A stretch of 34,933 bases of DNA from a virus (taxonomy: Duplodnaviria > Heunggongvirae > Uroviricota > Caudoviricetes). Positions 1 through 34,933 of the stretch are shown one piece after another. Below the pieces are notes generated by a model. The model had not been told where the DNA came from. It saw only the letters and a program-made list of their open reading frames with translations, and searched no databases. How positions within the stretch are numbered: the first letter of the stretch is position 1; the number at the start of each line of letters is the position of its first letter. Location: IMG/VR virus record IMGVR_UViG_2778261229_000002, positions 1 to 34,933 of that record; one strand, written 5' to 3'. The position numbers were made by a program, and so were the translations under genes.

Positions 1-780
1 GACGAAATTTGGGAAAAGGGCCTGTGATGATCCAGACGCAGCACGAATAGAAGCCTCTACCGTTCTTCCTGTTTCCGTAGCAACTAAGCCAGCACCGTCT
101 TTTGATGCTAGCTTGATTGCCAAATCTGCCGTTTCAGTTTGCCCTGCAATCGGAACAGGATCCCCCTGGTCATTGAATCCAATCAGCATATTTGCTCTGG
201 CTCGTACAGATGCCATGATTCCTACCTGACTTTCCGGAACTCGCAAAGTTCGCTGGAAAAGACCATCTGCATGATGAGTGCTGTCATTGTCTCCCGAGTC
301 CACATAAGATTTTGTTGCTGCATCCTGTGCCTGTGACGGGTCACGCAGATTACGAATGCGGTTGTTGAGTGCGTCGTAATAGTTCGCGATGAACGACGGC
401 TTACGCAGCGCCAGGCGGAGAAAGCTGAAGCACTGCTGGATAAGCATGGTCAGCTTGTCGAACGCATCCTCATGTACCTCTGCGAAAAATTTCCCCTGGT
501 TACGCAGATCAGTCTCCTGGGTAACAGGCAAGTCACGTGAGATAGAGATTTGCCATCCGTTGGCCAGAGGTGACATCAACACAACGCTCCCACCTGAATA
601 GCTTCCCGCCCCGGTAACGGAGTAATCGGTATCCAGAGTAAGTACCGTAATATTTTCGTTAAGGTCAGCAACCTGTACTGTCAGATCTGACTTCTTGAAG
701 ATACGAAACTTGTACGGGAAAGATGTGGTAACGCCGTTACCAGTGTATTCGTTGTGGTCAACTTCGGTTGAGACCGTCAT
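1..780 (-). CDS. Tailspike / tail fibre protein, N-terminal virion-attachment domain (gene runs off the left edge)
   Basis: Minus-strand frame is open from the ATG at 778-780 to the window edge. It translates to MTVSTEVDHNEYTGNGVTTSFPYKFRIFKKSDLTVQVADLNENITVLTLDTDYSVTGAGSYSGGSVVLMSPLANGWQISI, which I recognise from memory as the conserved N-terminal domain of epsilon15/phiV10-type tailspikes. Not in the ORF track because there is no stop inside the window. Confidence 0.6.
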   Translation of the reverse strand, partial: MTVSTEVDHNEYTGNGVTTSFPYKFRIFKKSDLTVQVADLNENITVLTLDTDYSVTGAGSYSGGSVVLMSPLANGWQISISRDLPVTQETDLRNQGKFFAEVHEDAFDKLTMLIQQCFSFLRLALRKPSFIANYYDALNNRIRNLRDPSQAQDAATKSYVDSGDNDSTHHADGLFQRTLRVPESQVGIMASVRARANMLIGFNDQGDPVPIAGQTETADLAIKLASKDGAGLVATETGRTVEASIRAASGSSQALFPNFV

Positions 781-883
781 GTTAAATCTCCAGATAGTCG
801 CAGCACCCGTTGCGCCGCATATCTGGTTATTCTATTACCTGAAAAACCATATATGTATAGAAAGACTGTAAATACAAATAGAT

Positions 884-900
884 ATTACCTTTATGGTAAT
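884..900. promoter_or_regulatory. Operator-like 17-bp palindrome ATTACCTTTATGGTAAT
   Basis: Perfect inverted half-sites ATTACC/GGTAAT with a 5-bp spacer. Same motif recurs at about ten intergenic sites (see findings). Confidence 0.5.
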
Positions 901-936
901 TTGCAAAACGTGCTGGATAGCAAACAAATTATTTGA

Positions 937-956
937 TACTGTATAAATATACAGTT
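937..956. promoter_or_regulatory. LexA (SOS) box TACTGTATAAATATACAGTT
   Basis: Matches the CTGT-N8-ACAG core of the E. coli LexA consensus TACTGTATATATATACAGTA. Lies about 20 bp upstream of the ATG at 976. Confidence 0.7.
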
Positions 957-975
957 ATTGCATGGAGAAGATAAG

Positions 976-1233
976 ATGCAGCGGTATCACTATCCACTGG
1001 AAGACGGATTTACCGAAAGGATTCACACGCCGGGAGGCGTCAGGTCACTGGTGGAGGGATCGCACTTGATGAAATTACTCCGGGATCTCGATAAGGATGG
1101 ATTTAATGTCGATGGCCCACTTGCCGAACTGACTGCACTGATTAACTACGTCACCAGCTCACAGATGTCTATGCAGGATCTGCAAACACATCTCGACTAT
1201 TGTGCCGAACAATTACGAAAACAAACCACATAA
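976..1233 (+). CDS. Small protein paralogous to the C-terminal domain of the adjacent antirepressor; candidate SOS-inducible mini-antirepressor
   Basis: ORF-track frame 958..1233; I prefer the ATG at 976 preceded by GGAGAAG. Block HTPGGVRSLVEGSHLMKLLRDLDKDGFNVDGPLAELTALINYV...DLQTHLDY aligns by eye with [43 protein letters not shown]...DIQTHAEY in the 2692..3348 protein. Confidence 0.6.
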   Translation: MQRYHYPLEDGFTERIHTPGGVRSLVEGSHLMKLLRDLDKDGFNVDGPLAELTALINYVTSSQMSMQDLQTHLDYCAEQLRKQTT

Positions 1234-1255
1234 AGAAAAGGCCGCGAAAGCGGCC
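1232..1255 (-). terminator. Intrinsic terminator hairpin GGCCGCGAAAGCGGCC (T-run on the minus strand)
   Basis: Perfect 6-bp stem with 4-nt loop at 1240-1255. On the minus strand it is followed by TTTTCTTTATG, directly after the stop of the 1257..1763 gene. Confidence 0.5.
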
Positions 1256-1256
1256 A

Positions 1257-1763
1257 TTAACAGTCGTAAAATTCTGGGTCCCACAAACTTGCATCGCGCG
1301 GCATGGATTCTAACTTTTTCAGCCGCAAAATTCTGTCACACTCGACAACTAATTTTTGCTTCTGCTCGTCAATTTCTACTGTCTTATGCGCTGGTTCATC
1401 CCAATAATCCAGAAGGAAGGCATGGCGTTCAGATGTGACCAGATAAATCACATACACGTCACTGGTTGGGATCTTTTTATGCTTGTTAGTGGTCTTGTCT
1501 TTCTTCCCAGACGCCCAGTTTTTCCAGCATTGTTCCGTACCGCTCTCACCAAACTTGTCAGTATAGTTTCCGATGTTTAAGTGAACGTGGCGTATGTGAT
1601 ATTCCAGCATCTCTTTCGGTGGATCTCGAAACAGAGTGTCCTTTCCGAAATCCTTATGATGACCGTAGCGCCAGTGATCTATGAACGCGTTTTTGATAGG
1701 TATTAGCTCAGGGTCCTTCCCAAAAATTCCAGGGTGAACCAACCCCTGGAATTTATTCGGCAT
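1257..1763 (-). CDS. Hypothetical protein, 168 aa, His-rich (cargo cassette 1, distal gene)
   Basis: ORF-track frame 1257..1838; I prefer the internal Met (MPNKFQGLVHPG...) because the upstream gene stops at 1753, leaving a short gap. Contains YGHHKDFGKD...YHIRHVH. No family assignable from memory. Confidence 0.5.
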   Translation of the reverse strand: MPNKFQGLVHPGIFGKDPELIPIKNAFIDHWRYGHHKDFGKDTLFRDPPKEMLEYHIRHVHLNIGNYTDKFGESGTEQCWKNWASGKKDKTTNKHKKIPTSDVYVIYLVTSERHAFLLDYWDEPAHKTVEIDEQKQKLVVECDRILRLKKLESMPRDASLWDPEFYDC

Positions 1764-2268
1764 CGTCGTAGAGCTCCTGAGCCATGTCTTCAGCAGTGCG
1801 TGCAAACATCCTTCGAGAAATTGCATGCGATTTTTCAACAGACATCTTTGGTACTTCTCGCATTACAACCTCATGTGACGCTGTAGGCTTAAAAGATGAC
1901 TTATAATACCGCTTTATCATCTCAACTAATTGCTGCTTATCCTTGGAGCGTCCAGTTTCGATTAGCCTTGACTCGTAAGGTCGCATTATATTCGTTTGAC
2001 ATGAGGCACGATGAAGCTTATCTGCCAAGATTCCTTCAAAAGATGTGCCCCGGATTTTTAACAATGCCTCATGCTGGTCGTATTCAGTGATGAACATAAC
2101 CGGGTATTTTTGCTCAACTTCTTCATCATGAATCCTGATGGCATTGGCAGTTGCTATGGCAGCAGCATAAGCGGCTGCTTCAATCACCATCTTTTTCTCT
2201 TTTTCTTTTTCAGACTTTTTCAAGGTCAAGCGTCTATGCCTCATCGCTGCAACTCTCTTCGTGTTCAT
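1753..2268 (-). CDS. Hypothetical protein, 171 aa (cargo cassette 1, proximal gene)
   Basis: ORF-track frame 1753..2280 begins with TTG; I prefer the ATG at 2268 (MNTKRVAAMRHRR...) preceded by GGGGGTG. Basic/acidic low-complexity N-terminus (KKSEKEKEKK). No recognisable family. Confidence 0.5.
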   Translation of the reverse strand: MNTKRVAAMRHRRLTLKKSEKEKEKKMVIEAAAYAAAIATANAIRIHDEEVEQKYPVMFITEYDQHEALLKIRGTSFEGILADKLHRASCQTNIMRPYESRLIETGRSKDKQQLVEMIKRYYKSSFKPTASHEVVMREVPKMSVEKSHAISRRMFARTAEDMAQELYDDAE

Positions 2269-2279
2269 GGGCACCCCCA

Positions 2280-2327
2280 ACTACCTCTAGGGTAAACATT
2301 CTATCGAAAGTATACGCATACTGGCAA
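2280..2327 (-). promoter_or_regulatory. Promoter for cassette 1 (TTGCCA-18 bp-TAGAAT on the minus strand) with degenerate operator ACTACCTCTAGGGTAAA
   Basis: Reverse complement of 2298-2327 gives -35 TTGCCA and -10 TAGAAT with an 18-bp spacer. The operator-like palindrome at 2280-2296 sits over the predicted start site. Confidence 0.45.
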
Positions 2328-2376
2328 AAAAATAGGCAGGCATTTTCTGAAATGGGATCAATCAAACCACATAGGG

Positions 2377-2421
2377 TTGAAATAACGTGAGCTATGCATT
2401 TATTATTACCTTTACGGTAAA
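2377..2421 (+). promoter_or_regulatory. Rightward promoter (TTGAAA-18 bp-TATTAT) overlapped by operator ATTACCTTTACGGTAAA
   Basis: Hexamers at 2377-2382 and 2401-2406; operator at 2405-2421. Reads toward the structured leader and ant. Confidence 0.45.
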
Positions 2422-2511
2422 TTTACATCGCACTCCTCTTGTGCCATAGTAATCGGGCACTGGCAAAATCCAGTGCCGGGATTGGTCTCCCGGATTACTA
2501 AGTGGCGCATA

Positions 2512-2533
2512 CCACGCCAGACGTGGTTTTTTT
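2512..2533 (+). terminator. Intrinsic terminator CCACG-ccaga-CGTGG followed by TTTTTTT
   Basis: Hairpin at 2512-2526 plus a 7-T run, between the operator-controlled promoter and the ant start codon. Confidence 0.55.
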
Positions 2534-2691
2534 ATGCGTATAGCACAGTCATGCCAGAATTATGGTGGGCTGAATGGGGGTCCGAAAGGACGCCGGTACC
2601 ACTTAGGCCGGTAAGACCAACTCCGTTCAGTTCACCACCATCTGATTGGTCTCAGCGGTGGTGATGTAATTCGCTAAGTGGAGACGCCATC

Positions 2692-3348
2692 ATGAACGCT
2701 CAACTCATCCCCGTATTCAACGGCACTATATCTAACGAAACAGCCCTACTTTGTAATGCCCGCGATCTGCACGCTTTTTTAGGTGTTAAAAAGGTGTTTG
2801 CAGCATGGATTACAAATCGCATTTCAGAATACGAATTCATTGAAAATCAAGACTATATTTTGCTTTCCAATTTGGGAAAGCAAACATCTGGTAGAGGCGG
2901 CCACAACCGCAAAGAGTACCACCTCACCCTTGATACAGCCAAAGAGCTGGCGATGGTCGAGCGTAACGAAAAAGGTCGCCAGGTACGACGCTACTTCATT
3001 GAATGCGAGAAACGTTTAAGACAACAAGAAACAAAAGTGGAGAAGGTCTTGTCAGGCTTCATGCCAGCCATTATGGAGGCGATCAAGCTGGAAGACAAAA
3101 AAGAATACAGTGCCCCACTGAAGCCTGGCTACCGCAGTCTGATTCATTCTCCGTCTGGTGTTCTCGGCCTGACGGAGAACTCACTGCTGATGAATCTGCT
3201 GAACCAGTTACAGGAAGACGGGCACGACGTATCGGGCGCGGCGGCGGAGTTGACCACCATGTTCTGCTACATCGTCGGTGTGAGCAAATGCCTGCGTGAT
3301 ATCCAGACGCACGCGGAGTACATCAACGACAAAGCAGGGTTCTTCTGA
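2692..3348 (+). CDS. ant: Phage antirepressor (AntA/AntB-type N-terminal domain plus C-terminal domain)
   Basis: N-terminal block LIPVFNG...[35 protein letters not shown]...[33 protein letters not shown] matches the AntA/AntB antirepressor family as I remember it. GGAG lies 8 nt upstream of the ATG. Confidence 0.7.
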
Positions 3349-3356
3349 CAGAACGG

Positions 3357-3381
3357 AGGCACAGGGATGTGCCTTTAAAAT
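3357..3381 (+). terminator. Weak terminator-like hairpin AGGCACA-ggga-TGTGCCT followed by TTTAAAAT
   Basis: 7-bp stem immediately after the ant stop codon. The T-tract is short, so efficiency is uncertain. Confidence 0.35.
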
Positions 3382-3414
3382 AATCATTGGCGATGTGATG
3401 TAGATTCGCGTAAT

Positions 3415-3431
3415 ATTACCTTAAAGGTAAA
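3415..3431. promoter_or_regulatory. Operator-like palindrome ATTACCTTAAAGGTAAA
   Basis: Same motif family; lies 26 bp upstream of the ATG at 3457. Confidence 0.5.
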
Positions 3432-3456
3432 CCATGTGTTTACATGAGGAGGAGAT

Positions 3457-3666
3457 ATGGGATTTTGGTTCGCTCGTACAAAAACGAGGGATAATGCACC
3501 CAGCCCTCAGGCAAAAAATGCAGAAGTTCCGGCGTCAGCGCAGGTTAACAAGCGTGGTGGAGTATATATCTCATCACAGCAAATTTCTGAGCTTCCTGAG
3601 GTTAAGGAGATGCGTCGTCTCGCTGCTGCAATTGTTAAACAGGATCTTGCCACTGTAAGGAAGTAG
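3457..3666 (+). CDS. Hypothetical small protein, 69 aa (cargo cassette 2, first gene)
   Basis: Strong RBS GAGGAGGAG 3-11 nt upstream of the ATG. Stop TAG at 3664-3666 shares G3666 with the GTG start of the next gene. Confidence 0.55.
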   Translation: MGFWFARTKTRDNAPSPQAKNAEVPASAQVNKRGGVYISSQQISELPEVKEMRRLAAAIVKQDLATVRK

Positions 3667-4532
3667 TGTTGCTAGCTCTTCTAATTATCCCAATCCTGGT
3701 TAGCGGTTATATTATGATAACCGCTAACCAGTATCATTATTTCCGTTTATACCGACACGAAGGCCAGCTTCTTTATATGAAAGTAGCGGCACTAGGTACA
3801 TATTGCCTTGTTGCATCAGTAATAATTGCAGCCGCTATAAAATATAAATGGCCTGATTTTCACCTAGTTCACGATATGGTGGAAACTTTTAATGTAACAT
3901 CAAAACCAGAAACAGATAGAATTTACATGTGGCTGCTTCTTCTCTCAGCCACATCCATTTGCTTCTCTTTGTGTTATGTGTCTGTTGTGTGGGTGAAAGA
4001 TTTTCTTCTTGGTTGTTTTTATAAACGTGATATTTACGAGCAAAAAACAGAGGCAATGAAGGCCAGAGTACTGCGAAAAACTTACTCGCAAGGTTCTTTA
4101 GACTTACTATTGCTTGATGCTATTGAATCGGATCCTAAACGACCAATGTTGATTACTTTATCATCAAACAAAGTGTATGTTGGAATAATAAATGGTTCTG
4201 GTGAACCAACGGAAAATCAGGGTCCGCATCAGCACATATCTTTTGTTCCTTTAATGTCAGGATACAGGAACAAAGAAAACTTATCTGTCACATTCACTAA
4301 TGCTTATCCAGGAGAAATACAGGTCAAGCGGACTGCAGCAATAAGAGGAATTAGCAGAAAGAAAGTGCCAGGACTTGAGATCATGGTGTCTATTGACGAA
4401 ATAAGTTATATATCATGGTTTGATTTTGAAGTATATAAAGCAACAAATAACAAAGTAGAATCCAGGGGGCACGTTATTCGTGTTACCAAAAATGGAAGAA
4501 ATATATATCAAAGAAATAGCAAAAAAGAATAG
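3666..4532 (+). CDS. Hypothetical membrane protein, 288 aa, three N-terminal TM helices plus a soluble C-terminal domain of about 170 aa (cargo cassette 2)
   Basis: Hydrophobic segments LLALLIIPILVSGYIMI, VAALGTYCLVASVIIAAAI and IYMWLLLLSATSICFSLCYVSVVWV. Coding region is visibly AT-rich compared with flanking phage genes (by eye, not computed). Start could instead be the internal ATG about 40 nt downstream. Confidence 0.6.
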   Translation: MLLALLIIPILVSGYIMITANQYHYFRLYRHEGQLLYMKVAALGTYCLVASVIIAAAIKYKWPDFHLVHDMVETFNVTSKPETDRIYMWLLLLSATSICFSLCYVSVVWVKDFLLGCFYKRDIYEQKTEAMKARVLRKTYSQGSLDLLLLDAIESDPKRPMLITLSSNKVYVGIINGSGEPTENQGPHQHISFVPLMSGYRNKENLSVTFTNAYPGEIQVKRTAAIRGISRKKVPGLEIMVSIDEISYISWFDFEVYKATNNKVESRGHVIRVTKNGRNIYQRNSKKE

Positions 4533-4552
4533 CCCGCGCCGCGGGCTTTTTT
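4531..4552 (+). terminator. Strong intrinsic terminator (GCCCGCG hairpin followed by TTTTTT)
   Basis: GC-rich palindrome overlapping the TAG stop of the 288-aa gene, followed by six T. Confidence 0.7.
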
Positions 4553-4624
4553 GTAGACGAAACAAAAGTCAGTGCTACACTCATTGACGCCACATCGAGG
4601 TGGCTTATAGATGGAAATGTCACA

Positions 4625-4786
4625 ATGAAAAAAGCATTTGCTGCACTGTTCGTTTTGTTGTCTCTGGTAGCTTCAACTCAGGCCTTTGCCGGTCGTTGTC
4701 AGCACGACAGCGATACTGCCGCTGACGGCTCCCGCTGCGGTGGGCGTTCTGCGGATTCCCGCCCGGGCGGCGGTGGCATTCGTTAA
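4625..4786 (+). CDS. Small secreted peptide, 53 aa, with predicted signal peptide
   Basis: Translated by hand: MKKAFAALFVLLSLVASTQAFAGRCQHDSDTAADGSRCGGRSADSRPGGGGIR. Absent from the ORF track because it is under 60 aa. Candidate promoter TTGACG (4584-4589), 17 bp, TATAGA (4607-4612). No clear RBS. Confidence 0.4.
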   Translation: MKKAFAALFVLLSLVASTQAFAGRCQHDSDTAADGSRCGGRSADSRPGGGGIR

Positions 4787-4808
4787 AAACAAGGCCGCGA
4801 AAGCGGCC
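4784..4808 (-). terminator. Second copy of the GGCCGCGAAAGCGGCC terminator hairpin (T-run on the minus strand)
   Basis: Hairpin at 4793-4808; on the minus strand it is followed by TTGTTTTTAACG, directly after the stop of the 98-aa membrane-protein gene. Confidence 0.5.
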
Positions 4809-4809
4809 T

Positions 4810-4821
4810 GTGACATGTCAC
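4810..4821. repeat. 12-bp perfect palindrome GTGACATGTCAC (copy 1 of 3)
   Basis: Identical 12-mers at 4810-4821, 22023-22034 and 24324-24335. This copy overlaps the stop codon of the 4818..5114 gene. Confidence 0.6.
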
Positions 4822-5114
4822 GTTCCTTTTCTGAATGATAGCCGTTCGAAAAATGATGACATTCCACCGCAGACAATAGCAAAGATGATCCCACCAAAGA
4901 AGAGAAGGCCAGCCTGCCACCACTCCCACCGCCATACATCCACAGCACCAACCATACCAACAATCGCTCCAACAAATGGAATATAGCTCACGATGAAAGC
5001 AATGGGGGCTGCAATTATCCAGTGCAATCCCCACCATGATTCAAGCCCAGCCATAATTGCTGCCAACTGAAAAAGGCCAACGACGATATAAACAATGAAT
5101 CCTATCGCTTGCAT
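4818..5114 (-). CDS. Small integral membrane protein, 98 aa
   Basis: ORF track. At least three hydrophobic helices and a Trp-rich segment (VWRWEWWQ). Confidence 0.5.
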   Translation of the reverse strand: MQAIGFIVYIVVGLFQLAAIMAGLESWWGLHWIIAAPIAFIVSYIPFVGAIVGMVGAVDVWRWEWWQAGLLFFGGIIFAIVCGGMSSFFERLSFRKGT

Positions 5115-5126
5115 GTAGTCACCTAT

Positions 5127-5300
5127 TTACCCAGTAAAAATCAGAGGCCTCCCCTCAATAAGGCTTGCAACAAGAACTATTCCCTGCACAACAAAGATGA
5201 ACCAGCAAATAGCTTGAGTCTGAGGGTTAAGAAAATATTTGTAGCGGTCAATAAATAACAACCCACCAGAAATTATCACACTCAAAATAATTAAAAACAC
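5127..5300 (-). CDS. Small hydrophobic peptide, about 57 aa, two predicted TM helices
   Basis: Hand-translated from a GTG at 5298-5300 preceded by AGGAAG: ...FLIILSVIISGGLLFIDRYKYFLNPQTQAICWFIFVVQGIVLVASLIEGRPLIFTG. Under 60 aa, so not in the ORF track. Start codon is uncertain. Confidence 0.3.
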   Translation of the reverse strand: MFLIILSVIISGGLLFIDRYKYFLNPQTQAICWFIFVVQGIVLVASLIEGRPLIFTG

Positions 5301-5309
5301 AACACTTCC

Positions 5310-7784
5310 TTATTGCGGAGTGACATCCTGAGGTCGCCACCAGTATGTCTGATTAAACTCTTTCTTCGAACGTTGCTCCATTTTACGCAAATAGCCTGGT
5401 GAAAAATACTCCTGCATCTGGTTAAAGATCATATGATCGAGAGCCGCCTTTAAGTACCAGAGATTCGCACCTGGCATCAAACCTTTCCCCAGCTTCACCA
5501 GATCACCACCAGTCTGCTCACTCTTCCCTTCCACAGCATTTAACGGTATGCCCTGAGCAATCTTCACTACGTCATCAACCAGACCAGCTACCGGGCCAAG
5601 CATCGACGCCAGCGCGCCGCTTCCGTACCTAGTGTGATCTGACAATAAAAAGTCACCGTAAAGGCCAAGGCCACCACCTTTCAGTAGAGCACCAAGCCAG
5701 AATTTTGCGGCACCTTCTCCTGTCATCTCTCGAGGATTACGACCAGACGCAAGGTCGTTAAGTTGCTGCGACAAAGCGCCAAGAATGGTCGTACTGGCAA
5801 TAAACGTCGCAATATATGCCGCACGCCCACCAGCAGACGGCATACCCATAGCGCGTGACCAGTGACGCATAACAACCGAGATAGGGAACGATTTAAACAG
5901 GAAAACACTTCTCGTTAATTCACCTTTCCATGTTCCACGCTGAATACCAGAACCGGTTATCAGTTGCTCACGTGCTCCCGGTGTAATAACAGCCATATCA
6001 ACTTCTTCAGTTACGGCACCGAGCAGTTTACGCATTGCCTCAAATTTCACTCGTTCAGGCTCACCAAGATGTTTAACTGCTGAATCAGGGATACGCATAA
6101 TGCTTTCCGGTGTCAGCATCGTATTATTACCGTTCCCCCAGTCCTCCTGTTGCGCCAGCTTCCATACGCTCCAGTCTGTGTCAGTAATCCCTTTGCTTTT
6201 CAGGATACGAAAATCAGAGTCATCGAGGCTACGAAGGTCTGGTGTCCGTGACACTACTTCTCCCAGGCTTCCCATCATGGTTACGCCATAGGCGCGCTTG
6301 TGCGCATCTGACCATGCTGTAAGCCCACTGGCACGCATTACGGCCGTTGCCGCCCAACGAGACACTGACGGCCCCATATTATCCATCGCCCAGCGGTTAA
6401 CGCTGCCAAGTAGAGATTCCATCGCCAGACCAGCGCGGCGCGCCCGCGCAAGTTCTGTACGGTTCGTTGGGTCCATAGCTTCAAGCTGGTTGCGGAATAA
6501 CTGGTTCATTGGAAGGTTGGTAACCTTCGCAGACAGATACATAGTTCCAAGATCAGAGAACGATGACAGCAACGCGGATCCGAGTCTGCTGGCAACCAGC
6601 CAGTTGCGGATATTGTCAGACCATCGCGCGATGTGCGGATTCGCTACAGGCTGTGTCTTTCCAGAAATAAAGTTGTACAGATTCTCTGTGTTGTTCGCCA
6701 GCCGCTCGACTTTACCGGTTTTACTCGGGTTAGCTGTTGCCGTTTCTGCCTTAACCTGATCAAGAAGGGAGCGGAAAACATGATCGGGGTTTGGGCCATA
6801 TGTTTCCACCAGTGCAATATCTTTACTGATACCTTCCAGGTGACCGACCATGATTTCCCATAGAGAGCGATCGCCATAAAGTTGCTGATATTGCAGATAG
6901 GAATCTGCATCTTTGAAATGTATCTGTCGTGATGCATTACCACGGTTAGCACGTGCGCCGGAAATTCGCATTCCGGTATCAGTAAGCTTATTCAGCCCAC
7001 CAGTAGCGATCGTGTTATAAGCCTCTCCAAGAAATGCAGACAACTCGGCATCGTTCATCAGTTGTCCATCGGCTCGGGTATAATATTTGCGATCCAGCTT
7101 ACCTATAACATCGCTAACCCATTTATCTTTTGATACCGCCCTAACCTTTTCCATAGAATGATGTTGAGGGATCCCCCAGTTTTCGAGATAGCCAATGTCC
7201 CCACCAGCATCATTAAACCGGCGGCGGAGTAGATCTGTCACTTCTCTCCACGCCTTAGCACCTTTTCTTGCTTTAGCATTGCCAGTATTTTGCCCTCGCA
7301 TTTCATATACCAGGTCACGCACACCCGCTTCGTCTTCAAACAGGCCAAAAAAGCGAGGATCAACTGCTTCGAATGCCTCCTGCAATTGACTCAATGCATA
7401 ATCACGAGTGGCTTTTGTTCTGGACTCAACAGAGAGGAAATTCGATTTACCGTCTGCATTAAAAGCAATAGTACGGTTAAGAGCGCCAAGTTTCCCATCA
7501 GCCCCTTGATAGCTATTGATAAATTTATCCAATCTCTGACGTGCGGCTATAGTAAGAGCCACACGACGTTTCTTTAATGCCGCTTCTCGCTGTAATTCTT
7601 CAGATGCCAATTGTGCTGCACGATACAGCCGCTCTGACTCGGAAAGTTGTCGCCACGACATAGGGTCATCACGAGCAATGGAGCGCATATTGCGATAAAT
7701 GCGGTCTTCAATGTTCTGTATTTCTCGCGCCGTTAACGTGCGCTGCGCCGCCTGCTGGACCGCTTGTATACATTCCTGTCTCAT
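5310..7784 (-). CDS. Large virion internal / ejection (core) protein, 824 aa
   Basis: Size and position at the distal end of the virion operon. Assigned by analogy with T7 gp15/gp16 and P22 ejection proteins, not by a recognised motif. Confidence 0.5.
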   Translation of the reverse strand: MRQECIQAVQQAAQRTLTAREIQNIEDRIYRNMRSIARDDPMSWRQLSESERLYRAAQLASEELQREAALKKRRVALTIAARQRLDKFINSYQGADGKLGALNRTIAFNADGKSNFLSVESRTKATRDYALSQLQEAFEAVDPRFFGLFEDEAGVRDLVYEMRGQNTGNAKARKGAKAWREVTDLLRRRFNDAGGDIGYLENWGIPQHHSMEKVRAVSKDKWVSDVIGKLDRKYYTRADGQLMNDAELSAFLGEAYNTIATGGLNKLTDTGMRISGARANRGNASRQIHFKDADSYLQYQQLYGDRSLWEIMVGHLEGISKDIALVETYGPNPDHVFRSLLDQVKAETATANPSKTGKVERLANNTENLYNFISGKTQPVANPHIARWSDNIRNWLVASRLGSALLSSFSDLGTMYLSAKVTNLPMNQLFRNQLEAMDPTNRTELARARRAGLAMESLLGSVNRWAMDNMGPSVSRWAATAVMRASGLTAWSDAHKRAYGVTMMGSLGEVVSRTPDLRSLDDSDFRILKSKGITDTDWSVWKLAQQEDWGNGNNTMLTPESIMRIPDSAVKHLGEPERVKFEAMRKLLGAVTEEVDMAVITPGAREQLITGSGIQRGTWKGELTRSVFLFKSFPISVVMRHWSRAMGMPSAGGRAAYIATFIASTTILGALSQQLNDLASGRNPREMTGEGAAKFWLGALLKGGGLGLYGDFLLSDHTRYGSGALASMLGPVAGLVDDVVKIAQGIPLNAVEGKSEQTGGDLVKLGKGLMPGANLWYLKAALDHMIFNQMQEYFSPGYLRKMEQRSKKEFNQTYWWRPQDVTPQ

Positions 7785-7789
7785 TTAAT

Positions 7790-9592
7790 TTAACCTCTCA
7801 AGAAACACGCCACAGCGACATCAAACAGGCTGGAATCCTGTATTGCCTGCTCACTTTCCCTGTTCGTTTCATCCAGTACTTCACGCGCACTGCGCGATTG
7901 TGGATTACCATCATCATCCAGCACGGTGATTATCATGTCAGGTGATTCAAGCAGCGAGTCTTCAGCTATGCGCAGATCAATATCTCCTGCCTGATCTGAC
8001 ATCATTTTTTGTTCTGTCTGTTGCAATATCTTACCGGGCTCAAAAGGAGCTACTTCGTCTGGCGTCCTGACCTCTGCTGTTTTATAGAATGAAACAGCCT
8101 GAGCATTAAGTTCACTTTCTGCCTGCTGTCGCCGTGCCAGTTCTGCTCGAGCTTCAAAAAACTGACCGCCAGGCTCATGCGGTGCCAACGCGTTACGGGA
8201 AAATTCCAAGCGTTCTTGTGCCTGCCGGATTCGTTGGTCAATATCGCGAAGTCTGGCCTGTTTATCTGATCGAGCACGAGATAAAGCCTTACCGCTACCG
8301 GTTGGCTCTTCTGCAAGAATTTGTGCGCGCTGTTCAGTGAGATTTTCAATAATTCGTTGGCTATTAGCGATTTCAGACTGGTAAACCTGTCTATCGCCAC
8401 GCGGCAAAAGCTGCGCGGCCTGTTCTTCAAGCAACCGATTTTCTATAGCGCGCGCCGTTACTCCATCATCTACAGATGACAGAGCCTCATTAACTGCCTG
8501 AGACAGCAGACTCTTGCGCCCAGGAATTTCACTGAAAGATGCAGACTCAACAATGCTGGCAACGTCTACAGGTCTCCCCTGGCTAACATCAGACATGGCT
8601 TTTCGCAGAGCCTGAATGTGAGAATTGCGCGAAAGCACGTTGATCGGCACGCCGGGCGCAATATCAATTTCAGCATGATGAGCGGCATTCGCCGCCAGTG
8701 CAGCATCGATATCAACTGGTGAAAAATTTGGTGCGCTTGTAGACTCGCCGCGAGAGTTAATAAATCTGCCGACACCACCAAACACCACCCCAAGAACAGC
8801 ATCAATAGCAATTGCCTGTCTATCCAACACATCATACTGGTTAGCCATTTCGCTATAGCCACCATCACGAAGCGTTTTTGCAGTAAGCCCACGCTGTGCC
8901 ATACCGAACGCAATATTTGTACCTGCGGCATAGGCAATATCTGGCGTTGCACGTACTGCTGTTGCTGCGGCGCGTCGCACTGAACTTTCACCCGTCCGCG
9001 CAAGCTGAGCCGCCACACCTTCCGCCAGCGCACCACCAGCACGTAACCCGAGGCTCATAGGGATCAGTGTTCCGGCACCAGCTGTAATACCCTGCACTAA
9101 TCCCGCTTCCTGCGCCGCCCTGAAATCAACCCCCTGTGCTGTCAGCCGTTCAAACTCAGAAAAACCCTGTAGCGAAGTTACCGCCGCTGCACCTCCGACC
9201 GGACCACCGAGCGTTGTACCGACAACAGCCTGCCCGCCCATATCGAACAACCCATAAAGAACCTGCCCGGCGGTTCCGGTTGTCGCGGCATCAGGCGTCA
9301 GCCGCTTAACCTGCTGCTCTGCTAGTTTTCTCTGCTCGGCAATGTATGAAACTGAAGTATCATTGAGCGAGGTGTTTTCGTTAATAAACTGAGCAATCGG
9401 GGATACGATTTTATCCATCCCTGCCCATAGCAACTGATCTGGCTTTGCCACCAGCCCGGAGTACAAACCAGACAATGCCGCTCCTACAGCATTGTCGAAA
9501 AAACCAACATCGCTGTTAAAGCCCGCTGGATTTGATGCTGCTTCGTCAAGTTGCTGATTCTGGTTTCCTGGATTAAGGCCAAAGTAACTCAT
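7790..9592 (-). CDS. Virion internal / ejection protein, 600 aa, Ala/Gly-rich
   Basis: ORF track. Its stop overlaps the start of the next gene (ATGA-type junction at 9589-9592). Structural-operon context. Confidence 0.5.
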   Translation of the reverse strand: MSYFGLNPGNQNQQLDEAASNPAGFNSDVGFFDNAVGAALSGLYSGLVAKPDQLLWAGMDKIVSPIAQFINENTSLNDTSVSYIAEQRKLAEQQVKRLTPDAATTGTAGQVLYGLFDMGGQAVVGTTLGGPVGGAAAVTSLQGFSEFERLTAQGVDFRAAQEAGLVQGITAGAGTLIPMSLGLRAGGALAEGVAAQLARTGESSVRRAAATAVRATPDIAYAAGTNIAFGMAQRGLTAKTLRDGGYSEMANQYDVLDRQAIAIDAVLGVVFGGVGRFINSRGESTSAPNFSPVDIDAALAANAAHHAEIDIAPGVPINVLSRNSHIQALRKAMSDVSQGRPVDVASIVESASFSEIPGRKSLLSQAVNEALSSVDDGVTARAIENRLLEEQAAQLLPRGDRQVYQSEIANSQRIIENLTEQRAQILAEEPTGSGKALSRARSDKQARLRDIDQRIRQAQERLEFSRNALAPHEPGGQFFEARAELARRQQAESELNAQAVSFYKTAEVRTPDEVAPFEPGKILQQTEQKMMSDQAGDIDLRIAEDSLLESPDMIITVLDDDGNPQSRSAREVLDETNRESEQAIQDSSLFDVAVACFLRG

Positions 9593-12102
9593 TGCGGAAT
9601 ATCTCCGGAGAATCTCTGACGCTTCTGTGTCAGATCAAGAACAACGGGAGAACCATCATCTTTTAGCAGATAACCAGTACCAAGTTTCACCAGGTACTGA
9701 CTATCGCCGTAACTTTGCAAACCATACTGACCAGGCGGTGTTTTTATCCCTGTGCCAACAACTTGTTCATTCCAAGCCTGATTAACCTGCTTATCGAATT
9801 GCTCTGCAGACATTCCCCACGGCAAAAGAACATTCCCCATTCCGTTATAGTCATGCACGCCACCTGTAGCTACGTTAACAGCCTGTTTCCAGATATCATT
9901 GTCAATTTCGCCTGATACCACGCCTTTTTTCGCCATCACACCAGCGTAATAGTCCTTTGCGGTCTCGTATGCCATTGATGCCCCCTGAGCATCACCAGCA
10001 AATGCATCCTTCACCATGTCAGAAAACTCAAGGCGAAGATCAGCATCTTTAGGCATCGGAATACCTTTCGCGTCATCAGTACCTTTACGAGCCGCCGCGC
10101 CAGCAAGAATTGTCTGCGCAGCGGTTTCTGGAGACACGGAAACATCCGGATTAAACCAGTTTTTTTCTGCCAAAATACCACCTGGCTTATCCATCAGTAT
10201 CCCGGCAACGGCAGCAGATGGAGCGTTGGCACTGATCTGCTGTAGTGCTGACATATACACCTGCCCACCACCAGTGCTCTGCCTGATGGTATCGAGATAT
10301 GCTGCCTGTTGGGAAACGGGCGCATCACGAAAGAAAACACCGATCTGATTGGCCTCGTCTTTGGAAAAGAACGTCAGTGGAGTGCCATATGACTTAGCAA
10401 GGTCACTGACCTGAGCAGCACGCAAGGCAACGCTCTGTCCAAAGTTATCCTTATTGCTCATGTCGATAGGCTTTGCCTGTCCGGCGGCAAGAGAGAACTG
10501 TACAGGATCAGCCTGTCGCTGCTTTATCACCTGACTTGCAGCCGACACAACGTTGTCATAAAGAGCGGCTCGTGCCGCATAACCCTCCCCTGTCTCACCA
10601 GTATCCGGGCGTAATTGCTCAACATATGCTGTAATGCTGCTTGTCGGCATGTTGCGGAAAGAGCCTATATACTGTCCGGCGATTTGCGTATTTCTGAACT
10701 CGGTATATCGCAGGTTTCCTTCTCTTACTCCATAAGCTGCAATAAAATCAGCCTCACCAGGTGGGTTAGGAAATTCAACGCCACGCATATACGCAGCTGT
10801 CGCATCGCGAACCTGGCTGTCAATCATCGTTTTATATTCAGCCTGCTGCTGCCGACGCAGTTGATCCGCCTGTCGCATAAAACTTGCCTGCGCCTCAGGA
10901 GATGCCGCATCGAATGCTGCATTACCGGTATAGCGTTTGGTGTTGGTTGTAATTGTTGATAAACCAAGTGCTGCACTGACACCAGCAGTTAACTGCTGAT
11001 CACTGTATGGCTGGCTACCGTTCTCATGATGGATAATGGCTGCACAAAGCGCCTTCAGGGTATCAGGATTAGATGCATCGAGAGGCTCATCAGCAGAAAC
11101 GCCAAGCTGTTCGCACACTGCTTTGATATACGACATAGTGTCATTTTTATCAGCAGGCGGTGCCCAGCGATTAATTATCTCGCTGACGGTATCAATACCC
11201 TGCCTCTGATACGACATCAGGTTCCGCCCTAATGCACGAATCCCGTGTTCAGGTGTTTCGAATTTAGCAAATCGACCATCATCACCGGTCTGGCCTACCC
11301 ACGGATTAGTTTTGCTGTATTCGAGATTTCCTGGGTTATTGTTGCGTATGCCACGGGCACGCTCGGAAGAGTCACTATCTGCTACAGCACGGCGAGCTCC
11401 AGCAGCAGTATCACTTAACTCGCCATTACTTTGGATGAATGCGGTCGCATTGTTTGCCGACCACTGGGACAATGCAGCATCAGCAACCTTCTCTTTAAAC
11501 TCGATTTTCTTGGCCTGGATTTGCTCGTTGCTCCAGCCATGTGCAACACCGTACTCCTCAATTTGCTGGAAAGTTTGCTTGTTAGCCAATACGTATGCGG
11601 CGTTGTCGCCATACAATGCTGCGGCATTTTTACCATTGTTCAGCAGTGTCGCCTGAAACTGGCCTTCTTCGTAGGCATTAATTTGCCCTATCTCGTGTCG
11701 CCCGGCCTGCGTAGTGAACTGAATGCGCTGCTGCTGCGCCTGCTGCATGAAAGCATTACGAGCCTGTTCATCCGGCAGCGACATAGCCAGTTGTTCGACC
11801 TGAGCATCAAACTGCTGCGTATACTCATGGCCTTTTCCAATAGCATTTTTCCCTTTCAGGTTAAGCAATCCTGTTTCAGGATTATTCAGCAGATCGCTGC
11901 TTATCTGACTGAGGTTAAGAGATGCCTCCTGAGCCAGAGCGATATTGGCACGCTGTTTTGCCTGCCCCAAAACATCAATTGCCTCTGTCCCTGCCCGAAC
12001 AAAAGCATCACCAATACCTTGCTGAGAAAACGTCTGCAAGCCTGCTGACTGAACTCCACGACTCTCAACCTGACGTCCGGATACTGTTGGTACGACTGGC
12101 AT
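9589..12102 (-). CDS. Large virion internal protein, about 837 aa
   Basis: ORF-track frame 9589..12177; I prefer the start at 12102 (MPVVPTVSG...), preceded by GGAGGA and abutting the stop of the upstream gene. Contains a conserved-looking block GIRNNNPGNLEY...NPWVGQ that I cannot assign to a family. Confidence 0.55.
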   Translation of the reverse strand: MPVVPTVSGRQVESRGVQSAGLQTFSQQGIGDAFVRAGTEAIDVLGQAKQRANIALAQEASLNLSQISSDLLNNPETGLLNLKGKNAIGKGHEYTQQFDAQVEQLAMSLPDEQARNAFMQQAQQQRIQFTTQAGRHEIGQINAYEEGQFQATLLNNGKNAAALYGDNAAYVLANKQTFQQIEEYGVAHGWSNEQIQAKKIEFKEKVADAALSQWSANNATAFIQSNGELSDTAAGARRAVADSDSSERARGIRNNNPGNLEYSKTNPWVGQTGDDGRFAKFETPEHGIRALGRNLMSYQRQGIDTVSEIINRWAPPADKNDTMSYIKAVCEQLGVSADEPLDASNPDTLKALCAAIIHHENGSQPYSDQQLTAGVSAALGLSTITTNTKRYTGNAAFDAASPEAQASFMRQADQLRRQQQAEYKTMIDSQVRDATAAYMRGVEFPNPPGEADFIAAYGVREGNLRYTEFRNTQIAGQYIGSFRNMPTSSITAYVEQLRPDTGETGEGYAARAALYDNVVSAASQVIKQRQADPVQFSLAAGQAKPIDMSNKDNFGQSVALRAAQVSDLAKSYGTPLTFFSKDEANQIGVFFRDAPVSQQAAYLDTIRQSTGGGQVYMSALQQISANAPSAAVAGILMDKPGGILAEKNWFNPDVSVSPETAAQTILAGAAARKGTDDAKGIPMPKDADLRLEFSDMVKDAFAGDAQGASMAYETAKDYYAGVMAKKGVVSGEIDNDIWKQAVNVATGGVHDYNGMGNVLLPWGMSAEQFDKQVNQAWNEQVVGTGIKTPPGQYGLQSYGDSQYLVKLGTGYLLKDDGSPVVLDLTQKRQRFSGDIPQ

Positions 12103-12647
12103 TATAATCCTCCGGGTAATCTGGTTCCTGCTGCTGCCCCGATTGGCGCAGGAGTGCTTTGAGTAAACGGACTCCACGTCCCACCAAACATCTGGTACGC
12201 ACCGTATGCCTTCAGAGGCGCAGTGAGCAATGTTGTTGCTGATCCCACATTCCCCTGTTTACGGGCTGAACTGGCTTCTGCTTTATAGTTGGCAGCCTGA
12301 ACCTGATAACCGTAAGCCTCGCGTTGCGCGTTATTCACCGTCGTCAGCGAATCAAGAGCGCCAAACTGGGCAGTGTCGCCAAATATATCCAGCGCGTTAC
12401 CTGTAGATAAATCAGCGCCGGTAGCCCCCATTGTCGCCGCCTGTGTACCAAGCCGCTGTCGGGTCTCTCTGCGCCGTTGCTCAGCTTCAGCGTTACCTCT
12501 GTTTATTGCATCATTTGCCTGAGCTGTGGCTATATCTGCGTTCGCTTCTGCAACCTTCGAGGCATACTTTCCCTGTTGGTACTGGGTGTATGCCTGAATG
12601 CCACTCATGGCGAGCATTGCGCCACCAGCAATAACCGGATCGCACAT
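12102..12647 (-). CDS. Virion structural protein, 181 aa (core protein candidate)
   Basis: ORF track; tightly packed within the structural operon; Ala/Gln-rich. Confidence 0.5.
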   Translation of the reverse strand: MCDPVIAGGAMLAMSGIQAYTQYQQGKYASKVAEANADIATAQANDAINRGNAEAEQRRRETRQRLGTQAATMGATGADLSTGNALDIFGDTAQFGALDSLTTVNNAQREAYGYQVQAANYKAEASSARKQGNVGSATTLLTAPLKAYGAYQMFGGTWSPFTQSTPAPIGAAAGTRLPGGL

Positions 12648-13111
12648 TATTTTCTCTCCATGTGAAATCTGTGGAAATTAAGACCAAGAGCACCATAAGG
12701 CGCGGCTTCTTCAAGCCTGAATCCAAGCCAGTGCAGCCATGCTTTGGCAACATGGTTTCGCTCGTCGACGTAGTTTTCCAGGCGCGGATAAACTGCCAGC
12801 ATCTGCTGCAATACAGGTCGGCAGTGGCGAAGAAATGTCTTCTGATATTTTTCAATACGGCTGGTTCCGACCAGCCAGGGTGTACCATTGCCACCGATCA
12901 TTGACGCCGGAGATACACCAAACATGGTTACCAGTTCTCCGTTCGCGAACCCTGACCAGGCCATAGTCGCAGTGCGAAGACCAACACGCAGCGCATCTTC
13001 GGTAGTCATCAGCGATACCGCATACAGTTCGTCAATATCAGCCTGACGAACATCCGGCAAAATCATCTGAAGATGCTCTTCGGTGGCGGGAATAATTCGA
13101 ACATCGATCAT
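12647..13111 (-). CDS. Virion-associated protein, 154 aa
   Basis: ORF track; boundaries abut neighbouring genes at both ends. Confidence 0.45.
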   Translation of the reverse strand: MIDVRIIPATEEHLQMILPDVRQADIDELYAVSLMTTEDALRVGLRTATMAWSGFANGELVTMFGVSPASMIGGNGTPWLVGTSRIEKYQKTFLRHCRPVLQQMLAVYPRLENYVDERNHVAKAWLHWLGFRLEEAAPYGALGLNFHRFHMERK

Positions 13112-15582
13112 CAGAATCCCCCAACAGTAAGACGAGGAATAACGGCAAGAACAGACAGCGGCAACGGGTCAAGCTGACGGATTCTTACACGTCCGTTTTT
13201 GCCCCAGTTACTGTCCAGTTTCACTTCTACTTTTCCGGTAGCGTCATCAACAGGATCATCGTAGAACTCGAATTCACGCTGTGGATATTCGTACCATTTA
13301 CCGCCGGGCGTAGTCGCCCAGATGCCGCGACTGGCATTCACAACCAGAGTAACGGACGGGATCACCTGTTTTTTGTCCAGCAGCGTTTCCTGTCCGTTAA
13401 TGTTGATATCCAGTGTTTCGAATTCAGCAGTTATTGGCAGGCCGATGTGCACAACAGCCCCAGGTGATTCCAGCGTGACGGCACCTCCGGAAACCACTTT
13501 CTGTGGTTCCACGTTCGCATCAGAGAGAATGTTTACGGTCTGGCCTTCAAGATGAGACAGGCCTCCAAATGTCCGGCGCGCCATCTGCCAGTTCGTGGTA
13601 GCCACATTCCTGAGGGATGGCGGGACGTTCCTGTTAGCACGAACCACTACAGCGGTATTGCTGGTTACAGAAATGATGTCGCAACGTAATTCTTTTGACA
13701 CTTCATCGCCAGTATCAGGATCAGTTCCGGTATAAGGGAACTGTAGTTGAGCACCGACATCACTACTGGTGAAGTACGCACCACCAGAAACACTGATTGT
13801 ATATTCCGCGCGGTAATCCCATTCGCCAGAACCACCAGTGACGATCATCGTTCTGTCAGACGTATTTCTTCCATCATAGCTAAGGCCAGAATCAACAAAG
13901 AAAGCATCTTCATCGCTGGTAAATAAACGGCTGGACAGTCGCTCTATGTATCTCACTGTTTGCCCGTTAACGGTTCGGTTAACGACGAAATACACCGCAT
14001 CTTCATTGCCTTCGCTGATACTGCATGTGCTTTCATATTTTCCGGTACTGGATTGTGGTGCCCATGCAAAAACCTGCTGATCACGCAAATAGGTCATCAC
14101 CAGTAATTTACCGTCATCACGAATGCAGAAGGCGCTGGAGTAAGGGACAATCGAGAAGCACCAGTCAACAATGCTGTGCTTCTGAAAAAGATGATTGGCA
14201 AGGATGGTCAGGTCGTTCCCCTGATAGCCGTCAACATCGAATGAGTAGGCCAGATCACGGACAACACTGCCTTTCTCCTGGACGAACAGAGCAATATTCG
14301 CTACGGCAATTGGTGGGACATTACTCGAGCCATTTGATCCCTGAGAGCTGAATGCAAATGATGATGGGGTTAACACTTTGTTCTGGTCGCCGGTGATGAC
14401 GTACTCACCTCCGGAAGTCAGCGCCACCAGAGAACCAACATCAATCAGGTGACGGATCTCATTAACCTGACGCCCGGCATAGGTGTAGATAATTCTGTCG
14501 TCATCCTGCGTAGGATTGCTTTTGCCAAAATCCTTATAATCCCCGGTACGGCTGGCCCAGATAGTCTGAGGGAACGCAGTCGATGCGGCGAAGTAAAGAC
14601 GTTGTTGATAATAAACAACAGTGCCAGGATAACCATTAACACTGTTCCAGGCATATTTAGCCCATTTATAGCTGGCATTATCCTCGCCCACGACCTGCGA
14701 AGGGATATAGGAAATCACCTCGGCAGTTGCAGTAGTTCCATTTGCAGCAGTGATACGGGCAATGCCAAAACCACTGTGCAGATATTCCCACTCAATGCCA
14801 GTATCATCATCACCGGATCCGCCCCAGCCATCCCATGATGTGCCTTCTGTATGCGAAGGGCGCAAAGTACCTGTTTTGCCTGCTGTAACGGCGCGATAGT
14901 AGTTACTGTCTGCACGGCGAATATCGCCAATCGACGTACTCTTACTGGTTTCCCATACCGGCACAGAATCCACTGCAGGCTGTTCCAGATAGAACAATTT
15001 GCCTGCCTGCTCCGCGCCAAAAATAGAGGCGCTTGCCGTTAACGTAATTGTCCCGGTGCTGGCGCTGGCATAAACCGTCACTGACTCATCAATATTGATA
15101 TCTTCAAATGGCCCGTTCTTCGTTACCACATCAACCAGTTGCCAGTTGTCATGCGCATAGCGGCGCAGCTCTTTCGGCGGGTATGCCGGGTGAACCAGCG
15201 TAAGCACGTCGGCGCTTTGCGTGAATTTAATTCGGAACAGATCGGCTTCAGTATATGGCGTGGCAATTTCATAAATAACATTGCTGCTGTTCAGCACCAA
15301 CGCACCATCTTTGATAACGCGCATGTACTGGTGTCCGAACTCCAGAGCATAGGTCTGAACCGTCGAGAACTGGAACGGGATCAGGCGACATTTCCGATTT
15401 GGGTATTTGGCGGCACCGACAAAACGCGTACCAGGTCGATTCTCAACGCCGCCATACTGCCGCACGATAAAGTTATCGCACTTGCGCAATGCCACCTGGT
15501 ACTTCGCCATGTCGATACGACCGTACAACGACGGTCCAATCTCACCACCGGCAAAGCTGGGCTGGATCCAACTGATAGCCAT
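13111..15582 (-). CDS. Tail tube / nozzle protein (T7 gp12-like by size and position), 823 aa
   Basis: Large protein immediately downstream of a roughly 200-aa protein, mirroring the podovirus adaptor-nozzle pair. Inference from order and size only. Confidence 0.45.
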   Translation of the reverse strand: MAISWIQPSFAGGEIGPSLYGRIDMAKYQVALRKCDNFIVRQYGGVENRPGTRFVGAAKYPNRKCRLIPFQFSTVQTYALEFGHQYMRVIKDGALVLNSSNVIYEIATPYTEADLFRIKFTQSADVLTLVHPAYPPKELRRYAHDNWQLVDVVTKNGPFEDINIDESVTVYASASTGTITLTASASIFGAEQAGKLFYLEQPAVDSVPVWETSKSTSIGDIRRADSNYYRAVTAGKTGTLRPSHTEGTSWDGWGGSGDDDTGIEWEYLHSGFGIARITAANGTTATAEVISYIPSQVVGEDNASYKWAKYAWNSVNGYPGTVVYYQQRLYFAASTAFPQTIWASRTGDYKDFGKSNPTQDDDRIIYTYAGRQVNEIRHLIDVGSLVALTSGGEYVITGDQNKVLTPSSFAFSSQGSNGSSNVPPIAVANIALFVQEKGSVVRDLAYSFDVDGYQGNDLTILANHLFQKHSIVDWCFSIVPYSSAFCIRDDGKLLVMTYLRDQQVFAWAPQSSTGKYESTCSISEGNEDAVYFVVNRTVNGQTVRYIERLSSRLFTSDEDAFFVDSGLSYDGRNTSDRTMIVTGGSGEWDYRAEYTISVSGGAYFTSSDVGAQLQFPYTGTDPDTGDEVSKELRCDIISVTSNTAVVVRANRNVPPSLRNVATTNWQMARRTFGGLSHLEGQTVNILSDANVEPQKVVSGGAVTLESPGAVVHIGLPITAEFETLDININGQETLLDKKQVIPSVTLVVNASRGIWATTPGGKWYEYPQREFEFYDDPVDDATGKVEVKLDSNWGKNGRVRIRQLDPLPLSVLAVIPRLTVGGF

Positions 15583-16190
15583 CAGGACAACCTCGCAATG
15601 GTAAACTCGTCAACCGGTGGCTGTGGTTCCTGTGATTCATTCTGGCTATGCGAGCCAGCACTAAGAATCACGTGATTGTACATATTGAGGGCAAACGTAC
15701 CGAGGTCTGCATTCCCAGTCAGCGCCATGTTAATAGCTGCCGCAAGACGCCAGGCCAACGCCTCCATAAAAATGGCATCAAACATGTTCACATCTGAAAC
15801 GCGAGAGACATACTTGAGCCATGCCTGAGGCTGGTCTGTGTAGATCAACTTTCCTGTTCCGTTGGTGTCTGCACCAACTTCGTACTGAACGCGCATTGAT
15901 GCTGTTGGATTGCGTACACCAGGAAGCATAATTTCAGTAATGCGCAGACAATCTGACGGGTACTGGTACGCATATTCCCAGTCAGGCGGTGGATTGCTCG
16001 TATCTGCAAGCGCCACGCGTTTGGTAGCAAAGTTCCAGTCAAAATCAGAAAGCACAGCATCACGGCAGGCCTCAAAGTGCAGCGAACATTCCCCCGCTTC
16101 CTTGCTGGCTTCCGTCAGGCTGTTAATGCTGCGGCTGTTGCCAATATTGGACAGCGCACGATTGCAGATCTCTACTACAGAGGCCATCAC
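15582..16190 (-). CDS. Tail adaptor / gatekeeper protein (T7 gp11-like by size and position), 202 aa
   Basis: ORF track; stop and start abut the 823-aa gene. Position between head genes and nozzle. Confidence 0.4.
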   Translation of the reverse strand: MMASVVEICNRALSNIGNSRSINSLTEASKEAGECSLHFEACRDAVLSDFDWNFATKRVALADTSNPPPDWEYAYQYPSDCLRITEIMLPGVRNPTASMRVQYEVGADTNGTGKLIYTDQPQAWLKYVSRVSDVNMFDAIFMEALAWRLAAAINMALTGNADLGTFALNMYNHVILSAGSHSQNESQEPQPPVDEFTIARLS

Positions 16191-16516
16191 TCACCTCCGT
16201 TACCGTACAGAGTTTCAGCCGCTGATTTTTCTACATCCCCGGAAACAGGAGCGATCGCCATATCAGTGATCTGCAGATCGGCGCTGCGATTAACGCCATC
16301 GTCAGTTTCTCTGGCAGACAGGCCTCGAATAACAGCCTTTGCAGTTATCATCACTTCTGTTCCGACGCCCTGAGGTTGCGCCTTCAGCTTATTCAATGTG
16401 TCGTTATTCAGCGTGATGCACAGCCCCCACGGGTATTCATCGCGAGTTCTGGTTTCTCCGCTCTCATCCTGGTAGCTGTCAGTGCCGGTTTTGAGGTTTA
16501 CGAGTTCCATATACAC
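16187..16516 (-). CDS. Head completion / structural protein, 109 aa
   Basis: ORF track; overlaps the downstream gene by 4 bp. Confidence 0.4.
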   Translation of the reverse strand: MYMELVNLKTGTDSYQDESGETRTRDEYPWGLCITLNNDTLNKLKAQPQGVGTEVMITAKAVIRGLSARETDDGVNRSADLQITDMAIAPVSGDVEKSAAETLYGNGGE

Positions 16517-16560
16517 TCCTGCAATAAAGGGGCCGAAGCCCCTTGTCTCATCCGCGAGGC

Positions 16561-16905
16561 TTACACGCCCAGTTCTTTACGCTTATCTGCGATCTTCTCG
16601 CGGAGCGTTTCTGCTTTGGCGTTATGGTGTGGCTTCTCGTTAAAGAGCAATTCGTACTCTTCACGGAGCTTATCCAGTTCACCATCATCTGACACATCGT
16701 TGATGATTTTGGTGCTGGTTGCTGCCATAGACACCTTTCCTGCTACCTTTGCTTTTGCCTGTCTGGCTGCATCGTTAACAGGTTCCAGTGCGCTACCAGG
16801 CTCACCTTCGTATTCGATTTCTGCCCCCTCCGGCCACAGAGTGTTATGGATATGAGAGAGGCGCAGAACGCGGTATCTTGGTTTCTCACCTGACATCAAT
16901 ATCAC
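16561..16905 (-). CDS. Structural protein, 114 aa
   Basis: ORF track; sits between capsid and tail genes. Confidence 0.4.
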   Translation of the reverse strand: MILMSGEKPRYRVLRLSHIHNTLWPEGAEIEYEGEPGSALEPVNDAARQAKAKVAGKVSMAATSTKIINDVSDDGELDKLREEYELLFNEKPHHNAKAETLREKIADKRKELGV

Positions 16906-16906
16906 C

Positions 16907-17344
16907 TTAACCAGTTACTTTTGAGCGGATCGGATACGGCGTATTGGCATCAACATCAAGATTGATACCCGCAGTGAATTTGCCAGCCGTTAGTGGGCCA
17001 GTTGCGACGGAGTAGTTAACACGCAGATATCGCTGAACACCGGCTGGCACCTTTGCAGAAACAACTCGCTTACCTGCTGTCAGGGTGGCCTTTGCCAGTG
17101 CGCCACTATCATAAATAGTGGACCATGAGCTGTTATTCTCACTCGTCTGCAACTGGATGTTTACAGTTGCCTCACCACTTGCCGTGGCGGCTTCGTTAAC
17201 CAGCGCCCAAAACTCAAGCGGGTAACCCACACCGATATCGCGACGGTTTCCGTCAATTGGACCGAGATCGATTACGTCAGTAGAAGCCGCGGTATTCGTA
17301 ACCGCCTGAGCTTCGGAGAACATCAACAGTTTGTCGGTGATCAT
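16907..17344 (-). CDS. Capsid decoration / head accessory protein candidate, 145 aa
   Basis: Immediately downstream of the major capsid gene. Assignment by position only. Confidence 0.4.
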   Translation of the reverse strand: MITDKLLMFSEAQAVTNTAASTDVIDLGPIDGNRRDIGVGYPLEFWALVNEAATASGEATVNIQLQTSENNSSWSTIYDSGALAKATLTAGKRVVSAKVPAGVQRYLRVNYSVATGPLTAGKFTAGINLDVDANTPYPIRSKVTG

Positions 17345-17395
17345 CTTCTTTCTCCATTAGTGGGTCTGTTACGACCCACAGGTTAATAACAGGCG

Positions 17396-18388
17396 TTACA
17401 CCACGCGGGCTTCTGTTTCCAGAAGTGCGTCAGTTTCGCGAATCGGCACACCACGAAGTTCTGTCCACCATTCGCCTTCTGTCTCTTTCACGCTGATCGC
17501 CAGAGAACTCTTCTCCAGAGATTGCAGGTCAAGCACTTCGTTAATGGTTCTGTTCATGTAGAAAATAGGACGTCCCATCCCACGATTTGGGATTCGATGA
17601 AGGGCACGAATCATCAGTTTTGCGATATTCGCAGCAGTAGAAGGAGCGTCAAGATTGCTGACATCGATGTTTGCAATGCGAACAACATAGCGCCAGTCAC
17701 GCAATGTCAGCCCGTTGTCCCACTTATAATGGGTACGATAACCTTCGTACTTGCCGCCATTAGCATCTTCCAGTGTCACCTGGCCTTTATCTTCCATCTG
17801 GATGCCAGCCTTCTGCCCTTTCGGGAAGATGCCATGCACGGTGTTTTCGCCCCACACCACTAACCAGATTGAAGTGTTATCTGTACCCGTGCCACCAGCA
17901 TCAATGATGTTCTGAGCATTACCCGCAGACAGGCTGGAATAGCGGGAGGACAGTCCCATAAACTGCTGAGGGTTAACGCTGGAATCACCGTAAAACAGCG
18001 TCTGCGCCATCGCCTGATTCATCGCTTCAATAAATGCTCGGTCTTCAGACAGGCGGAATTCGGCAGTATTACCGTTCAGATCAGCCAGAGACTTATCGAC
18101 TTCAGCATAGGTTTCCAGCATGCCAATGGAATCAGTGACCTGCACCGTTGTTGATTTGCTCGGTTGTACGCCATAGTTCAGCAAACGCCAGGTAGCGGAA
18201 GGCAAACCAGAACGAATGGTGGTTCGGTGTCCGGTAGGAAGGTTTCCTTCAACAAAAGGCATATCCTGAAGGATTGGGTTGGTTTGACTGAGAAGCTCGA
18301 TAATCTTATCGACTTTCCCGTTTGGATCGACGCGCTTACCCCAGTCAGCCAGCGTTAGCGCAGTTAAGCCTTTAACAGCCATTGTCAT
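17396..18388 (-). CDS. Major capsid protein, 330 aa
   Basis: Canonical position after the scaffold gene; size typical of podovirus HK97-fold coat proteins. Confidence 0.7.
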   Translation of the reverse strand: MTMAVKGLTALTLADWGKRVDPNGKVDKIIELLSQTNPILQDMPFVEGNLPTGHRTTIRSGLPSATWRLLNYGVQPSKSTTVQVTDSIGMLETYAEVDKSLADLNGNTAEFRLSEDRAFIEAMNQAMAQTLFYGDSSVNPQQFMGLSSRYSSLSAGNAQNIIDAGGTGTDNTSIWLVVWGENTVHGIFPKGQKAGIQMEDKGQVTLEDANGGKYEGYRTHYKWDNGLTLRDWRYVVRIANIDVSNLDAPSTAANIAKLMIRALHRIPNRGMGRPIFYMNRTINEVLDLQSLEKSSLAISVKETEGEWWTELRGVPIRETDALLETEARVV

Positions 18389-18396
18389 TTCCTCTC

Positions 18397-19098
18397 TTAT
18401 TTGCCATAGAGCACTTCGGCCGCACTACGCTGGCCTTCATTACCACCGGTGACCATGCCATCTTCAGACATCGCCTTTCCGATTTTCACGAACGTTTTGA
18501 CCAGATCAGGGTGATTACCCAGCCCGGTGGTGTTCAGATATTCTTTGAGTTCAGGTGTCCCGAACTGGTCGAGCGCACGCTGTGCGGCGCTAAGGTTAGA
18601 AATCAACTTGTCGCCACCGATTTCTTTGTCAGCTTTTACATCCGCAGCCCACTGCTCGGTTGTTTTCTGCCAGGCTTCTGCCTGGCGCTGCTGAACACCT
18701 GCCAGAATCTTCGGATAAGCATCAACCAGCTTTTGCGCTTGCTCGTTGGTCAGGTTAAGTTCTCGCGCCACCGGCTCGAATTCCTTCAACGCTTCTGTAT
18801 CCAGCTCTACGCCTTCGGCAGCCTGAAACTCGTACTTCTCCGGCGCACCATCCGGTTTATCGCCGTCCTTTTTTTCACCCTGCTTATCGCTTTCAGGCTT
18901 TTTGTCATCAGCAGGTTTATCGCCATCAGCAACAGGTTGCGGCTTATCACCTTCTTGTTGTGATGGATCACCAACTGGAGCAGGGTTATCACCTGCAGGC
19001 GCTGACGGTTCTGACGCAGCCGGAGCTGCTCCACCATCGACTGGTTGCTCATTGCAAAGACGGCGATACAGCAAACGCTCAAATAAATTCATGATCAC
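18397..19098 (-). CDS. Scaffolding protein, 233 aa
   Basis: Acidic, low-complexity, Pro/Ala/Asp/Lys-rich N-terminal half (PAASEPSAPAGDNPAPVGD...KKPESDKQGEKKDGDKPDG) and helical C-terminus. Located between portal and capsid. Confidence 0.65.
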   Translation of the reverse strand: MIMNLFERLLYRRLCNEQPVDGGAAPAASEPSAPAGDNPAPVGDPSQQEGDKPQPVADGDKPADDKKPESDKQGEKKDGDKPDGAPEKYEFQAAEGVELDTEALKEFEPVARELNLTNEQAQKLVDAYPKILAGVQQRQAEAWQKTTEQWAADVKADKEIGGDKLISNLSAAQRALDQFGTPELKEYLNTTGLGNHPDLVKTFVKIGKAMSEDGMVTGGNEGQRSAAEVLYGK

Positions 19099-19391
19099 TC
19101 CTGTTCACTGGCCTCTTTGGCCATCTTCAAATACTGTTCAGGGCAATGCGCCATAACGCGCTGAAACAGTTCCAGCGCCAGATTGCGTTGCCCCTCATTA
19201 AATGCCATTGCCATAGCGTCCATCGGTGAGATAGCGGAAAACACACGGCCTTTCTCCAGCACCGACCAGACAACGCGACGCCCCTGTTCACTGCTCATGA
19301 CAAAGCGAATGTCATCAATTTCACGCTGTGCCATGTCACGTTGCTTACGGGCGTTTTCTTCTTTCAGTTGATCATCTTCGTAATCTGTCAT
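19095..19391 (-). CDS. Hypothetical protein, 98 aa, between portal and scaffold
   Basis: ORF track; 4-bp overlaps with both neighbours indicate translational coupling. Confidence 0.45.
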   Translation of the reverse strand: MTDYEDDQLKEENARKQRDMAQREIDDIRFVMSSEQGRRVVWSVLEKGRVFSAISPMDAMAMAFNEGQRNLALELFQRVMAHCPEQYLKMAKEASEQE

Positions 19392-21067
19392 TGTGATTGC
19401 CCACCCTGACCACTAACTGCATTCGCCATAGCTGACAAAACACTCGGATCCGAAGTTTTAGCTTCGCTTAGCGTCTTGGCACCCTGTGCCGCCGCCATCC
19501 CCATCGCCATCATTTGTTGCTGCTGTTGTTGCTGTGCCCGTTGCTGGCGAGCCTGCTCAACCTGTTCCTGCGGAACAATGACGGTTGGAGACACTCCGGA
19601 CATATCAGCGAATGCATCGATCGCCTGATCAACGTTGAGTTTGTCGAGAGCTTCTGGTTTCGCTTGCGCAAGTTGACCAATGAAGTTAACCGTGGACGCC
19701 AGACTGGACAGGCCGATAGACTTCTGCGCCTGAGCCATGACGGAAATGTATTCGACCTTCAGGGGCATGCCTTCCATCGCGTCAGGCGGTGGCGGCAGCA
19801 TGTTTTTGCGCACCATCATCGAGAAAGCGCGGTCAATGAGAGGATTAAGACATTCGTCGTTCAGACGCTCCAGAACCGGCCCCAACATCAGAAGTTTTTC
19901 TTCTTTCATTTCGATCACCGCTTCAACAGGCATCGAGCGGGTATTGATGTTCTGCAACATCATGAACAGATCGACAAAGTAGGCGCTGTTAATGATTTGA
20001 CGAGTGTCCTGAATGTCTGCCACCAAATCTGCTGTACTGGGGTTAACCAGATAAGCAGGCCTGAAGCCATCCTGACCAGTAATCTGATCGATATACGTGA
20101 TGTCGCCAGGAAGAAGGGAGGCGCGCTGATTCTTGAGGGAAGTCGGAGCAACCATCGGCGGATTGGTGGCTTTATCAATCAACTGCGACTTGCGCTTCTG
20201 GAGAAGCTGCAATGCCTTAACAGGTCCAAGCGCCAGCATACCCGGGCATGATGATCCATAAACATCTTCGCCGTTAACTTCCCAGCGCGGAGCCATAATT
20301 GGAAACTCATCGAATCCGGACTCACGCAACAACTTGTCGTTATCTCCACCAACCTCGTAATAAACCGATTTGAATGGCTTGTTCTTGCTATCCAGCTTCG
20401 ATGTATCGCGGTCAATGTTCGGGTAAACCGAATGCATCACTTCGATCCACTTCTCGTAGGTGCCGCTTTCCCACATGCTTTTTACGGATTTGCTGACGTT
20501 ATTTAGCCCGAACTCCTGAACAAGCTGACGAACAGTCATAGAGAACTTGCGAAAACAGGTGTCAACACTGCCACGAGGTGAGTTAGCCAGGTAGTAACTG
20601 CCTATCGGGAATGGCATTGTGCGAATGATGTCCTCGTCATCCTCCAGCACTGCCATTGCACCAGTGCTGTATGTGCCGAGGCTTCCGTATAACTGCGGAA
20701 GAGACTGGTAGAGATTCGACTTATTGAACATATCGTTCATGCGGTTCTGAACTGCCTCAAGCCACAACTTAACAGGGCCATAATCCATCATTTCAGGATC
20801 TGGCGTAGCCAGGCGAAACCACGGACGCGCGGGGCTTGTGATGCCTGACATCATGCCGCTGGCGAGAGTGCGCGCCGCCATAGTCCCGGTCGAATCAATA
20901 ATGCGTGTATTGCGCCGATCGTTACGGTTGGCCTCAGAAGTCAGAAAGCGGGAACCACGCGGGTTGATGTAATCACTCAACTCGCGCCAGTGCGGCTCGA
21001 ACGACTGACGCTCGCTTTCAAGTTGTGCGAACTGTTTGTTCAATCGCTCTTTAGTTGTTTCCGCCAT
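19388..21067 (-). CDS. Portal protein, 559 aa
   Basis: Size and position immediately downstream of the terminase genes; C-terminal Gln-rich tail (QQRAQQQQQQQMMAMGMAAAQG). Confidence 0.7.
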   Translation of the reverse strand: MAETTKERLNKQFAQLESERQSFEPHWRELSDYINPRGSRFLTSEANRNDRRNTRIIDSTGTMAARTLASGMMSGITSPARPWFRLATPDPEMMDYGPVKLWLEAVQNRMNDMFNKSNLYQSLPQLYGSLGTYSTGAMAVLEDDEDIIRTMPFPIGSYYLANSPRGSVDTCFRKFSMTVRQLVQEFGLNNVSKSVKSMWESGTYEKWIEVMHSVYPNIDRDTSKLDSKNKPFKSVYYEVGGDNDKLLRESGFDEFPIMAPRWEVNGEDVYGSSCPGMLALGPVKALQLLQKRKSQLIDKATNPPMVAPTSLKNQRASLLPGDITYIDQITGQDGFRPAYLVNPSTADLVADIQDTRQIINSAYFVDLFMMLQNINTRSMPVEAVIEMKEEKLLMLGPVLERLNDECLNPLIDRAFSMMVRKNMLPPPPDAMEGMPLKVEYISVMAQAQKSIGLSSLASTVNFIGQLAQAKPEALDKLNVDQAIDAFADMSGVSPTVIVPQEQVEQARQQRAQQQQQQQMMAMGMAAAQGAKTLSEAKTSDPSVLSAMANAVSGQGGQSQ

Positions 21068-21081
21068 TTCAATGACTCCGG

Positions 21082-21288
21082 TTACTGACCAAGCAGCGTT
21101 TTACCGCTGGTATTAGCGGTTGATGTGTCGCCCTGAGAACCGGTAAGCAGCGTAGAACTACGACCAGCAGCAGCGCGACGGCGACGTGTTTCTTCGTCGC
21201 GGGCATCAACAACGGCGGCATCCTGCTCCTGTGGTGCTGCCTGAACTTCTGGTGTTGCAGGCACTGATGGTGAGCTACCCATGCACAT
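21082..21288 (-). CDS. Hypothetical small protein, 68 aa, upstream of portal
   Basis: ORF track. Arg-rich and low complexity; could be non-coding. Confidence 0.3.
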   Translation of the reverse strand: MCMGSSPSVPATPEVQAAPQEQDAAVVDARDEETRRRRAAAGRSSTLLTGSQGDTSTANTSGKTLLGQ

Positions 21289-21356
21289 ATCAATGACTCC
21301 GTACGCAATTAAATTATTACCAATTTAACCACATATGATTTATTTATCGTAGAATG

Positions 21357-21394
21357 TTGACATTTAACGCGTGAATTATTACCTTTCAGGTAAC
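21357..21394 (+). promoter_or_regulatory. TTGACA box plus operator ATTACCTTTCAGGTAAC upstream of the tRNA insert
   Basis: TTGACA at 21357-21362; operator palindrome at 21378-21394. I could not find a convincing -10 hexamer at correct spacing. Confidence 0.35.
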
Positions 21395-21715
21395 CAAAGA
21401 GCTCATTCTGGTTACTAACCTGACTGGCTTGTCGTTAAATTAAACAGGTGGAGTGAGCTTTTATTTTGAGCAGTACGGCGTATGGCACATGCGCCGATAG
21501 CGGTCTGGATACGTTTAAGGGGCACCCTCCCTTGCTCGGGCAAACGAACCAGGTAGCCGGAATGTGTAAGTCGAGCGGTTTTATTCCGCGCACGGGGATT
21601 CACCATCCCGGCGATTCGGTGTGACGCCTCGGAAGAGACGAGGGTACAACGATGAGAGCATTTATGGAGCCGCGACAAAGTGTGGCGCCTTAACAGGCTA
21701 AGTGCTCTCAGCGTT

Positions 21716-21792
21716 GTGGCATTAGCTCAGTTAGACAGAGCAACCGCCTTCTAAGCGGTTGGTCGCAGGTTCGAATCCTGCATGCCACGCCA
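21716..21792 (+). tRNA. tRNA-Arg (anticodon UCU), 77 nt, argU-like
   Basis: Cloverleaf folded by hand: acceptor GTGGCAT/ATGCCAC, D-stem GCTC/GAGC, anticodon stem ACCGC/GCGGT with loop CTTCTAA, T-arm GCAGG-TTCGAAT-CCTGC, discriminator G and encoded CCA. Anticodon loop and T-arm are identical to E. coli argU as I recall it. Confidence 0.85.
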
Positions 21793-21836
21793 GAATCACG
21801 CCTAAGGACCGTGATGCCAGAAGTTCCAGGTGCTTG

Positions 21837-21878
21837 GCGGTGATGGTTTCCCTTGAAGGACTATCACCGCCCTTTTTA
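21837..21878 (+). terminator. Terminator downstream of the tRNA (GGCGGTGATGG ... CTATCACCGCC followed by CTTTTT)
   Basis: 11-bp stem with one mismatch and a 13-nt loop, followed by a T-run, about 45 nt after the tRNA 3' end. Confidence 0.5.
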
Positions 21879-22022
21879 CAGCAGGACGCCATTGCGATGA
21901 CTTCATGCTGTAAACCAGTACAGCCACGGAAGGCATAACTCATTGCTTCCAGTTCGCCCGGTTCGCCGGGCATTTTTTTAAGGTGTGAATCATGAAATAC
22001 GAATTTGATGGATTTTGATGTC

Positions 22023-22034
22023 GTGACATGTCAC
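22023..22034. repeat. 12-bp palindrome GTGACATGTCAC (copy 2 of 3)
   Basis: Exact copy; lies between the terminase large subunit stop and the tRNA insert. Confidence 0.6.
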
Positions 22035-22039
22035 AAACA

Positions 22040-22066
22040 GCCAGCCGATGAGCTGGCTTTGTTTTA
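22040..22066 (+). terminator. Hairpin GCCAGC-cgatga-GCTGGC followed by TTTGTTTTAT
   Basis: Immediately after palindrome copy 2. T-rich on the plus strand and partly T-rich on the minus strand, so possibly bidirectional. Confidence 0.4.
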
Positions 22067-22108
22067 TCCTCACCAGAGGATATCAGCAGCATTATCCCCT
22101 CCAGAGGA

Positions 22109-23584
22109 TTAAGCATAGGGATCGTAATCTGTAATGGCCTTGCCTTGCTGGTTCTGCTGACCGGGAATTCGCAGACGCTTCGACACCGGGAAAGCAAACG
22201 TCAGCAGTAGCGCATCGCCTTTACCCGGCGAACGCCCAAGCCGCTCCTTGATATCTTCCTTCGGTTCGATAACGATTTTACCGTCCACGCGAACTTTGTA
22301 CTCTGCCGCCGACAGGTCGTCCGCTGTTTCCTGGTCATCCAGCATGCCGCCCAGCCTCAGCCATGTCTTGCATGCATTGAACATCTCCCCACGCTTGTTA
22401 AGCATCTGCGGGTCAGTGGACGCACCGCCGAACGGAACAAGTTGCCATGTACGTCCCCAGCCATCACCGATTGACTTCAAACCGGTTCCGTAACCGAAGT
22501 CGATGAACACCGCGTCAGCCTGGTACTGGTCTTCAAAGTCAGCGATACGCTTCGCCATAATCAGATCGTCGGTGGTCTTGTTGCCAGTCCACAACACCTT
22601 ACTGTGCAGCCCCTGCCGCAGGTATATCACAGCGTCATCAACGCCGGAGTATGCCGGGTCAACGCCGATTATCACCGGAGCATGTGCCACCTGCGCAGCG
22701 GTTACCACCCGTTTCATTGCCTCGTCAGTAAGACCGGTAGGGATAAACTGCAATTCAGATGCATCAGGGAATATGCCACGCACACGGATTTTAACGAAGT
22801 CGCTGTCTTCCCCGTAGTCATCAACCCATTTCTGCAACTGATGTTTGTTAGTGCCTTCCACCGTCCGGCTGTCAATCTGCGCAGTTTTCCAGCGATGTTT
22901 ATATTTGCGGAAACATTCGCGGAAACGTCCGGTGTTACGTGTAGGGTTTCCGAACGCCACCCAGATAATCTCAGTGTCTTCGTCCGTAAGCGCACCCTCA
23001 GCAACTTCCCACACCAGATCCGCAATGTTCGACGCTTCATCGAATACCACGATGATGCGTTTGCGCTCGTTGTGTAGTCCGGCGAATGCCTCAGTGTTGT
23101 GCTCAGACCAGGGGATTGCGTCAGCTCGCCACCGCTTGTCGTGCCCAGGGTCATTGCTGTACATCGCGGTAGCGGTACAGGTAAACCAGTCTTTCGTGAT
23201 AGCAAGGTTCGACCACTTGATAATTTCCGGCCAGGTCTTCGTTCGTAGCTGGTTGTCGGTGTTGGCGGTCACCACGACCTTACAATCCTCGCAAGTGGAC
23301 ATGCCCCAGTTGATCAACATTGAGATGAATGCTGATTTACCAATACCGTGGCCCGAAGCACGTGCCAGCATAAGCGGCTGATAGCGCGTCTCGGGATTCT
23401 GCAGGTGATCACGTATCTCTCGGAACGCATCGGCCTGCCACTGACGTGGGCCGGTAGCATGTGCCAGTTCAGTCCCCTCTTCCCCCCACGGGAACGCATA
23501 GAGGGCATAGCCAAGCGGATCGTGAGTGAACCCTGCAATATCCTCGATCAACTGCTCTTCAGGAGATAACGCTGCATCTGTCAC
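22109..23584 (-). CDS. terL: Terminase large subunit, 491 aa
   Basis: Walker A-like motif (ARASGHGIGKS) in the N-terminal ATPase part; size and position after the small subunit. Confidence 0.8.
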   Translation of the reverse strand: MTDAALSPEEQLIEDIAGFTHDPLGYALYAFPWGEEGTELAHATGPRQWQADAFREIRDHLQNPETRYQPLMLARASGHGIGKSAFISMLINWGMSTCEDCKVVVTANTDNQLRTKTWPEIIKWSNLAITKDWFTCTATAMYSNDPGHDKRWRADAIPWSEHNTEAFAGLHNERKRIIVVFDEASNIADLVWEVAEGALTDEDTEIIWVAFGNPTRNTGRFRECFRKYKHRWKTAQIDSRTVEGTNKHQLQKWVDDYGEDSDFVKIRVRGIFPDASELQFIPTGLTDEAMKRVVTAAQVAHAPVIIGVDPAYSGVDDAVIYLRQGLHSKVLWTGNKTTDDLIMAKRIADFEDQYQADAVFIDFGYGTGLKSIGDGWGRTWQLVPFGGASTDPQMLNKRGEMFNACKTWLRLGGMLDDQETADDLSAAEYKVRVDGKIVIEPKEDIKERLGRSPGKGDALLLTFAFPVSKRLRIPGQQNQQGKAITDYDPYA

Positions 23585-24213
23585 TGATTGCCATCCTGAC
23601 GTTCTTTGAGTCGCTTCCTGGCTGCTGCTATGCGATCAGCAATTGTCACATTCACATTAACATCCAGACGTTCTTTGAACGCGTTAACGTCGACGTGCTT
23701 ACCGATGAGCTCGAGGTTTTTCACCTTGTCGGGCCATTTCACCTTCTTCAGGATATGCTCGACATCCTCAACAGAGAAATCCGCCTCGCCATTCTCTTTT
23801 TGCAGGGAAGCCTGGGTTGTCTTGATGGTAGCGATATCCATAGCACTGAGAGAGGTACGCCAGACCTTCGGCCATTCAGCGATCGGCTTCATCCCGCCGT
23901 CATCGTTCAGTATATCCAGCACGTCCATCTGGTCGATCTCCACCAGGCGCATGAGAACGTAATCAGCACTGACGCGCATTCGTTTGTTGCGCTCCTCCAT
24001 CAACTCGGCAATCCGTTTTTGAATGCGTTCATCGCGCATCATGACACTGGCTTTAACTGCCGCTGTATTTGGGGAGAATCCTGCGTTAATCGCTGCCTGA
24101 GTCTGGTTTTCAGGCGTTTTGATGTATGACTGGCAATAAGCCTCCTGCATTGCTGTTAGTGGCTTAAATTGCGTTGATTTGCGTTTATAGGTTTTAGGTT
24201 CAGCAGGCATCAT
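23581..24213 (-). CDS. terS: Terminase small subunit, about 210 aa
   Basis: ORF-track frame 23581..24291; I prefer the start at the MM pair (24208-24213), because the upstream 26 codons run through a tandem DNA repeat. HTH-like block QEAYCQSYIKTPENQTQAAINAGFSPNTAAVKASVMM is typical of P27-type small terminases. Stop overlaps the terL start. Confidence 0.65.
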   Translation of the reverse strand: MMPAEPKTYKRKSTQFKPLTAMQEAYCQSYIKTPENQTQAAINAGFSPNTAAVKASVMMRDERIQKRIAELMEERNKRMRVSADYVLMRLVEIDQMDVLDILNDDGGMKPIAEWPKVWRTSLSAMDIATIKTTQASLQKENGEADFSVEDVEHILKKVKWPDKVKNLELIGKHVDVNAFKERLDVNVNVTIADRIAAARKRLKERQDGNQ

Positions 24214-24220
24214 AACCACC

Positions 24221-24252
24221 GTGGTAATAGTTACCGTTGTGGTAATAGTACC
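24221..24252. repeat. Tandem 15-bp direct repeat GTGGTAATAGTTACC / GTGGTAATAGTACC, each an internal palindrome
   Basis: Two adjacent copies separated by GTT, immediately upstream of the terS start. The half-sites GGTAA/TTACC are the operator half-sites in inverted arrangement. Confidence 0.5.
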
Positions 24253-24282
24253 ATGCAAAATAAAGCCGCCATAGTTGGCGGC
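24253..24282 (-). terminator. Intrinsic terminator on the minus strand (GCCGCC-aactat-GGCGGC followed by TTTATTTTG)
   Basis: Hairpin at 24265-24282 with a T-rich tract on the minus strand, between the 115-aa gene and terS. Confidence 0.5.
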
Positions 24283-24323
24283 AGTATTCAAAACCCGTCA
24301 AATTCATCATGCATAATCTACTC

Positions 24324-24335
24324 GTGACATGTCAC
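24324..24335. repeat. 12-bp palindrome GTGACATGTCAC (copy 3 of 3)
   Basis: Exact copy overlapping the stop codon of the 24332..24679 gene. Confidence 0.6.
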
Positions 24336-24679
24336 ACTATTAATTTCGTTTCATGCCAGCCTTTAGTCACCCAGCATTGCGAGTCACCATTACACGGGCA
24401 TGAATTAACTGGAACTCTCTCGCCGCACTTACCGCAACGTTTTCTGCTGATCGATTTTATACGCCCGCGCACACGTGCATCATCCTGGCGGATCAGCAGC
24501 GCGATGTACTCGGCCATTTCATAGGGATCGCGACCAGGGCGCCGGGCGGCGCAGTTCCGCGCTAGCATTTCCTGCTCCTGCTTATCCAGCACCAGTTCAA
24601 TTTTGCGCTCACCGGCGGCGGACTGCCGAGCGCGCTGCGCGGCTTTGCGTTCTGCGGGGGATTTAGCCACGAATCGCAC
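24332..24679 (-). CDS. Hypothetical protein with C-terminal Cys-rich (zinc-ribbon-like) motif, 115 aa; candidate late-gene regulator
   Basis: C-terminus RKRCGKCGERVPVNSCPCNGDSQCW. Last gene before a terminator and the terminase genes, which is the positional analogue of a lambdoid late regulator. No homology asserted. Confidence 0.45.
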   Translation of the reverse strand: MRFVAKSPAERKAAQRARQSAAGERKIELVLDKQEQEMLARNCAARRPGRDPYEMAEYIALLIRQDDARVRGRIKSISRKRCGKCGERVPVNSCPCNGDSQCWVTKGWHETKLIV

Positions 24680-24785
24680 TCCACGCCAGATTGATTAATG
24701 ACTCCCAGGTAATATAAACCCGGATACCAGCAGCCAGGCCGAAACCAATCACCATGGCATAAAGCAGAGCGTTGCACTTGTTCAT
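24663..24785 (-). CDS. Possible small hydrophobic peptide, 40 aa
   Basis: ATG overlaps the TGA of the upstream gene (ATGA junction); peptide MNKCNALLYAMVIGFGLAAGIRVYITWESLINLAWSAIRG has one predicted TM helix. May be non-coding. Confidence 0.25.
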   Translation of the reverse strand: MNKCNALLYAMVIGFGLAAGIRVYITWESLINLAWSAIRG

Positions 24786-25588
24786 CACTTCACCTCCTGC
24801 GGCGGTTCTGGTAGCGGCATCCAGTGTGACGGTTTCCACGACGCACCAGGAATTATCCACCCATCATTAGCGTCAGGATGACCCGGGATGTAAGTAGCCC
24901 ATTTCATTCGCCAGTCACCTTTCCTGTCAAACTCCACGGCAACAAGAACGGCTGTTTTGGTATTCGGCATTCGCTCACTACAGCTTATCCAACCATCCGG
25001 AGTCACCGGAAGCGAGAACGGCAGCACATCTCTGTGAACAAGTTTTTGCTGTGACAGGTTATCCAGAACTTTCTGTACTGCTGCATCACCGAATACACCA
25101 AGCGCATCTGCCATAACTCCTACAACCTGATAAGCCTCAGCGCATACCGTGGATAAACCATCCGGAATTACCGGAGAGTTGCCGGGTTCTTTAATGTGCA
25201 AGCGAGGCTCACCATCTTTTGGTTCAGGCCACTGGCGCTCCATGTTGATCTTCAATTTATCTTCCATAGCAGCGGTAATTTCAGCATCGCTGATGCCAGC
25301 ACGGCGCTGTGCATCCCACAACAGGAAATGCATATCAGCCCACTCGCTGAGATCGTCTGGTTCGGCTGCGGCTTCCAGAGCCTCTTTTGAGAGGTGTTTC
25401 AGTGGACCAATGGGGCCAACGCAGCCAAATGTGGAGTCAGACCATTTGGCATGCTCGTGGCGAATCAGTTCGCGTTCCAGTGATGCCAGTGCAATTCGTG
25501 CCAGTTCCATTTGTTCGCCACGAGTAAGCCCGTTTTCAAGCGGATTTTTAATGAACAATTCAATACGTTCTTTGGTAATAGTGGTCAT
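24785..25588 (-). CDS. Two-domain nin-region protein: N-terminal nucleotide pyrophosphohydrolase-like (DUF550-like) and C-terminal Trp-rich (DUF551-like) domain
   Basis: Recalled family resemblance of HEHAKWSDSTFG...MHFLLWDAQRRAGISDAEITAAMEDKLKIN and of the C-terminal W-rich tail ending HWMPLPEPP. Memory-based. Confidence 0.45.
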   Translation of the reverse strand: MTTITKERIELFIKNPLENGLTRGEQMELARIALASLERELIRHEHAKWSDSTFGCVGPIGPLKHLSKEALEAAAEPDDLSEWADMHFLLWDAQRRAGISDAEITAAMEDKLKINMERQWPEPKDGEPRLHIKEPGNSPVIPDGLSTVCAEAYQVVGVMADALGVFGDAAVQKVLDNLSQQKLVHRDVLPFSLPVTPDGWISCSERMPNTKTAVLVAVEFDRKGDWRMKWATYIPGHPDANDGWIIPGASWKPSHWMPLPEPPQEVK

Positions 25589-25598
25589 TTGTTAGTCC

Positions 25599-26354
25599 TT
25601 AAACTGCTAGTTGCAATTGCATTTCAAAGCGGTCGCGTTGTTCACAATACGCAAGAGAACCAGGGCTATTGTGTGCCTCAATCCGTTCTACCATTAATGC
25701 TGCGCGTGTCTCTTTACTTGCAGGTGCATAAGCCCCAGACCAGGCTTTATCAATACCGATGTTTCGAGCGACGTTCGTACTATCTGCGCTGGCTAAGGGT
25801 AATTTTGTGAATATCAGCGGATTTAACATGCGCAATCCATGTAGTTTCGTAACCGGCTGACCATGCCCATCAACAATGTGACGAATCAGGTCTTTCATTC
25901 TGGCTACCGCAAGAGTTGGGCGCTTTACGTCATAGTCGCCACAACTACCGATAGCCACTCGCGGAAACTCATTGCACAAATGAATAAATCGCGCGTCACT
26001 TTCATTCATGTGCCACACTGGAACGCCAGCTAGTTTTCCGTGAGGCCACTCATTCAGAAGCGCATCATTTTCCTCCTCTCCGCCATCAATAATATCCGGG
26101 ATAATGGCAAAATCGAATCCTGGGTGATTCTTCCAGCGAGCAACAAACTCGTAGTAATCGCTCCAGTCGATTTTGTTTTTGCCAGCTGCTTTCCAGGCGG
26201 TGAATGCACCGTTGTCCAGCGCGAACGACTGACAGTATTCAGCCGCGAGATTGATCTGGCCTGAATGCGCAAAACTGATAAACGCATGTCGCCCTTTCCA
26301 TGCTCTCATTGCGCACGTATCAGGAGTAATAGGCCCACCGTGGTAGTGAATCAT
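25599..26354 (-). CDS. TGT-like (queuine tRNA-ribosyltransferase-fold) protein; candidate DpdA-type 7-deazaguanine DNA transglycosylase
   Basis: ORF-track frame 25599..26396; I prefer the ATG at 26354 (MIHYHGGPIT...), which overlaps the upstream stop and follows AAGGAGAG. Block FALDNGAFTAWKAG resembles the TGT catalytic LTDSGGFQVFSLG block; later blocks (FAIIPDIIDGG, RVAIGSCGDY) are roughly co-linear with TGT. Confidence 0.45.
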   Translation of the reverse strand: MIHYHGGPITPDTCAMRAWKGRHAFISFAHSGQINLAAEYCQSFALDNGAFTAWKAAGKNKIDWSDYYEFVARWKNHPGFDFAIIPDIIDGGEEENDALLNEWPHGKLAGVPVWHMNESDARFIHLCNEFPRVAIGSCGDYDVKRPTLAVARMKDLIRHIVDGHGQPVTKLHGLRMLNPLIFTKLPLASADSTNVARNIGIDKAWSGAYAPASKETRAALMVERIEAHNSPGSLAYCEQRDRFEMQLQLAV

Positions 26355-26355
26355 C

Positions 26356-26715
26356 TCACTCTCCTTTGATGCGAATGCCAGTAGCGCGGATTGCATCGAT
26401 GACTTCAGAAACTTTGTATGCCATTACCGTTTGGTAATCATCGTGAAAATCTGTTCGATGAAGCATGCTGCTACGTTCCGGGAGCAGTATTTCCCGCGCT
26501 TCCAGCTCTGCAATGCGTTTGCTTTGGGCTTCTCGTTCATCCAGCAGCGCCAGCACAATGTGTGGCGTTATCAAGGACTCAAATTCGGCAACAGCTTGCT
26601 CACCTCGCTTGTAATTCTTAATCCCACCTAAATCTTTCGCGTTCTGTGCCGCCTCACGCAGCGCCAGTGTGTCGATGTCGATGTCGATGTCGATGTCGAT
26701 GTCGATGTTGCTCAT
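26356..26715 (-). CDS. Ea22-like coiled-coil protein with N-terminal (Ile-Asp)6 repeat, about 119 aa
   Basis: ORF-track frame 26356..26739; I prefer the start MSNIDIDIDIDIDID at 26715, overlapping the upstream stop. Segment PHIVLALLDEREAQSKRIAELEARE resembles lambdoid Ead/Ea22-like proteins. Confidence 0.45.
   Translation of the reverse strand: MSNIDIDIDIDIDIDTLALREAAQNAKDLGGIKNYKRGEQAVAEFESLITPHIVLALLDEREAQSKRIAELEAREILLPERSSMLHRTDFHDDYQTVMAYKVSEVIDAIRATGIRIKGE
26671..26706. repeat. Perfect hexanucleotide tandem repeat (GTCGAT)6, in-frame, inside a CDS
   Basis: Six exact copies followed by a degenerate seventh (GTTGCT). Encodes IDIDIDIDIDID on the minus strand. Confidence 0.9.
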
Positions 26716-26945
26716 TGTGCCTCCTCGATTTCGTCCCATTCCACCCAGGCATTCTCTCCATCAGCATCGATTTCACCTTTGTGACCGCATTTGGAACAAA
26801 CGGCCTCATCACCCGCCCACAAAGAATCTTTGGTTACCGACCATCCTGTTACCCTGGCTTTGCCGTGCTGGCACTTAGGGCAATCATCAAGCCATTCGAC
26901 TTCGACCGTTGAAGGACCAAATCCATGTTCAGTTCGGATGCTCAT
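26712..26945 (-). CDS. Small zinc-ribbon protein, about 77 aa
   Basis: ORF-track frame 26712..26978; I prefer the internal ATG at 26945, overlapping the upstream stop. Two Cys pairs: CPKCQHG and CSKCGHKG. Confidence 0.45.
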   Translation of the reverse strand: MSIRTEHGFGPSTVEVEWLDDCPKCQHGKARVTGWSVTKDSLWAGDEAVCSKCGHKGEIDADGENAWVEWDEIEEAQ

Positions 26946-27592
26946 GACTGAACTCCTTTGCGAATCTGTTCCGCCCATTCTTCAAGGGATTTCTCCGCAT
27001 ATTCACCGGACAGGCCATCAATCGGATGCGATTCATTAGCTAACTCTTCTTTTGCTGACAGAATCATGCGTGTAACGTCGAAAACTTCAGCCAAAGGCTT
27101 ATTGATAAATCCGTGATTGAACGCAGCAGCAAGACGGCTGGCGGTATAGTTAATCCCCTCGTTGCGTGCTTCCGCACGAATTTCAGCCAGAAAAGCATCG
27201 GTAGCTGGGGTTTCGATATCGTTAATTTCAGGAAGAATCTCTTCCCATGTGGCGATATCGCCATTCAAATGCCATCCGGCAATTCCACTGGAGTTATCCG
27301 CAACACTGCGAACGGCTTCAATAGTTTCGAGCATTACCGCATTCTCCGCCGCAAGCGCCGAAAACTTCTCGTGTGCCAACTTAACAGATGCATCAGCCTG
27401 CTTAATTGACTCAATCGCTTTCTGCTGGTCTTCGGCCAGCGCATTAGCACGCACCAGTTGCACTTCCAGTTGCGTTGCCAAATCGCTGATCAGCTTTGCC
27501 ACACTGCGCATATCAACGGCACCACATTCTGCTTTCAGTTCCGAAGCCATCTCATGCCCGGCGGCAACTAACCCTTTGATATTACTTTCCAT
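26942..27592 (-). CDS. Hypothetical coiled-coil protein, 216 aa (nin/Ea-type region)
   Basis: ORF track; Ala/Glu/Leu-rich heptad-like sequence. No family assigned. Confidence 0.45.
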   Translation of the reverse strand: MESNIKGLVAAGHEMASELKAECGAVDMRSVAKLISDLATQLEVQLVRANALAEDQQKAIESIKQADASVKLAHEKFSALAAENAVMLETIEAVRSVADNSSGIAGWHLNGDIATWEEILPEINDIETPATDAFLAEIRAEARNEGINYTASRLAAAFNHGFINKPLAEVFDVTRMILSAKEELANESHPIDGLSGEYAEKSLEEWAEQIRKGVQS

Positions 27593-27653
27593 CTTTACCC
27601 TCGCTTATCCACATAACTTATTGATTACATTGATAACTAAAAAGATCGTCGAT

Positions 27654-28001
27654 TCAGAACTCTTCGATGTTCCAGCCACCACCTGCTTTCTTTGGCTTAA
27701 CCGTTACCCCGATGATTCGGAACGGATACTGATCTGCGGCGACTTTGGTTTTCACTCTGGCGTCATCGGTCCAGAATCCCCCTTTCACTTCGTGCAGTTC
27801 CATCTCGCCGGTGGCGAGCTTCACAGCAAAATCTGGCGTATAGAACGTGTTGTCAGCTAACCGCAGCTTGATACCCTCAAATCGATACCAGACGATTTCT
27901 CCTGCACGTTTACGCAGCTCAAGGTGCTGGCAATACGCAGATTCTGTTTTGTTCATCTGGCCTGTTTTGAGTCGACCAAGAGCCTGTATCTGTTTTCTCA
28001 T
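27654..28001 (-). CDS. Small PD-(D/E)XK-type nuclease-like protein (DUF1064-like), 115 aa
   Basis: Motif spacing FYTPDFAV ... ELHEVKG fits a PD-(D/E)xK core. Family name is recalled, not verified. Confidence 0.4.
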   Translation of the reverse strand: MRKQIQALGRLKTGQMNKTESAYCQHLELRKRAGEIVWYRFEGIKLRLADNTFYTPDFAVKLATGEMELHEVKGGFWTDDARVKTKVAADQYPFRIIGVTVKPKKAGGGWNIEEF

Positions 28002-28065
28002 GATTTACCCCTGAGGTAATTAAAAACCACATAAGACACGAAATCAATAGATCTTAGAACATTTT

Positions 28066-28082
28066 ATTACCTAGCAGGTAAT
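28066..28082. promoter_or_regulatory. Operator-like palindrome ATTACCTAGCAGGTAAT
   Basis: Perfect half-sites; located between the P-like gene and the downstream nin-region genes. Confidence 0.5.
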
Positions 28083-28118
28083 TATCAAGACGTAAAAAAA
28101 TGCGCTATCGCGCTGGTA

Positions 28119-28919
28119 TTACTTGATAAATCCTGCCGCCTTTCCCCGCCTGTATTCCTCCATCAGCCACTGCGCCGGTGTTATTCCCCCCAGGGTAGCG
28201 GCGTTAGGCATACACCCGAAACTTCGCCCTGGTGGATGGTAAACGTCTCTCCCTGTGTCCGGAGGCGTACTCATGGGTTCTGGCTTTGCCTGTATGCTGA
28301 TCACCGGATCGGGTATCTGCTGTCCGGAAGCCACCTTTTTCGCCCAATCATCAAGCAGCCTGCGCGCGTGTTTCTCAACCTCAATCTCGCTAAGCTGGCG
28401 CTGATACATTGCACGGCGGGTATCACATACGACCCAGTACATAACCGGATGCCGCCACGGGAATCTTTCGGGACCACCAGGATATAAACTTTTTTCCTTG
28501 CTGTACCGGTGAAACTCCGCCATCACATCGTCAATGGTGACGCCAAGAACCATCTTGCTGTCTTTGCACCACTTGATAAATTGCCCTGGCGACGGCCAGA
28601 ACGGAGATTCACTGGCGCGGGCGTGGCGCATACCAGCAGAAACCTGTTCACGGGTTCGGATCCCACCTTCGGCAAACGCAGCAATCCACTGCTGTTTTGC
28701 AGCAACTTCCTGCTCTGGCGTCTTCAGGTTGGTTACCACTGCCGCCGGAAACAGCTGTTTCAGCTGTTTGAAAAGGGCATCAACAAGCCTCTCTGCTGAC
28801 ATGTTCACCACATTGTCATTGTTGACGTACTGATGCTCATAACCTGACATGCGAGAAAGGGCTTCTCCGTCACGGTTTTGTATCGCGGTAAAAACGTTGT
28901 TCACAAGAAATCCTCCCAC
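28119..28919 (-). CDS. Replication protein P-like (helicase loader), 266 aa
   Basis: Block QQWIAAFAEGGIRTREQVSAGMRHARASESPFWPSPGQFIKWCKD aligns closely with lambda P as I recall it (RRQWVLAFRENGITTMEQVNAGMRVARRQNRPFLPSPGQFVAWCRE). Confidence 0.7.
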   Translation of the reverse strand: MGGFLVNNVFTAIQNRDGEALSRMSGYEHQYVNNDNVVNMSAERLVDALFKQLKQLFPAAVVTNLKTPEQEVAAKQQWIAAFAEGGIRTREQVSAGMRHARASESPFWPSPGQFIKWCKDSKMVLGVTIDDVMAEFHRYSKEKSLYPGGPERFPWRHPVMYWVVCDTRRAMYQRQLSEIEVEKHARRLLDDWAKKVASGQQIPDPVISIQAKPEPMSTPPDTGRDVYHPPGRSFGCMPNAATLGGITPAQWLMEEYRRGKAAGFIK

Positions 28920-29716
28920 GCTTCAGGGCTGTTCCAGTGCGGAACGTTGTTATCAGGTAATGTTGATTGCTTCTGTCTGCTAATCTGCAGCCGCCTTGCT
29001 AGCTTCTGCTCCCACTGTGCCTGATGGTATGCCTTACCCTCAGCCATCCAGTAAATTCTGAACTCTGCAAGTTCCTGTGCCGTTGGCAGACTGTCCAGGT
29101 AGATCCCCTGCAATGAGCTTTTCCGAAGAAAGTCATCTGATGGCTGCCATTGTTCATGCATGACAAATTTGCCTAATTGCCCTGGCCCACCAGGAGGAAC
29201 AAAGTTATTCATCACGGCGTTGTTTGCGCCGGGGTCATGATGCACAGAATCCCCGTTTTTTGTCCTGCTCTCCCTCTCTTGGTTAAATGACTGGTTATAT
29301 GACTGGTTCTGGATCCCGTTTTTGGGATCATTCAACATCCCGTTTTTGGGATCATTCAACATCCCGTTTTTGGGTATATTCCCGTTTTCGGTAACATTAC
29401 CGTTTTCGGGTTCATTGCCCCCCTCTCGGTTGCCTTTAATGTTCCCGTTTTTGGTTATATTAAGAGAGAAAACCCGCACTCTTTTTGTCGCTCCCTTTCT
29501 CTCCCCGGTATCTGAAATAAGCCCCATTTTCATGAGCGATATAAGTCCGGCCTGCACGGTTTTTTTATTCAGGCAAGTGTCTTTAACGAGGCGTTCTATG
29601 CTGGGGTAGCAGAGGTTATATTCATCGGCTCTGTCAGCCATCGAGAGCAGTATGAGCTTTAATGACGAGCTACCTGGATCTGTCTCCCAGGCCCAATCTG
29701 TTGCATGTCTGCTCAT
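28901..29716 (-). CDS. Replication initiator (O-like) with internal origin iterons, 271 aa
   Basis: Position upstream of the P-like gene; DNA iterons inside the coding region produce the repetitive Asn/Gly-rich segment (NGMLNDPKNGMLNDPKNG). Confidence 0.6.
   Translation of the reverse strand: MSRHATDWAWETDPGSSSLKLILLSMADRADEYNLCYPSIERLVKDTCLNKKTVQAGLISLMKMGLISDTGERKGATKRVRVFSLNITKNGNIKGNREGGNEPENGNVTENGNIPKNGMLNDPKNGMLNDPKNGIQNQSYNQSFNQERESRTKNGDSVHHDPGANNAVMNNFVPPGGPGQLGKFVMHEQWQPSDDFLRKSSLQGIYLDSLPTAQELAEFRIYWMAEGKAYHQAQWEQKLARRLQISRQKQSTLPDNNVPHWNSPEAWEDFL
29314..29461. repeat. Replication-origin iteron array, about six copies of CCCGTTTTTGGG(A/T)T-like units, including an exact 24-bp tandem duplication
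   Basis: TCCCGTTTTTGGGATCATTCAACA at 29314-29337 and again at 29338-29361, followed by degenerate copies up to about 29461. Lies inside the O-like gene, as in lambda ori. Confidence 0.7.
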
Positions 29717-29731
29717 GATTAATCTCCGCTA

Positions 29732-29932
29732 TCAGCTTGAATGTTGTGGGGAGGAATTAATCATGATCTGCTTAATCTCTGCCCTGATACGACGGTTTGA
29801 TTCCATGGTGCACTCAACACAGTGTCCGTTGTAAACCCAGCGTTCACTGTCATGTCCGTGCTTACATGTTTTTCCGGTGTAGTAGCGTTTAAGTCCGCGC
29901 TTTGCGGCATCAATACGTGTAATGATTTCCAT
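29732..29932 (-). CDS. Small Cys/His-rich protein, about 66 aa
   Basis: ORF-track frame 29732..29995; I prefer the internal ATG at 29932 (MEIITRIDAAKRG...). Contains CKHGH and CVEC. Confidence 0.4.
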   Translation of the reverse strand: MEIITRIDAAKRGLKRYYTGKTCKHGHDSERWVYNGHCVECTMESNRRIRAEIKQIMINSSPQHSS

Positions 29933-30011
29933 GGTAAGCCCTGTTATTAGTATTGGGATTACGGTTATTTTGTGCTGACACAAAAAAAAGATCAACCATA
30001 TTTGGTTTTTT

Positions 30012-30028
30012 ATTACCTTTGAGGTACG
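30012..30028. promoter_or_regulatory. Operator-like site ATTACCTTTGAGGTACG (degenerate right half)
   Basis: Motif family member located between the Cro-like gene terminator and the downstream gene. Confidence 0.35.
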
Positions 30029-30032
30029 AATA

Positions 30033-30060
30033 GATATGAAAAGACCGCCGGATGGCGGTC
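30033..30060 (-). terminator. Intrinsic terminator after the Cro/CII-like gene (GACCGCC-atcc-GGCGGTC followed by TTTTCATATCT on the minus strand)
   Basis: Perfect 7-bp GC-rich stem at 30043-30060 with a T-tract on the minus strand. Positional analogue of lambda tR1. Confidence 0.5.
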
Positions 30061-30082
30061 TACAGAGGGTTGTGGCTGGATA

Positions 30083-30313
30083 TCATGAGTAGAAGAAGTA
30101 TGCCAGTTCTGCTTTTGAGCGCAGCCATTGTCTTGATTTACAGGCTTTAAAAAGCCCATCCATCAATACCTTACCTGGCATTTTGCGCTTACCTGTTAAG
30201 TGAGTCTGGATATAGTGACTCGTCGTTCCGGCTTCCTGTGCGAAGGCTTCACGCTCATCCGGAGTAAGTGCAAGCCAGTGCTTTTTGAAATCGAAATGTC
30301 CGTTATCGCTCAT
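30083..30313 (-). CDS. Small Cro/CII-like HTH regulator, 76 aa
   Basis: Divergent from the repressor gene across an operator-bearing intergenic region; short basic protein with HTH-like segment (AFAQEAGTTSHYIQTHLTGKRK). Confidence 0.5.
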   Translation of the reverse strand: MSDNGHFDFKKHWLALTPDEREAFAQEAGTTSHYIQTHLTGKRKMPGKVLMDGLFKACKSRQWLRSKAELAYFFYS

Positions 30314-30345
30314 AGCTATTGCCTGATATTTATTTCAGATAATAA

Positions 30346-30413
30346 ATATTCACCTATAAGGTAACAAAAATCAAGGATAGTTACCCATGAGGTGCATTTA
30401 CCTGTTGGGTAAT
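30346..30413. promoter_or_regulatory. OR-like divergent control region: three operator sites and a minus-strand promoter TTGATT-17 bp-GAATAT
   Basis: Operators TTCACCTATAAGGTAAC (30349-30365), AGTTACCCATGAGGTGC (30380-30396, degenerate) and TTTACCTGTTGGGTAAT (30397-30413). Promoter read on the minus strand from plus coordinates 30346-30374, with an operator in the spacer. Confidence 0.5.
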
Positions 30414-30467
30414 ATTGCTTTAAATTGAATCATCTTCTGATTCAGATATGAGGCGATTTTCCAGAAA

Positions 30468-31052
30468 ATGAAAAGTATCCAGGACGTCCGCAGGCAAAAT
30501 CTCAACGACTTGATCGACCGTGAATTCAATGGTGTTCAGACGCGGATGGCTGAAAAACTTGGAACTCAGGCAAATCTGGTAAACCGCTGGGCTCTTGGCA
30601 AGAAGGTTATCGGCGACCAGGTTGCGCGAAAAATTGAAGCTGCCGCCAATAAACCCCGTAACTGGCTTGATATCGATCGCTCGCTTTCTCAGGAAGGTTT
30701 TCAGCCTGTCGGACCAAGCGACATTGGTCAACTGGCGGCTCACAACCTGGAACGCTGGATGAGCGAAAGCCGCGACCTTTCAACGCAGGGAAAACTTCAC
30801 CGCGCATCCGGCGTCGCCCAGGTAACAATCAGCCGCCTGTTAAACAATGAGGTCAGCGTTTCCATTTCCACCCTGGAGAATGTTGCATCCGCATTTGGGC
30901 GTCACGGATATGAATTACTGATTCACCCGCACGACCCCGCGACTATCAACTATGACCGCTCGCGCTACGCATTGTTACCTGAAACAGAGAAGGCAAAGAT
31001 CGAAAGTTACATTGAATTTGTCATCAACCAGAACGAAAAAAACAAACAATAA
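30468..31052 (+). CDS. Phage repressor with two tandem XRE-type HTH domains and no S24 peptidase domain, 194 aa
   Basis: Two HTH-like segments (QTRMAEKLGTQANLVNRWALGKK and LHRASGVAQVTISRLLNNEVSVS). No Ala-Gly/Ser-Lys autocleavage module visible. The opposite-strand ORF 30420..30743 is judged spurious. Confidence 0.65.
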   Translation: MKSIQDVRRQNLNDLIDREFNGVQTRMAEKLGTQANLVNRWALGKKVIGDQVARKIEAAANKPRNWLDIDRSLSQEGFQPVGPSDIGQLAAHNLERWMSESRDLSTQGKLHRASGVAQVTISRLLNNEVSVSISTLENVASAFGRHGYELLIHPHDPATINYDRSRYALLPETEKAKIESYIEFVINQNEKNKQ

Positions 31053-31073
31053 AATCATATTTTTCAGTAAGTA

Positions 31074-31097
31074 AGCCGCCTTATGGCGGCTTTTTTA
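31074..31097 (+). terminator. Intrinsic terminator after the repressor gene (AGCCGCC-ttat-GGCGGCT followed by TTTTTT)
   Basis: Perfect 7-bp stem with 4-nt loop and six T, 22 bp after the repressor stop. Confidence 0.7.
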
Positions 31098-31108
31098 TTG
31101 CCTATTCG

Positions 31109-31187
31109 ATTACCTAACGGGTAATTTTTTTAACTCATATCTATTGACATCAAACCAGATACGCATAATTATTACCTCAACGGTAAC
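31109..31187 (+). promoter_or_regulatory. OL/PL-like region: operators ATTACCTAACGGGTAAT and ATTACCTCAACGGTAAC flanking a TTGACA box
   Basis: Operators at 31109-31125 and 31171-31187; TTGACA at 31144-31149 with an A/T-rich -10 candidate (CATAAT at 31164-31169). Reads into the exo/recT operon. Confidence 0.5.
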
Positions 31188-31205
31188 AGACCGAGGTAAC
31201 AAGTT

Positions 31206-31358
31206 ATGCAGTGGAAAATCATCAACGGTTGGTACTGCGTTACTGCATGCGGATTCATGAGCTGGAAGTTCCGCACCTTACAGGAAGGCATTAAGTGGGC
31301 TTTCGTCAGCAAAGAAGCTCGCGATGTAGCCAACGATAACGAGATATGGGAGGGCTGA
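31206..31358 (+). CDS. Possible small protein, 50 aa, first gene of the early leftward operon
   Basis: Hand-translated MQWKIINGWYCVTACGFMSWKFRTLQEGIKWAFVSKEARDVANDNEIWEG. Below the ORF-track cutoff; no strong RBS. Confidence 0.3.
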   Translation: MQWKIINGWYCVTACGFMSWKFRTLQEGIKWAFVSKEARDVANDNEIWEG

Positions 31359-31360
31359 TA

Positions 31361-31660
31361 ATGAACGTTAATCAGCAGAAAAATCTTCAAAAAATCATGC
31401 TGGCATTCGACAAGGACTACCGCCTGTCAGAACAGCTATATGACCGACAAGTTGAACTGATTGAGAGCATCCGACTTCATCAACTGTCCTCAACTTTTGA
31501 CGTTGTAACAGGCAAAGGCGTTCGTCAGGAAGTACTGGAGGCTGCTAAAGACAGCCCTGAGTTCGAAGAACTGATGGATGCCTATCGGCGAGAGGCAATG
31601 GCAATTATCGCCCGCTGGGATCTGGCGGATCAGCTTGATGGACAGAGGGACGCGGCATGA
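31361..31660 (+). CDS. Hypothetical protein, 99 aa
   Basis: ORF-track frame 31346..31660; I prefer the ATG at 31361 preceded by GGGAGGG. Stop overlaps the start of the exonuclease gene. Confidence 0.5.
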   Translation: MNVNQQKNLQKIMLAFDKDYRLSEQLYDRQVELIESIRLHQLSSTFDVVTGKGVRQEVLEAAKDSPEFEELMDAYRREAMAIIARWDLADQLDGQRDAA

Positions 31661-32478
31661 AACCGGGAATTTATTTCGACATCAGCAACGAAGACTACCA
31701 CGCCGGTGACGGCGTGAGTAAGTCGCAACTGGACATGGTTGCCAAGAATCCGGCGCTTCTTAAATGGGTCCAGGCAGCACCAGAAGACGAAGAGAAAAAG
31801 TCTGCACTGGATATTGGAACCGCATTGCACTGTCTGCTTCTGGAGCCTGGAGAATTCGACAAACGCTTCATTGTTTCACCGAAGTTCGATCGTCGGACGA
31901 AACAAGGTAAAGCTGACGAAGAAGCATTTCTTCGTGATGTAGCGGATATGGGGATTACGGTACTTGATGCCGAGCAGTGGCGGAAACTGGAGCTGATGCG
32001 TGATAGCGCAATGGCTCACCCGGCGGCACGCTGGATGCTGGAAGCACCTGGTTACTGCGAAGCATCAATGTACTGGAATGATGAAGAGACTGGTGAGTTG
32101 TGCCGCATTCGTCCAGACAAATGGCTGAACGAGCACAACGTGATCGTCGACGTGAAAAAGGTTGCAGATATGGACCGTTTTGCACGCCACATCGAGGAAT
32201 TCCGCTACCACGTGCAGGACGCAATGTACCGCGAAGGTGCAATGAGGGTTACTGGTCAGCCGCATGGTTTTTTCTTTCTTGCCGTGAGCGAAAGCATTGA
32301 TTGTGGTCGGTATCCGGTACGCGTGTTCGAGCTGGATGCGCCGGATGTCGATGCCGGGCACGCTCTGTTCCGCCGGGATCTGAATACCTATCACGAATGC
32401 CGCATCAACGATGAGTGGGGCGGAGTGGAAATTATTAAACGCCCTGACTGGGCACGTAAACAGGATATATACGTATGA
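31657..32478 (+). CDS. PD-(D/E)XK recombination exonuclease (YqaJ/lambda-Exo-like)
   Basis: Motif RIRPDKW ... VIVDVKKVADM fits a PD-(D/E)xK core; gene is translationally coupled to the downstream RecT. Confidence 0.65.
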   Translation: MKPGIYFDISNEDYHAGDGVSKSQLDMVAKNPALLKWVQAAPEDEEKKSALDIGTALHCLLLEPGEFDKRFIVSPKFDRRTKQGKADEEAFLRDVADMGITVLDAEQWRKLELMRDSAMAHPAARWMLEAPGYCEASMYWNDEETGELCRIRPDKWLNEHNVIVDVKKVADMDRFARHIEEFRYHVQDAMYREGAMRVTGQPHGFFFLAVSESIDCGRYPVRVFELDAPDVDAGHALFRRDLNTYHECRINDEWGGVEIIKRPDWARKQDIYV

Positions 32479-33392
32479 GCAACGAAATTGCAATCACCAA
32501 TGATGTGTTGGCTATTCGGGGAATCGATGAAGTTACATGGAGCGCTCTGAAAAACAGTATTTACCCTGGGGCAAAAGATGAATCGGTAATGATGGCAGTC
32601 GATTACTGCCGGGCGCGTCAACTCGATCCTCTTCTTAAGCCGGTACACCTGGTACCAATGAGTGTTAAAGACTCGAAGAGTGGAAAGAATGAATGGCGCG
32701 ACGTGGTCATGCCTGGCATTGGACTTTATCGCATTCAGGCCTACCGTTCCGGCGATTACGCAGGCGCTAATGAACCTGAGTTCGGTCCAGATGTAACACA
32801 AACGCTTTCAGGCGTGGAGGTTACCTTCCCTCAGTGGTGTAAGTACACCGTCAGCAAGCGAATGGCAAGCGGGGAAATCGTAGAGTTTAGCGCCAAAGAA
32901 TACTGGATTGAGAACTATGCAACTGGGGGGCGTGACACATCGGCACCAAATGCCATGTGGAAAAAGCGCCCTTATGCGCAGTTGGCAAAATGCGCAGAGG
33001 CACAGGCATTACGTAAAGCATGGCCGGAGATTGGTCAACAAGCCACAGCTGAGGAAATGGAAGGTAAATATATCGACTCACCTGACATTATTGAACGTGA
33101 CGTAACTCCAAGAAGTCAGGCAAAGCACGGCACAGCATCCAGCATGAACAGTCTGATCAACGCTAAAACAGTGAAAAAGCCTGATGAGCAAACGCGTAAA
33201 GCGGATAGCCGTGATCCAGAAGAAATGCTGATGGCCTTTACCAGCGCAGCGATGAATTACAGCACTGTCTCCGAACTGGATAAGGCTTACAAATACATTG
33301 CACAAAAACTTTCAGATGATGACGAACTGCTCGCAAAAGCCACCGACGTTTACAGCGTTCGTCGGGAAGAATTAAACGAAACATCTATGTAA
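32475..33392 (+). CDS. recT: RecT-family single-strand annealing protein
   Basis: Block NAMWKKRPYAQLAKCAEAQALRKAWPE is characteristic of RecT/Bet-family proteins as I recall them; paired with the upstream exonuclease. Confidence 0.75.
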   Translation: MSNEIAITNDVLAIRGIDEVTWSALKNSIYPGAKDESVMMAVDYCRARQLDPLLKPVHLVPMSVKDSKSGKNEWRDVVMPGIGLYRIQAYRSGDYAGANEPEFGPDVTQTLSGVEVTFPQWCKYTVSKRMASGEIVEFSAKEYWIENYATGGRDTSAPNAMWKKRPYAQLAKCAEAQALRKAWPEIGQQATAEEMEGKYIDSPDIIERDVTPRSQAKHGTASSMNSLINAKTVKKPDEQTRKADSRDPEEMLMAFTSAAMNYSTVSELDKAYKYIAQKLSDDDELLAKATDVYSVRREELNETSM

Positions 33393-33441
33393 CCACCACC
33401 GCGGCGCCACGCGCGCCGCACTGCAACCAAGAGAGGTATTT

Positions 33442-33690
33442 ATGAAAGGTGCATTAGGTAAGAAGGAACTCCTGGCGGTGGTGCCACTGTCATGGAGCAC
33501 TATCGACCGCATGGAGCGCGCAGGGGAATTTCCTAAACGCTGGTATATCACCGATAAACGCTGCGCATGGAACCGTGATGAAGTTGAGCGTTGGCTTGAT
33601 GAACGTCAGGCAGCAAGCCCGGCAGAGTTCCAGGGTAAAAAGCCTCCTGTTCAGCAACGTGTATATCGTCCTGTGAGCAACGCTGCATGA
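33442..33690 (+). CDS. AlpA-like small DNA-binding regulator, 82 aa
   Basis: Short protein with HTH-like segment (LLAVVPLSWSTIDRMERAGEFPKRWYI) resembling the AlpA/excisionase-type family. Memory-based. Confidence 0.45.
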   Translation: MKGALGKKELLAVVPLSWSTIDRMERAGEFPKRWYITDKRCAWNRDEVERWLDERQAASPAEFQGKKPPVQQRVYRPVSNAA

Positions 33691-33799
33691 GTGCGCTGCT
33701 AAGGCACTGGAGCAAATGGTCAGGATGGTACTTATTCCTGGCCTCTGTTTCAGCATGGCTTTATCTGCTGGCATTAATTTTCAGAGAGGGTTGGATTAA

Positions 33800-34099
33800 G
33801 TGAGAAAGTTAAGCCGACTTGAAAAATATCACATGAATAAGGTTTCAATGCGCAGCCCTTCAAAGGTTGTTGCCGTTACTCCTGCGGCGATAGAGATCGA
33901 AAAACGCGCGATTGAAAGAGAGAAAAAAGGGCAGTTCCGCATTGCCGCCCACCTTTGGCTTCAGTGTATGGATGTTGCTTCTGGTGATGTTGAGCGTGCA
34001 AGGATCGCGGTTCGCAGGGACCAATGTATCACAAAAGGTAACTGCCTTCGCCGTGGCGACTATAGCGGCATAGGATGTTGTGGGGTGGTTTATGAATAA
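33800..34099 (+). CDS. Hypothetical protein, 88-99 aa, Cys-rich C-terminus
   Basis: ORF track starts at a GTG at 33800; an ATG at 33833 is an alternative start. No family assigned. Confidence 0.4.
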   Translation: MRKLSRLEKYHMNKVSMRSPSKVVAVTPAAIEIEKRAIEREKKGQFRIAAHLWLQCMDVASGDVERARIAVRRDQCITKGNCLRRGDYSGIGCCGVVYE

Positions 34100-34742
34100 G
34101 AAATACACACTAATCTATGCAGATCCACCCTGGGCATACCGGGACAAAGCCGCAGATGGTAATCGCGGTGCCGGTTTTAAATATCCGGTTATGAGTGTGC
34201 TGGATATCTGCCGCCTTCCTGTGTGGGATTTGACCGCTGAAAACTGTCTGTTGGCCATGTGGTGGGTGCCAACACAACCACTCGAAGCACTAAAAGTTGT
34301 TGAAGCCTGGGGATTCCGTCTGATGACCATGAAGGGCTTCACGTGGATAAAATGTGGTAGTCGACAACCAGATAAACTGGTTATGGGTATGGGACACATG
34401 ACTCGCGCCAATACTGAAGATTGCCTGTTTGCGGTAAAGGGAAAACTACCTACGCGCATTAATGCAGGGATCGTTCAGTCATTTACCGCACCGCGGCTTG
34501 AGCATTCAAGAAAACCAGATATCGTTCGTGAAAAACTTGTGCAATTGTTAGGCGATGTTTCTCGCATTGAACTGTTCGCCCGCCAATCGTCTCATGGCTT
34601 CGATGTTTGGGGTAATCAGTGCGAAGACCCGGCAGTGCAACTACACCCTGGATACGCGTTGGATATTGCCGGATTAACAAATGCATTCAGCAATGCTCCG
34701 CTGTCACCAACAGACAATCAGGGGCGGGAGCGTGCAGCATGA
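34092..34742 (+). CDS. MT-A70-family N6-adenine DNA methyltransferase
   Basis: ORF-track frame 34080..34742; I prefer the ATG at 34092 preceded by GGGGTGG. Signature LIYADPPWAY (DPPW motif) near the N-terminus. Confidence 0.75.
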   Translation: MNKKYTLIYADPPWAYRDKAADGNRGAGFKYPVMSVLDICRLPVWDLTAENCLLAMWWVPTQPLEALKVVEAWGFRLMTMKGFTWIKCGSRQPDKLVMGMGHMTRANTEDCLFAVKGKLPTRINAGIVQSFTAPRLEHSRKPDIVREKLVQLLGDVSRIELFARQSSHGFDVWGNQCEDPAVQLHPGYALDIAGLTNAFSNAPLSPTDNQGRERAA

Positions 34743-34933
34743 ACAGGGCATCACCAGCAGATTTAAGGAAATGCCTTGAAACTGCAAACATGCTTGCACA
34801 CAGCGGGATCAGGTTTGTTCCAATTCCCGCTGTCACTGATGCTGAATTTGCAACACTGTCAGCAATATTCGCAGATAAAATAGAATCACTGGCGGCAGAA
34901 GCAGAGATGGAAGAAAATCAGCAGAATAATTAA
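34739..34933 (+). CDS. Hypothetical small protein, 64 aa
   Basis: ATG at 34739 overlaps the methyltransferase stop (ATGA); the window ends exactly on its TAA stop codon. Confidence 0.4.
   Translation: MNRASPADLRKCLETANMLAHSGIRFVPIPAVTDAEFATLSAIFADKIESLAAEAEMEENQQNN

Follow-up and report, generated by a model that had tools for sequence, protein, structure and literature searches.

The 34,933-nt stretch of viral DNA analysed here (IMG/VR record IMGVR_UViG_2778261229_000002, called the window in what follows) is a Uetakevirus prophage, a member of the phiV10/epsilon15 group. The best explanation of its immunity genes, to which we assign a probability of roughly 0.7, is a three-layer control of the lysis-lysogeny decision made up of the repressor Rep, a small antirepressor (small Ant) under LexA, and a large antirepressor of 218 aa (Ant218) gated by an isrK RNA and a C4 RNA. 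The parts are known, and the combination itself is undescribed. It is shared by many E. coli prophages, among them relatives from O157 and other pathogenic strains, and may merit a short study. The core LexA/Ant/Rep circuit is not novel. Because the small Ant and Rep are homologous to the pair studied in phage SPC32H, this core is already known and has been characterised there both experimentally and structurally.

In the first of the proposed layers, a non-cleavable Rep, a tetramer in the SPC32H homolog, would occupy TTACC-N5-GGTAA operators dispersed genome-wide. In the second, LexA would bind a box (937-956) overlapping the promoter of the 85-aa Ant, and DNA damage would lead to LexA cleavage and Ant synthesis. 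By analogy with its SPC32H ortholog, the small Ant would bind Rep as a tetramer and dismantle the Rep tetramer, derepressing all Rep-controlled promoters. In the third, the derepressed promoter at 2377-2406 would produce an isrK-C4-ant218 transcript resembling that of P1 immI, a fraction of which would end at the isrK terminator. The a' and b' elements of C4 would pair with a2 and b2 and mask the ant218 ribosome-binding site, with a1 and b1 in isrK acting as decoy copies of the C4 target sites. Given the terminator, the masking and the decoys, Ant218 would be made only under strong derepression or when C4 is titrated. Ant218 would most likely reinforce and prolong Rep inactivation, as a positive feedback, and act as an anti-immunity factor on infection, and C4 would be a second, sequence-specific immunity against Ant218 expression. 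One Rep-binding domain would then be used twice, answering in one arm to a host DNA-damage signal and in the other to a phage antisense RNA and the repressor.

The repressor and its putative operators

Rep (194 aa; 30468-31052, plus strand) has an HTH_3 domain at residues 106-147 and, nearer the N-terminus, a second, weaker HTH at 21-61. The Pfam search that reports them finds HTH domains only, with no Peptidase_S24 match, in agreement with the preliminary description of a double-HTH repressor lacking an S24 module. The protein is 100% identical to the putative repressor of phiV10 and, over all 194 aa, to that of E. coli phage vB_EcoP_ZX5 (ZX5). It also matches PDB 5D50_A (E 4e-42) and 5D4Z (E 4e-20). 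Identity to SPC32H Rep is 42% overall and 37.5% in the C-terminal, Ant-binding half, so the Ant-binding interface may differ from that of SPC32H.

The motif TTACC-N5-GGTAA has about 14 sites in the window (15 are counted at one mismatch or fewer, where 0.52 are expected), and the same motif flanks rep in SPC32H. These putative Rep operators overlap promoter -10/+1 regions or fill promoter spacers. Two of them, at 30350-30364 (one mismatch) and 30398-30412, lie between rep and a divergent cro-like gene, and SPC32H rep has equivalent flanking sites. Another two (31110-31124 and 31172-31186) are located at the promoter of the leftward operon, a TTGACA-17-CATAAT that abuts the second site. A further unit predicted to be under Rep control from its operator and geometry lies at 3388-4532 on the plus strand. 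It consists of a promoter TTGGCG-17-TAATAT, an operator at 3415-3431, and two ORFs at 3457-3666 (69 aa) and 3666-4532 (288 aa), which belong to PHROGs 5739 and 3630, both of unknown function. In P1, the operators of the C1 repressor are also dispersed. The list of sites is a ready-made candidate Rep regulon for the phiV10/epsilon15 group.

A LexA box in front of the small antirepressor gene

The predicted LexA (SOS) box, TACTGTATAAATATACAGTT (937-956, plus strand), differs from the 20-mer consensus at 2 positions and is the sole site in the window with three mismatches or fewer; none of 100 shuffled sequences has an equivalent (0/100). The box ahead of the 85-aa ORF that the preliminary description had pointed out is therefore well founded. 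The core fits CTGT-N8-ACAG perfectly, and its spacer is AT-rich. Eight related phages keep the CTGT-N8-ACAG core, always equally far from the start codon, with variable spacers, and the box aligns with that of SPC32H; together these point to LexA binding at this site. A candidate promoter for the small ant gene (914-942, plus strand) combines a -35-like TGGATA (914-919), a 17-nt spacer, and a -10-like TACTGT (937-942) that lies within the box. Our consensus promoter scan did not call the promoter at 914-942. The two hexamers and their spacing are common to the 8 phages while the spacer sequence diverges, and on the strength of these conserved hexamers the LexA box probably overlaps the small-ant promoter.

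The gene itself (976-1233, plus strand) has a Shine-Dalgarno (SD) sequence GGAG at 964-967 and an ATG at 976, and it encodes an 85-aa ortholog of SPC32H Ant. The protein is 88% identical to the SPC32H_020 'ant' product by tblastn, and aligns with chain E of PDB 5D50 (E 3e-47, residues 2-85 on 3-86), which is SPC32H Ant and its lone PDB match below E 0.01. It also belongs to PHROG 450 (E 2e-47). What had been put forward as a new mini-antirepressor is, by these matches, the known Ant of SPC32H.

The LexA/Ant/Rep switch of SPC32H is reportedly the work of Kim & Ryu 2013 (J Virol 87:11775) and Kim et al. 2016 (PNAS 113:E2480), with structures PDB 5D50 and 5D4Z. Papers that cite this work describe SOS/LexA-driven antirepression in SPC32H-type Salmonella phages and an SPC32H Ant tetramer that engages a pair of Rep dimers and so disrupts the Rep tetramer. 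The window resembles SPC32H in phage genus, in the position of ant by the tail-spike gene, in the distance from LexA box to start codon, in a two-HTH Rep without S24, and in the TTACC-N5-GGTAA operator core. It differs in that a large Ant, isrK/C4 RNAs and a toxin cassette are all missing from SPC32H, where structural genes directly follow ant. The proposal that a non-cleavable repressor is inactivated by LexA-controlled antirepression stands as a prediction from the orthology to SPC32H Ant and Rep, and not from the analogy with Gifsy phages and 186 Tum on which it was first built. In 186 Tum and N15 AntC, an SOS box also precedes an antirepressor of a non-cleavable repressor, but these belong to other phage groups, and we know of no sequence relationship of the small Ant to either.

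The operator motif also appears upstream of the LexA box, a site beyond those covered by the preliminary description. This putative Rep operator, ATTACCTTTATGGTAAT (884-900), is an exact TTACC-N5-GGTAA between the divergent tail-fibre gene (minus strand) and small ant. The window and the 5 relatives whose operator is exact, SPC32H among them, share the 54-bp distance to the LexA box, and phiV10 and TL-2011b have a one-mismatch operator at the equivalent position. On the minus strand, the operator fills the spacer of a TTGCAA-16-TATCTA, the same geometry as at the operator at 28067. If Rep binds here, the geometry suits control of the ant promoter no better than control of the divergent tail-fibre promoter.

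An RNA module ahead of the large antirepressor gene

Two tandem promoters found by promoter scan (2377-2450, plus strand) could drive an isrK-C4-ant transcript: P-a, TTGAAA-18-TATTAT (2377-2406), and P-b, TTTACA-17-(TG)CATAGT (2422-2450), which places the start near 2457. The site at 2405-2421, earlier proposed as the phage operator, is a real 17-bp palindrome and one of the TTACC-N5-GGTAA set, and overlaps P-a at -10/+1. The same kind of -10/operator overlap recurs at 3416, 21379 and 31172. Across 8 phages, the operator and the P-b hexamers vary little or not at all.

An isrK-type RNA follows (2457-2533, plus strand; RF01394, 67.7 bits with a cut-off of 50, E 1e-12). It contains elements a1 (2482-2488) and b1 (2498-2505) and, by terminator scan, an intrinsic terminator (2511-2533). 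Next is a C4-type antisense RNA (2558-2642, plus strand; RF01695, 61.2 bits with a cut-off of 45, E 1e-9; relatives score 77-79 bits), whose predicted fold has b' (2599-2606, CCACTTAG) in a hairpin loop and a' (2614-2620, AGACCAA) single-stranded. Both RNAs exceed the Rfam gathering scores in the window and in 3 relatives. The ant leader (2646-2683, plus strand) contains the matching target sites a2 (2646-2652, TTGGTCT) and b2 (2674-2681, CTAAGTGG), and b2 overlaps the ant SD sequence GGAG (2680-2683). Complementarity of a' and b' is exact both to a1/b1 and to a2/b2, over 7 nt (2482-2488/2646-2652) and 8 nt (2498-2505/2674-2681).

The a and b sites show compensatory three-way covariation across the 8 phages. 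In the a helix, pairing holds in 100% of cells for both a1:a' and a':a2, and 4/7 pairs change both sides across 3 alleles. There are three b alleles, each self-consistent as judged by eye. None of 500 shuffles (0/500) reaches the covariation score, which is computed for the whole a+b structure.

By sequence, the isrK/C4 region is a P1 immI-like module. The immI operon of P1 and P7 (c4 antisense RNA - icd - ant) was reportedly described by Citron & Schuster 1990. As in immI, an antirepressor gene is found behind C4, a'/b' pair with upstream a1/b1 and with downstream a2/b2 at the ribosome-binding site, the operon would likewise be governed by the primary repressor, and related phages have a/b allelic variants; P1 Ant is a precedent of dual control by the C1 repressor and C4 RNA. 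The differences are that b2 covers the ant SD itself, that there is no conserved icd-like ORF between c4 and ant (no reading frame is kept across the 8 phages, and Tyrion's stops after 4 codons), that Ant218, considering its own make-up only, is an AntA plus SPC32H-Ant-domain protein, and that the window belongs to a podovirus with an extra SOS-driven Ant, which P1 lacks.

This module changes the two-tier design first proposed, in which a novel LexA-driven mini-antirepressor was paired with a full Ant simply under the phage operator. The two tiers are real and conserved, but the design was incomplete, as it missed the isrK terminator and the C4 RNA at the ant ribosome-binding site. The operator at 2405-2421 and the paralogy of small and large Ant are real, and they are what the simple version has in its favour; it is contradicted by the identity of the mini-antirepressor with SPC32H Ant and by two Rfam-scoring RNAs with covarying target sites between operator and ant. 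We regard that version as very improbable.

In Gifsy-1 isrK-orf45-anrP, isrK is followed by a C4-like RNA (STnc1160) and an antirepressor-like gene (Hershko-Shalev et al. 2016, PMC4825925), and the isrK region also matches Rfam 'c4-a1b1'. The same prophage carries a small antirepressor, presumably under LexA, together with a repressor that is not cleavable (Lemire et al. 2011, PMC3121763). No similarity is detectable between AnrP and Ant218 (E 0.18), or between the presumed small antirepressor of Gifsy-1 and AnrP (E 7.7), so the shared domain is a feature absent from Gifsy-1. The coupling ORF orf45 of Gifsy-1 is not conserved here. Gifsy-1 lysogens express isrK and the C4-like RNA at high levels, and for that reason the isrK/C4 promoter of the window may not be tightly repressor-controlled. 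The effect of isrK is activating in Gifsy-1 and may or may not be so here.

The large antirepressor and its possible roles

The gene for Ant218 (2692-3348, plus strand) encodes an AntA domain at residues 22-92 (nt 2755-2967; PF08346, 91.8 bits with a cut-off of 27) and an Ant-type C-terminal domain at residues 136-215 (nt 3097-3336). The paralogy to the small Ant holds up: residues 137-210 align with it without gaps at 42% identity over 74 aa (E 7e-16). The C-domain also matches 5D50_E (E 4.6e-14) and the family profile (E 1e-37), and both proteins match PHROG 450 (E 4e-36 for Ant218). Ant218 would contact Rep through this C-domain; that its identity to the small Ant is only 42% counts against this.

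All the E. coli, Enterobacter and Klebsiella relatives examined have an Ant-type C-domain in their large Ant, and across the wider family this domain is joined to an AntA, Bro-N or Rha N-domain. Judged from these sequences, there is indeed a second tier, of modest novelty, and the E. coli, Enterobacter and Klebsiella relatives conserve it. It is also dispensable, because the C-domain of the phiV10 large Ant is truncated and no large Ant at all is present in the Salmonella lineage.

ZX5 has, besides an identical Rep, the same LexA box, operators and small Ant gene; its ORF4 'anti-repressor' differs in having a Bro-N rather than an AntA N-domain. The last ~80 residues of Ant218 match those of ORF4, by eye from the printed sequences. 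Overexpression of ORF4 reduces lysogens from 1e9 to 1e6, about 1000-fold, a phenotype seen on overexpression of a GST fusion (PMC9782041). LexA and SPC32H have 0 occurrences each in that paper, and the passages of it consulted do not mention the small Ant or the isrK/C4 RNAs.

The shared C-domain could instead be mainly an oligomerisation module, by which the large protein co-assembles with the small Ant and tunes or antagonises it, or the large protein could use its AntA/Bro-N/Rha N-domain for a different, DNA-directed function instead of itself binding Rep. Since SPC32H Ant functions as a tetramer, mixed oligomers of paralogous domains could arise; core or oligomer contacts could explain the residues that do not vary between the small and large classes; and the AntA, Bro-N and Rha N-domains are families of poorly defined function. 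But when the Bro-N version, which has the same C-domain, was overexpressed, it promoted and did not block lytic growth, and the constancy of the C-domain under swapped N-domains points to it as the part that bears specificity. We find this alternative quite unlikely.

A stronger competitor, although still on the unlikely side, puts the large Ant outside the phage's own SOS induction. It would be a weapon against immunity, deployed on infection or on related prophages resident in the same cell, like P22 Ant and P1 Ant, and C4 would only keep the lysogen immune to the ant of an incoming relative. Phages with one and the same Rep show at least 3 alleles each of the C4, a and b elements, as a second immunity specificity would lead one to expect, and the Salmonella relatives induce with the small Ant alone. 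It is also documented that antirepressors hit non-cognate repressors, and that a repressor-controlled homolog, FsoA of Fels-1, has no role in the induction of its own phage. Against this, the Rep operator overlaps the -10/+1 region of P-a, and therefore Rep inactivation should raise transcription of the operon during induction too; a weapon on infection and a role in induction are not mutually exclusive.

The three-layer reading has a more specific form that we hold tentatively, as possible and short of probable. In the E. coli/Enterobacter/Klebsiella branch of the epsilon15-like podophages, the mini-Ant and its full-length paralog would be a feed-forward/positive-feedback pair, in which mini-Ant is made on LexA cleavage and strips Rep from the isrK/C4-gated promoter, C4 is outrun or titrated by isrK, and full Ant locks induction in, with the RNA module as a second immunity specificity. 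The result would be a bipartite, P1-like immunity on an SOS antirepressor switch with the Rep-binding domain in both arms, possibly in mixed tetramers. Feedback of the second arm on induction, if it occurs, would account for the conversion of a transient SOS pulse into an irreversible decision without destruction of the repressor. If the second arm is a second immunity specificity, it would explain the diversity of a/b alleles among identical-repressor phages and predict which co-resident or incoming relatives induce each other.

A toxin cassette between the two antirepressor genes

A two-gene cassette on the minus strand (1257-2268), outside the circuit, separates the two ant genes, and was not found in phiV10, phiv142-3 or SPC32H. 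Its proteins belong to PHROGs 1651 and 9503, of unknown function. The upstream gene is a 171-aa ORF (1753-2268), and the other (1257-1766) encodes a YafO-family toxin, whose homolog is annotated in RefSeq as a type II TA YafO-family toxin.

Phage identity and the two antirepressor genes

The window is most of a phiV10/epsilon15-like prophage, because its antirepressor region matches the Uetakevirus temperate podophages phiV10, phiv142-3, TL-2011b, vB_EcoP_ZX5 (ZX5) and EC.W1-9 in pieces at 89-98% DNA identity, and phiV10 and many E. coli relatives share its rep gene at 100% identity. Both ant genes are in a variable segment between the structural genes and the tail-fibre gene, which is on the minus strand and ends near 782. 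The sequence comparisons indicate a conserved and undescribed combination, in which an SOS antirepressor of the type found in SPC32H, a Salmonella phage with a characterised LexA/Ant/Rep switch, is joined with a P1-type RNA-gated antirepressor, and the two share their effector domain. In the literature searched, the paired arrangement of a small and a large Ant is not described. The preliminary description placed the novelty in a two-tier design with a mini-antirepressor under LexA and a full Ant under a phage operator; the mini-antirepressor turns out to be known, and what is new is its combination with an RNA-gated Ant.

The small antirepressor and its repressor

The LexA box TACTGTATAAATATACAGTT (937-956) has two mismatches to the 20-mer LexA consensus. 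Nowhere else in the window is there a site with three mismatches or fewer, and shuffled sequences have none. The box precedes an 85-codon frame, the small ant gene, with a Shine-Dalgarno GGAG at 964-967, an ATG at 976 and its end at 1233. The product, small Ant, gives a gap-free pairwise alignment with the 218-aa large Ant (Ant218, 2692-3348) at residues 137-210 of the latter (42% identity, E 7e-16), and a domain search identifies an AntA domain at residues 22-92 of Ant218. The 194-aa repressor Rep (30468-31052) has a strong HTH_3 domain at 106-147 and a weaker N-terminal HTH, and the domain search did not find an S24 peptidase domain in it. The elements first proposed from the sequence, namely a LexA box ahead of an 85-aa ORF, paralogy of that ORF to the C-terminal domain of the large Ant, a full-length Ant of the AntA type and a double-HTH repressor lacking the S24 peptidase, all hold.

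Small Ant is 88% identical to SPC32H_020 (tblastn), annotated as "ant, anti-repressor protein" and found in the same location, beside the tail-spike gene. The match of small Ant to PDB 5D50 chain E ("Anti-repressor protein", E 3e-47) extends over its whole length, and Rep matches 5D50 chain A and 5D4Z ("Repressor", E 4e-42 and 4e-20). The regions upstream of SPC32H ant and of the small ant gene align, with equal distances from LexA box to start codon. According to papers citing this system, Salmonella phages of the SPC32H kind have an SOS/LexA-controlled antirepressor that inactivates the repressor via protein-protein interaction; the SPC32H-type Rep binds DNA as a tetramer, and Ant, also tetrameric, binds two Rep dimers and splits the Rep tetramer. 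By homology, then, small Ant is a known antirepressor, and its LexA/Ant/Rep switch one that is already characterised. The central prediction of induction by LexA-controlled antirepression appears correct because of the orthology to SPC32H Ant and Rep and the aligned LexA box; only its novelty falls. Gifsy phages and 186 Tum, which had been offered as models, are functional analogs and not relatives.

The consensus promoter scan called no promoter for the small ant gene, and the hexamers we propose for it come from conservation only. Pfam and NCBIfam have no family for small Ant; its matches to DUF724 and UpsF score far below the cut-offs, and we take them as chance. In the Klebsiella relatives (Klebsiella phage ST512-KPC3phi13.3, 480-610), the small ant gene is preceded by a LexA-like box with one mismatch, ATGT-N8-ACAG, and followed by another small ORF.

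Between the E. coli and Salmonella lineages (window and SPC32H), small Ant keeps its 88% identity and its target Rep only 42%. Within Rep, the N-terminal HTH region is best conserved (54% identity), and the C-terminal, Ant-binding half is at 37.5%. The antirepressor is under much tighter constraint than its repressor target.

Predicted Rep operators

The core motif TTACC-N5-GGTAA occurs 15 times in the window with at most one mismatch, against 0.52 expected. The motif at 603 is within the tail-fibre gene and probably due to chance. The other predicted Rep operators are at 884-900 (885), between the tail-fibre gene and small ant; at 2281-2295, with one mismatch; at 2405-2421 (2406), where the palindrome of the preliminary description is real; at 3416, after ant218; at 21379-21393; at 24213 and 24231; at 28005 and 28067; at 30013; at 30350 and 30398, between rep and a divergent cro-like gene; and at 31110 and 31172, at the leftward operon. 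SPC32H, with a Rep of only 42% identity, has the identical core motif on either side of rep; the core is unchanged between the two lineages.

The first bases of the operators at 2406, 3416, 21379 and 31172 are the final two of a -10 hexamer, and the operators at 28067 and 885 (the latter on the minus strand) fill the spacer between -35 and -10 hexamers. This placement has the geometry expected of a repressor, and the predicted operators look like a dispersed regulon and not a single immunity region. The C1 repressor of P1 likewise has a dispersed regulon of operators. In the window and in the five relatives with an exact operator, 54 bp separate the operator (884-900 in the window) from the LexA box 3' of it, and phiV10 and TL-2011b have a one-mismatch operator at the equivalent position. 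By its geometry, the operator would suit the ant promoter no better than the divergent tail-fibre promoter.

isrK and C4 RNAs ahead of the large antirepressor gene

The earlier proposal put the full Ant under the phage operator at 2405-2421, which overlaps a predicted promoter, P-a (TTGAAA-18-TATTAT, 2377-2406); it missed two RNAs between that operator and the ant218 ATG at 2692. Both are on the plus strand: isrK (2457-2533; Rfam 67.7 bits, cut-off 50), which an intrinsic terminator closes, and a C4 antisense RNA (2558-2642; 61.2 bits, cut-off 45). Rfam also finds the isrK/C4 pair in phiV10, phiv142-3 and EC.W1-9. The promoter scan predicts a second promoter, P-b (TTTACA-17-CATAGT with an upstream TG, 2422-2450), from which transcripts would begin close to the isrK 5' end; across the alignment of eight phages, the P-b hexamers hardly vary.

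The sequences show the identity of the circuit's parts and the RNA pairings in this leader. In the predicted C4 fold, segment b' CCACTTAG (2599-2606) lies in a hairpin loop and segment a' AGACCAA (2614-2620) is single-stranded. Segment b' is exactly complementary to CTAAGTGG both at 2498-2505 in isrK (b1) and at 2674-2681 in the ant218 leader (b2), where it overlaps the ant218 Shine-Dalgarno GGAG (2680-2683). Segment a' is complementary to TTGGTCT in the isrK loop at 2482-2488 (a1) and at 2646-2652 (a2). The P1/P7 c4 system has this layout of a1 b1 / a' b' / a2 b2, and the Rfam family "a1, b1 targets of C4" overlaps isrK of Gifsy-1.

The pairings covary in an alignment of eight phages from the operator to the ant start, with ZX5 examined separately. 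There are three "a" alleles, TTGGTCT, TTGGCGT (phiV10, TL-2011b and also ZX5) and TTGAGAC (Kp4865-1), and a1, a' and a2 change in concert in every phage of the alignment. For the a helix, a1:a' and a':a2 pairing is 100%, and 4/7 pairs are changed on both sides. The "b" alleles are CTAAGTGG, CTACAAAGG and CTAAAAGG, with a matching b' in each phage; indels in the alignment lower the formal count of b-helix pairs (53-74% of cells), and we judged this helix from the sequences of the individual phages, which are all self-complementary. The covariation score of the whole a+b structure is reached by 0/500 shuffles, and shifting the partners by 1-3 columns gives far lower scores. Several of the aligned phages have identical Rep; therefore, the a and b alleles vary independently of the repressor.

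In P1 (icd) and Gifsy-1 (orf45), an upstream ORF provides translational coupling. Here no frame is conserved between isrK and ant218 (the Tyrion frame closes after four codons), and we dropped the coupling model for this lineage for that reason. These phages seem to lack the coupling step, and C4 would act directly on the ant ribosome-binding site.

Conservation and modularity of the large antirepressor

A profile of the Ant family finds the C-terminal domain in the large Ant of the window, phiv142-3, EC.W1-9, TL-2011b, Tyrion, two Klebsiella phages and ZX5 (E 1e-29 to 1e-39); SPC32H and epsilon15 have the small ant gene only. When 1.84 billion representatives were searched exhaustively with the profile, only 60 family members emerged. 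Some stand alone, at 80-95 aa; the others form the C-terminal domain of 180-320-aa proteins with AntA, Bro-N or Phage_pRha as N-terminal part. The fused forms needed this exhaustive search, as a word-indexed protein search gave close stand-alone homologs only. The second tier is conserved and modular.

Ant218 and the large Ant of ZX5 (ORF4, 1950-2645) are the same by eye over the last ~80 residues and 74% identical across the C-terminal 125 aa (BLASTP), with N-terminal domains of different Pfam families, AntA and Bro-N, which points to a recent domain exchange at the linker. The ZX5 repressor is identical to Rep. The ZX5 paper reports that overexpressed ORF4 took lysogens from 1e9 to 1e6, with total phage unchanged and repressor transcripts reduced (PMC9782041). 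"LexA" and "SPC32H" occur nowhere in its text, and neither the small gene nor the RNAs come up in the passages of it considered here. In phiV10 the gene looks disrupted, since its large Ant (2747-3426) retains no more of the Ant-type domain than the initial ~33 residues and a short ORF of its own comes next. In TL-2011b (4662-5240), a third copy of the domain ends a 192-aa protein on the opposite strand.

Comparison with other antirepressor systems

Gifsy-1 has isrK, a C4-type RNA and AnrP in the same order as isrK, C4 and ant218. By sequence, AnrP shows no relationship to Ant218 (E 0.18), and STM2621.1n, next to a dinI homolog, which we take to be the small antirepressor of Gifsy-1, has no similarity to AnrP (E 7.7). 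We rejected a shared-domain design as a general feature on this last result; because AnrP resembles neither protein, the reuse of one domain in both arms appears specific to this phage group. The P1 Ant is under control of both C1 and C4, for which Rep and C4 would be the parallel here. In Gifsy-1, IsrK/AnrP is able to induce the prophage (PMC4825925), and there is also a LexA-controlled small antirepressor (PMC3121763). Fels-1 FsoA, a homolog of LexA-controlled antirepressors that is itself under repressor control, is a precedent (PMC3121763).

Proposed mechanism

We infer the following binding events and order of steps as the likeliest mechanism. In a lysogen, Rep would occupy its operators and LexA would block the small ant promoter; transcripts from the isrK promoter region would mostly stop at the isrK terminator, and any read-through transcript would yield C4, masking the ant218 ribosome-binding site. 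DNA damage would remove LexA, and small Ant would disassemble Rep tetramers, opening the Rep-controlled promoters, P-a among them. More read-through, together with titration of C4 by isrK a1/b1, would then allow synthesis of Ant218, which by means of the same domain may keep Rep off DNA once LexA recovers. On infection of a cell that lacks a matching C4, Ant218 could counteract the resident Rep.

Neighbouring cassettes and a tRNA gene

A two-gene cassette on the minus strand (1257-2327) separates the two ant genes. It encodes a 169-aa protein, a YafO-family type II toxin per RefSeq, and an upstream 171-aa ORF that is a possible antitoxin; neither gene has a Pfam, NCBIfam or PADLOC match. Its promoter TTGCCA-18-TAGAAT (2327-2298) is followed by the one-mismatch predicted operator at 2281-2295. 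EC.W1-9 and some E. coli prophages have the cassette, which phiV10, phiv142-3 and SPC32H lack.

Directly 3' of ant218, a unit under a predicted Rep operator (3388-4532) encodes 69-aa and 288-aa proteins of PHROGs 5739 and 3630, both without annotated function, with a hydrophobic N-terminus by eye. PADLOC finds nothing in this operon, and relatives have other genes in the slot, such as DUF4760. The unit has the look of a slot for variable cargo whose genes are switched on only with Rep off.

A near-perfect plus-strand promoter (TTGACA-17-AATTAT; region 21340-21789) is overlapped by the predicted operator at 21379-21393. The surrounding protein genes are on the minus strand, and the promoter aims at a tRNA gene (21716-21789) with an anticodon that reads as UCU (Arg). 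A phage tRNA under repressor control would, if true, be unusual.

Follow-up and report, generated by a model that had tools for sequence, protein, structure and literature searches.

The question raised by this phage genome is why one 17-bp palindrome, ATTACC-N5-GGTAAT, should recur near promoters scattered over its length, and which protein would read it. The window (the whole stretch of DNA that was analysed, 34,933 nt) is that of a Uetakevirus, an epsilon15/phiV10-like temperate podophage, and the initial annotation proposed that a single regulator, the repressor adjacent to the lysogeny switch, controls dispersed promoters including those of cargo genes. As far as sequence analysis can tell, this proposal is consistent with every test that was run. 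The 17-bp sites, which number 14 to 15 and lie at nine loci, are very probably operators of the prophage's main repressor Rep (30468-31052), and since they stand at nearly every promoter, one protein would silence the whole prophage.

That the recurrence is real, as had been claimed, follows both from enrichment against shuffled sequence and from a position weight matrix (PWM) scan, each of which is well above chance. Exact matches in the window number 3, against 0.01 expected, and matches with at most two mismatches number 15, against 0.82 expected; in neither case did any of 100 shuffles reach as high. An independent PWM, trained on sites taken only from epsilon15, Tyrion and Klebsiella BUCT711 and none from the window, finds 14 window sites at >=8 bits (0.69 expected; maximum of 4 in 200 shuffles) and 12 at >=12 bits (0.09 expected). 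All 14 lie within the non-coding DNA, which makes up 8.0% of the window according to a curated gene list (binomial P = 7e-14 for the 12 strongest). Two matches in coding DNA with two mismatches each, 12104-12120 and 32755-32771, fall below 8 bits with the independent PWM and were treated as chance; a PWM trained on the window's own sites gives them 9.7 and 7.3 bits.

The 12 coordinate pairs first listed by eye all contain the sequence given for them, but the list had overlooked 24212-24228, 24230-24246 and 28004-28020. The sites, named hereafter by their first position, and the features next to them are as follows.

884-900, operator with exact consensus, between the divergent small ant and tailspike genes
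2280-2296, degenerate operator with 2 mismatches, at the predicted promoter of cargo cassette 1
2405-2421, operator at predicted TTGAAA-18-TATTAT (2377..2406, plus strand)
3415-3431, operator ahead of cargo cassette 2
21082-21288, minus strand, gp3 homologue of the head-gene operon, adjoining operator 21378
21378-21394, operator between two divergent units, the head-gene operon and the tRNA-Arg unit
21716-21792, tRNA-Arg(TCT), in the unit divergent from the head operon
24210, minus strand, start ATG of terS, directly after the abutting operators
24212-24228 and 24230-24246, two abutting operators between a terminator (24282-24265) and terS
28004-28020 and 28066-28082, paired operators with a 62-bp spacing, where the replication genes meet DUF1064
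30012-30028, weak operator with 2 mismatches, after the cro-like terminator
30349-30413, three-operator switch, the rep/cro-like intergenic region being filled by three sites
30349-30365, switch operator in the spacer of the predicted cro-like promoter
30380-30396, switch operator, weak in this phage's clade
30397-30413, strong switch operator over the -35 of the predicted rep promoter
31109-31187, operator pair (31109-31125 and 31171-31187), 62 bp apart, flanking the early promoter
31144-31172, plus strand, predicted early promoter TTGACA-17-AATTAT

The units with sites include the rep/cro-like switch, the early recombination operon, the replication-to-nin junction and terS. Sites are also found at the head operon with its divergent tRNA unit, the tailspike/ant region, the second ant and the two swappable cargo cassettes. 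One or two sites stand at every recognisable transcription unit of the window; a search of the window found no operator at 4625-5300, and some accessory genes are thus without one. The earlier description of several sites as perfect palindromes holds for the 6+6 arms at the three sites without mismatches (884, 28066 and 31109) but not for the full 17 bp, because the 5-nt spacer varies. There is one mismatch to the consensus at 2405, 3415, 21378, 30397 and 31171, and there are two at 2280 and 30012, three at 30349 and four at 30380.

The sites recur at set places, across -10/+1, within the spacer between -35 and -10 or, as the partner in a pair, about 62 bp upstream, with respect to promoters that are consensus predictions from a scanner which overall gave no more promoter-like sites than shuffled sequence. 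The register -8..+8 is shared by 2405, 3415, 24230, 28004 (at predicted TTGATT-17-TTTAAT, minus strand) and 31171, with 2280 at -5..+11, and the -10 hexamer and the operator overlap by two bases, the end of the one being the start of the other (AATTAT/TACC, TAATAT/TACC, TATTAT/TACC, TTTAAT/TACC). Site 28066 fills the spacer of predicted TTGATA-16-TAAAAT, 21378 overlaps the -10 of predicted TTGACA-17-TACCTT (21357..21385, plus strand), and the position of 30397 over the predicted rep promoter would imply autorepression of rep, a point against the explanation. Site 31109 lies at -70..-54 of the early promoter, 30012 at about -68..-52 from the predicted promoter of the next gene (29732-29932, minus strand), and 884 at about -65..-49 and -78..-62 from two predicted promoters, so that it stays clear of the core promoters (about -49 to -78 overall). 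These three sites count against the explanation by repression, since binding upstream of a core promoter need not repress.

The motif and its positions are common to phiV10, phiv142-3, epsilon15, SPC32H, Tyrion and Klebsiella BUCT711, with matching positions in four repressor clades, and the half-sites are invariant between relatives while spacers and flanks drift. The half-sites of 884 are kept in 9 genomes, with a variable spacer and GGTGAT in TL-2011b and phiV10 as the sole change; those of 21378 are invariant, together with TTGACA, in 6 genomes; the 28004/28066 pair keeps its half-sites and spacing in 6 and the early pair is kept in 5; and 62-bp pairs occur at two loci in 7 of 7 genomes. 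Relatives have degenerate sites at the position equivalent to 30012. The epsilon15 records label seven exact sites protein_bind 'repressor', and this annotation is found at the orthologues of 884 (19895-19911) and 21378 (2931-2947), at 35906-35922 for the 28004/28066 pair and at 32554 and 32616 for the early pair; 24212 and 24230 are orthologous to epsilon15 11-27 and 29-45, where 12-27 is marked 'repressor'.

The cargo genes, for which control by the same regulator had been proposed, lie in two cassettes.

1257-2268, minus strand, cargo cassette 1, a 171-aa protein (1753-2268) and a 168-aa protein (1257-1763)
2327-2298, minus strand, predicted cassette-1 promoter TTGCCA-18-TAGAAT
3387-3416, plus strand, predicted cassette-2 promoter TTGGCG-18-TAATAT
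3457-4532, plus strand, cargo cassette 2, a 69-aa protein and a 288-aa protein

Their operators lie at -8..+8 or -5..+11 of good predicted sigma-70 promoters, a register which at both cassettes is a repressing position relative to those predictions. The cassettes are non-homologous and each brings its own operator; site 2280 is also present in EC.W1-9 and E. coli E275, and TL-2011b, EC.W1-9 and phiv142-3 keep the operator at 3415 but have other cargo behind it. The proteins of cassette 1 (phrog_9503 and phrog_1651) and of cassette 2 (phrog_5739 and phrog_3630) carry no functional label, and no Pfam, NCBIfam or PADLOC family matched the cargo proteins. A homologue of the downstream gene of cassette 1 is named 'YafO family toxin' in RefSeq, the homologues of cassette 2 form 28 clusters, every one 'hypothetical', and the 288-aa protein looks membrane-spanning, judged by eye from its hydrophobic N-terminal stretches. 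The counter-defence or host-takeover role suggested for these genes is pure speculation.

The assignment of the sites to Rep, and the way in which they might be vacated, involve the following features.

937-956, plus strand, LexA box TACTGTATAAATATACAGTT, overlapping the -10 of the predicted ant promoter
976-1233, plus strand, small antirepressor Ant, 85 aa, phrog_450
2457-2533, plus strand, isrK-like sRNA in the leader of the second ant gene
2558-2642, plus strand, C4 antisense RNA in the same leader
2692-3348, plus strand, second antirepressor, 218 aa, with an AntA N-terminal domain and an SPC32H-Ant-like C-terminal domain
30083-30313, minus strand, Cro-like protein, 76 aa, phrog_35 'transcriptional repressor'
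30468-31052, plus strand, repressor Rep, 194 aa, homologous to phiV10 gp40 and SPC32H Rep

Rep is 100% identical to phiV10 gp40 and matches SPC32H Rep (PDB 5D50) over its full length (E = 4e-42). It has an HTH_3 domain at residues 106-147 and a weak YdaS-like HTH at 21-61, and NLVNRW, a putative recognition block in the N-terminal domain, is invariant in four clades that are 42-45% identical overall. To call it a double-HTH repressor, as was done initially, is correct for the sequence, but the second HTH is a dimerisation domain in the SPC32H homologue, which comprises an N-terminal DNA-binding domain, this dimerisation domain and a loop-type tetramerisation domain, and which represses lytic genes (PMC9986798). 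SPC32H Rep binds palindromic sites as a tetramer (a bioRxiv paper), and overexpression of phage ZX5's identical repressor lowered lysis-gene transcripts by >99.9% (PMC9782041). The small Ant matches PDB 5D50 chain E, the SPC32H 'Anti-repressor protein', over its full length (E = 3e-47), and the second antirepressor matches PF08346 (E = 4e-26) and, at residues 137-213, 5D50_E (E = 5e-14). The isrK-like and C4 RNAs are Rfam gathering-level matches (67.7 and 61.2 bits). The LexA box is the sole match in the window, with 0 expected, and its arms TACTGT/ATACAGT are kept in all 9 genomes, with an extra base in the Klebsiella phage.

The sequence itself shows the sites with their enrichment, conservation and register on predicted promoters, as well as the homologies; that Rep binds and represses, that tetramers bridge sites and in what order events unfold, we infer from homology to SPC32H Rep. 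Rep would be tetrameric, its N-terminal HTH domains forming two pairs, of which each reads one ATTACC-N5-GGTAAT site. A single tetramer could occupy two operators, whether these abut (17-18 bp) or stand 62 bp from each other on either side of the promoter; the DNA-binding pairs are ~100 Å apart in Rep, so the 62-bp loop would be tight (PMC9986798). In the lysogen, Rep lying over -10/+1 or the -35/-10 spacer would shut all operator-bearing promoters together. Upon DNA damage LexA would leave the box at 937-956, and the small Ant would be made and would strip Rep from the DNA, releasing all units together, while the second Ant, released behind its isrK and C4 RNAs, would reinforce the switch and the Cro-like protein would probably turn rep off via the switch operators.

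In an unlikely but tenable alternative, the dispersed sites would serve chiefly the Cro-like protein, which would damp early and accessory promoters in lytic growth and leave Rep only the switch and the early promoters. The Cro-like protein is 59-84% identical between clades, with an invariant HTH-like block (AGTTSHYIQ-HLT), and so tracks the motif no less closely than Rep; being equally conserved, it may use the same sites, and operators are shared by Cro and repressor in lambda-type switches. Such use is, however, compatible with the Rep model rather than exclusive of it, the epsilon15 record, as submitted, names the repressor for the dispersed sites, the paired and abutting geometry suits a tetramer with two DNA-binding pairs, and the lysis genes of ZX5 are silenced by repressor overexpression alone (PMC9782041).

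It is considerably less probable that, away from the switch, the motif serves some other regulator, encoded by the phage or by the host. Several further predicted regulators are encoded.

24332-24679, candidate regulator, phrog_536
33442-33690, candidate regulator, AlpA-like
33800-34099, candidate regulator, PerC-like activator

Site 884 and the head-operon side of 21378 are moreover at activator-typical positions, but switch and dispersed sites fit one PWM with the same half-sites, only rep, of these regulators, adjoins a site cluster, and no E. coli regulator is known to recognise ATTACC-N5-GGTAAT. That the palindromes are RNA hairpins, for example processing or stability elements in 5' leaders, is highly improbable. 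A stem of 6-7 bp (about -4.5 kcal/mol) is possible at each site, and several sites would be transcribed at +1..+8, but the stems are weak, the arm sequence is conserved beyond mere pairing, and deviations from the consensus are confined to one arm without compensation in the other, which fits a protein site and not an RNA stem; in addition, the adjacent promoter does not transcribe 28066 and 30349, which are within promoter spacers, or 31109, which precedes its promoter. Chance recurrence, which the AT-richness of the intergenic regions and of the motif arms might suggest, is refuted by the 100 to 200 shuffles, none of which reaches the observed counts, and by the conservation of site positions across genera.

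Dispersed operators of one main repressor, the reading preferred here, have parallels. Many dispersed repressor sites silence the prophage in Streptomyces phage phiC31 (conserved inverted repeats) and mycobacteriophage L5 (stoperators). The likeness lies in genome-wide dispersal of sites for prophage silencing, but the proteins are unrelated, and the L5 sites are asymmetric, orientation-dependent and inside transcribed regions, whereas those here are symmetric and on predicted promoters. Lambda CI/Cro shares the divergent repressor and cro genes with three 17-bp operators between them (OR1-3), a second operator set at the other early promoter (OL1-3) and binding that would be cooperative and looping; it differs in having its operators in two clusters, against nine loci here that include late and accessory units, and in RecA-stimulated self-cleavage, in place of which an antirepressor under LexA control would act here. 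The C1 repressor of phage P1 has 17-bp operators dispersed over many operons, and its immI (c4-icd-ant) is under a C1 operator; P1 operators are asymmetric, C1 is not of the HTH_3/XRE type, and late genes are controlled via an activator, not by direct operators. P1 thus resembles the present phage in its scattered 17-bp operators for one repressor and in an ant behind a C4 antisense RNA and under an operator, whereas the operators here are symmetric, the repressor is of the HTH_3 type and there is no sequence relation.

The Rep-Ant lysis-lysogeny switch of SPC32H (PDB 5D4Z and 5D50) is reported by Kim and Ryu (2013) and by Kim et al. (2016). SPC32H has a full-length Rep homologue, which is 42% identical, a closely similar small Ant, a conserved LexA box before ant and the same operator motif and layout. 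Its induction is reportedly by a LexA-controlled antirepressor and not by RecA-stimulated self-cleavage of the repressor. The present phage adds another protein with an Ant domain, its gene carrying an operator and preceded by isrK and C4 RNAs. Epsilon15 (AY150271.2 / NC_004775.2) has the same 17-bp motif and a homologous repressor, which is just 42% identical. Its orthologous sites precede terS and gp3, lie in the gap separating gp19/ant from the tail fibre gene, stand at the early promoter and follow the replication genes. Epsilon15 has neither a second ant of the AntA type nor either cargo cassette, and hence none of their operators. Its record annotates only exact-match sites and leaves the switch sites unannotated, and the phiV10 record holds no operator annotation. 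Since the epsilon15 record already labels seven such sites, the core finding is known biology, and the increment over it consists of the interchangeable cargo cassettes, each with its own operator, the genus-wide conservation of the 62-bp operator pairing, and the second antirepressor behind isrK and C4 RNAs, itself under an operator.

The 17-bp palindrome ATTACC-N5-GGTAAT, each copy of which is treated here as a candidate operator and named by its start coordinate in the window, recurs far above chance. Exact copies number 3 against 0.01 expected, copies with at most two mismatches number 15 against 0.82 expected, and in neither case did any shuffled sequence equal the count. A weight matrix trained on 29 sites taken only from epsilon15, Tyrion and Klebsiella phage BUCT711, with the window left out in order to avoid circularity, finds 14 sites of at least 8 bits in the window (0.69 expected) and 12 of at least 12 bits (0.09 expected). 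All 14 lie in non-coding DNA, which by a curated gene list makes up 8.0% of the window; for the 12 strongest, the binomial probability of this placement is about 7e-14. The recurrence described in the initial annotation is thus borne out, and chance is excluded as its source.

The operators are symmetric and all intergenic, occupy nine loci in 34.9 kb, and share a 17-bp form in which the ATTACC and GGTAAT arms enclose a 5-nt A/T-centred spacer (A or T stands at the centre of 12 of the 14 window sites and makes up 96% of the symmetrised counts from the 29 training sites). Every site that had been picked out by eye carries the sequence attributed to it, but three good sites had been overlooked.

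Operators absent from the initial list
24212 and 24230: two abutting operators, immediately 5' of the terS start codon
28004: one operator, 62 bp from operator 28066

Two matches tried as extra sites, at 12104-12120 and 32755-32771, lie in genes, score low and are not conserved in position in epsilon15, and these weak matches are best treated as chance. Site 30380 is highly degenerate in the window's clade (4 mismatches), but its aligned counterparts in epsilon15, SPC32H and the Klebsiella phage are strong.

By megablast, the window belongs to Uetakevirus, the genus of epsilon15/phiV10-like temperate podophages; across the immunity, replication and recombination region its identity to phiV10, phiv142-3, PAS61 and others is about 97-98%, and it is patchier in the accessory region at its left end. 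Its orientation is the reverse of that of the phiV10 record, its left edge falls inside the tailspike gene (start 780, minus strand), and its right edge falls in the early recombination/methylase region. The motif occurs 15 times in phiV10 (1.2 expected), 18 times in epsilon15 (0.9) and 18 times in SPC32H (1.0), and is found in Tyrion and BUCT711 as well. In the aligned regions (ant/tailspike, early promoter, nin junction, switch and upstream of gp3) the half-sites are invariant, the spacers are variable and the flanks are drifting.

In epsilon15, seven protein_bind features bear the label 'repressor / lysogeny', both in the GenBank record as its submitters made it and in the RefSeq copy, and these are exactly the perfect-consensus copies of the motif. 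They stand ahead of terS, ahead of gp3, in the gap that separates gp19 (the ant homologue) from the tail fibre gene, at the early promoter (three sites) and after the replication genes (one site). All seven match window sites or site clusters in position, and the window operators at terS, gp3, ant/tailspike, the early promoter and the post-replication locus align with them. For the type species of the genus, both the recurrence of the motif across the genome and the repressor as its assigned binder are therefore already public; the core finding is already known and, because of this annotation, its novelty is low and as a discovery it is minor. The phiV10 record has no repressor-site features, and in the full-text literature searched nothing relevant turned up on the motif or on Uetakevirus operators. 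The additions made here are modest: cargo slots that bear operators, a 62-bp pairing that is conserved, and a further antirepressor, itself under an operator and preceded by C4 and isrK RNAs. Beyond the stretch covered by the window, relatives also keep conserved operator-like sites ahead of the lysis cassette, and ahead of int a site with 2 mismatches, ATTACCYTAAAGGTATA, is conserved among them.

Lysis-cassette and int sites in related phage genome records (coordinates in each record)
L001: 24691, 26869
L003: 24703, 26881
L004: 24781, 26959
L006: 26407, 28567

The register of the operators on predicted promoters, which are sigma-70-like consensus predictions scored around each site, with starts not mapped, is strikingly regular. 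Operators 2405, 3415, 28004, 31171 and 24230 cover positions -8 to +8 of a predicted promoter, and operator 2280 covers -5 to +11. At the first four of these, the first two operator bases are also the last two of the -10 hexamer, with the junctions TATTAT/TACC (2405), TAATAT/TACC (3415), TTTAAT/TACC (28004) and AATTAT/TACC (31171). The operator occupies the -35/-10 spacer at 28066 (TTGATA-16-TAAAAT) and at 30349 (the cro-like promoter), while site 30397 covers the -35 of the predicted rep promoter. An upstream class comprises 31109, at -70 to -54, 30012, at about -68 to -52, and 884, at about -65 to -49 and -78 to -62 from the two divergent predicted promoters on either side of it. Terminator-like hairpins stand 5' of several promoter-operator modules: one ahead of terS, and others past the ends of the cro-like gene, rep and the replication genes. 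Each module therefore heads a transcription unit of its own. Ahead of terS, a promoter-like site (24335..24306, minus strand) has a strong terminator (24282-24265) no more than about 25 nt downstream, and two operators and then terS itself come next; the layout of 24265-24335 resembles the late control of lambda PR'-tR', and a phrog_536 'transcriptional regulator' gene (24332-24679) lies upstream.

Operators 31109/31171 and 28004/28066 form pairs exactly 62 bp apart, centre to centre, and both loci keep this distance (63 bp once) in all seven genomes examined, with diverged DNA between the operators. At terS and at the switch (sites 30349-30413, between rep and the cro-like gene), operators abut in pairs at 17-18 bp. 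The single sites 884, 21378 and 30012 have no full partner operator 62 bp away, only half-sites: GGTAAT 62 bp from 21378, ATAACC 60 bp from 30012, and one 50 bp from 884. As partners of the single operators these are suggestive, not established. Within the 62-bp pairs, inspection by eye gave no convincing match to an IHF-like site.

Upstream of the tailspike gene, the aligned genomes contain an invariant block, ATTCTATTACC...AACC..ATATG (829-850), in which a lone ATTACC/GGTAAT half-site overlaps a TAGAAT -10-like hexamer, 50 bp from the full operator 884. A second recurrent motif, ATATGTGGTT, is found 8 times with at most one mismatch against 2.1 expected. Most copies lie close to operators, upstream of the tailspike, head and nin units and, in epsilon15, of the lysis unit. 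The motif often stands 4-5 nt ahead of an ATTACC or GGTAAT half-site, and may belong to an unusual promoter core or serve as a site for a second regulator.

Positions of the ATATGTGGTT motif
Window: 845-854, 1224-1233, 2365-2374, 21327-21336, 28025-28034, 29998-30007
L003 (related phage genome record): 2989, 24752, 35954

Between the tailspike gene and the virion genes lies a swap zone, whose units, listed below, are each headed by a predicted promoter with an operator over its -10/+1.

Units of the swap zone
1257-2268, minus strand: cassette 1, genes of 171 and 168 aa; the homologue of the downstream gene is named 'type II toxin-antitoxin system YafO family toxin' in RefSeq
2692-3348, plus strand: AntA-type antirepressor unit (the second Ant)
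3457-4532, plus strand: cassette 2, genes of 69 and 288 aa

Different genes follow the same promoter-operator module in TL-2011b, EC.W1-9 and phiv142-3. In E. coli strain B1 and TL-2011b, cassette 1 is replaced by a non-homologous cassette that has its own perfect operator and unrelated flanks, which supports the earlier proposal that the cargo belongs to the same regulon as the switch. An operator on cargo is not universal: the genes at 4625-5300 have none, nor does the P22-type arc-ant cassette of TL-2011b. The cargo proteins have no match in Pfam, NCBIfam or PADLOC, and in PHROGs they match only families of unknown function; the 288-aa protein, taken for a membrane protein from hydrophobic N-terminal stretches seen by eye, finds 28 clusters in a large-database search, all of them hypothetical. 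The counter-defence or host-takeover role first suggested for the cargo is therefore speculative. If cassette 1 is a toxin-antitoxin pair, it would be repressor-controlled instead of, or besides, being autoregulated. The tRNA-Arg(TCT) unit (21357-21871, plus strand) is separate from and divergent to the head genes. Its invariant TTGACA promoter is overlapped by an operator, its leader runs for about 330 nt, and past the tRNA stand three terminator-like hairpins; its slot holds other genes in epsilon15, Tyrion and the Klebsiella phage.

The repressor homologue, Rep (30468-31052, plus strand, 194 aa), is encoded beside the three-operator switch. It is 100% identical to phiV10 gp40, to the ZX5 repressor and to the repressors of at least 10 other E. 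coli phages, and it is a full-length homologue of SPC32H Rep (PDB 5D50, E = 4e-42), with residues 1-190 aligning to 5D50_A and residues 89-190 to the 5D4Z fragment. As described in 2023 (PMC9986798), SPC32H Rep binds DNA through its N-terminal domain, dimerises through the middle one and tetramerises through a loop-type C-terminal domain that also binds the antirepressor; by alignment, the window protein appears to share this layout. A bioRxiv paper describes SPC32H Rep as a tetramer on palindromic sites, with DNA-binding pairs drawn from different dimers. Overexpression of the ZX5 repressor, which is identical to Rep, lowers endolysin and holin transcripts by 99.97-99.99% (PMC9782041). The repressors of the compared phages form four clades, 42-78% identical to Rep, across which the N-terminal block NLVNRW, at the place of an HTH recognition helix, is invariant.

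These homologies, the conservation, the epsilon15 labels and the cassettes with their own operator support the main point of the initial interpretation, that one regulator, the switch repressor, acts at dispersed sites including those of the cargo, and we infer that Rep binds them. The Cro-like protein (30083-30313, minus strand) is likewise strongly conserved and might be the main user of the dispersed sites, a reading that is not exclusive with binding by Rep. Occupation of the sites by another regulator is a further, unlikely rival. That the palindromes act as RNA hairpins is rejected, since the stems are weak (about -4.5 kcal/mol), deviations fall on one arm, and some sites are untranscribed by the adjacent promoter. 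With Rep as the regulator, its tetramers would sit on all operators in the lysogen and would obstruct RNA polymerase, either over -10/+1 or within the spacer, and a second operator, abutting or at a distance of 62 bp, would assist; upon SOS induction, the small Ant would be produced and would remove Rep everywhere at once. The analysis itself establishes the sites with their statistics, their promoter registers, the conservation and the homologies, and from these the binding, bridging, repression and timing are inferred.

The small Ant (976-1233, plus strand) is close over its full length to the SPC32H antirepressor of the Rep-Ant complex (E = 3e-47). A near-consensus LexA box, TACTGTATAAATATACAGTT (937-956), the sole such match in the window, lies over the predicted -10 of its gene and is kept in all nine related genomes aligned; LexA control of ant was reportedly demonstrated in SPC32H by Kim and Ryu in 2013. 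The box holds -12 to +7, the place of the Rep operator at other promoters of the phage. The small Ant is far closer to its SPC32H counterpart (few substitutions, full length) than is Rep (42% identical overall), a mismatch that is odd for partners that must bind each other. The leader of the second Ant, between operator 2405-2421 and the gene at 2692, has two Rfam gathering-level matches and a hairpin.

Elements in the leader of the second ant
2457-2533, plus strand: isrK Hfq-binding sRNA
2511-2527: terminator-like hairpin
2558-2642, plus strand: C4 antisense RNA

Judged from these matches, the 2457-2642 leader with the second ant is a P1/P7 immI-like c4-ant module, here under a putative Rep operator.

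It is possible, though somewhat short of probable, that in Uetakevirus the whole genome, late genes and cargo slots included, is a single-repressor regulon with one operator specificity genus-wide, in which a Rep tetramer clamps promoters between 62-bp-spaced operators, a two-tier antirepressor cascade runs from LexA through the small Ant and Rep to the second Ant, gated by the C4 and isrK RNAs, and incoming cassettes need an operator in order to be tolerated. Apart from this wider reading, binding of Rep at nearly every promoter, not at a single switch, would explain how the serotype-converting prophages that this family forms in E. coli, Salmonella, Enterobacter and Klebsiella are kept silent. 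Accessory genes predicted to be off in the lysogen and on at induction include the YafO-like pair, both genes of cassette 2 (69 and 288 aa), the tRNA-Arg unit and the second antirepressor. The mode of repression of SPC32H-type repressors has been termed poorly characterised (PMC9986798, 2023), and the present arrangement offers a concrete genomic test for their proposed loop-forming tetramer.

Among known systems, the stoperators of mycobacteriophage L5 are asymmetric, lie in transcribed regions and are oriented with transcription, whereas the window sites are symmetric, intergenic and on predicted promoters. As in the P1 C1 regulon, operators are numerous and dispersed across the genome among separate operons (nine loci in 34.9 kb), but C1 is a C1-family repressor with an asymmetric 17-bp operator, while the window sites are symmetric and Rep is XRE/HTH_3-type; as in P1 immI, a C4 antisense RNA-ant module lies downstream of a repressor operator. 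As in the lambda switch, divergent repressor and cro genes have three operators between them that overlap both (predicted) promoters. The RecA-stimulated, self-cleaving S24 peptidase C-terminal domain of lambda repressor is, however, absent from Rep, which gives no match to Peptidase_S24 and has an HTH_3-like C-terminal part that matches the SPC32H Rep tetramerisation fragment. With the antirepression switch of SPC32H, the window shares a small Ant homologue that has a LexA box over its promoter.

Follow-up and report, generated by a model that had tools for sequence, protein, structure and literature searches.

Our analyses indicate that two overlapping minus-strand genes near the start of the window (by which we mean the whole 34,933-nucleotide stretch of DNA that was analysed) most probably form a type II toxin-antitoxin module, which a phiV10/epsilon15-like E. 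coli prophage carries as an optional insert (a moron); we put the probability of this reading at roughly three in four. The downstream gene, geneB, is best read as a YafO-family toxin of a divergent long form, with a predicted RelE/HigB-like fold. The upstream gene, geneA, likely encodes the antitoxin and would represent an undescribed family, in which a conserved C-terminal tail is joined to interchangeable bodies. This variety of antitoxin is new, while toxin-antitoxin cargo as such is ordinary and of an expected kind. The gene pair, which occurs in many phiV10-like prophages and in approximately 1% of complete E. coli genomes, thereby receives a likely function; until now one of the two genes has been annotated just as hypothetical. 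If the module protects lysogens or stabilises the prophage, phage-host dynamics in clinical E. coli would be affected.

Both open reading frames are intact and co-directional, with the lengths (171 and 168 aa) given in an earlier note on this DNA. GeneA runs from an ATG at 2268 to a stop codon at 1753, with the invariant Met9 at 2244 as an alternative start, and geneB from an ATG at 1763 to a stop codon at 1257. The features of the cassette are listed below.

1753-2268, minus strand: geneA, putative antitoxin of 171 aa; member of phrog_9503, without a family in Pfam, NCBIfam or PADLOC
1864-2241, minus strand: variable body of geneA, residues 10-135, swapped among alleles (DNA alignment, dN/dS)
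1756-1863, minus strand: conserved C-terminal tail of geneA, residues 136-171, VMREVPKMSVEKSHAISRRMFARTAEDMAQELYDDAE; near-invariant across unrelated bodies
1257-1763, minus strand: geneB, 168 aa, predicted long-form YafO-family (RelE/HigB-fold) toxin (sequence and fold)
1753-1763, minus strand: overlap of 11 nt, ATGCCGAATAA, where geneA ends and geneB begins (read from the sequence)
1774-1778, minus strand: AGGAG Shine-Dalgarno site of geneB, within geneA, 10 nt 5' of the ATG (read from the sequence)
1724-1754, minus strand: perfect 11-bp hairpin, AAAUUCCAGGG-N9-CCCUGGAAUUU, from the geneA stop codon to geneB codons 4-13
2298-2327, minus strand: sigma-70-like promoter, TTGCCA (2327-2322), 18-nt spacer, TAGAAT (2303-2298); 10 of 12 matches
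2309-2322, no strand assigned: candidate operator AGTATGC/GTATACT, an imperfect palindrome between the -35 and -10 elements; no better than chance in shuffles
1230-1255, minus strand: predicted intrinsic terminator with a 6-bp all-GC stem, a 4-nt loop and a T-rich tail
1234-2399, no strand assigned: inserted unit (moron) relative to phiV10 (BLASTN breakpoints)

The family of geneB was determined by several sequence comparisons. Against the Pfam model YafO_toxin (PF13957), geneB itself scored 17.6 bits (E 0.004), where the cut-off (gathering score) is 25, while 32 of the 33 members of its long clade matched the model at E <= 0.01, the best at E 2.9e-6, and some relatives of geneB carry a precomputed PF13957 annotation. 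An hhalign comparison of the 33 long-clade sequences, used without canonical YafO, with 25 canonical YafO sequences gave a probability of 89.8% (E 1.8e-6, 109 columns), and the match spanned positions 15-130 of 138, nearly the entire YafO domain. Pairwise BLASTP of geneB with YafO of E. coli K-12 gave an E value of 0.003. Four motifs are common to the geneB clade and YafO: FGKD/FGRD, RHVHL/AHIHL, PTSD/RTSD and PAHK/EAHK. GeneB is also 31% identical (E 2e-23) to gp44 of phage TL-2011b, annotated as a YafO family toxin, and RefSeq gives that name to the matching E. coli gene and to the exact geneB sequence. The view of the earlier note that neither protein could be placed thus does not hold for geneB. 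Searches of NCBIfam with geneB returned no match, and searches of the PDB by sequence with the toxin profile returned spurious matches only (a designed repeat protein); the PDB holds no solved YafO structure. The toxin gene is under strong purifying selection (dN/dS 0.02-0.05).

The AlphaFold2 model of geneB is confident (pLDDT 92.7, pTM 0.88) and predicts a toxin fold of the RelE/BECR type. Its best structural matches are the mRNA-cleaving toxins HigB and RelE. These include HigB2 of V. cholerae (PDB 5mje), a ribosome-dependent mRNA endonuclease with just 15% sequence identity to geneB, which is encoded first in its higBA operon, unlike the toxin of the present cassette. Foldseek with the geneB model found nothing significant in the PDB or BFVD and thus missed the similarity to HigB2 and RelE. 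It is very unlikely that geneB instead poisons gyrase in the manner of ParE or is some other RelE/ParE-superfamily protein that is not an RNase: its sequence relationship is specifically to YafO, the structural matches are to the mRNA-cleaving toxins, and RNase members of the superfamily typically have the His, Arg and Tyr residues that are conserved in geneB.

The earlier note had also pointed to the segments YGHHKDFGKD and YHIRHVH in the distal protein, both of which are present in geneB, and had speculated that they form an HNH/EndoVII-type nuclease core. A metal-dependent DNA nuclease effector of this type would agree with the His-rich composition of geneB, with the invariance of H36 and H61 in the long clade and with a strand-strand-helix arrangement around the H36/H61 region in the predicted model. 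The histidines belong to the YafO motifs, however, no HNH motif in a beta-beta-alpha metal-binding fold was found in geneB, and no HNH or EndoVII structure was among its structural matches. We regard this alternative as extremely improbable and read geneB as a YafO-family toxin.

YafO is an mRNA-cleaving toxin of the BECR fold that is encoded downstream of its antitoxin (PMC2814082; PMC11980606). Translation-dependent mRNA cleavage and growth inhibition are known for the K-12 protein (PMC2814082) and have been partly questioned (PMC11980606); our literature search found no experimental work on the long-form clade. The K-12 YafN-YafO module resembles the present one in its homologous toxin and in the order of its genes, antitoxin before toxin and closely abutting or overlapping. 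The K-12 toxin has 132 aa and geneB 168 aa; the two are approximately 26% identical, and geneB differs by an insertion of approximately 25 aa and a C-terminal extension of approximately 25 aa. The genes yafNO lie in the SOS-linked dinB operon, whereas the present module lies in a prophage. YafN belongs to the Phd/YefM family, to which geneA is unrelated (0.2% in an hhalign comparison of the geneA profile with YafN). Judged by sequence, the module is not an orthologue of YafNO, since its predicted antitoxin comes from a different, uncatalogued family.

GeneA belongs to phrog_9503, which has no assigned function. Among ten geneA-type partner variants compared with Pfam, no significant match was obtained, only sub-threshold hits with E values of 0.03-0.05. 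The PDB searched by sequence with geneA gave spurious matches only and no relative with a solved structure, and no DNA-binding domain was detectable. PADLOC-DB 2.0 matched neither geneA nor geneB at E <= 1, which leaves the pair with no direct tie to a catalogued anti-phage defence system. The N-terminus of geneA is basic and of low complexity (RHRRLTLKKSEKEKEKK), which agrees with the charged low-complexity N-terminus described earlier for the proximal protein. Its AlphaFold2 model is poor (pLDDT 63.8) and helical, with a body of low confidence; the better-predicted parts include the two helices at the C-terminus.

The C-terminus is also what the partner proteins have in common. They range from 59 to 183 aa, yet all share a homologous tail of approximately 35 aa (typical endings are ...PKMSVEKSHAISRRMFARTAEDMAQELYDDAE, ...KMSFTEACALSRELSDSREERLLRASFDGPE and ...VTMTKDHASRVSRAFFDSRNNKENYEFVCVAE). 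Tails of different subclades are homologous by BLASTP, and that of geneA is near-invariant across proteins whose bodies are unrelated. In one subclade the whole partner has 59 aa, in essence a short basic N-terminal stretch followed by the tail. Among 1.84 billion cluster representatives, a profile search returned only 20 members of the geneA family; the nine newly retrieved matches all end in ...ELYDDAE, with bodies that are mutually unrelated.

Tail identity tracks toxin identity (r = 0.945). Where two toxins are at least 90% identical, their tails are at least 88.6% identical and their bodies down to 27%. The same pattern is visible in the DNA of the E. coli alleles: the promoter and the first 9 codons of geneA are conserved, approximately 400 nt of the geneA body have diverged between near-identical flanks, and the toxin gene is nearly identical. 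Between those E. coli alleles that were aligned, the tail differs by synonymous changes only; in the count over alleles it carries 0-3 non-synonymous changes (dN/dS 0.02-0.08), against a dN/dS of 0.28-0.52 for the body. One locus (L012) has toxin DNA identical to that of the window and a geneA body with a dS of approximately 1, which points to a recombination breakpoint inside geneA. From the conservation of the tail at these dN/dS values we infer that it is the toxin-neutralising module of the protein.

The pairing of the two genes was assessed with a scan of IMG/VR, which yielded 80 loci with toxin homologues. A same-strand gene lies upstream of the toxin homologue in all 80, and in 77 of them the two overlap at the toxin start, by 11, 14 or 26 nt. 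The 11-nt overlap of the window recurs in subclades 1a and 1b, while the other subclades have 14 or 26 nt; the earlier note had placed the genes about 5 bp apart, which the overlap corrects. At the remaining three loci (L056-L058) the upstream gene ends 46 nt before the assigned toxin start, and that start looks mis-set. Prophages of Klebsiella oxytoca have the same arrangement of partner and toxin. A scan of GTDB genomes by peptide pattern found no relatives. Tail-fibre, ORF19-like and Ant homologues were found within 3 kb at 66-76 of the 80 loci, and the long-form YafO loci of the scan all come from one phage cargo hotspot.

Two small, adjacent, co-directional genes with a conserved pairing are the generic organisation of a type II module. 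The suggestion of the earlier note that the pair is a toxin and its partner, carried as cargo, accords with the family and fold assigned to geneB and with this conserved pairing. One could argue that geneA is independent upstream cargo and not an antitoxin, with the toxin inactive or otherwise neutralised; geneA belongs to no known antitoxin family, is unrelated to YafN and has a fast-evolving body. Its constant position upstream of the toxin, the overlap with the toxin start, the co-variation with the toxin of a tail under strong purifying selection and the 59-aa partner, which is little more than a tail, all speak against this, and we give independent cargo a very small chance. We therefore keep to geneA as the putative antitoxin.

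Related pairs were found within the same phage group. Gp45/gp44 of TL-2011b and the second cassette of Combat2C1, strain 2/0 and EC.W1-9 encode toxins of the same family with 31-46% identity. The partner again overlaps the toxin gene and carries a tail homologous to that of geneA, and the pairs likewise lie in the region that separates the tail-fibre gene from the structural genes. Relative to the present cassette they lie beyond the ant gene and on the opposite strand, and they differ from it in the length of the partner (59 or 108 aa against 171 aa for geneA) and in overlaps of 14 or 26 nt without a hairpin at the toxin start.

The promoter proposed in the earlier note, TTGCCA and TAGAAT separated by 18 nt, is present at 2327-2298. 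It is kept in the E. coli alleles, where it is unchanged among those whose geneA bodies differ completely, and TTGCCA with an 18-nt spacer and TACACT also lies 5' of the diverged K. oxytoca homologue. Promoter-like sites as such are not in excess in the region (3 found against 3.8 expected from shuffles). The terminator hairpin described earlier was likewise found, as a GC stem and T-run at 1255-1240 reading GGCCGC-TTTC-GCGGCC and then TTTTCTTTAT. By analogy with the YafO and RelE families, geneA and geneB would both be transcribed from this promoter to this terminator.

An operator-like palindrome had been placed over the predicted transcription start, and the cassette had been called operator-controlled. 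No notable palindrome was found at the start, only TACC-N5-GGTA. The best inverted repeat of the promoter region, AGTATGC/GTATACT at 2322-2309, matches at 6 of 7 positions and lies in the spacer between the -35 and -10 elements; as a candidate operator it was rejected, being equalled or beaten in 28% of dinucleotide shuffles. Strain 2/0 has it in altered form within an otherwise unchanged promoter, and it is not conserved in K. oxytoca. With a palindrome at chance level that varies between otherwise identical promoters, neither the label of operator control nor autoregulation through a promoter operator is supported by the sequence.

Control at the level of translation is suggested by the junction of the genes. 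The 11-bp hairpin at 1754-1724 extends from inside the geneA stop codon over codons 4-13 of geneB. In an alignment of just 7 distinct sequences, pairing holds in 90.9% of its cells, with compensatory changes at 3 pairs; when the partners are slid, no more than 63.6% of cells pair. The 5' arm of the K. oxytoca alleles carries two amino-acid-altering changes (K to R and F to Y), which are compensated synonymously in the 3' arm. The region of the hairpin does not stand out by folding energy (z = -1.5), and the hairpin is restricted to subclades 1a and 1b and absent from the more distant ones. Together with the 11-nt overlap and the AGGAG site, the hairpin and its 3 compensatory pairs suggest, with moderate support, that translation of geneB is coupled to that of geneA. 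Ribosomes finishing geneA would open the hairpin over the first geneB codons, and with such coupling no toxin would be made unless the antitoxin is translated. A long-range pairing that would sequester the toxin Shine-Dalgarno site was seen in the E. coli folds and is absent from the Klebsiella fold.

By its backbone the host element is a phiV10/epsilon15-like (Uetakevirus-type) E. coli prophage, with approximately 97% nucleotide identity to phiv142-3, vB_EcoP_ZX5 and phiV10 over 79-94% of a 24-kb segment. It is not a P22-type phage. In place of positions 1234-2399 of the window phiV10 has 25 bp, as judged from the BLASTN breakpoints, and the indel, a unit of 1.17 kb, runs exactly from the terminator to the promoter; the unit is in this sense self-contained, as the earlier note had it. 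Conservation of the flanks extends to phiV10, TL-2011b and others, and EC.W1-9 alone among 19 matching phage records carries the cassette itself. It is present in 58 of 5426 complete E. coli genomes (approximately 1%), in every copy on the chromosome. Other cargo occupies the same slot in relatives, and a second, paralogous cassette is frequent among them. With its own promoter and terminator, and with its presence or absence between conserved flanks, the insert has the features of a moron. It is built like the promoter-gene-terminator inserts of lambdoid-type phages and differs from typical morons in its cargo, a two-gene toxin-antitoxin pair as predicted from sequence.

Dispensable cargo with its own promoter and terminator is usual for genes expressed in the lysogen and not for core lytic functions. 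This bears on the proposal that the pair serves the lytic cycle, with geneB as a host-shutoff or mRNA-turnover RNase and geneA as a timer or chaperone. The cassette does share its strand with the late structural genes, and its family is apparently confined to this phage lineage, as the tail-fibre, ORF19-like and Ant neighbours at most of the 80 loci indicate. It is dispensable, however, being absent from phiV10 and most relatives, it has its own transcription signals, and alternative cargo is found at the same slot. A lytic role seems unlikely to us.

For the toxin-antitoxin module, a mechanism can be proposed by analogy with the YafO and RelE families. Free geneB toxin would cleave translated mRNA and arrest growth, and the acidic tail of geneA would bind and neutralise it. 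Such a module may act in the lysogen by abortive infection or exclusion, once an incoming phage depletes the labile antitoxin; the main alternative to defence is prophage stabilisation. We lean towards defence, the biological role being the least certain step of the proposal; a defence or exclusion function in the lysogen fits the hotspot position, the alternative cargo, the frequent second cassette and the fast-changing antitoxin body. A more specific version is rather doubtful: the variable body may be a sensor or decoy for components of invading phages and the tail a universal toxin plug. Were this true, the pairs would make up a modular sensor-plus-plug defence that phiV10-like prophages exchange and that is limited to just one genomic hotspot.

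On one side of the cassette lies an 85-aa ORF (976-1233) that shares 42% identity with the C-terminal portion of the Ant protein encoded nearby, and the tail-fibre gene comes after this ORF. The earlier note had compared the location with the slot in which P22-type phages carry sieA and immI. The cassette does adjoin an immunity-like region, which is of the P1 c4/ant type, so that the comparison stands as a loose analogy. On this flank Rfam identified isrK (2457-2533, 67.7 bits) and the C4 antisense RNA (2558-2642, 61.2 bits), and these isrK-like and C4-like RNAs lie directly upstream of a gene for an AntA-domain antirepressor (2692-3348).

All geneA tails of the 1a/1b type (the conserved C-terminal stretch of about 36 aa of the putative antitoxin) terminate in ...ELYDDAE. 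At the junction, the sequence CGACGATGCNGAAT(A/G)(A/G) is nearly invariant, both in the window (1753-1770) and at homologous loci. The final codons of geneA and the opening ones of geneB, the YafO-family toxin gene, are written in the same bases, which places the junction under double coding constraint. In the minimum-energy fold of the E. coli alleles (window 1704-1783, minus strand), UGGCUCAGG, which adjoins the geneB Shine-Dalgarno sequence, also pairs with CCUGAGCUA, located about 50 nt inside geneB. This pairing was not found in the fold of the Klebsiella allele, a diverged K. oxytoca homologue.

At the insertion point of the cassette, the related phage TL-2011b (4156-5244 of locus L003) has about 1.1 kb of other sequence, whose sole annotation is a misc_feature, "similar to hypothetical protein". 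The terminator of the window, up to position 1255, is common to this sequence.

The following features were mapped beside the cassette.

976-1233, plus strand: 85-aa epsilon15 ORF19-like protein, flanking the cassette
2422-2450, plus strand: promoter-like site, 5' of the isrK and C4 matches
2457-2533, plus strand: isrK, Rfam match (67.7 bits, above the gathering score)
2511-2527, plus strand: terminator-like hairpin within the isrK match
2558-2642, plus strand: C4 antisense RNA, Rfam match (61.2 bits, above the gathering score)
2692-3348, plus strand: AntA-domain antirepressor gene (Ant), directly downstream of the isrK and C4 matches
3457-3666, plus strand: 69-aa ORF, phrog_5739, abutting the next gene
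3666-4532, plus strand: 288-aa protein, phrog_3630, with a hydrophobic, apparently membrane-spanning N-terminus

The arrangement at 2422-2642 (plus strand), upstream of Ant, resembles a c4/ant control region of the P1 type, here in a phiV10-like prophage. The ORF19-like protein is 42% identical to the C-terminal 74 aa of Ant (E 7e-16) and amounts to a free-standing copy of that C-terminal domain.

The 3457-4532 pair occupies the sub-slot that holds a second, paralogous YafO-family cassette in the relatives Combat2C1, strain 2/0, EC.W1-9 and TL-2011b. Neither protein had a match in Pfam or PADLOC, and the pair is alternative, uncharacterised cargo. Elsewhere within the prophage lies a tRNA-Arg gene (anticodon tct; window 21716-21792, plus strand).

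Follow-up and report, generated by a model that had tools for sequence, protein, structure and literature searches.

The window analysed here comprises 34,933 nt of a caudovirus genome (IMG/VR record IMGVR_UViG_2778261229_000002). The nearest relative of the host prophage is Escherichia phage phiv142-3 (genus Uetakevirus). We examined the region 5' of ant, a gene whose product carries an AntA/AntB N-terminal domain and is named 'phage antirepressor Ant' in RefSeq. Two promoter-like sites, an operator-like palindrome and two RNAs of known families precede ant, together with two copies each of two short boxes (Table 1). Two minus-strand ORFs farther upstream bear the label 'YafO family toxin' in the RefSeq annotation of a near-identical prophage; searches of both against Pfam and NCBIfam returned no match.

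Table 1. Features of the ant leader region; positions refer to the window.
Feature	Position	Strand	Basis or property
Upstream promoter-like site	2377-2406	+	TTGAAA 2377-2382, 18 nt, TATTAT 2401-2406; 10/12 consensus matches
Operator-like palindrome TTACC-N5-GGTAA	2406-2420	.	Over-represented in window, arms conserved
Predicted proximal promoter of IsrK-like RNA	2422-2450	+	-35 TTTACA 2422-2427, 17 nt, extended -10
IsrK-family small RNA	2457-2533	+	RF01394, 67.7 bits, cutoff 50, E 1.3e-12
Box a1 TTGGTCT, IsrK hairpin-2 loop	2482-2488	+	Complementary to a' of C4
Box b1 CTAAGTGG, IsrK linker just 5' of terminator	2498-2505	+	Complementary to b'
Terminator-clamping helix GCGCAT 2504-2509 / ATGCGT 2534-2539	2504-2539	+	Covarying types
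C4-family antisense RNA	2558-2642	+	RF01695, 61.2 bits, cutoff 45, E 1.1e-9
b' CCACTTAG, loop of second C4 hairpin	2599-2606	+	Unpaired probability 0.85
a' AGACCAA, single-stranded C4 bulge	2614-2620	+	Unpaired probability 1.00
a2-presenting hairpin TCACCACC 2632-2639 / GGTGGTGA 2657-2664	2632-2664	+	Predicted fold
Box a2 TTGGTCT, second copy of a1, 5 nt past C4	2646-2652	+	
Box b2 CTAAGTGG 2674-2681, with ant Shine-Dalgarno to 2683	2674-2683	+	
ant, antirepressor, 218 aa, AntA/AntB N-terminal domain	2692-3348	+	PF08346, E 4.2e-26

Transcription from the upstream promoter-like site would start near position 2413 and would add a 5' extension of 44 nt to the IsrK-family RNA. A comparable -35/-10 pair was read by eye at this position in related loci with the same operator. 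The -10 region of the proximal promoter (TG at 2442-2443, one nucleotide, CATAGT at 2445-2450; 9/12 matches plus the TG) ends 6 nt before G2457, the start predicted at the level of sequence. Judged by eye, 91 of 92 distinct related upstream sequences contain a -35/-10 pair ending 6-7 nt before hairpin 1 of the RNA, and the Gifsy-1 promoter is placed relative to hairpin 1 as the proximal promoter is here. The transcription start of Gifsy-1 IsrK, recovered from the published mutant numbering, corresponds to position 1 of the Rfam isrK model. The original prediction had assumed a promoter at 2377-2406 and a terminated transcript of about 120 nt. A promoter-like site is indeed present there and a discrete terminated small RNA is expected, but the promoter conserved in relatives is the one at 2422-2450. 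Consequently, the small RNA should measure 77 nt from G2457, as judged by homology, rather than about 120 nt.

The palindrome between the two promoters abuts the proximal -35 element and extends over the start site predicted for the upstream promoter. Its consensus occurs 15 times in the window (10 exact matches), compared with 0.52 expected from shuffled sequences. The exact copies are dispersed through the window, the one at 2406-2420 being one of ten. In related loci the arms are conserved and the centre is variable.

The isrK and C4 matches both score above their curated Rfam gathering cutoffs. The isrK match spans the full model (positions 1-77 of 77) and comprises hairpin 1 (2457-2476) with its CAAAAU loop, hairpin 2 (2477-2492) with a target box in its loop, a linker and a Rho-independent terminator. 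As perfect repeats, hairpin 1 consists of GGCACTGG (2456-2463), the loop CAAAAT (2464-2469) and CCAGTGCC (2470-2477), and hairpin 2 of CCGGGA (2476-2481), the loop TTGGTC (2482-2487) and TCCCGG (2488-2493). Since these two perfect stems have CC at 2476-2477 in common, the stems in the Rfam model are 7 bp (2457-2463/2470-2476) and 5 bp (2477-2481/2488-2492) long. Four of the seven positions of hairpin 1 show three to six pair types among 81 loci, i.e. the stem covaries. The terminator stem (ACCACG 2511-2516/CGTGGT 2522-2527) is followed by a T7 run (2527-2533) that begins at the final stem base. With 6 bp, about -8 kcal/mol and the U7 run its strength is only moderate, and therefore partial read-through is plausible. 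Two hairpins and a terminator at 2512-2533 had been noticed before; they were recovered with a shift of 1 nt for hairpin 2 and with a terminator stem from 2511 to 2527. Folding z-scores were -2.9 for 2457-2533, -4.4 for 2413-2540 and -4.4 for 2457-2710. These values, together with the E-value of the isrK match, place the predicted folding of the leader beyond chance.

Additional helices may form around the terminator. The terminator-clamping helix is possible solely in read-through RNA. In 81% of loci its length is 5 bp or more, compared with 38% of cross-locus pairings, and several of its types co-vary. A competing helix beside b1 gives a nascent minimum free energy of -5.45 kcal/mol versus -2.68 kcal/mol in shuffles, and in 93% of loci it is more stable than in the locus's own shuffles. 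One could speculate that the 3' end of b1 pairs with the 5' strand of the terminator as an anti-terminator and so links termination to C4. Only 1-3 nt of b1 are shared with this proposed helix. The linker forms direct pairs with the terminator 5' strand no more often than in shuffles (2.05 vs 1.80).

The original prediction treated the roughly 160 bp before ant as a plain gap. Within the 158 nt from the T-run to the ant ATG, however, lies a complete C4-family RNA (positions 1-87 of 87 of the model), the proposed actual effector. Its canonical fold has a predicted energy of -40.7 kcal/mol and a tRNA-like closing stem. RNAs of the C4 type are antisense RNAs matured from a read-through transcript, with RNase P acting at the 5' end. 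Judged from homology to the annotated ends of P1 c4, the mature form is predicted to extend from about 2564 to 2639. No promoter-like site was found between terminator and C4 (2534-2563); hence, C4 synthesis should depend on read-through. The loss of STnc1160 reported for a PisrK deletion in Gifsy-1 agrees with this dependence.

Target boxes are present on both sides of C4 and on the same strand, with a1 and b1 upstream and a2 and b2 downstream. The b' loop is exactly complementary to b1 and b2, and the a' bulge to a1 and a2. Predicted duplex energies are -12.6 kcal/mol for b'/b1, -12.4 kcal/mol for b'/b2 and -9.2 kcal/mol for both a'/a1 and a'/a2, and a1 itself is unpaired with a probability of 0.87. 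These complementarities, which tie the parts of the leader together, had been overlooked. Box a1 is homologous to the segment containing G28 and G31 of Gifsy-1 IsrK. The pairs G28-C162 and G31-C159, demonstrated there by compensatory mutations (PMC4825925), map exactly onto a1/a'.

Covariation was assessed in 81 distinct related loci from IMG/VR. The boxes a1, a' and a2 co-vary exactly in 79 of them, with 13 sequence types, and exact a-box matches occur in only 0.16% of cross-locus pairings. The b boxes co-vary across 48 different b' loops: pairing of at least 7 bp is found for b'/b1 in 92% of loci (5% cross-locus) and for b'/b2 in 96% (11% cross-locus). Sequence differences among the loci maintain pairing within and between the RNAs but do not preserve a reading frame. 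Membership in the two RNA families, complementarity of the boxes, their geometry and their covariation are direct results of the present analysis. The conserved core is IsrK (a1 b1), terminator, C4 (b' a'), a2 and b2/RBS; orf45 of Gifsy-1 lies outside this core.

The Shine-Dalgarno sequence of ant (GGAG, 2680-2683) is located 8 nt before the ATG. Box b2 overlaps it by just 2 nt (GG) and ends 11 nt before the ATG at 2692. In nearly all loci b2 is found at or just 5' of the RBS of the first gene, 10-14 nt before the start codon. An inverted repeat before the ant RBS, previously placed at about 2629-2661, was found no more than 3 nt away. Its role, which had gone unseen, is presumably that of a hairpin presenting a2 and borrowing a strand from C4. 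Six or more base pairs form in 95% of loci; covariation in the hairpin is limited. The hairpin excludes a folded C4, because the strand that forms its 5' arm also provides the 3' side of the C4 closing stem. When the free ant leader is folded in silico, a2, b2 and the Shine-Dalgarno sequence are already largely paired (unpaired probabilities 0.22-0.31); this and the short overlap of b2 with the Shine-Dalgarno sequence count against the mechanism proposed below. The predicted folds also contained a pairing between GUCUC in a2 and GAGAC at the ant Shine-Dalgarno sequence. By eye this pairing is not conserved in Gifsy-1 or L053 and is therefore treated as chance.

From these elements a mechanism can be proposed, for which transcript ends, processing and the direction of regulation are borrowed from the homologues. 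Transcription would begin at the operator-flanked promoter near G2457. A fraction of the transcripts would stop at the intrinsic terminator (2511-2533) and yield a 77-nt IsrK-type small RNA carrying a1 and b1. The rest would read through into the tRNA-like C4-type RNA and then into a2, b2 and ant. The general logic of the original prediction, i.e. read-through into ant under RNA-level control downstream of an operator-bearing promoter region, is right by homology. After its release by processing, C4 would pair through the exposed b' loop and the a' bulge with b2 and a2 on the ant leader. Since b2 overlaps the ant Shine-Dalgarno sequence, Ant would remain untranslated, and we propose that the prophage repressor consequently stays active. 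The b' and a' sequences also fit a1 and b1, and pairing with the nascent leader may increase termination before C4 and ant. Such autoregulation has reportedly been observed at t1 of P4 and Ta of N15. Finally, free short IsrK may compete for C4 and switch ant on, as shown for Gifsy-1 IsrK. Homology is thus the basis for C4 processing, RBS occlusion, termination control and decoy action of IsrK in this model.

The IsrK-family RNA and the ant leader have their a and b boxes in common. On this basis the short IsrK might, tentatively and with considerable doubt, be regarded as a dedicated C4 decoy, which would give a circuit of three RNAs (decoy, repressor and target) with a combinatorial two-box code. 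If this were true, the at least 13 a-types and 48 b' loops (79 loci) would set the immunity specificity between co-resident phages. The Gifsy-1 scheme, in which IsrK activates its own mRNA through orf45, would then be a special case of C4 titration, because orf45 is absent here and b2 overlaps ant's own Shine-Dalgarno sequence. In such a circuit the choice of isoform may depend on which of three alternative partners pairs with the GGCGCAU hub: the terminator loop, the stretch directly past the U-run, or the 5' extension that transcription from the upstream promoter would provide.

The leader could also act as a simple attenuator in cis, in which a transcript of about 120 nt from 2377-2406 ends at 2533, no trans-acting RNA is involved and the hairpins merely set the level of read-through into ant. 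The 10/12 score of the upstream promoter-like site, the similar site in relatives and the moderate terminator with its plausible read-through are in line with this. We nevertheless regard it as improbable, since both the C4 RNA and the duplicated boxes that co-vary with its loop and bulge in 79/81 loci are left unexplained. Furthermore, the promoter conserved in every lineage is the proximal one with +1 at hairpin 1, and the Gifsy-1 homologue acts in trans. Quite improbable is also a pure control of termination of the P4/N15 type, where the sole effect of C4 would be stronger termination at 2533, possibly also at Rho sites farther downstream, and its pairing with a2/b2 would serve termination or polarity, not ribosome blocking. 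P4 and N15 do have the identical order of isrK, terminator and C4, and the conserved helix competing with the terminator next to b1 is suggestive. In addition, Briani et al. 2000 reportedly found that CI RNA enhances t1 termination in P4, and CA RNA is said by Ravin et al. 1999 to cause premature termination in N15. The position of b2 in almost every locus, at or just 5' of the RBS and 10-14 nt from the start codon, argues against this reading, because it is the hallmark of the translational block in P1 and would be unneeded for termination alone.

A strict Gifsy-1 mechanism, in which short IsrK opens the RBS of orf45 and Ant is made only by translational coupling, appears very improbable for this phage. 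The locus is homologous to isrK-orf45-anrP of Gifsy-1, and folding of the whole read-through leader in silico yields the published 'structure A', with a1/b1 of IsrK paired in cis to the interior of C4 (PMC4825925). In the Gifsy-1 model, orf45 overlaps the C4 region, its start is the conserved AUGG in the 5' stem of C4, and its stop overlaps the start of the antirepressor gene. However, no orf45-type upstream ORF is present in the leader: the AUG at 2562, homologous to the orf45 start, opens only three codons (ATG GTG GGC TGA). The ORF from this conserved AUG varies from 3 to more than 110 codons across 79 loci and is thus not conserved. The only longer frame in the leader (ATG 2551 to TGA 2664, 37 aa) lacks a Shine-Dalgarno sequence and ends 27 nt ahead of the ant ATG, whereas ant has its own GGAG. 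That the region encodes small proteins instead of RNAs is hardly credible. ORFs of 63 aa (2473-2664, plus strand) and 32 aa (2412-2510, minus strand) do exist, and CDSs are annotated over the homologous region in the GenBank records of Tyrion, ZX5, yong2 and TL-2011b. Neither ORF, however, has a match in Pfam or NCBIfam, even at E 1-10; moreover, variation preserves pairing and not frame, and both Rfam models are matched over their full length.

In the preferred reading, this E. coli prophage very probably carries a P1-like 'immI' immunity module, and the leader represents its RNA half. The likeness to immI of P1 and P7, as opposed to that of P22, includes the order of the parts and nearly equal spacings: 28 nt from a2 to b2 (29 nt in P1), 11 nt from b2 to the start codon in both, and 5 nt from C4 to a2 (4 nt in P1), based on the P1 annotation NC_005856. 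In P1/P7 this order is Oc4, P2c4/P1c4, a1 b1, c4, a2 b2, icd and ant (Citron & Schuster 1990, as summarised in PMC7313666). Also shared are a C4-family RNA whose loop contains b' and whose bulge contains a', a boxes of 7 nt and b boxes of 8 nt, an antirepressor as output, and a repressor operator with two promoter-like sites upstream. In P1, however, the upstream element scores as Rfam family c4-a1b1 (RF03163) instead of isrK, and only a weak hairpin with a T-run precedes c4, whereas in the window a strong IsrK-type small RNA with a U7 terminator is found. P1 furthermore has icd between b2 and ant. Here no ORF intervenes, ant starts 11 nt past b2 and b2 overlaps its Shine-Dalgarno sequence; the coupling of icd to ant is a feature of P1/P7, not of the RNA family.

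Gifsy-1 (isrK-orf45(STnc1160)-anrP-isrJ) likewise has an Rfam isrK followed by C4 and an antirepressor gene, an identical a2-presenting hairpin (TCACCACC/GGTGGTGA) and an a1/a' pairing that was verified experimentally. It differs by orf45 and isrJ, instead of three codons and no isrJ after ant, and by its boxes (a = TTGGCGT and b = TCACCG, here a = TTGGTCT and b = CTAAGTGG). Gifsy-1 is lambdoid, whereas the phage studied here is a podovirus of the genus Uetakevirus. In Gifsy-1, as proposed here, a single promoter gives rise to both a short terminated form and a read-through form (Hershko-Shalev et al. 2016, PMC4825925). Binding of Hfq by IsrK and activation of antirepressor translation in trans are known only from Salmonella experiments, and C4 pairing at a2/b2 is not invoked in the published Gifsy-1 model (PMC4825925).

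The P4 immunity region (PLE, seqA, t1, CI RNA, seqC) resembles the window in its isrK-family leader with an intrinsic terminator, the following C4-family RNA and the target boxes flanking the antisense RNA on both sides. In P4 a longer spacer of about 108 nt separates the terminator from C4, and the output is the P4 replication operon rather than an antirepressor. In P4 the RNA reportedly acts by premature termination (Sabbattini 1995, Briani 2000). N15 immA also shares isrK with a terminator, then C4 and an antirepressor operon; two small genes precede ant there and the box sequences are different. According to Ravin et al. 1999, this anti-immunity locus is said to consist of Pa, CA RNA, an icd-like gene and the ant operon. 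Its promoter is said to be under the control of the prophage repressor, which parallels the operator-like sequence at 2406-2420, and the reported mechanism is RNA-induced termination. The intrinsic terminator of the leader is located between b1 and C4, the order also found in P4 and N15. The emphasis differs between the known systems: translational block and polarity in P1, premature termination in P4 and N15, and activation by short IsrK via an upstream ORF in Gifsy-1. Barquist et al. 2013 (PMC3632133) named the P4 system the 'IsrK-C4 immunity system'.

APSE phages of Hamiltonella contain isrK and C4 in tandem with putative a' and b' upstream of a BRO/antirepressor-like gene (PMC7313666), and their DNA is about 72% identical to the RNA region of the window. 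The APSE description is annotation only; the partners assigned there to a' and b' were the region preceding the BRO gene and a distant polymerase gene, not IsrK RNA (Rouil et al. 2020, PMC7313666). The original prediction had compared the locus with immI of P22 (Pant, arc, mnt, sar RNA), in which an operator-controlled promoter and a small RNA at the ant RBS likewise silence an antirepressor. The sar RNA, however, is a cis-antisense RNA that is read from the other strand and spans the ant start, whereas the regulator proposed here lies upstream on the same strand and uses two short boxes. At the Rfam gathering threshold sar was detected on neither strand, and neither a minus-strand promoter nor a terminator was found at 2650-2750 around the ant start. 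With arc and mnt also missing, we rejected the P22 analogy in favour of P1/P7 immI, P4, N15 and Gifsy-1 IsrK.

The type of IsrK/C4 module is already known and the locus contains no new principle; the leader is probably a real but ordinary, unannotated copy of it. In Uetakevirus-type prophages the dispersed repressor-like palindrome is thereby combined with a proposed P1-like RNA lock on the antirepressor, a combination relevant to spontaneous induction and to the cross-talk of prophages residing in one host. The finding also corrects existing records, since the region 5' of ant is an RNA module over which some phage records carry spurious 'hypothetical' or 'Ash family' CDSs, and RNA annotation is missing in the inspected E. 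coli and phiv142-3 records. A megablast-level match to this region is present in 467 of 5,426 complete E. coli genomes.

An Rfam scan of the entire window at curated thresholds yielded three matches in all, among them a tRNA gene (21716-21789, plus strand, 71.1 bits) with the anticodon-loop sequence CUUCUAA. The two others, isrK and C4 antisense RNA, are located on the same strand as the antirepressor gene ant and span the full model length each. Consequently, the structured leader upstream of ant makes up one half, IsrK, of a module of two RNAs. The original prediction had found a real feature in the right place and its overall logic was partly right, but the family to which the feature belongs, IsrK/seqA plus C4/CI controlling an antirepressor, has been described before, and this member of it lacked annotation. 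The roughly 160 bp preceding ant, which had been read as a spacer, contain the second RNA, C4. A small-protein reading of the region found no support in Pfam and NCBIfam searches. The system was named the IsrK-C4 immunity system by Barquist et al., with seqA and CI RNA as the P4 equivalents (PMC3632133), and both RNAs were annotated in all APSE phages by Rouil et al. (PMC7313666).

Positions of the two RNAs, their pairing boxes and neighboring elements in the window
Feature	Position	Sequence or description
Promoter-like site, upstream	2377-2406	
Palindrome copies	885-899, 2281-2295, 2406-2420, 3416-3430, 21379-21393, 24213-24245, 28005-28081, 30013-30412, 31110-31186	TTACC-N5-GGTAA
Proximal promoter, predicted	2422-2427; 2442-2450	-35 TTTACA; TG-n-CATAGT
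isrK (RF01394)	2457-2533	67.7 bits (cutoff 50), E 1.3e-12
Hairpin 1	2456-2463/2470-2477	GGCACTGG/CCAGTGCC, loop CAAAAT; read from sequence
Hairpin 2	2476-2481/2488-2493	CCGGGA/TCCCGG, loop TTGGTC; read from sequence
a1	2482-2488	TTGGTCT, loop of hairpin 2
b1	2498-2505	CTAAGTGG, IsrK linker
Terminator-flanking helix	2504-2509/2534-2539	GCGCAT/ATGCGT
Terminator	2511-2516/2522-2527; 2527-2533	stem; T7 run, first T being the last stem base
C4 (RF01695)	2558-2642	61.2 bits (cutoff 45), E 1.1e-9
b'	2599-2606	CCACTTAG, loop of second C4 hairpin
a'	2614-2620	AGACCAA, C4 bulge
Second inverted repeat	2632-2639/2657-2664	TCACCACC/GGTGGTGA
a2	2646-2652	TTGGTCT
b2	2674-2681	CTAAGTGG
ant Shine-Dalgarno	2680-2683	GGAG
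ant	2692-3348	AntA/AntB antirepressor domain; ATG at 2692

Two boxes of C4 each have an exact complement that occurs twice: b' matches b1 within IsrK and b2 after C4, and a' matches a1 and a2 in the same arrangement. In the window ant has its own Shine-Dalgarno sequence, which b2 overlaps by 2 nt. Predicted unpaired probabilities (b' 0.85, a' 1.00, a1 0.87) indicate accessible boxes, and the predicted duplex energies are about -12.5 kcal/mol for b and -9.2 kcal/mol for a. Family membership and pairing scheme are demonstrated at the sequence level.

A single scan of IMG/VR, with a pattern in which the loop of hairpin 1 and the 5' arm of hairpin 2 were the sole fixed parts, gave 120 loci, of which the 81 distinct ones with hairpin 1 and a T-run were used for covariation. 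The 7-nt hairpin-2 loop has an exact reverse complement in the downstream C4-like RNA in 79 of these 81, and the same 79 carry an exact second copy of it after that RNA (13 different a sequences, cross-locus rate 0.16%). Pairing of 7 bp or more is possible between the C4 loop and the b1 of its own locus in 92% of loci, and with the b2 of its own locus in 96%, compared with 5% and 11% for cross-locus combinations. The loop has 48 different sequences, which occur in mixed combinations with the 13 a boxes among the 79 loci. In almost every locus, b2 lies at the first gene's ribosome-binding site or immediately 5' of it. A subclass of the IMG/VR loci has a longer spacer, with a' about 40 nt further downstream, and shares with P4 a TATAAT-like element between terminator and C4. 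One viral contig (L047) contains two IsrK-type elements (2427 and 3570, about 1.1 kb apart) with unlike a boxes, TTAGCCT and TTGGAAC.

Both hairpins, the terminator and the second inverted repeat of the original prediction are present in the sequence. Since the hairpins have two bases in common, they are realised with stems of 7 and 5 bp. Folding of the leader is predicted to be more stable than that of shuffled sequences (z = -4.4 for 2413-2540, -2.9 for 2457-2533 and -4.4 for 2457-2710). Hairpin 1 shows three to six pair types at four of seven positions in the 81 loci; in the inverted repeat, 95% of loci retain at least 6 bp, and some of the changes are compensatory. Its loop displays a2, and the 3' strand of the stem that closes C4 serves as one of its arms. 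In the predicted whole-leader fold, the counterpart of 'structure A' published for Gifsy-1, the repeat forms when a1/b1 are paired in cis with the interior of C4. A helix adjoining b1 and competing with the terminator is conserved among related loci. The terminator-flanking helix clamps the IsrK terminator and is possible in read-through RNA only. It co-varies (5 bp or more in 81% of related loci versus 38% of cross-locus pairings) and may be a processing site.

A transcript of about 120 nt had been proposed. The upstream site is indeed promoter-like and has a counterpart in relatives, but in very different lineages hairpin 1 is preceded, at a distance of 6-7 nt, by a -35/-10 pair, and from this proximal promoter the predicted sRNA has 77 nt. 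In a transcript starting near 2413, UGUGCCAUAGUAAUC would pair with GAUUACU..GUGGCGCA and bury b1 (predicted fold; pairing within 2440-2510); hence, the two promoters could yield IsrK forms differing in activity. Between both sites lies a palindrome with 15 occurrences in the window (10 exact; 0.52 expected), one of them directly after ant and another where the minus-strand ORF 1753-2280 starts. Its arms are kept in relatives while the centre varies. With this overrepresentation and conservation, 'operator-controlled' is a reasonable label for the promoter. The copies look like a dispersed set of putative operators for one repressor, resembling that of P1.

From the studied homologues we infer a mechanism in which read-through of the IsrK terminator would supply C4. 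Pairing of C4 with a2/b2 would block ant translation as in P1, and its pairing with a1/b1 while the leader is still being transcribed would increase termination. P4 t1 and N15 Ta are precedents for termination raised by antisense pairing on a nascent leader. Free IsrK would titrate C4 and switch ant on; in Gifsy-1, IsrK supplied in trans raised an anrP translational fusion 139-fold (PMC4825925), a precedent for this step.

The annotated P1 record has the order C1 operator Oc4, tandem promoters, a1, b1, c4, a2, b2, icd, ant. Spacings are nearly identical (P1 versus the window: a2 to b2, 29 and 28 nt; b2 to start codon, 11 nt in both; c4 to a2, 4 and 5 nt). However, the upstream element of P1 is c4-a1b1 (RF03163) by Rfam instead of isrK, and icd is missing in the window. 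P4 has isrK followed by C4 (Rfam), and in N15 the same tandem precedes the antirepressor operon. The N15 CDS 'gene 32, transcriptional repressor' (2083-2373, minus strand) overlaps the Rfam C4 at 2302-2389. Several further phage records have 'hypothetical' or 'Ash family protein' CDSs beneath stretches matching the query 2280-2720 of the window. Such CDSs are probably RNA genes that were annotated as if they encoded proteins.

In Gifsy-1 the order is isrK, C4, anrP, isrJ. Transferring the mutant positions numbered by Hershko-Shalev et al. (PMC4825925) to its sequence places the IsrK 5' end at Rfam position 1, G28/G31 in a1 and C162/C159 in a'. Thus, the a1/a' helix has already been verified there by compensatory mutations. 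The upstream ORF of this locus, orf45, has its first AUG in the conserved AUGG that forms the 5' end of the stem closing C4. Orf45 has no counterpart in the window, where the homologous AUG (2562) opens only ATG GTG GGC TGA, and ORFs from the conserved AUG range from 3 to more than 110 codons in the 79 loci. This is evidence, from sequence comparison, that the conserved core does not include orf45. Its placement outside the core, the corrected anatomy and the finding of how broad the two-box specificity code is are the modest added value of the analysis.

The window is close to prophages of E. coli chromosomes, and the query region matches in 467 of 5,426 complete E. coli genomes; in the records inspected, 'phage antirepressor Ant' is the sole annotation at the locus. 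The closest phage is Escherichia phage phiv142-3 (genus Uetakevirus), with 99.1% identity from 2400 onward. Since homology starts there, it lacks a pair of minus-strand ORFs (193 and 175 aa, 1257-2280) that overlap each other and separate the tail-fibre region from the isrK promoter. Pfam and NCBIfam searches gave no match for either ORF. Their counterparts in a near-identical E. coli prophage are annotated as a 'YafO family toxin' and a hypothetical protein, and the pair looks like a toxin-antitoxin insertion.

Follow-up and report, generated by a model that had tools for sequence, protein, structure and literature searches.

What purpose is served by an AT-rich pair of genes lodged between the antirepressor gene (ant) and the internal-virion/ejection protein genes of an E. 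coli prophage? The DNA analyzed here (the window, 34,933 nucleotides in total) is a Uetakevirus prophage (phiV10/epsilon15-like) of E. coli. The block in question, positions 3415-4552, contains a strong ribosome binding site, a gene for a 69-amino acid protein (orfA), a coupled gene for a protein of 287 or 288 amino acids (orfB), and a strong terminator. It lies directly 3′ of ant, from which only a weak terminator separates it, and it does not adjoin the lysis genes of the phage. This block is best read as a moron, an accessory module of two genes that moves horizontally and occupies a swappable cargo slot of the prophage. We further propose, with a probability of roughly 0.45, that the cassette is a new candidate for a membrane-based anti-phage module, which would function by the exclusion mechanism described below. 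The relevant features are as follows.

3387-3416, plus strand: putative sigma-70 promoter of the cargo slot (-35 TTGGCG at 3387-3392, 18-nt spacer, -10 TAATAT at 3411-3416)
3416-3430, no strand assigned: operator palindrome TTACCTT-A-AAGGTAA, one copy of TTACC-N5-GGTAA, abutting the -10 element
3446-3454, plus strand: Shine-Dalgarno sequence GAGGAGGAG of orfA, 2 nt before the ATG at 3457
3457-3666, plus strand: orfA, 69-amino acid soluble protein, start ATG 3457, phrog_5739
3657-3663, plus strand: Shine-Dalgarno-like AAGGAAG for orfB within the last orfA codons, read from the sequence as a site of translational coupling
3666-4532, plus strand: orfB, 288 amino acids (GTG 3666) or 287 amino acids (TTG 3669), PHROG 3630
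3696-3731, plus strand: perfect 15-bp stem with a 6-nt loop in orfB codons 10-22, the loop containing the ATG of Met17
4531-4553, both strands: bidirectional intrinsic terminator AGCCCGCG-C-CGCGGGCT followed by T6, with the stem-loop at 4531-4547

The block is foreign, AT-rich cargo. Its GC content is 39.3%, compared with a mean of 49.5% for the window, and the minimum of the GC profile falls over it; just 0.36% of sliding windows of the same size (standard deviation 2.8%) are as low. This skew is driven by orfB (36.8% GC, 29.9% at third codon positions), whereas orfA is near average overall (47.6%) with a low value at third positions (37.7%). Homology to the closest relative, phage phiv142-3, ends at 3431 and restarts at 4522, with 96-98% identity on both sides of the slot. 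Between the equivalent positions phiv142-3 carries two small ORFs that are unrelated to orfA and orfB, and the slot in phiV10 is filled by yet other genes. A slot that is differently filled in relatives and a deviating base composition are both characteristic of morons. A promoter-like site and a strong terminator also flank the two genes, yet both belong to the common slot.

These results bear out much of the first-pass annotation, which had judged by eye that the block is more AT-rich than its surroundings and had suggested separate acquisition. Both the computed composition, which is the lowest of any stretch in the window, and the break in phiv142-3 homology at 3431 and 4522 agree with this view. 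The palindrome that it saw at the start of the block, the very strong ribosome binding site, and the strong GC-rich hairpin at the end are all present; specifically, the terminator stem has seven pairs, six of them G-C (-14.4 kcal/mol), and reads as a terminator on both strands. The one-base TAG/GTG overlap between the genes is also real if translation of orfB begins at GTG 3666, and the TTG at 3669 fits an alignment of homologues equally well or better. What does not stand is the suggestion that the operator and terminator are the cassette's own. Both exist, but they lie in DNA common to phiv142-3 rather than being private to the cassette, and the terminator is shared by phiv142-3, with its different cargo, and by locus L032.

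The putative promoter matches the consensus at 8 of 12 positions, which falls below the cut-off of 9 of 12 used in the promoter scan. The same -35/-10 layout is retained in phiv142-3 and at loci L032 and L008. The adjoining palindrome is one of 15 matches to TTACC-N5-GGTAA in the window (10 of them perfect), where 0.52 would be expected by chance. Other copies are located at the antirepressor promoter (2406) and before terS (24213/24231), and paired copies surround the ORF of a dual-HTH repressor (30468-31052). Locus L032 keeps the palindrome with compensatory changes (TTACCCC..GGGGTAA), and the motif is also found upstream of divergent cassettes at L050 and L066. Because phiv142-3 has the operator with other genes, the operator belongs to the slot and not to the cargo. 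Because the promoter carries this phage-wide operator, the cassette appears to be wired into the regulatory circuit of the phage itself. Thus, the cassette may be repressed in the lysogen; with the predicted operator of the phage repressor at its promoter, expression is probably tied to derepression upon infection or induction, or is only leaky in the lysogen.

The two genes travel together well beyond this prophage. In a first survey, each of the 27 loci with upstream sequence has a small orfA homologue whose end lies 0-21 nt from the start of orfB. Every further locus examined likewise has this homologous ORF upstream of orfB; the gap is mostly a few bases and never exceeds 117 nt. TTG and GTG are the usual start codons of orfB homologues, at a distance of 0-21 nt from the stop codon of the preceding gene. 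The two genes are translationally coupled and strictly co-occur. The OrfB family comprises 2,346 clusters at 50% identity (E <= 1e-3), all of about 250-300 amino acids, and its hosts include enterobacteria, Aeromonas, Xanthomonas/Stenotrophomonas, Pseudomonas phages, and others beyond these. The pair sits in podo-, myo- and siphophages, in IncC plasmids, and in non-phage islands, with a range that extends from Gammaproteobacteria to Leptospirae and Acidobacteria.

The pair is therefore mobile across phage types, plasmids and islands, and it is located in defence hotspots. In Salmonella SEN5, Klebsiella phi14.1, and a 186-like prophage of E. coli, it occupies the P2-like old/tin hotspot as the sole cargo. 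In Cronobacter phiES15 and in a Citrobacter prophage it is found between the int gene and the att site, and in prophages of Enterobacter and K. oxytoca it lies inside the tail module. Its neighbors include bSEFIR at one locus, WYL plus E1/E2/JAB genes at another, and a RecD-like/PDC-S68 ATPase gene on IncC plasmids. An exclusion or abortive-infection role would fit these genomic contexts. The P2 old/tin hotspot is rich in anti-phage systems, and the same hotspots also hold non-defence cargo such as partition systems and toxins (Rousset et al., 2022, PMC9122126).

Two of the systems listed in Table S5B of that study, #43 with 93 loci and #57 with 75 loci, belong to this same family (Rousset et al., 2022, PMC9122126). 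These sequences are 25-35% identical to the window protein, share the LVSGY, SGYRDK and KxYVG motifs with the OrfB family, and are catalogued only as '2 TM' hypothetical proteins; system #57 includes a small partner with VEVVGRGAI. Neither #43 and #57 nor the family motifs occur among the systems that the study tabulates as tested for defence, and identity with tested systems such as 2TM-1TM-TIR and Hydrolase+3TM was rejected on this basis. Among defence models, PADLOC-DB 2.0.0 (including Rst, PD-, PDC-, Rex and Abi entries) yields no match for OrfA, OrfB, four phage homologues, or 66 relatives apart from two stray single hits. Literature searches by accession, PHROG identifier and Sm-fold defence proteins returned nothing relevant.

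OrfB matches PHROG 3630 (unknown function; E 1e-113 over residues 4-288), and the gene is under purifying selection (dN/dS 0.05-0.07). A Kyte-Doolittle scan reveals three hydrophobic segments (about 1-21, 38-59 and 88-112), and both AlphaFold2 models place helices at all three. OrfB is thus predicted to be an inner-membrane protein with about three transmembrane (TM) helices, probably oriented N-out/C-in. The membrane region is followed by a soluble domain of about 170 amino acids that includes a helical linker (127-154) and a basic tail. This layout is the one proposed in the first-pass annotation, which also reported that the C-terminal domain has no recognizable motif. Pfam offers no match, but a structure search of the domain reveals a recognizable fold. 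Specifically, residues from about 145 to 253 are modeled as an Sm/LSm-fold barrel with a long insertion (pLDDT up to 86.6), and the N-terminal helix followed by a strongly bent, five-stranded beta-barrel is the arrangement that defines Sm/LSm/Hfq folds. By analogy with other members of this fold, the domain may form rings.

The most conserved part of OrfB is TM1, where PILVSGY and GQLLY are found in the helix and first loop; the conserved barrel residues are K169, Y171, G173, P195, S198, G199, Y200, R201 and Y214. Sm1/Sm2 motifs are not matched by Pfam profiles in OrfB or in 66 relatives. More generally, nothing meaningful was found in Pfam, NCBIfam or PADLOC for the two window proteins, four phage homologues, or 66 relatives of OrfB and 19 of OrfA. 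A PDB sequence search with the OrfB family profile gave no match, fold searches of the PDB gave no solved structure with the complete architecture of membrane anchor and Sm-fold barrel, and the literature searched contains no description of it.

OrfA matches phrog_5739 (PHROG 5739, unknown function; E 7e-52 over residues 1-69), and its gene is also under purifying selection (dN/dS 0.03-0.2). The N-terminus of this soluble protein is aromatic and basic. The protein also contains a linker of low complexity and a conserved core (V-x-V-x-x-R-G-G-V-Y-I-S...LPEVKEM..A..IV), which we read as a beta-hairpin plus helix. There is no Pfam match for OrfA or 19 homologues, including to the AbrB/SpoVT/MazE domain of type II toxin-antitoxin systems, and the family profile has no sequence match in the PDB. 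Alignment by hhalign to AbrB/MazE-type antitoxins, with approximate reference sequences, spans only 17 columns at a probability of 5%, and this identity was rejected. An alternative-frame ORF that overlaps orfA (3434-3658, 74 amino acids) was likewise set aside, as distant homologues preserve the orfA frame alone, and it is this frame that has a PHROG match.

The 5′ portion of orfB also encodes the hairpin at 3696-3731, which has a predicted stability of -24.7 kcal/mol (z -8.2). Across 23 homologues, 71% of cells in the alignment are paired, versus 27-53% when the partners are slid. One pair exhibits eight double changes, and the covariation score was equaled in 1 of 500 shuffles. A scan of 3300-4700 with Rfam returned only sub-threshold chance matches.

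Several known systems resemble the cassette in part. The RexA/RexB pair of phage lambda and modules of the mycobacteriophage Butters gp30/gp31 type likewise consist of a polytopic membrane protein and a soluble partner encoded as two genes in a prophage, and we propose the same logic for OrfA and OrfB, with the partner in control of a membrane effector. However, no PADLOC or Pfam model links the two. RexB is a protein of four TM helices that is not known to contain an Sm domain, and RexA is about 280 amino acids long, rather than the 69 of OrfA. The OrfB barrel has the fold of Sm, LSm and Hfq proteins, to which WYL sensor domains are related, but lacks a Pfam-detectable Sm1/Sm2 signature, has a long inter-strand insertion (about 202-238), and is fused to a membrane anchor. 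Effectors of the CBASS Cap15 type (cited in Rousset et al., 2022, PMC9122126) also fuse TM helices to a small cytoplasmic beta-barrel and occur in defence contexts; however, the barrel is of a different type and there is no PADLOC match. These effectors need a co-encoded enzyme to produce a signal, whereas the cassette offers only a 69-amino acid partner. Because this partner is too small to be an enzyme, models based on signal-activated effectors lack a signal source here.

For the mechanism of the proposed anti-phage module, we envision OrfB as anchored in the inner membrane, its Sm/LSm-fold domain facing the cytoplasm. If it oligomerizes as a ring, as other Sm-fold proteins do, this would bundle the three TM helices of each subunit. 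Translational coupling would ensure that OrfA is made in fixed proportion, such that OrfA could bind OrfB and either keep it inert or serve as a subunit that senses the trigger. Upon infection, the complex would switch state, and the membrane part would then cause an ion leak, as in Rex-like abortive infection, or obstruct entry of the genome.

A second possibility is constitutive superinfection exclusion, in which DNA entry is blocked at the inner membrane in the manner of P22 SieA or T4 Imm; here OrfB would disturb the ejection-protein conduit and OrfA would be its stabilizer or chaperone. SieA, like OrfB, is encoded by a prophage and is a predicted inner-membrane protein with three TM helices, in this case of 162-164 amino acids (Leavitt et al., 2024, PMC10883804). 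Moreover, in P22 the sieA gene is flanked by the ant (immI) region and the genes for the ejection proteins, which is the position held by the cassette, and the strong conservation of TM1 would suit an intramembrane contact. Nevertheless, we consider this account rather unlikely. An hhalign comparison of a 93-sequence family profile to P22 SieA gives a probability of 0.4%, and homology was rejected. Together with the lack of Pfam, NCBIfam and PADLOC matches, this supports the original remark that the proteins do not resemble SieA, SieB, Rex or Imm. SieA excludes alone and has no cytoplasmic barrel domain, whereas OrfB is always accompanied by its partner gene, and a simple entry block leaves the conserved Sm barrel without a role. 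Also, a pair that is distributed over podo-, myo- and siphophages, IncC plasmids and islands in distant phyla is ill suited to acting on one ejection apparatus.

Alternatively, the pair might serve the lytic cycle or early infection (host takeover, counter-defence, competitor exclusion or lysis timing) and be expressed only in the absence of the phage repressor. A repressor-type operator at the promoter suggests that the lysogen may not express the cassette, which is a poor fit to a classic lysogen-protecting gene. The motif is shared with the antirepressor and terS promoters, with the sites that flank the repressor, and with the divergent cassettes of L050 and L066, and the position just 3′ of ant, behind a weak terminator, points in the same direction. 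However, the operator is a property of the slot, the cassette stands apart from the lysis genes, and elsewhere the pair occupies sites of lysogen-expressed cargo (P2 old/tin, int-att ends) or resides on elements without a lytic cycle (plasmids and chromosomal islands), such that a lytic function seems quite unlikely. We regard as distinctly improbable that the pair is an addiction module resembling toxin-antitoxin systems, or that it benefits the host through a membrane function that has nothing to do with phages, for instance as an ion or stress channel; the small protein would then be the antidote or regulator. This reading is consistent with the tight coupling of a small upstream gene to a larger membrane protein gene and with the presence of the pair on conjugative plasmids and islands. 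Three TM helices and an Sm-like barrel are also superficially reminiscent of MscS channels. Membership in that family was rejected, as there is no Pfam match and OrfB does not show the MS_channel arrangement of a TM3 pore helix that leads into an Sm-like beta domain and then an alpha-beta domain. Homology to a holin or an O-antigen modification enzyme, which the first-pass annotation had named together with an unremarkable GC content as grounds for abandoning its proposal, was not found either, and the GC content does differ from that of the flanks. The lysis genes are located elsewhere in the phage, and a three-TM protein with a cytoplasmic barrel is unlike Wzy, Gtr or Oac enzymes; both identities were rejected.

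Regardless of function, the combination of a phage-wide operator and a swappable slot bounded by promoter and terminator provides a concrete model for cargo exchange and regulation in Uetakeviruses. If the cassette is anti-phage, as we propose, it would represent a widespread and compact defence family of about 1.1 kb and about 2,300 sequence clusters that is missed by current defence annotation tools and would equally be missed by host-range prediction for phage therapy of E. coli, Klebsiella, Salmonella and Enterobacter. Its architecture of membrane anchor and Sm-fold barrel would then take the Sm fold beyond RNA biology and into membrane-based immunity. A far bolder speculation, which we offer as a long shot, is that OrfB would be the first Sm/LSm-type ring to act as a membrane-anchored immune sensor-effector. 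The barrel ring would bind phage nucleic acid or a small ligand at the inner membrane face through the invariant K169, Y171, S198-G-Y-R201 and Y214 and would gate a pore of conserved TM helices, with OrfA as a releasable lock and the 5′ coding hairpin as a possible self-regulatory RNA target.

The cassette lies in a temperate E. coli podophage of the phiV10/epsilon15 type, as a megablast search with the first 12 kb of the window returns the Uetakevirus phages phiv142-3, HEMP4, phiV10 and the O157 typing phages at 95-97% identity. All of the elements described in the first-pass annotation (palindrome, ribosome binding site, two genes, overlap, terminator and transmembrane segments) are present, and they are arranged with their neighbors as follows.

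Features of the cassette and its surroundings (window coordinates)
2692-3348: AntA-type antirepressor gene ant, on one side of the cassette (Pfam AntA, E 4e-26)
3358-3376: hairpin GGCACAGGGATGTGCC 3′ of the ant stop codon (-12.8 kcal/mol, z -4.6)
3387-3392 and 3411-3416: promoter-like -35 TTGGCG and -10 TAATAT, 18-nt spacer
3416-3430: palindrome TTACCTT-A-AAGGTAA
3446-3454: ribosome binding site GAGGAGGAG
3457-3666: orfA, 69 aa
3657-3663: Shine-Dalgarno-like AAGGAAG in the final orfA codons
3666 (GTG) or 3669 (TTG) to 4532: orfB, 288 or 287 aa
3696-3731: perfect 15-bp stem with a 6-nt loop, inside orfB codons 10-22 (-24.7 kcal/mol, z -8.2)
4531-4547, both strands: terminator stem of 7 pairs (6 G-C), then T6 (-14.4 kcal/mol)
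4625-4786, plus strand: gene for a 53-aa protein with a signal-peptide-like N-terminus (phrog_14503 'membrane associated protein', moron category, E 2e-40)
4818-5114, minus strand: gene for a 97-aa hydrophobic protein (phrog_3075; weak Phage_holin_5_2 match, E 0.026)
5310-7784 and beyond, minus strand: large virion and internal protein genes, beyond the small genes on the cassette's other side

The hairpin downstream of ant has a poor T-run (TTTAAAA), making it a weak terminator through which ant transcripts may read into the cassette. The two small genes just 3′ of the cassette are both conserved backbone. In a BLAST comparison with phiv142-3, the closest phage, identity runs to position 3431 and resumes at 4522. 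The intervening slot (window 3432-4521) corresponds to positions 2868-3498 in phiv142-3, which carries two small unrelated ORFs there, Orf9 (55 aa) and Orf10 (52 aa), and to positions 2827-2980 in phiV10, which carries p22 (29 aa). The promoter-like region, the palindrome and the terminator all reside within the flanks common to phiv142-3. The cassette had been credited with its own operator and terminator; both exist, but they belong to flanks shared with a phage that has other cargo. This is a conserved, swappable cargo slot 3′ of ant, and its expression signals serve whichever cargo occupies it. A copy of the cassette with 79% identity and unrelated contig flanks retains the terminator, and also the palindrome with a compensatory change (TTACCCC..GGGGTAA).

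An AT-richness previously judged by eye is borne out by calculation, as 3415-4552 has 39.3% GC versus 49.5% for the window (standard deviation 2.8% for same-size windows), the lowest point of the whole window. The skew is due to orfB (36.8% GC, GC3 29.9%), with orfA at 47.6% GC. Both are real genes, given dN/dS values of 0.03-0.2 for orfA and 0.05-0.07 for orfB against copies that are 79-94% identical. As proposed earlier, they overlap by one base, with the GTG at 3666 using the G of TAG; the alternative start TTG at 3669 fits alignments of homologues at least as well. The downstream terminator is readable as such from either strand. A 74-aa ORF in an alternative frame (3434-3658, plus strand) overlaps orfA and is open in three close relatives. 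It is probably a by-product of conserved orfA sequence, because distant orfA homologues have no counterpart.

By its distribution, OrfA is an obligatory partner of OrfB. An ORF of 62-98 aa is located 0-21 nt 5′ of the OrfB start, or overlaps it, in 27 of 27 loci having upstream sequence (from E. coli, Symbiopectobacterium, Arsenophonus, Yersinia, Cronobacter phage phiES15, Klebsiella and Salmonella P2-like phages, Brachymonas, Turneriella and metagenomic viral contigs), where OrfB usually starts with TTG or GTG. The same small ORF also precedes orfB in every further locus examined, from Providencia, Citrobacter, E. coli, Xanthomonas, Enterobacter, Aeromonas, Stenotrophomonas, K. oxytoca and IncC plasmids, usually by a few bases (43 nt in Stenotrophomonas, 117 nt in Aeromonas). 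OrfA-type proteins share the core [VI]-x-V-x-x-R-G-x-V-x-I-P-S-x-E-[IL]-A-x-L-P-E-V-K-E-M-Q-R-x-A-x-x-I-V and have N-termini abundant in aromatic and basic residues; the P2-type variant is more divergent and was aligned on the invariant Gly. A resemblance to the first hairpin of AbrB/MazE domains was set aside when profile comparison gave a probability of 5%. In several genomes, just one gene of the pair is annotated.

OrfB carries three hydrophobic segments (about 1-21, 38-59 and 88-112), in agreement with the three N-terminal transmembrane helices described at the outset. AlphaFold2 models made with 18 sequences (pLDDT 72.7) and with 93 sequences (pLDDT 86.6, pTM 0.73) both place helices at 2-20, 22/33-61 and 81-117, then linker helices at 127-139 and 145-154, and then a beta-barrel. 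The top 50 Foldseek matches to this barrel are Sm/LSm-type proteins and complexes containing them (E from 6e-3, target TM-score 0.5-0.69), and the fold searches concur on a predicted Sm/LSm fold. The soluble domain in which no motif had been recognized has no Pfam match, but structure search assigns it a fold. The fold searches gave no match to the whole protein, and MscS, considered as a possible likeness, is in none of their lists. By the positive-inside rule (R27/R30/K39 in loop 1 and a K/R run after TM3), the barrel is predicted to be cytoplasmic.

OrfB and OrfA match phrog_3630 and phrog_5739, neither of which has an assigned function, and no Pfam, NCBIfam, PADLOC or PDB sequence match was found for either protein, including when 66 or 19 relatives were scanned singly. 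Searching 1.84 billion cluster representatives with a profile recovers 2,346 OrfB relatives at E <= 1e-3, of which 923 reach E <= 1e-10, nearly all 250-300 aa in length; named members, from Enterobacterales, Aeromonas, Xanthomonas, Stenotrophomonas and others, are all "hypothetical". Their alignments reveal an invariant PILVSGY in TM1, GQLLY..VA..G where TM2 begins, and a C-terminal set comprising K169, Y171, G173, P181, E183, P195, S198, G199, Y200, R201, K203, Y214, F252 and D253. Because the N-terminus is conserved, the RefSeq start at the internal ATG Met38 (251 aa, WP_235165449.1; L003 6398-7153, from NZ_CP091044.1) truncates OrfB, with loss of TM1 and PILVSGY.

The hairpin within orfB (3696-3731) is partly conserved, with covariation or compensatory changes, in the enterobacterial subfamily. 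The homologues have 71% of cells paired, versus 27-53% for slid controls; one pair has 8 double changes, and 1 shuffle in 500 attains the covariation score. Because constraint on the protein acts on these codons as well, the evidence for conservation at the RNA level is suggestive, not conclusive. The structure might act as a pause in translation, as an attenuator or as a site where a protein binds.

The palindrome at the cassette promoter is one of 15 copies of TTACC-N5-GGTAA in the window (10 perfect; 0.52 expected), whose fuller form is (A/T)TTACC-N5-GGTAA(T/A).

Copies of the motif (window coordinates)
603, 885, 2281, 21379, 30013: other copies
2406: at the ant promoter
3416: at the cassette
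24213/24231: before terS
28005/28067: paired
30350/30398 and 31110/31172: pairs on either side of ORF 30468-31052 (194 aa, dual-HTH; Pfam HTH_3, E 1e-9)

At the ant, cargo, terS and early promoters, at 28005/28067 and on both sides of the dual-HTH ORF, the copies adjoin -10-like hexamers or overlap them. We infer that the motif is the operator of the phage repressor, in which case the cassette promoter would be co-regulated with ant. The layout, with paired sites at the dual-HTH ORF, recalls a P1 C1-like repressor whose operators are dispersed genome-wide; no description of the motif was found in the Uetakevirus paper PMC9782041. The same palindrome, preceded by a TACTAT-like -10, is located just 5′ of two divergent pairs with 26% (L066 7599-7613) and 48% (L050 5719-5733) identity, one of them in the tail module of an Enterobacter lambdoid prophage. 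These occurrences may reflect chance, a shared regulator type or design, or an operator travelling with the cargo.

The full cassette is present in the Uetakevirus slot of 28 of 5,426 complete E. coli genomes, and at the DNA level is absent from all sequenced phage isolates searched. The orfA-orfB pair itself is mobile cargo in many settings. P2-like phages have it at the old/tin hotspot, with replication gene A or DinI on one side and the portal gene on the other, as seen in Salmonella SEN5, Klebsiella ST15-OXA48phi14.1 and an E. coli 186-like prophage where no other cargo is present. It is also found between integrase and attachment end in Cronobacter phiES15 and a Citrobacter lambdoid prophage, inside tail modules of Enterobacter and K. 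oxytoca prophages, on integrase-bearing islands of Xanthomonas and Stenotrophomonas, and on 27 plasmids (25 from Salmonella), most predicted conjugative, the one examined being IncC. Its immediate neighbors of defence type include bSEFIR (PADLOC E 7e-103), a WYL/BrxR regulator with an E1/E2/JAB protein, and a RecD-like/PDC-S68 ATPase. Downstream of the pair in ST15-OXA48phi14.1 (L005 3786-6495), and in the same direction, come a 69-aa ORF and the gene for a 477-aa bSEFIR/TIR protein; together they may form one larger unit of four genes, or two systems stacked next to each other. Rousset et al. (2022, PMC9122126) showed that anti-phage systems are stored at the P2 hotspot as in a reservoir. Table S5B of that study holds two OrfB-family entries, #43 (93 loci) and #57 (75 loci, small partner present), annotated merely as "2 TM" hypothetical proteins; OrfB-family motifs were not found in its table of tested systems.

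We consider it most likely, and commit to the view, that the pair is an anti-phage module of two genes whose products act at the inner membrane. OrfB would oligomerize via its Sm-fold barrel, OrfA, produced in fixed ratio, would restrain or arm it, and upon infection the transmembrane part of OrfB would depolarize the cell (abortive infection) or block genome entry. Beyond architecture, coupling and context, every step of this proposal is one that we infer. An entry block of the SieA type has some appeal, as SieA, too, resides in the inner membrane, has three predicted transmembrane helices and acts in exclusion (PMC10883804), and the cassette's position mirrors that of sieA in the P22 gene order 7-20-16-sieA-orf59a-mnt-arc-ant-9. 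P22 SieA has no sequence similarity to OrfB, in keeping with the first-pass annotation. We favor a generic abortive-type effector because members of the family occur across phage morphotypes, plasmids, islands and phyla, and because the conserved cytoplasmic barrel keeps Tyr, Arg and Lys residues of the ligand- or nucleic-acid-binding kind. The putative operator is a real complication for the anti-phage module, since expression of the cassette in this phage may come mainly with infection or induction; a role in the lytic cycle is possible on this account. A toxin-antitoxin-like function or an unrelated membrane function is also possible.

The OrfA and OrfB families are catalogued, and the literature searched yielded neither a characterization of them nor a description of an Sm fold on a membrane anchor with strict pairing. 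With small probability, a name for the system already exists, for example in defence libraries after 2023 or in Brenes & Laub 2025. We would place the pair with the prophage two-gene membrane exclusion systems, of which it would be a variant.

What the first reader, a model, noticed from the sequence alone, without database searches (positions are those of the whole stretch)
4810..24335. Exact 12-bp palindrome GTGACATGTCAC present three times at module junctions
Copies at 4810-4821, 22023-22034 and 24324-24335. A specific 12-mer is not expected even once by chance in 35 kb. Each copy sits at a boundary: the end of the small membrane-protein gene next to the cargo region, the junction between terL and the tRNA insert, and the stop codon of the Cys-rich protein just before the late terminator and terS. 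Two copies overlap stop codons. Possible roles are binding sites for a late regulator, conserved boundary sequences that promote modular exchange, or targets of a site-specific nuclease or methylation system.
Basis: seen in the sequence. Interest (0 to 1): 0.5.

Follow-up and report, generated by a model that had tools for sequence, protein, structure and literature searches.

The report
Operator sites of a phage regulator
The three identical 12-base palindromes are real, and they are most likely the DNA docking sites of the small cysteine-rich protein whose own stop codon lies inside one of them; this protein-plus-site pair recurs in several unrelated groups of temperate phages and does not appear to have been described.

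Summary
**Observation:** confirmed. GTGACATGTCAC occurs exactly three times (4810, 22023, 24324) against 0.01 expected.

**Setting:** the window is an epsilon15/phiV10-like temperate podophage (Uetakevirus). The same 12-mer sits at the same three syntenic junctions in seven diverged relatives, although the flanking sequence differs.

**Main finding:** the motif travels with one protein family, the 112-aa "Cys-rich" protein (epsilon15 gp49, phrog_536).
- Homologues of 34-45% identity occur in N15-like siphophages, Yersinia P2-like myophages, Vibrio phages and a lambdoid-like prophage.
- These also carry GTGAC-NN-GTCAC on or next to their own stop codon (49/49, 47/55 and 77/80 loci in three lineages).
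- P2, lambda and BcepC6B have neither the protein nor the motif.

**General site:** 14 bp, YGTGAC-NN-GTCACR, which reads as two inverted 7-bp units.

**The protein:** the model is a ribbon-helix-helix fold followed by a four-cysteine module.

**Position:** in the window every copy lies 0-41 nt upstream of an intrinsic terminator.

**Best reading:** these are cognate operators of this regulator, placed at operon boundaries. They probably act on transcription passing those boundaries. Whether they block it or promote read-through is unresolved.

**Resemblance to matS:** the site differs from the host MatP site (GTGAC-RNY-GTCAC) by one base of spacing, but membership of MatP/matS was tested and not met.

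**Status:** no paper in the searchable library contains this 12-mer, and the epsilon15 record does not annotate these sites.

The parts
24324..24335 (.). Motif copy c (14-bp form 24323-24336, cGTGACATGTCACa). It overlaps the TGA stop (24334-24332, - strand) of the gp49-like regulator gene.
   Evidence: The same register is found in 77/80 close relatives and in N15-like, Yersinia P2-like, Pantoea and lambdoid-like homologues.
22023..22034 (.). Motif copy a (14-bp form 22022-22035). It lies 4 nt from the hairpin that follows terL, at the junction with the tRNA-Arg and accessory-gene insert.
   Evidence: It is syntenic in phiV10, epsilon15, Tyrion and SPN1S, with one mismatch in PAT1. It is also present about 2.2-2.8 kb downstream of copy c in most of the 80 viral loci.
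4810..4821 (.). Motif copy b (14-bp form 4809-4822). It overlaps the TGA stop of the last small membrane-protein gene of the structural operon and directly abuts the terminator hairpin.
   Evidence: It is syntenic in seven Uetakevirus genomes even though at least four different upstream genes precede it.
24332..24670 (-). Gene for the 112-aa regulator (epsilon15 gp49 / phiV10 gp55 homologue, phrog_536). It has an N-terminal basic helix, a ribbon-helix-helix core and a C-terminal four-cysteine module. It is the proposed binder of the motif. The longest ORF (GTG start) runs to 24679.
24265..24282 (-). Intrinsic terminator (GCCGCCAACTATGGCGGC followed by a T tract), 41 nt downstream of copy c in the late-gene direction and upstream of terS.
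   Evidence: Conserved in epsilon15, Tyrion and phiV10.
22039..22058 (+). Hairpin between terL and copy a. It scores as a terminator on the + strand, where copy a lies 4 nt upstream of it. On the - strand (late direction) it is followed only by GTTT and then the motif.
   Evidence: The stem changes by compensatory substitutions in relatives, while the 4-nt spacing to the motif is kept.
4792..4809 (-). Intrinsic terminator (AGGCCGCTTTCGCGGCCT followed by TGTTTTT) that starts immediately after copy b in the late-gene direction.
   Evidence: Conserved with compensatory changes in relatives.
333..344 (.). Fourth site fitting the general consensus (GTGACGGGTCAC), inside the tail-fibre coding region. 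Status uncertain.
   Evidence: It is absent from phiV10, epsilon15 and Tyrion at up to 2 mismatches. About 0.03 such sites are expected by chance in 35 kb.
19328..19339 (.). One-mismatch copy (GTGCCATGTCAC) inside a coding region. Probably not functional.
   Evidence: It is conserved in phiV10, where it is also coding sequence, and absent from epsilon15.
22109..24213 (-). Context: the terS-terL operon, bracketed by copies c and a. The terS start is uncertain (ATG at 24213 or 24210; the longest ORF runs to 24291).

Best explanation
The 12-mer is the lineage-specific form of a 14-bp site, YGTGAC-NN-GTCACR. It is most likely the cognate DNA-binding site (operator) of the small ribbon-helix-helix plus zinc-module protein encoded at 24332-24670 (epsilon15 gp49 family, phrog_536).

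**Shown**
- The site and the protein co-occur in at least five otherwise unrelated phage lineages. Usually one copy is embedded in, or touches, the regulator's own stop codon.
- The half-sites are invariant, while the central two bases differ by lineage.
- The flanks are Y/R in 98% of distinct sites.
- The protein model is a ribbon-helix-helix fold.

**Inferred**
- The protein binds the two inverted 7-bp units as dimers, probably a dimer of dimers.
- It is made from the last gene of the early-right operon and occupies three boundaries: the end of its own operon, the end of terS-terL, and the end of the structural operon.
- Each site lies 0-41 nt upstream of an intrinsic terminator on the strand where that terminator is functional. 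The bound protein therefore most likely controls whether RNA polymerase crosses these boundaries.
- I lean towards a block or insulator that reinforces the boundaries between late operons and the converging accessory genes. Read-through promotion is the main alternative.

The stated confidence applies to the protein-site pairing. The direction of the effect on transcription deserves about 0.35-0.4 at best.
For: **Conservation in relatives**
- Three exact copies against 0.01 expected.
- Same three syntenic positions in phiV10, epsilon15, Tyrion, SPN1S, PAT1 and BUCT711 (BUCT711 lacks an exact copy at the terL junction), at about 75-97% genome identity with diverged flanks.
- In 1.32 Mb around 80 close homologues there are 137 GTGAC-NN-GTCAC hits against 1.25 expected. 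Nearly all are at two syntenic positions, and 77/80 lie on the regulator's stop codon.

**Co-occurrence with distant homologues**
- N15-like: 49/49 on the stop codon, centre TG or GG.
- Yersinia P2-like: 47/55, centre GC.
- Vibrio VPHZ6: 1 nt after the stop.
- Vibrio K233: four sites, including one directly upstream of terS.
- Pantoea prophage and a lambdoid-like prophage: exact 12-mer on the stop codon.
- Phage L055, which has a T7-like structural module: three exact copies in its late operon.

**Controls**
- P2, lambda and BcepC6B (124 kb) have no homologue and no site.

**Site shape**
- The symmetrised profile of 117 distinct sites has Y at -1 and R at +12 in 98%.

**Protein**
- AlphaFold2 pLDDT 79.6.
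- Four invariant cysteines.

**Precedent**
- The ribbon-helix-helix protein Omega binds 7-bp WATCACW units, one dimer per unit, with high affinity for two adjacent direct or inverted units (PMC9499535).

**Terminator proximity**
- A hairpin lies within 5 nt of 21% of 197 distinct site contexts, against 1% of random positions.
Against: - No binding experiment exists. The link is co-occurrence, which a shared third factor could also produce.
- There is no Pfam, NCBIfam or PDB sequence match.
- The strand residues of the ribbon-helix-helix vary between lineages while the half-sites do not. The specificity determinants are therefore unclear.
- Site positions are heterogeneous: inside N15 repA, directly upstream of ribosome-binding sites in N15 and K233, and 25 nt upstream of start codons in the Aeromonas phage. 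No single regulatory outcome fits all of them.
- Many of the counted loci are close relatives and are not independent.
- The hairpin control used random positions rather than intergenic ones.
Confidence: 0.65

Rival explanations
1. The sites are host MatP sites (matS-like). The phage borrows the host Ter-macrodomain protein to organise, tether or segregate its DNA, and the link with gp49 is incidental.
For: - matS is GTGAC-RNY-GTCAC (PMC6907758), so the half-sites are identical.
- All hosts of phages carrying the pair seen here (Escherichia, Salmonella, Klebsiella, Yersinia, Vibrio, Aeromonas and relatives) are gamma-proteobacteria of the groups that I recall as having MatP. That recollection is my own knowledge and was not tested.
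- K233 has one true 13-bp matS-type site at 19491.
Against: - 338 of 339 counted sites have a 2-bp spacer, not 3. One base of spacing rotates the half-sites by about 36 degrees.
- A host factor does not explain why the site tracks one phage protein family and sits on that gene's stop codon.
- P2 and lambda infect the same host and have none.
Confidence: 0.07
2. The motif is a recombination linker. It would be a short conserved joint at which modules and accessory genes are exchanged, by short-homology or site-specific recombination, with no role as a regulator's operator.
For: - Similarity between relatives breaks within 1-3 nt after the motif at junction c.
- Different upstream genes abut the motif at junction b.
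- Different accessory genes follow it at junctions a and c. These include LexA-box promoters with a umuD-like gene in some relatives.
Against: - 12 bp is very short for homologous exchange.
- The central dinucleotide differs by lineage while the half-sites and Y/R flanks are fixed, which is the signature of protein recognition.
- The site occurs at non-junction places such as inside N15 repA.
- No recombinase is associated with it.
- Breakpoints next to a constrained element are expected anyway.
Confidence: 0.1
3. The element acts in RNA. It would be a 3'-end or leader motif (GUGACNNGUCAC) just upstream of terminator hairpins or ribosome-binding sites, recognised by an RNA-binding protein or nuclease that controls mRNA stability or translation.
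For: - In transcribed orientation the motif lies immediately 5' of terminator hairpins.
- In N15 and K233 it lies 12-19 nt upstream of start codons.
Against: - A 5+2+5 palindrome cannot form a stable hairpin, because a 2-nt loop is too small.
- Perfect dyad symmetry and symmetric Y/R flanks are typical of double-stranded DNA bound by a symmetric oligomer.
- Copy a is 5' of its terminator only on the strand opposite to the late genes, so no single transcript orientation fits all copies.
- The associated protein has a DNA-binding fold.
Confidence: 0.05
4. The sites are targets of a restriction, methylation or homing-nuclease system.
For: - These phages encode adenine and cytosine methyltransferases.
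- The regulator has a cysteine-rich module that could in principle belong to a nuclease.
Against: - Only three to four copies exist, at syntenic boundaries.
- The centre of the site is variable.
- No nuclease or methyltransferase motif is found in the protein.
- The fold is ribbon-helix-helix.
Confidence: 0.03

Closest known systems
Ribbon-helix-helix repressors with 7-bp unit operators, e.g. Omega (ParB of pSM19035), which binds 5'-WATCACW-3' heptads
   Same: - The protein has a small ribbon-helix-helix fold.
- The site is two adjacent inverted 7-bp units, [YGTGACN][NGTCACR], sharing the TCAC core with the Omega heptad.
- In Omega one dimer binds per heptad, and binding is strong only with two adjacent units (PMC9499535).
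   Different: - Omega sites are arrays of 7-10 units that overlap promoters and also serve as centromeres. Here there are single two-unit sites, at 3' gene boundaries next to terminators.
- The unit orientation is diverging.
- The phage protein has an extra four-cysteine C-terminal module.
- There is no detectable sequence homology.
MatP / matS (E. coli Ter macrodomain organiser)
   Same: - The half-sites GTGAC / GTCAC are identical.
- MatP contains a ribbon-helix-helix preceded by a basic helix and followed by a coiled coil.
- The host groups overlap.
   Different: - matS has a 3-bp spacer (13 bp) and the phage site a 2-bp spacer (12 bp).
- The phage protein has no four-helix bundle.
- The Pfam MatP models do not match.
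- hhalign probability is 0.2%.
- MatP is not among the 228 family clusters.
- There are about three sites per 40-kb phage, at operon ends, rather than 23 sites across the host Ter region.
Mycobacteriophage L5 / Bxb1 'stoperators' (from my own knowledge: Brown et al. 1997, EMBO J)
   Same: - Short protein-binding sites are scattered through a temperate phage genome in the tiny intergenic gaps, often overlapping stop or start codons.
- They are proposed to stop elongating RNA polymerase rather than to occlude promoters.
   Different: - Stoperators are asymmetric and orientation-dependent. There are about 30 per genome, and they are bound by the immunity repressor in the lysogen.
- The sites here are palindromic and only 3-4 per genome.
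- The immunity repressor of this phage group has a different site, ATTACC-N5-GGTAAT.
- The proposed binder is an early lytic protein.
Lambda Q / Q-binding element (late antitermination)
   Same: - The regulator is the last gene of the early-right operon.
- A DNA site and a terminator lie between it and the late genes.
- In copy c, GTGACA can be read as a -35-like hexamer.
   Different: - There is no similarity to Q families.
- A -10-like element is not conserved at copies a and b.
- Several sites per genome would not be needed by a processive factor.
- N15 carries this pair in addition to its own Q-like gp40.

Membership tests
Ribbon-helix-helix (CopG/Arc/MetJ-type) DNA-binding regulators and their operators | A beta-alpha-alpha fold that dimerises through the strand | tested here: met
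Ribbon-helix-helix (CopG/Arc/MetJ-type) DNA-binding regulators and their operators | An operator made of short repeated or inverted sub-sites spaced by about 7-11 bp | tested here: met
   The 14-bp YGTGAC-NN-GTCACR reads as two inverted 7-bp units. The flanks are Y/R in 98% of 117 distinct sites.
Ribbon-helix-helix (CopG/Arc/MetJ-type) DNA-binding regulators and their operators | Detectable sequence membership in a curated ribbon-helix-helix family | tested here: not met
   No Pfam, NCBIfam (above cut-off) or PDB sequence hit.
Ribbon-helix-helix (CopG/Arc/MetJ-type) DNA-binding regulators and their operators | Physical, sequence-specific binding of the protein to the site | not testable with these tools
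   Only co-occurrence is available.
MatP / matS | A 13-bp site, GTGAC-RNY-GTCAC | tested here: not met
   All window copies, and 338 of 339 sites in related loci, have a 2-bp spacer. Only K233 position 19491 is a 13-mer. The consensus is taken from PMC6907758.
MatP / matS | A protein homologous to MatP (PF06303 four-helix bundle plus PF17414) | tested here: not met
L5-type stoperators | Sites bound by the prophage immunity repressor | tested here: not met
   The immunity-repressor sites of this group are ATTACC-N5-GGTAAT, as annotated in epsilon15. That motif occurs 15 times in the window against 0.82 expected.
L5-type stoperators | Asymmetric sites with one orientation relative to transcription | tested here: not met
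   The site is a perfect palindrome.
L5-type stoperators | Blocks elongating RNA polymerase at intergenic boundaries | not testable with these tools
   The positions are compatible: stop-codon overlap and intergenic gaps inside or at the ends of operons.
Lambda-type Q antiterminator / Q-binding element | A Q-family protein | tested here: not met
   No Q family in Pfam or PHROGs. The PHROGs hit is phrog_536, 'transcriptional regulator'.
Lambda-type Q antiterminator / Q-binding element | A binding element embedded in a late promoter followed by a terminator | tested here: inconclusive
   At copy c, GTGACA with an 18-nt spacer and CATGAT scores 9/12 and is followed by a terminator. Epsilon15-type relatives have GTGACA-17-TAAATT. 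Nothing comparable is seen at copies a and b.
cos / pac packaging site | Genome ends or packaging initiation at the site | tested here: not met
   The phiV10 record starts inside copy c only because the record was cut after the last gene's stop codon. Three copies per genome, and presence in both cos phages (N15, P2-like) and headful-type phages, argue against a packaging role.

The most novel reading that the evidence does not exclude
The protein-site pair is a site-specific, DNA-tethered switch for intrinsic terminators. The regulator would be bound 0-12 nt upstream of a terminator hairpin, or just beyond a hairpin that lacks a U tract. From there it would decide locally whether RNA polymerase stops or continues. 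This would give temperate phages a non-processive alternative to N/Q-type antitermination. It would also let late transcription be insulated from, or carried across, the accessory-gene inserts at each module junction.

A second, less likely reading is that the pair is a phage relative or evolutionary cousin of MatP/matS that bridges the three sites to fold the late region.
Probability: 0.2. Interest if true: 0.8.

Novelty: new variant of a known kind. Interest (0 to 1): 0.55.

Why it matters
- **An uncharacterised family gets a site.** A small protein family (about 228 clusters at 50% identity among 1.84 billion proteins) that is annotated only as 'hypothetical' or 'transcriptional regulator' gains a precise predicted DNA site. 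That makes its function directly testable.
- **The pair crosses phage types.** It occurs in podo-, sipho- and myophages of enterobacteria, Vibrio and probably Aeromonas, including well-studied models (epsilon15, phiV10, SPN1S, N15, phiKO2).
- **The placement is unusual for an operator.** The site is embedded in the regulator's own stop codon and pressed against terminators at module junctions. This points to control of transcription across operon boundaries, which is how temperate phages keep late genes and lysogen-expressed accessory genes apart.
- **The matS resemblance poses a clean question.** The site is one base short of the host matS site, which raises a simple specificity question about how half-site spacing separates a phage protein from a host chromosome organiser.
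- **Practical use.** The 14-mer is a handy marker for module boundaries when engineering these phages. phiV10 and SPN1S relatives are already used as reporter phages.

Tried and rejected
1. **Packaging site.** The phiV10 record begins inside copy c, which suggested a genome end. The record is simply cut after the last stop codon.
2. **Promoter.** GTGACA resembles a -35 hexamer, but a -10-like element at the right distance exists only near copy c, and not consistently.
3. **Immunity-repressor operator.** The epsilon15 record annotates 'repressor' sites at analogous places. Those are a different motif, ATTACC-N5-GGTAAT.
4. **Host factors recalled from memory.** CRP (TGTGA-N6-TCACA) and SlmA (GTGAGTACTCAC) differ in spacing or core, so I did not pursue them.
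5. **MatP homology.** BLASTP, Pfam, hhalign and a library-wide profile search were all negative or non-significant. The MatP homologue search returned only near-identical sequences, so the MatP profile was shallow.
6. **RNA hairpin.** Rejected on geometry, because the loop would be only 2 nt.
7. **Literature.** No held paper contains the 12-mer. Searches on epsilon15, phiV10 and SPC32H gave nothing on this site or protein. The epsilon15 genome paper could not be fetched under the identifier I tried.
8. **Protein annotation.** The first structure model, from a shallow alignment, was too poor to use. PADLOC, Pfam, NCBIfam and PDB sequence searches gave no informative hit.
9. **Activator phasing at copy c.** The motif centre lies at about -91.5 in the window and about -73.5 in epsilon15, relative to a putative extended -10 promoter for terS. 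These are my own counts. In relatives with accessory genes inserted here the site is far from terS, so a fixed upstream-activator role is unlikely.

Full report
**1. The observation**

GTGACATGTCAC occurs exactly three times in the window, at 4810, 22023 and 24324. Shuffles expect 0.01 copies, and none of 100 shuffles reached three. With up to two mismatches only two more sites appear: 333 (GTGACGGGTCAC) and 19328 (GTGCCATGTCAC). It is the only 12-nt palindrome that repeats in the window.

- **Copy b (4810).** It overlaps the TGA stop of the 98-aa membrane-protein ORF 4818-5114(-) and touches the hairpin 4792-4809.
- **Copy a (22023).** It lies 4 nt from the hairpin 22039-22058, between terL and the tRNA-Arg insert.
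- **Copy c (24324).** It overlaps the TGA stop of the Cys-rich protein. It sits 41 nt before the terminator 24265-24282 that precedes terS.

The overlap with stop codons has a simple cause. The half-site GTGAC contains TGA on both strands.

**2. What the window is**

The window is an epsilon15/phiV10-like temperate podophage (genus Uetakevirus), 95-97% identical to phiV10-type E. coli phages and prophages. The late genes are on the window's minus strand.

In late-gene order the layout is:
- early-right operon, ending with the Cys-rich protein;
- copy c, terminator, terS-terL, hairpin, copy a;
- accessory genes on the other strand (tRNA-Arg and others);
- portal and the structural genes, then the small membrane protein;
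- copy b, terminator, then antirepressor-type cargo on the other strand;
- the tail-fibre gene.

**3. Conservation in relatives**

phiV10, epsilon15, Tyrion, SPN1S, PAT1 and BUCT711 are down to about 75% identical at the DNA level. They keep the 12-mer at the same three junctions. Exceptions are one mismatch in phiV10 copy c and in PAT1 copy a, and no exact copy at junction a in BUCT711. The flanks are not conserved:
- At junction b at least four different upstream genes abut the motif.
- At junctions a and c different accessory genes follow it within 1-3 nt. In some relatives these include a LexA-box promoter with a umuD-like gene.
- The adjacent hairpins change by compensatory substitutions, yet they keep their spacing to the motif: 4 nt at a, and 0-2 nt at b (12 nt in BUCT711).

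In 1.32 Mb around 80 close homologues of the Cys-rich protein there are 137 GTGAC-NN-GTCAC hits against 1.25 expected. Nearly all lie at junction c (77/80 on the stop codon) or at junction a.

The epsilon15 record annotates 'repressor' sites near the same junctions, but those are a different motif, ATTACC-N5-GGTAAT. The 12-mer itself carries no annotation there.

**4. The key result: the motif travels with one protein family**

The Cys-rich protein is 112 aa (GTG start at 24670). It is the homologue of epsilon15 gp49 and phiV10 gp55 and belongs to phrog_536. It has distant homologues (34-45% identity) in quite different phages. Those phages carry the same half-sites with a lineage-specific centre, placed in or beside the homologue's own stop codon:

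| Lineage | Site and position |
|---|---|
| N15 gp46 | GTGACTGGTCAC on the stop codon; 49/49 N15-like loci |
| Yersinia P2-like phages | GTGACGCGTCAC on the stop codon; 47/55 loci |
| Vibrio VPHZ6 | CGTGACAGGTCACG, 1 nt after the stop, plus a second copy |
| Vibrio K233 | four sites, one 19 nt upstream of terS |
| Pantoea prophage | exact 12-mer on the stop codon |
| Lambdoid-like prophage | exact 12-mer on the stop codon |
| L055 (T7-like structural module) | three exact copies in the late operon |
| Aeromonas phage | variant GTGACCGGACAC twice, each 25-26 nt upstream of a start codon, one of them the regulator's own |

The controls P2, lambda and BcepC6B (124 kb in total) have neither the protein nor any GTGAC-N2-GTCAC site.

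A symmetrised profile of 117 distinct sites adds a constraint that I did not search for. Position -1 is a pyrimidine and position +12 a purine in 98% of sites. The unit is therefore the 14-bp YGTGAC-NN-GTCACR.

**5. The protein**

- Pfam, NCBIfam, PADLOC and PDB sequence searches give no informative match.
- The family is small. It has 228 clusters at 50% identity among 1.84 billion proteins, nearly all 105-135 aa.
- Invariant residues are R8, R13, R43, Y50, E54, L59, I60, P87, G95 and four cysteines: C79, C82, C91, C99.
- A first AlphaFold2 model was poor (pLDDT 61.6). A second, from a 46-sequence alignment, reached pLDDT 79.6.

A ribbon-helix-helix protein fits the site. Two inverted 7-bp units match the way the ribbon-helix-helix protein Omega reads 7-bp WATCACW heptads. 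In Omega one dimer binds per heptad, and binding is strong only on two adjacent units (PMC9499535).

**6. Relation to terminators and genes**

In the window every copy lies 5' of an intrinsic terminator, on the strand on which that terminator scores:
- copy b: 0 nt, minus strand;
- copy c: 41 nt, minus strand;
- copy a: 4 nt, plus strand.

In the late direction at junction a, the hairpin is followed only by GTTT and then the motif.

The same 'motif, a few nt, hairpin, T tract' unit recurs elsewhere:
- in L055, upstream of the major capsid gene;
- in K233 and VPHZ6;
- at the end of the N15 repA operon, where the annotated terminator lies about 115 nt further on.

Over 197 distinct contexts, 21% have a perfect GC-rich hairpin within 5 nt, against 1% of random positions. 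That control is not restricted to intergenic DNA, and many contexts are related.

Almost all sites lie inside or at the end of co-directional gene arrays, with more genes of the same direction beyond them.

**7. Mechanism**

*Shown:* the site, its conservation, its co-occurrence with the protein family, the fold, and the proximity to terminators.

*Inferred:*
- The regulator is made from the last early-right gene and binds the three boundaries as dimers on the two 7-bp units.
- The sites are not at recognisable promoters but at operon ends next to terminators. The direct effect is therefore most likely on RNA polymerase crossing these boundaries.
- I lean towards a block or insulator, for three reasons. 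Ribbon-helix-helix proteins are mostly repressors (my own knowledge). The sites are symmetric. Junctions a and b separate converging late and accessory transcription, so a hairpin plus a bound protein would stop traffic in both directions.
- Local promotion of read-through is the main alternative and the more novel one. It would explain why each terminator that interrupts the late gene series has a copy.

I put about 0.65 on the protein-site pairing and no more than 0.35-0.4 on either direction of the effect on transcription.

**8. Comparison with known systems**

- **MatP/matS.** This is the closest DNA look-alike: matS is GTGAC-RNY-GTCAC (PMC6907758). Membership fails on both defining features. 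The spacer is 2 bp rather than 3 (338 of 339 sites). The protein shows no significant homology: BLASTP E = 13, no Pfam MatP domains, hhalign probability 0.2%, and no MatP in the profile search. Only the ribbon-helix-helix parts superpose.
- **Omega-type ribbon-helix-helix operators.** These are the closest working analogy.
- **L5 stoperators.** These are the closest analogy for placement, but they are asymmetric and bound by the immunity repressor.
- **Lambda Q and its binding element.** The gene order is similar, but nothing else is.

**9. Verdict**

The finding is real and clearly non-random.

What is new is the generalisation. It is a 14-bp site tied to a small, uncharacterised ribbon-helix-helix and zinc-module protein family across several temperate phage types. 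One copy is built into the regulator's stop codon, and the others are pressed against terminators at module junctions. No paper in the searchable library contains the 12-mer.

It is a new variant of a known kind (regulator plus operator). The function is open, and the resemblance to the host matS site is worth testing.

Noticed in passing
window 884-900, 2280-2421, 3415-3431, 21378-21394, 24212-24246, 28004-28082, 30012-30413, 31109-31187: A second over-represented palindrome, ATTACC-N5-GGTAAT, occurs 15 times at up to 2 mismatches against 0.82 expected. The epsilon15 record annotates this motif as the prophage repressor site. Besides the immunity region, it sits directly upstream of terS (two adjacent copies reaching the start codon), upstream of the portal operon and upstream of the tail-fibre gene. 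The repressor may therefore act directly on each late operon. Each of these late-operon operators is preceded, at variable distance, by one GTGACATGTCAC copy.
   Followed up: partly
window 333-344: GTGACGGGTCAC fits the general GTGAC-NN-GTCAC consensus but lies inside the tail-fibre coding region. It is absent from phiV10, epsilon15 and Tyrion. It could be chance (about 0.03 expected) or a lineage-specific fourth site.
   Followed up: partly
window 21716-21792 (+) and 21731-21973 (-): The tRNA-Arg(TCT) gene is overlapped on the opposite strand by an 80-aa ORF that matches phrog_4647 (E = 9e-52). Either the ORF family is a mis-annotation of tRNA-bearing DNA or there is a true antisense overlap.
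   Followed up: no
window 29323-29342 and 29347-29366: Two tandem identical terminator-like hairpins (TGGGATCATTCAACATCCCG followed by TTTTTGGG), 24 nt apart on the + strand.
   Followed up: no
window 3696-3731: A long perfect hairpin (15-bp stem, CTGGTTAGCGGTTAT...ATAACCGCTAACCAG) near the start of ORF 3666-4532 (phrog_3630) in the cargo region.
   Followed up: no
L046, L061, L064, L067, L197 (BUCT711), L202: immediately downstream of copy c: In several relatives an SOS-type cassette is inserted right after the motif. It has a strong promoter (TTGACT-17-TATACT), a consensus LexA box (TACTGT-N8-ACAGTA) and a short umuD-like or small gene. Accessory genes at this junction are repeatedly LexA-controlled.
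   Followed up: partly
L006 (Vibrio phage K233) 19491-19503: One 13-bp site, GTGACACCGTCAC, matches the host matS consensus exactly. It overlaps a stop codon in the same register as the 12-bp sites and is followed by a hairpin. It is the only 13-mer among 339 sites.
   Followed up: no
L194 (N15) 33237-33248: One of the three N15 sites lies inside the repA coding region rather than at a gene boundary. The boundary model does not explain it.
   Followed up: no
window 24245-24253 (- strand TGGTACTAT); the same element in epsilon15 and Tyrion: A conserved extended -10-like element (TGnTACTAT) lies directly after the T tract of the terminator upstream of terS and overlaps the first repressor-type operator. 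It is a candidate terS promoter lacking a -35.
   Followed up: partly
P0371 (398 aa, from the profile search): One family member is fused, or mis-called as fused, to the C-terminus of a roughly 290-aa protein. I did not identify that protein; from its sequence I guessed terminase large subunit.
   Followed up: no
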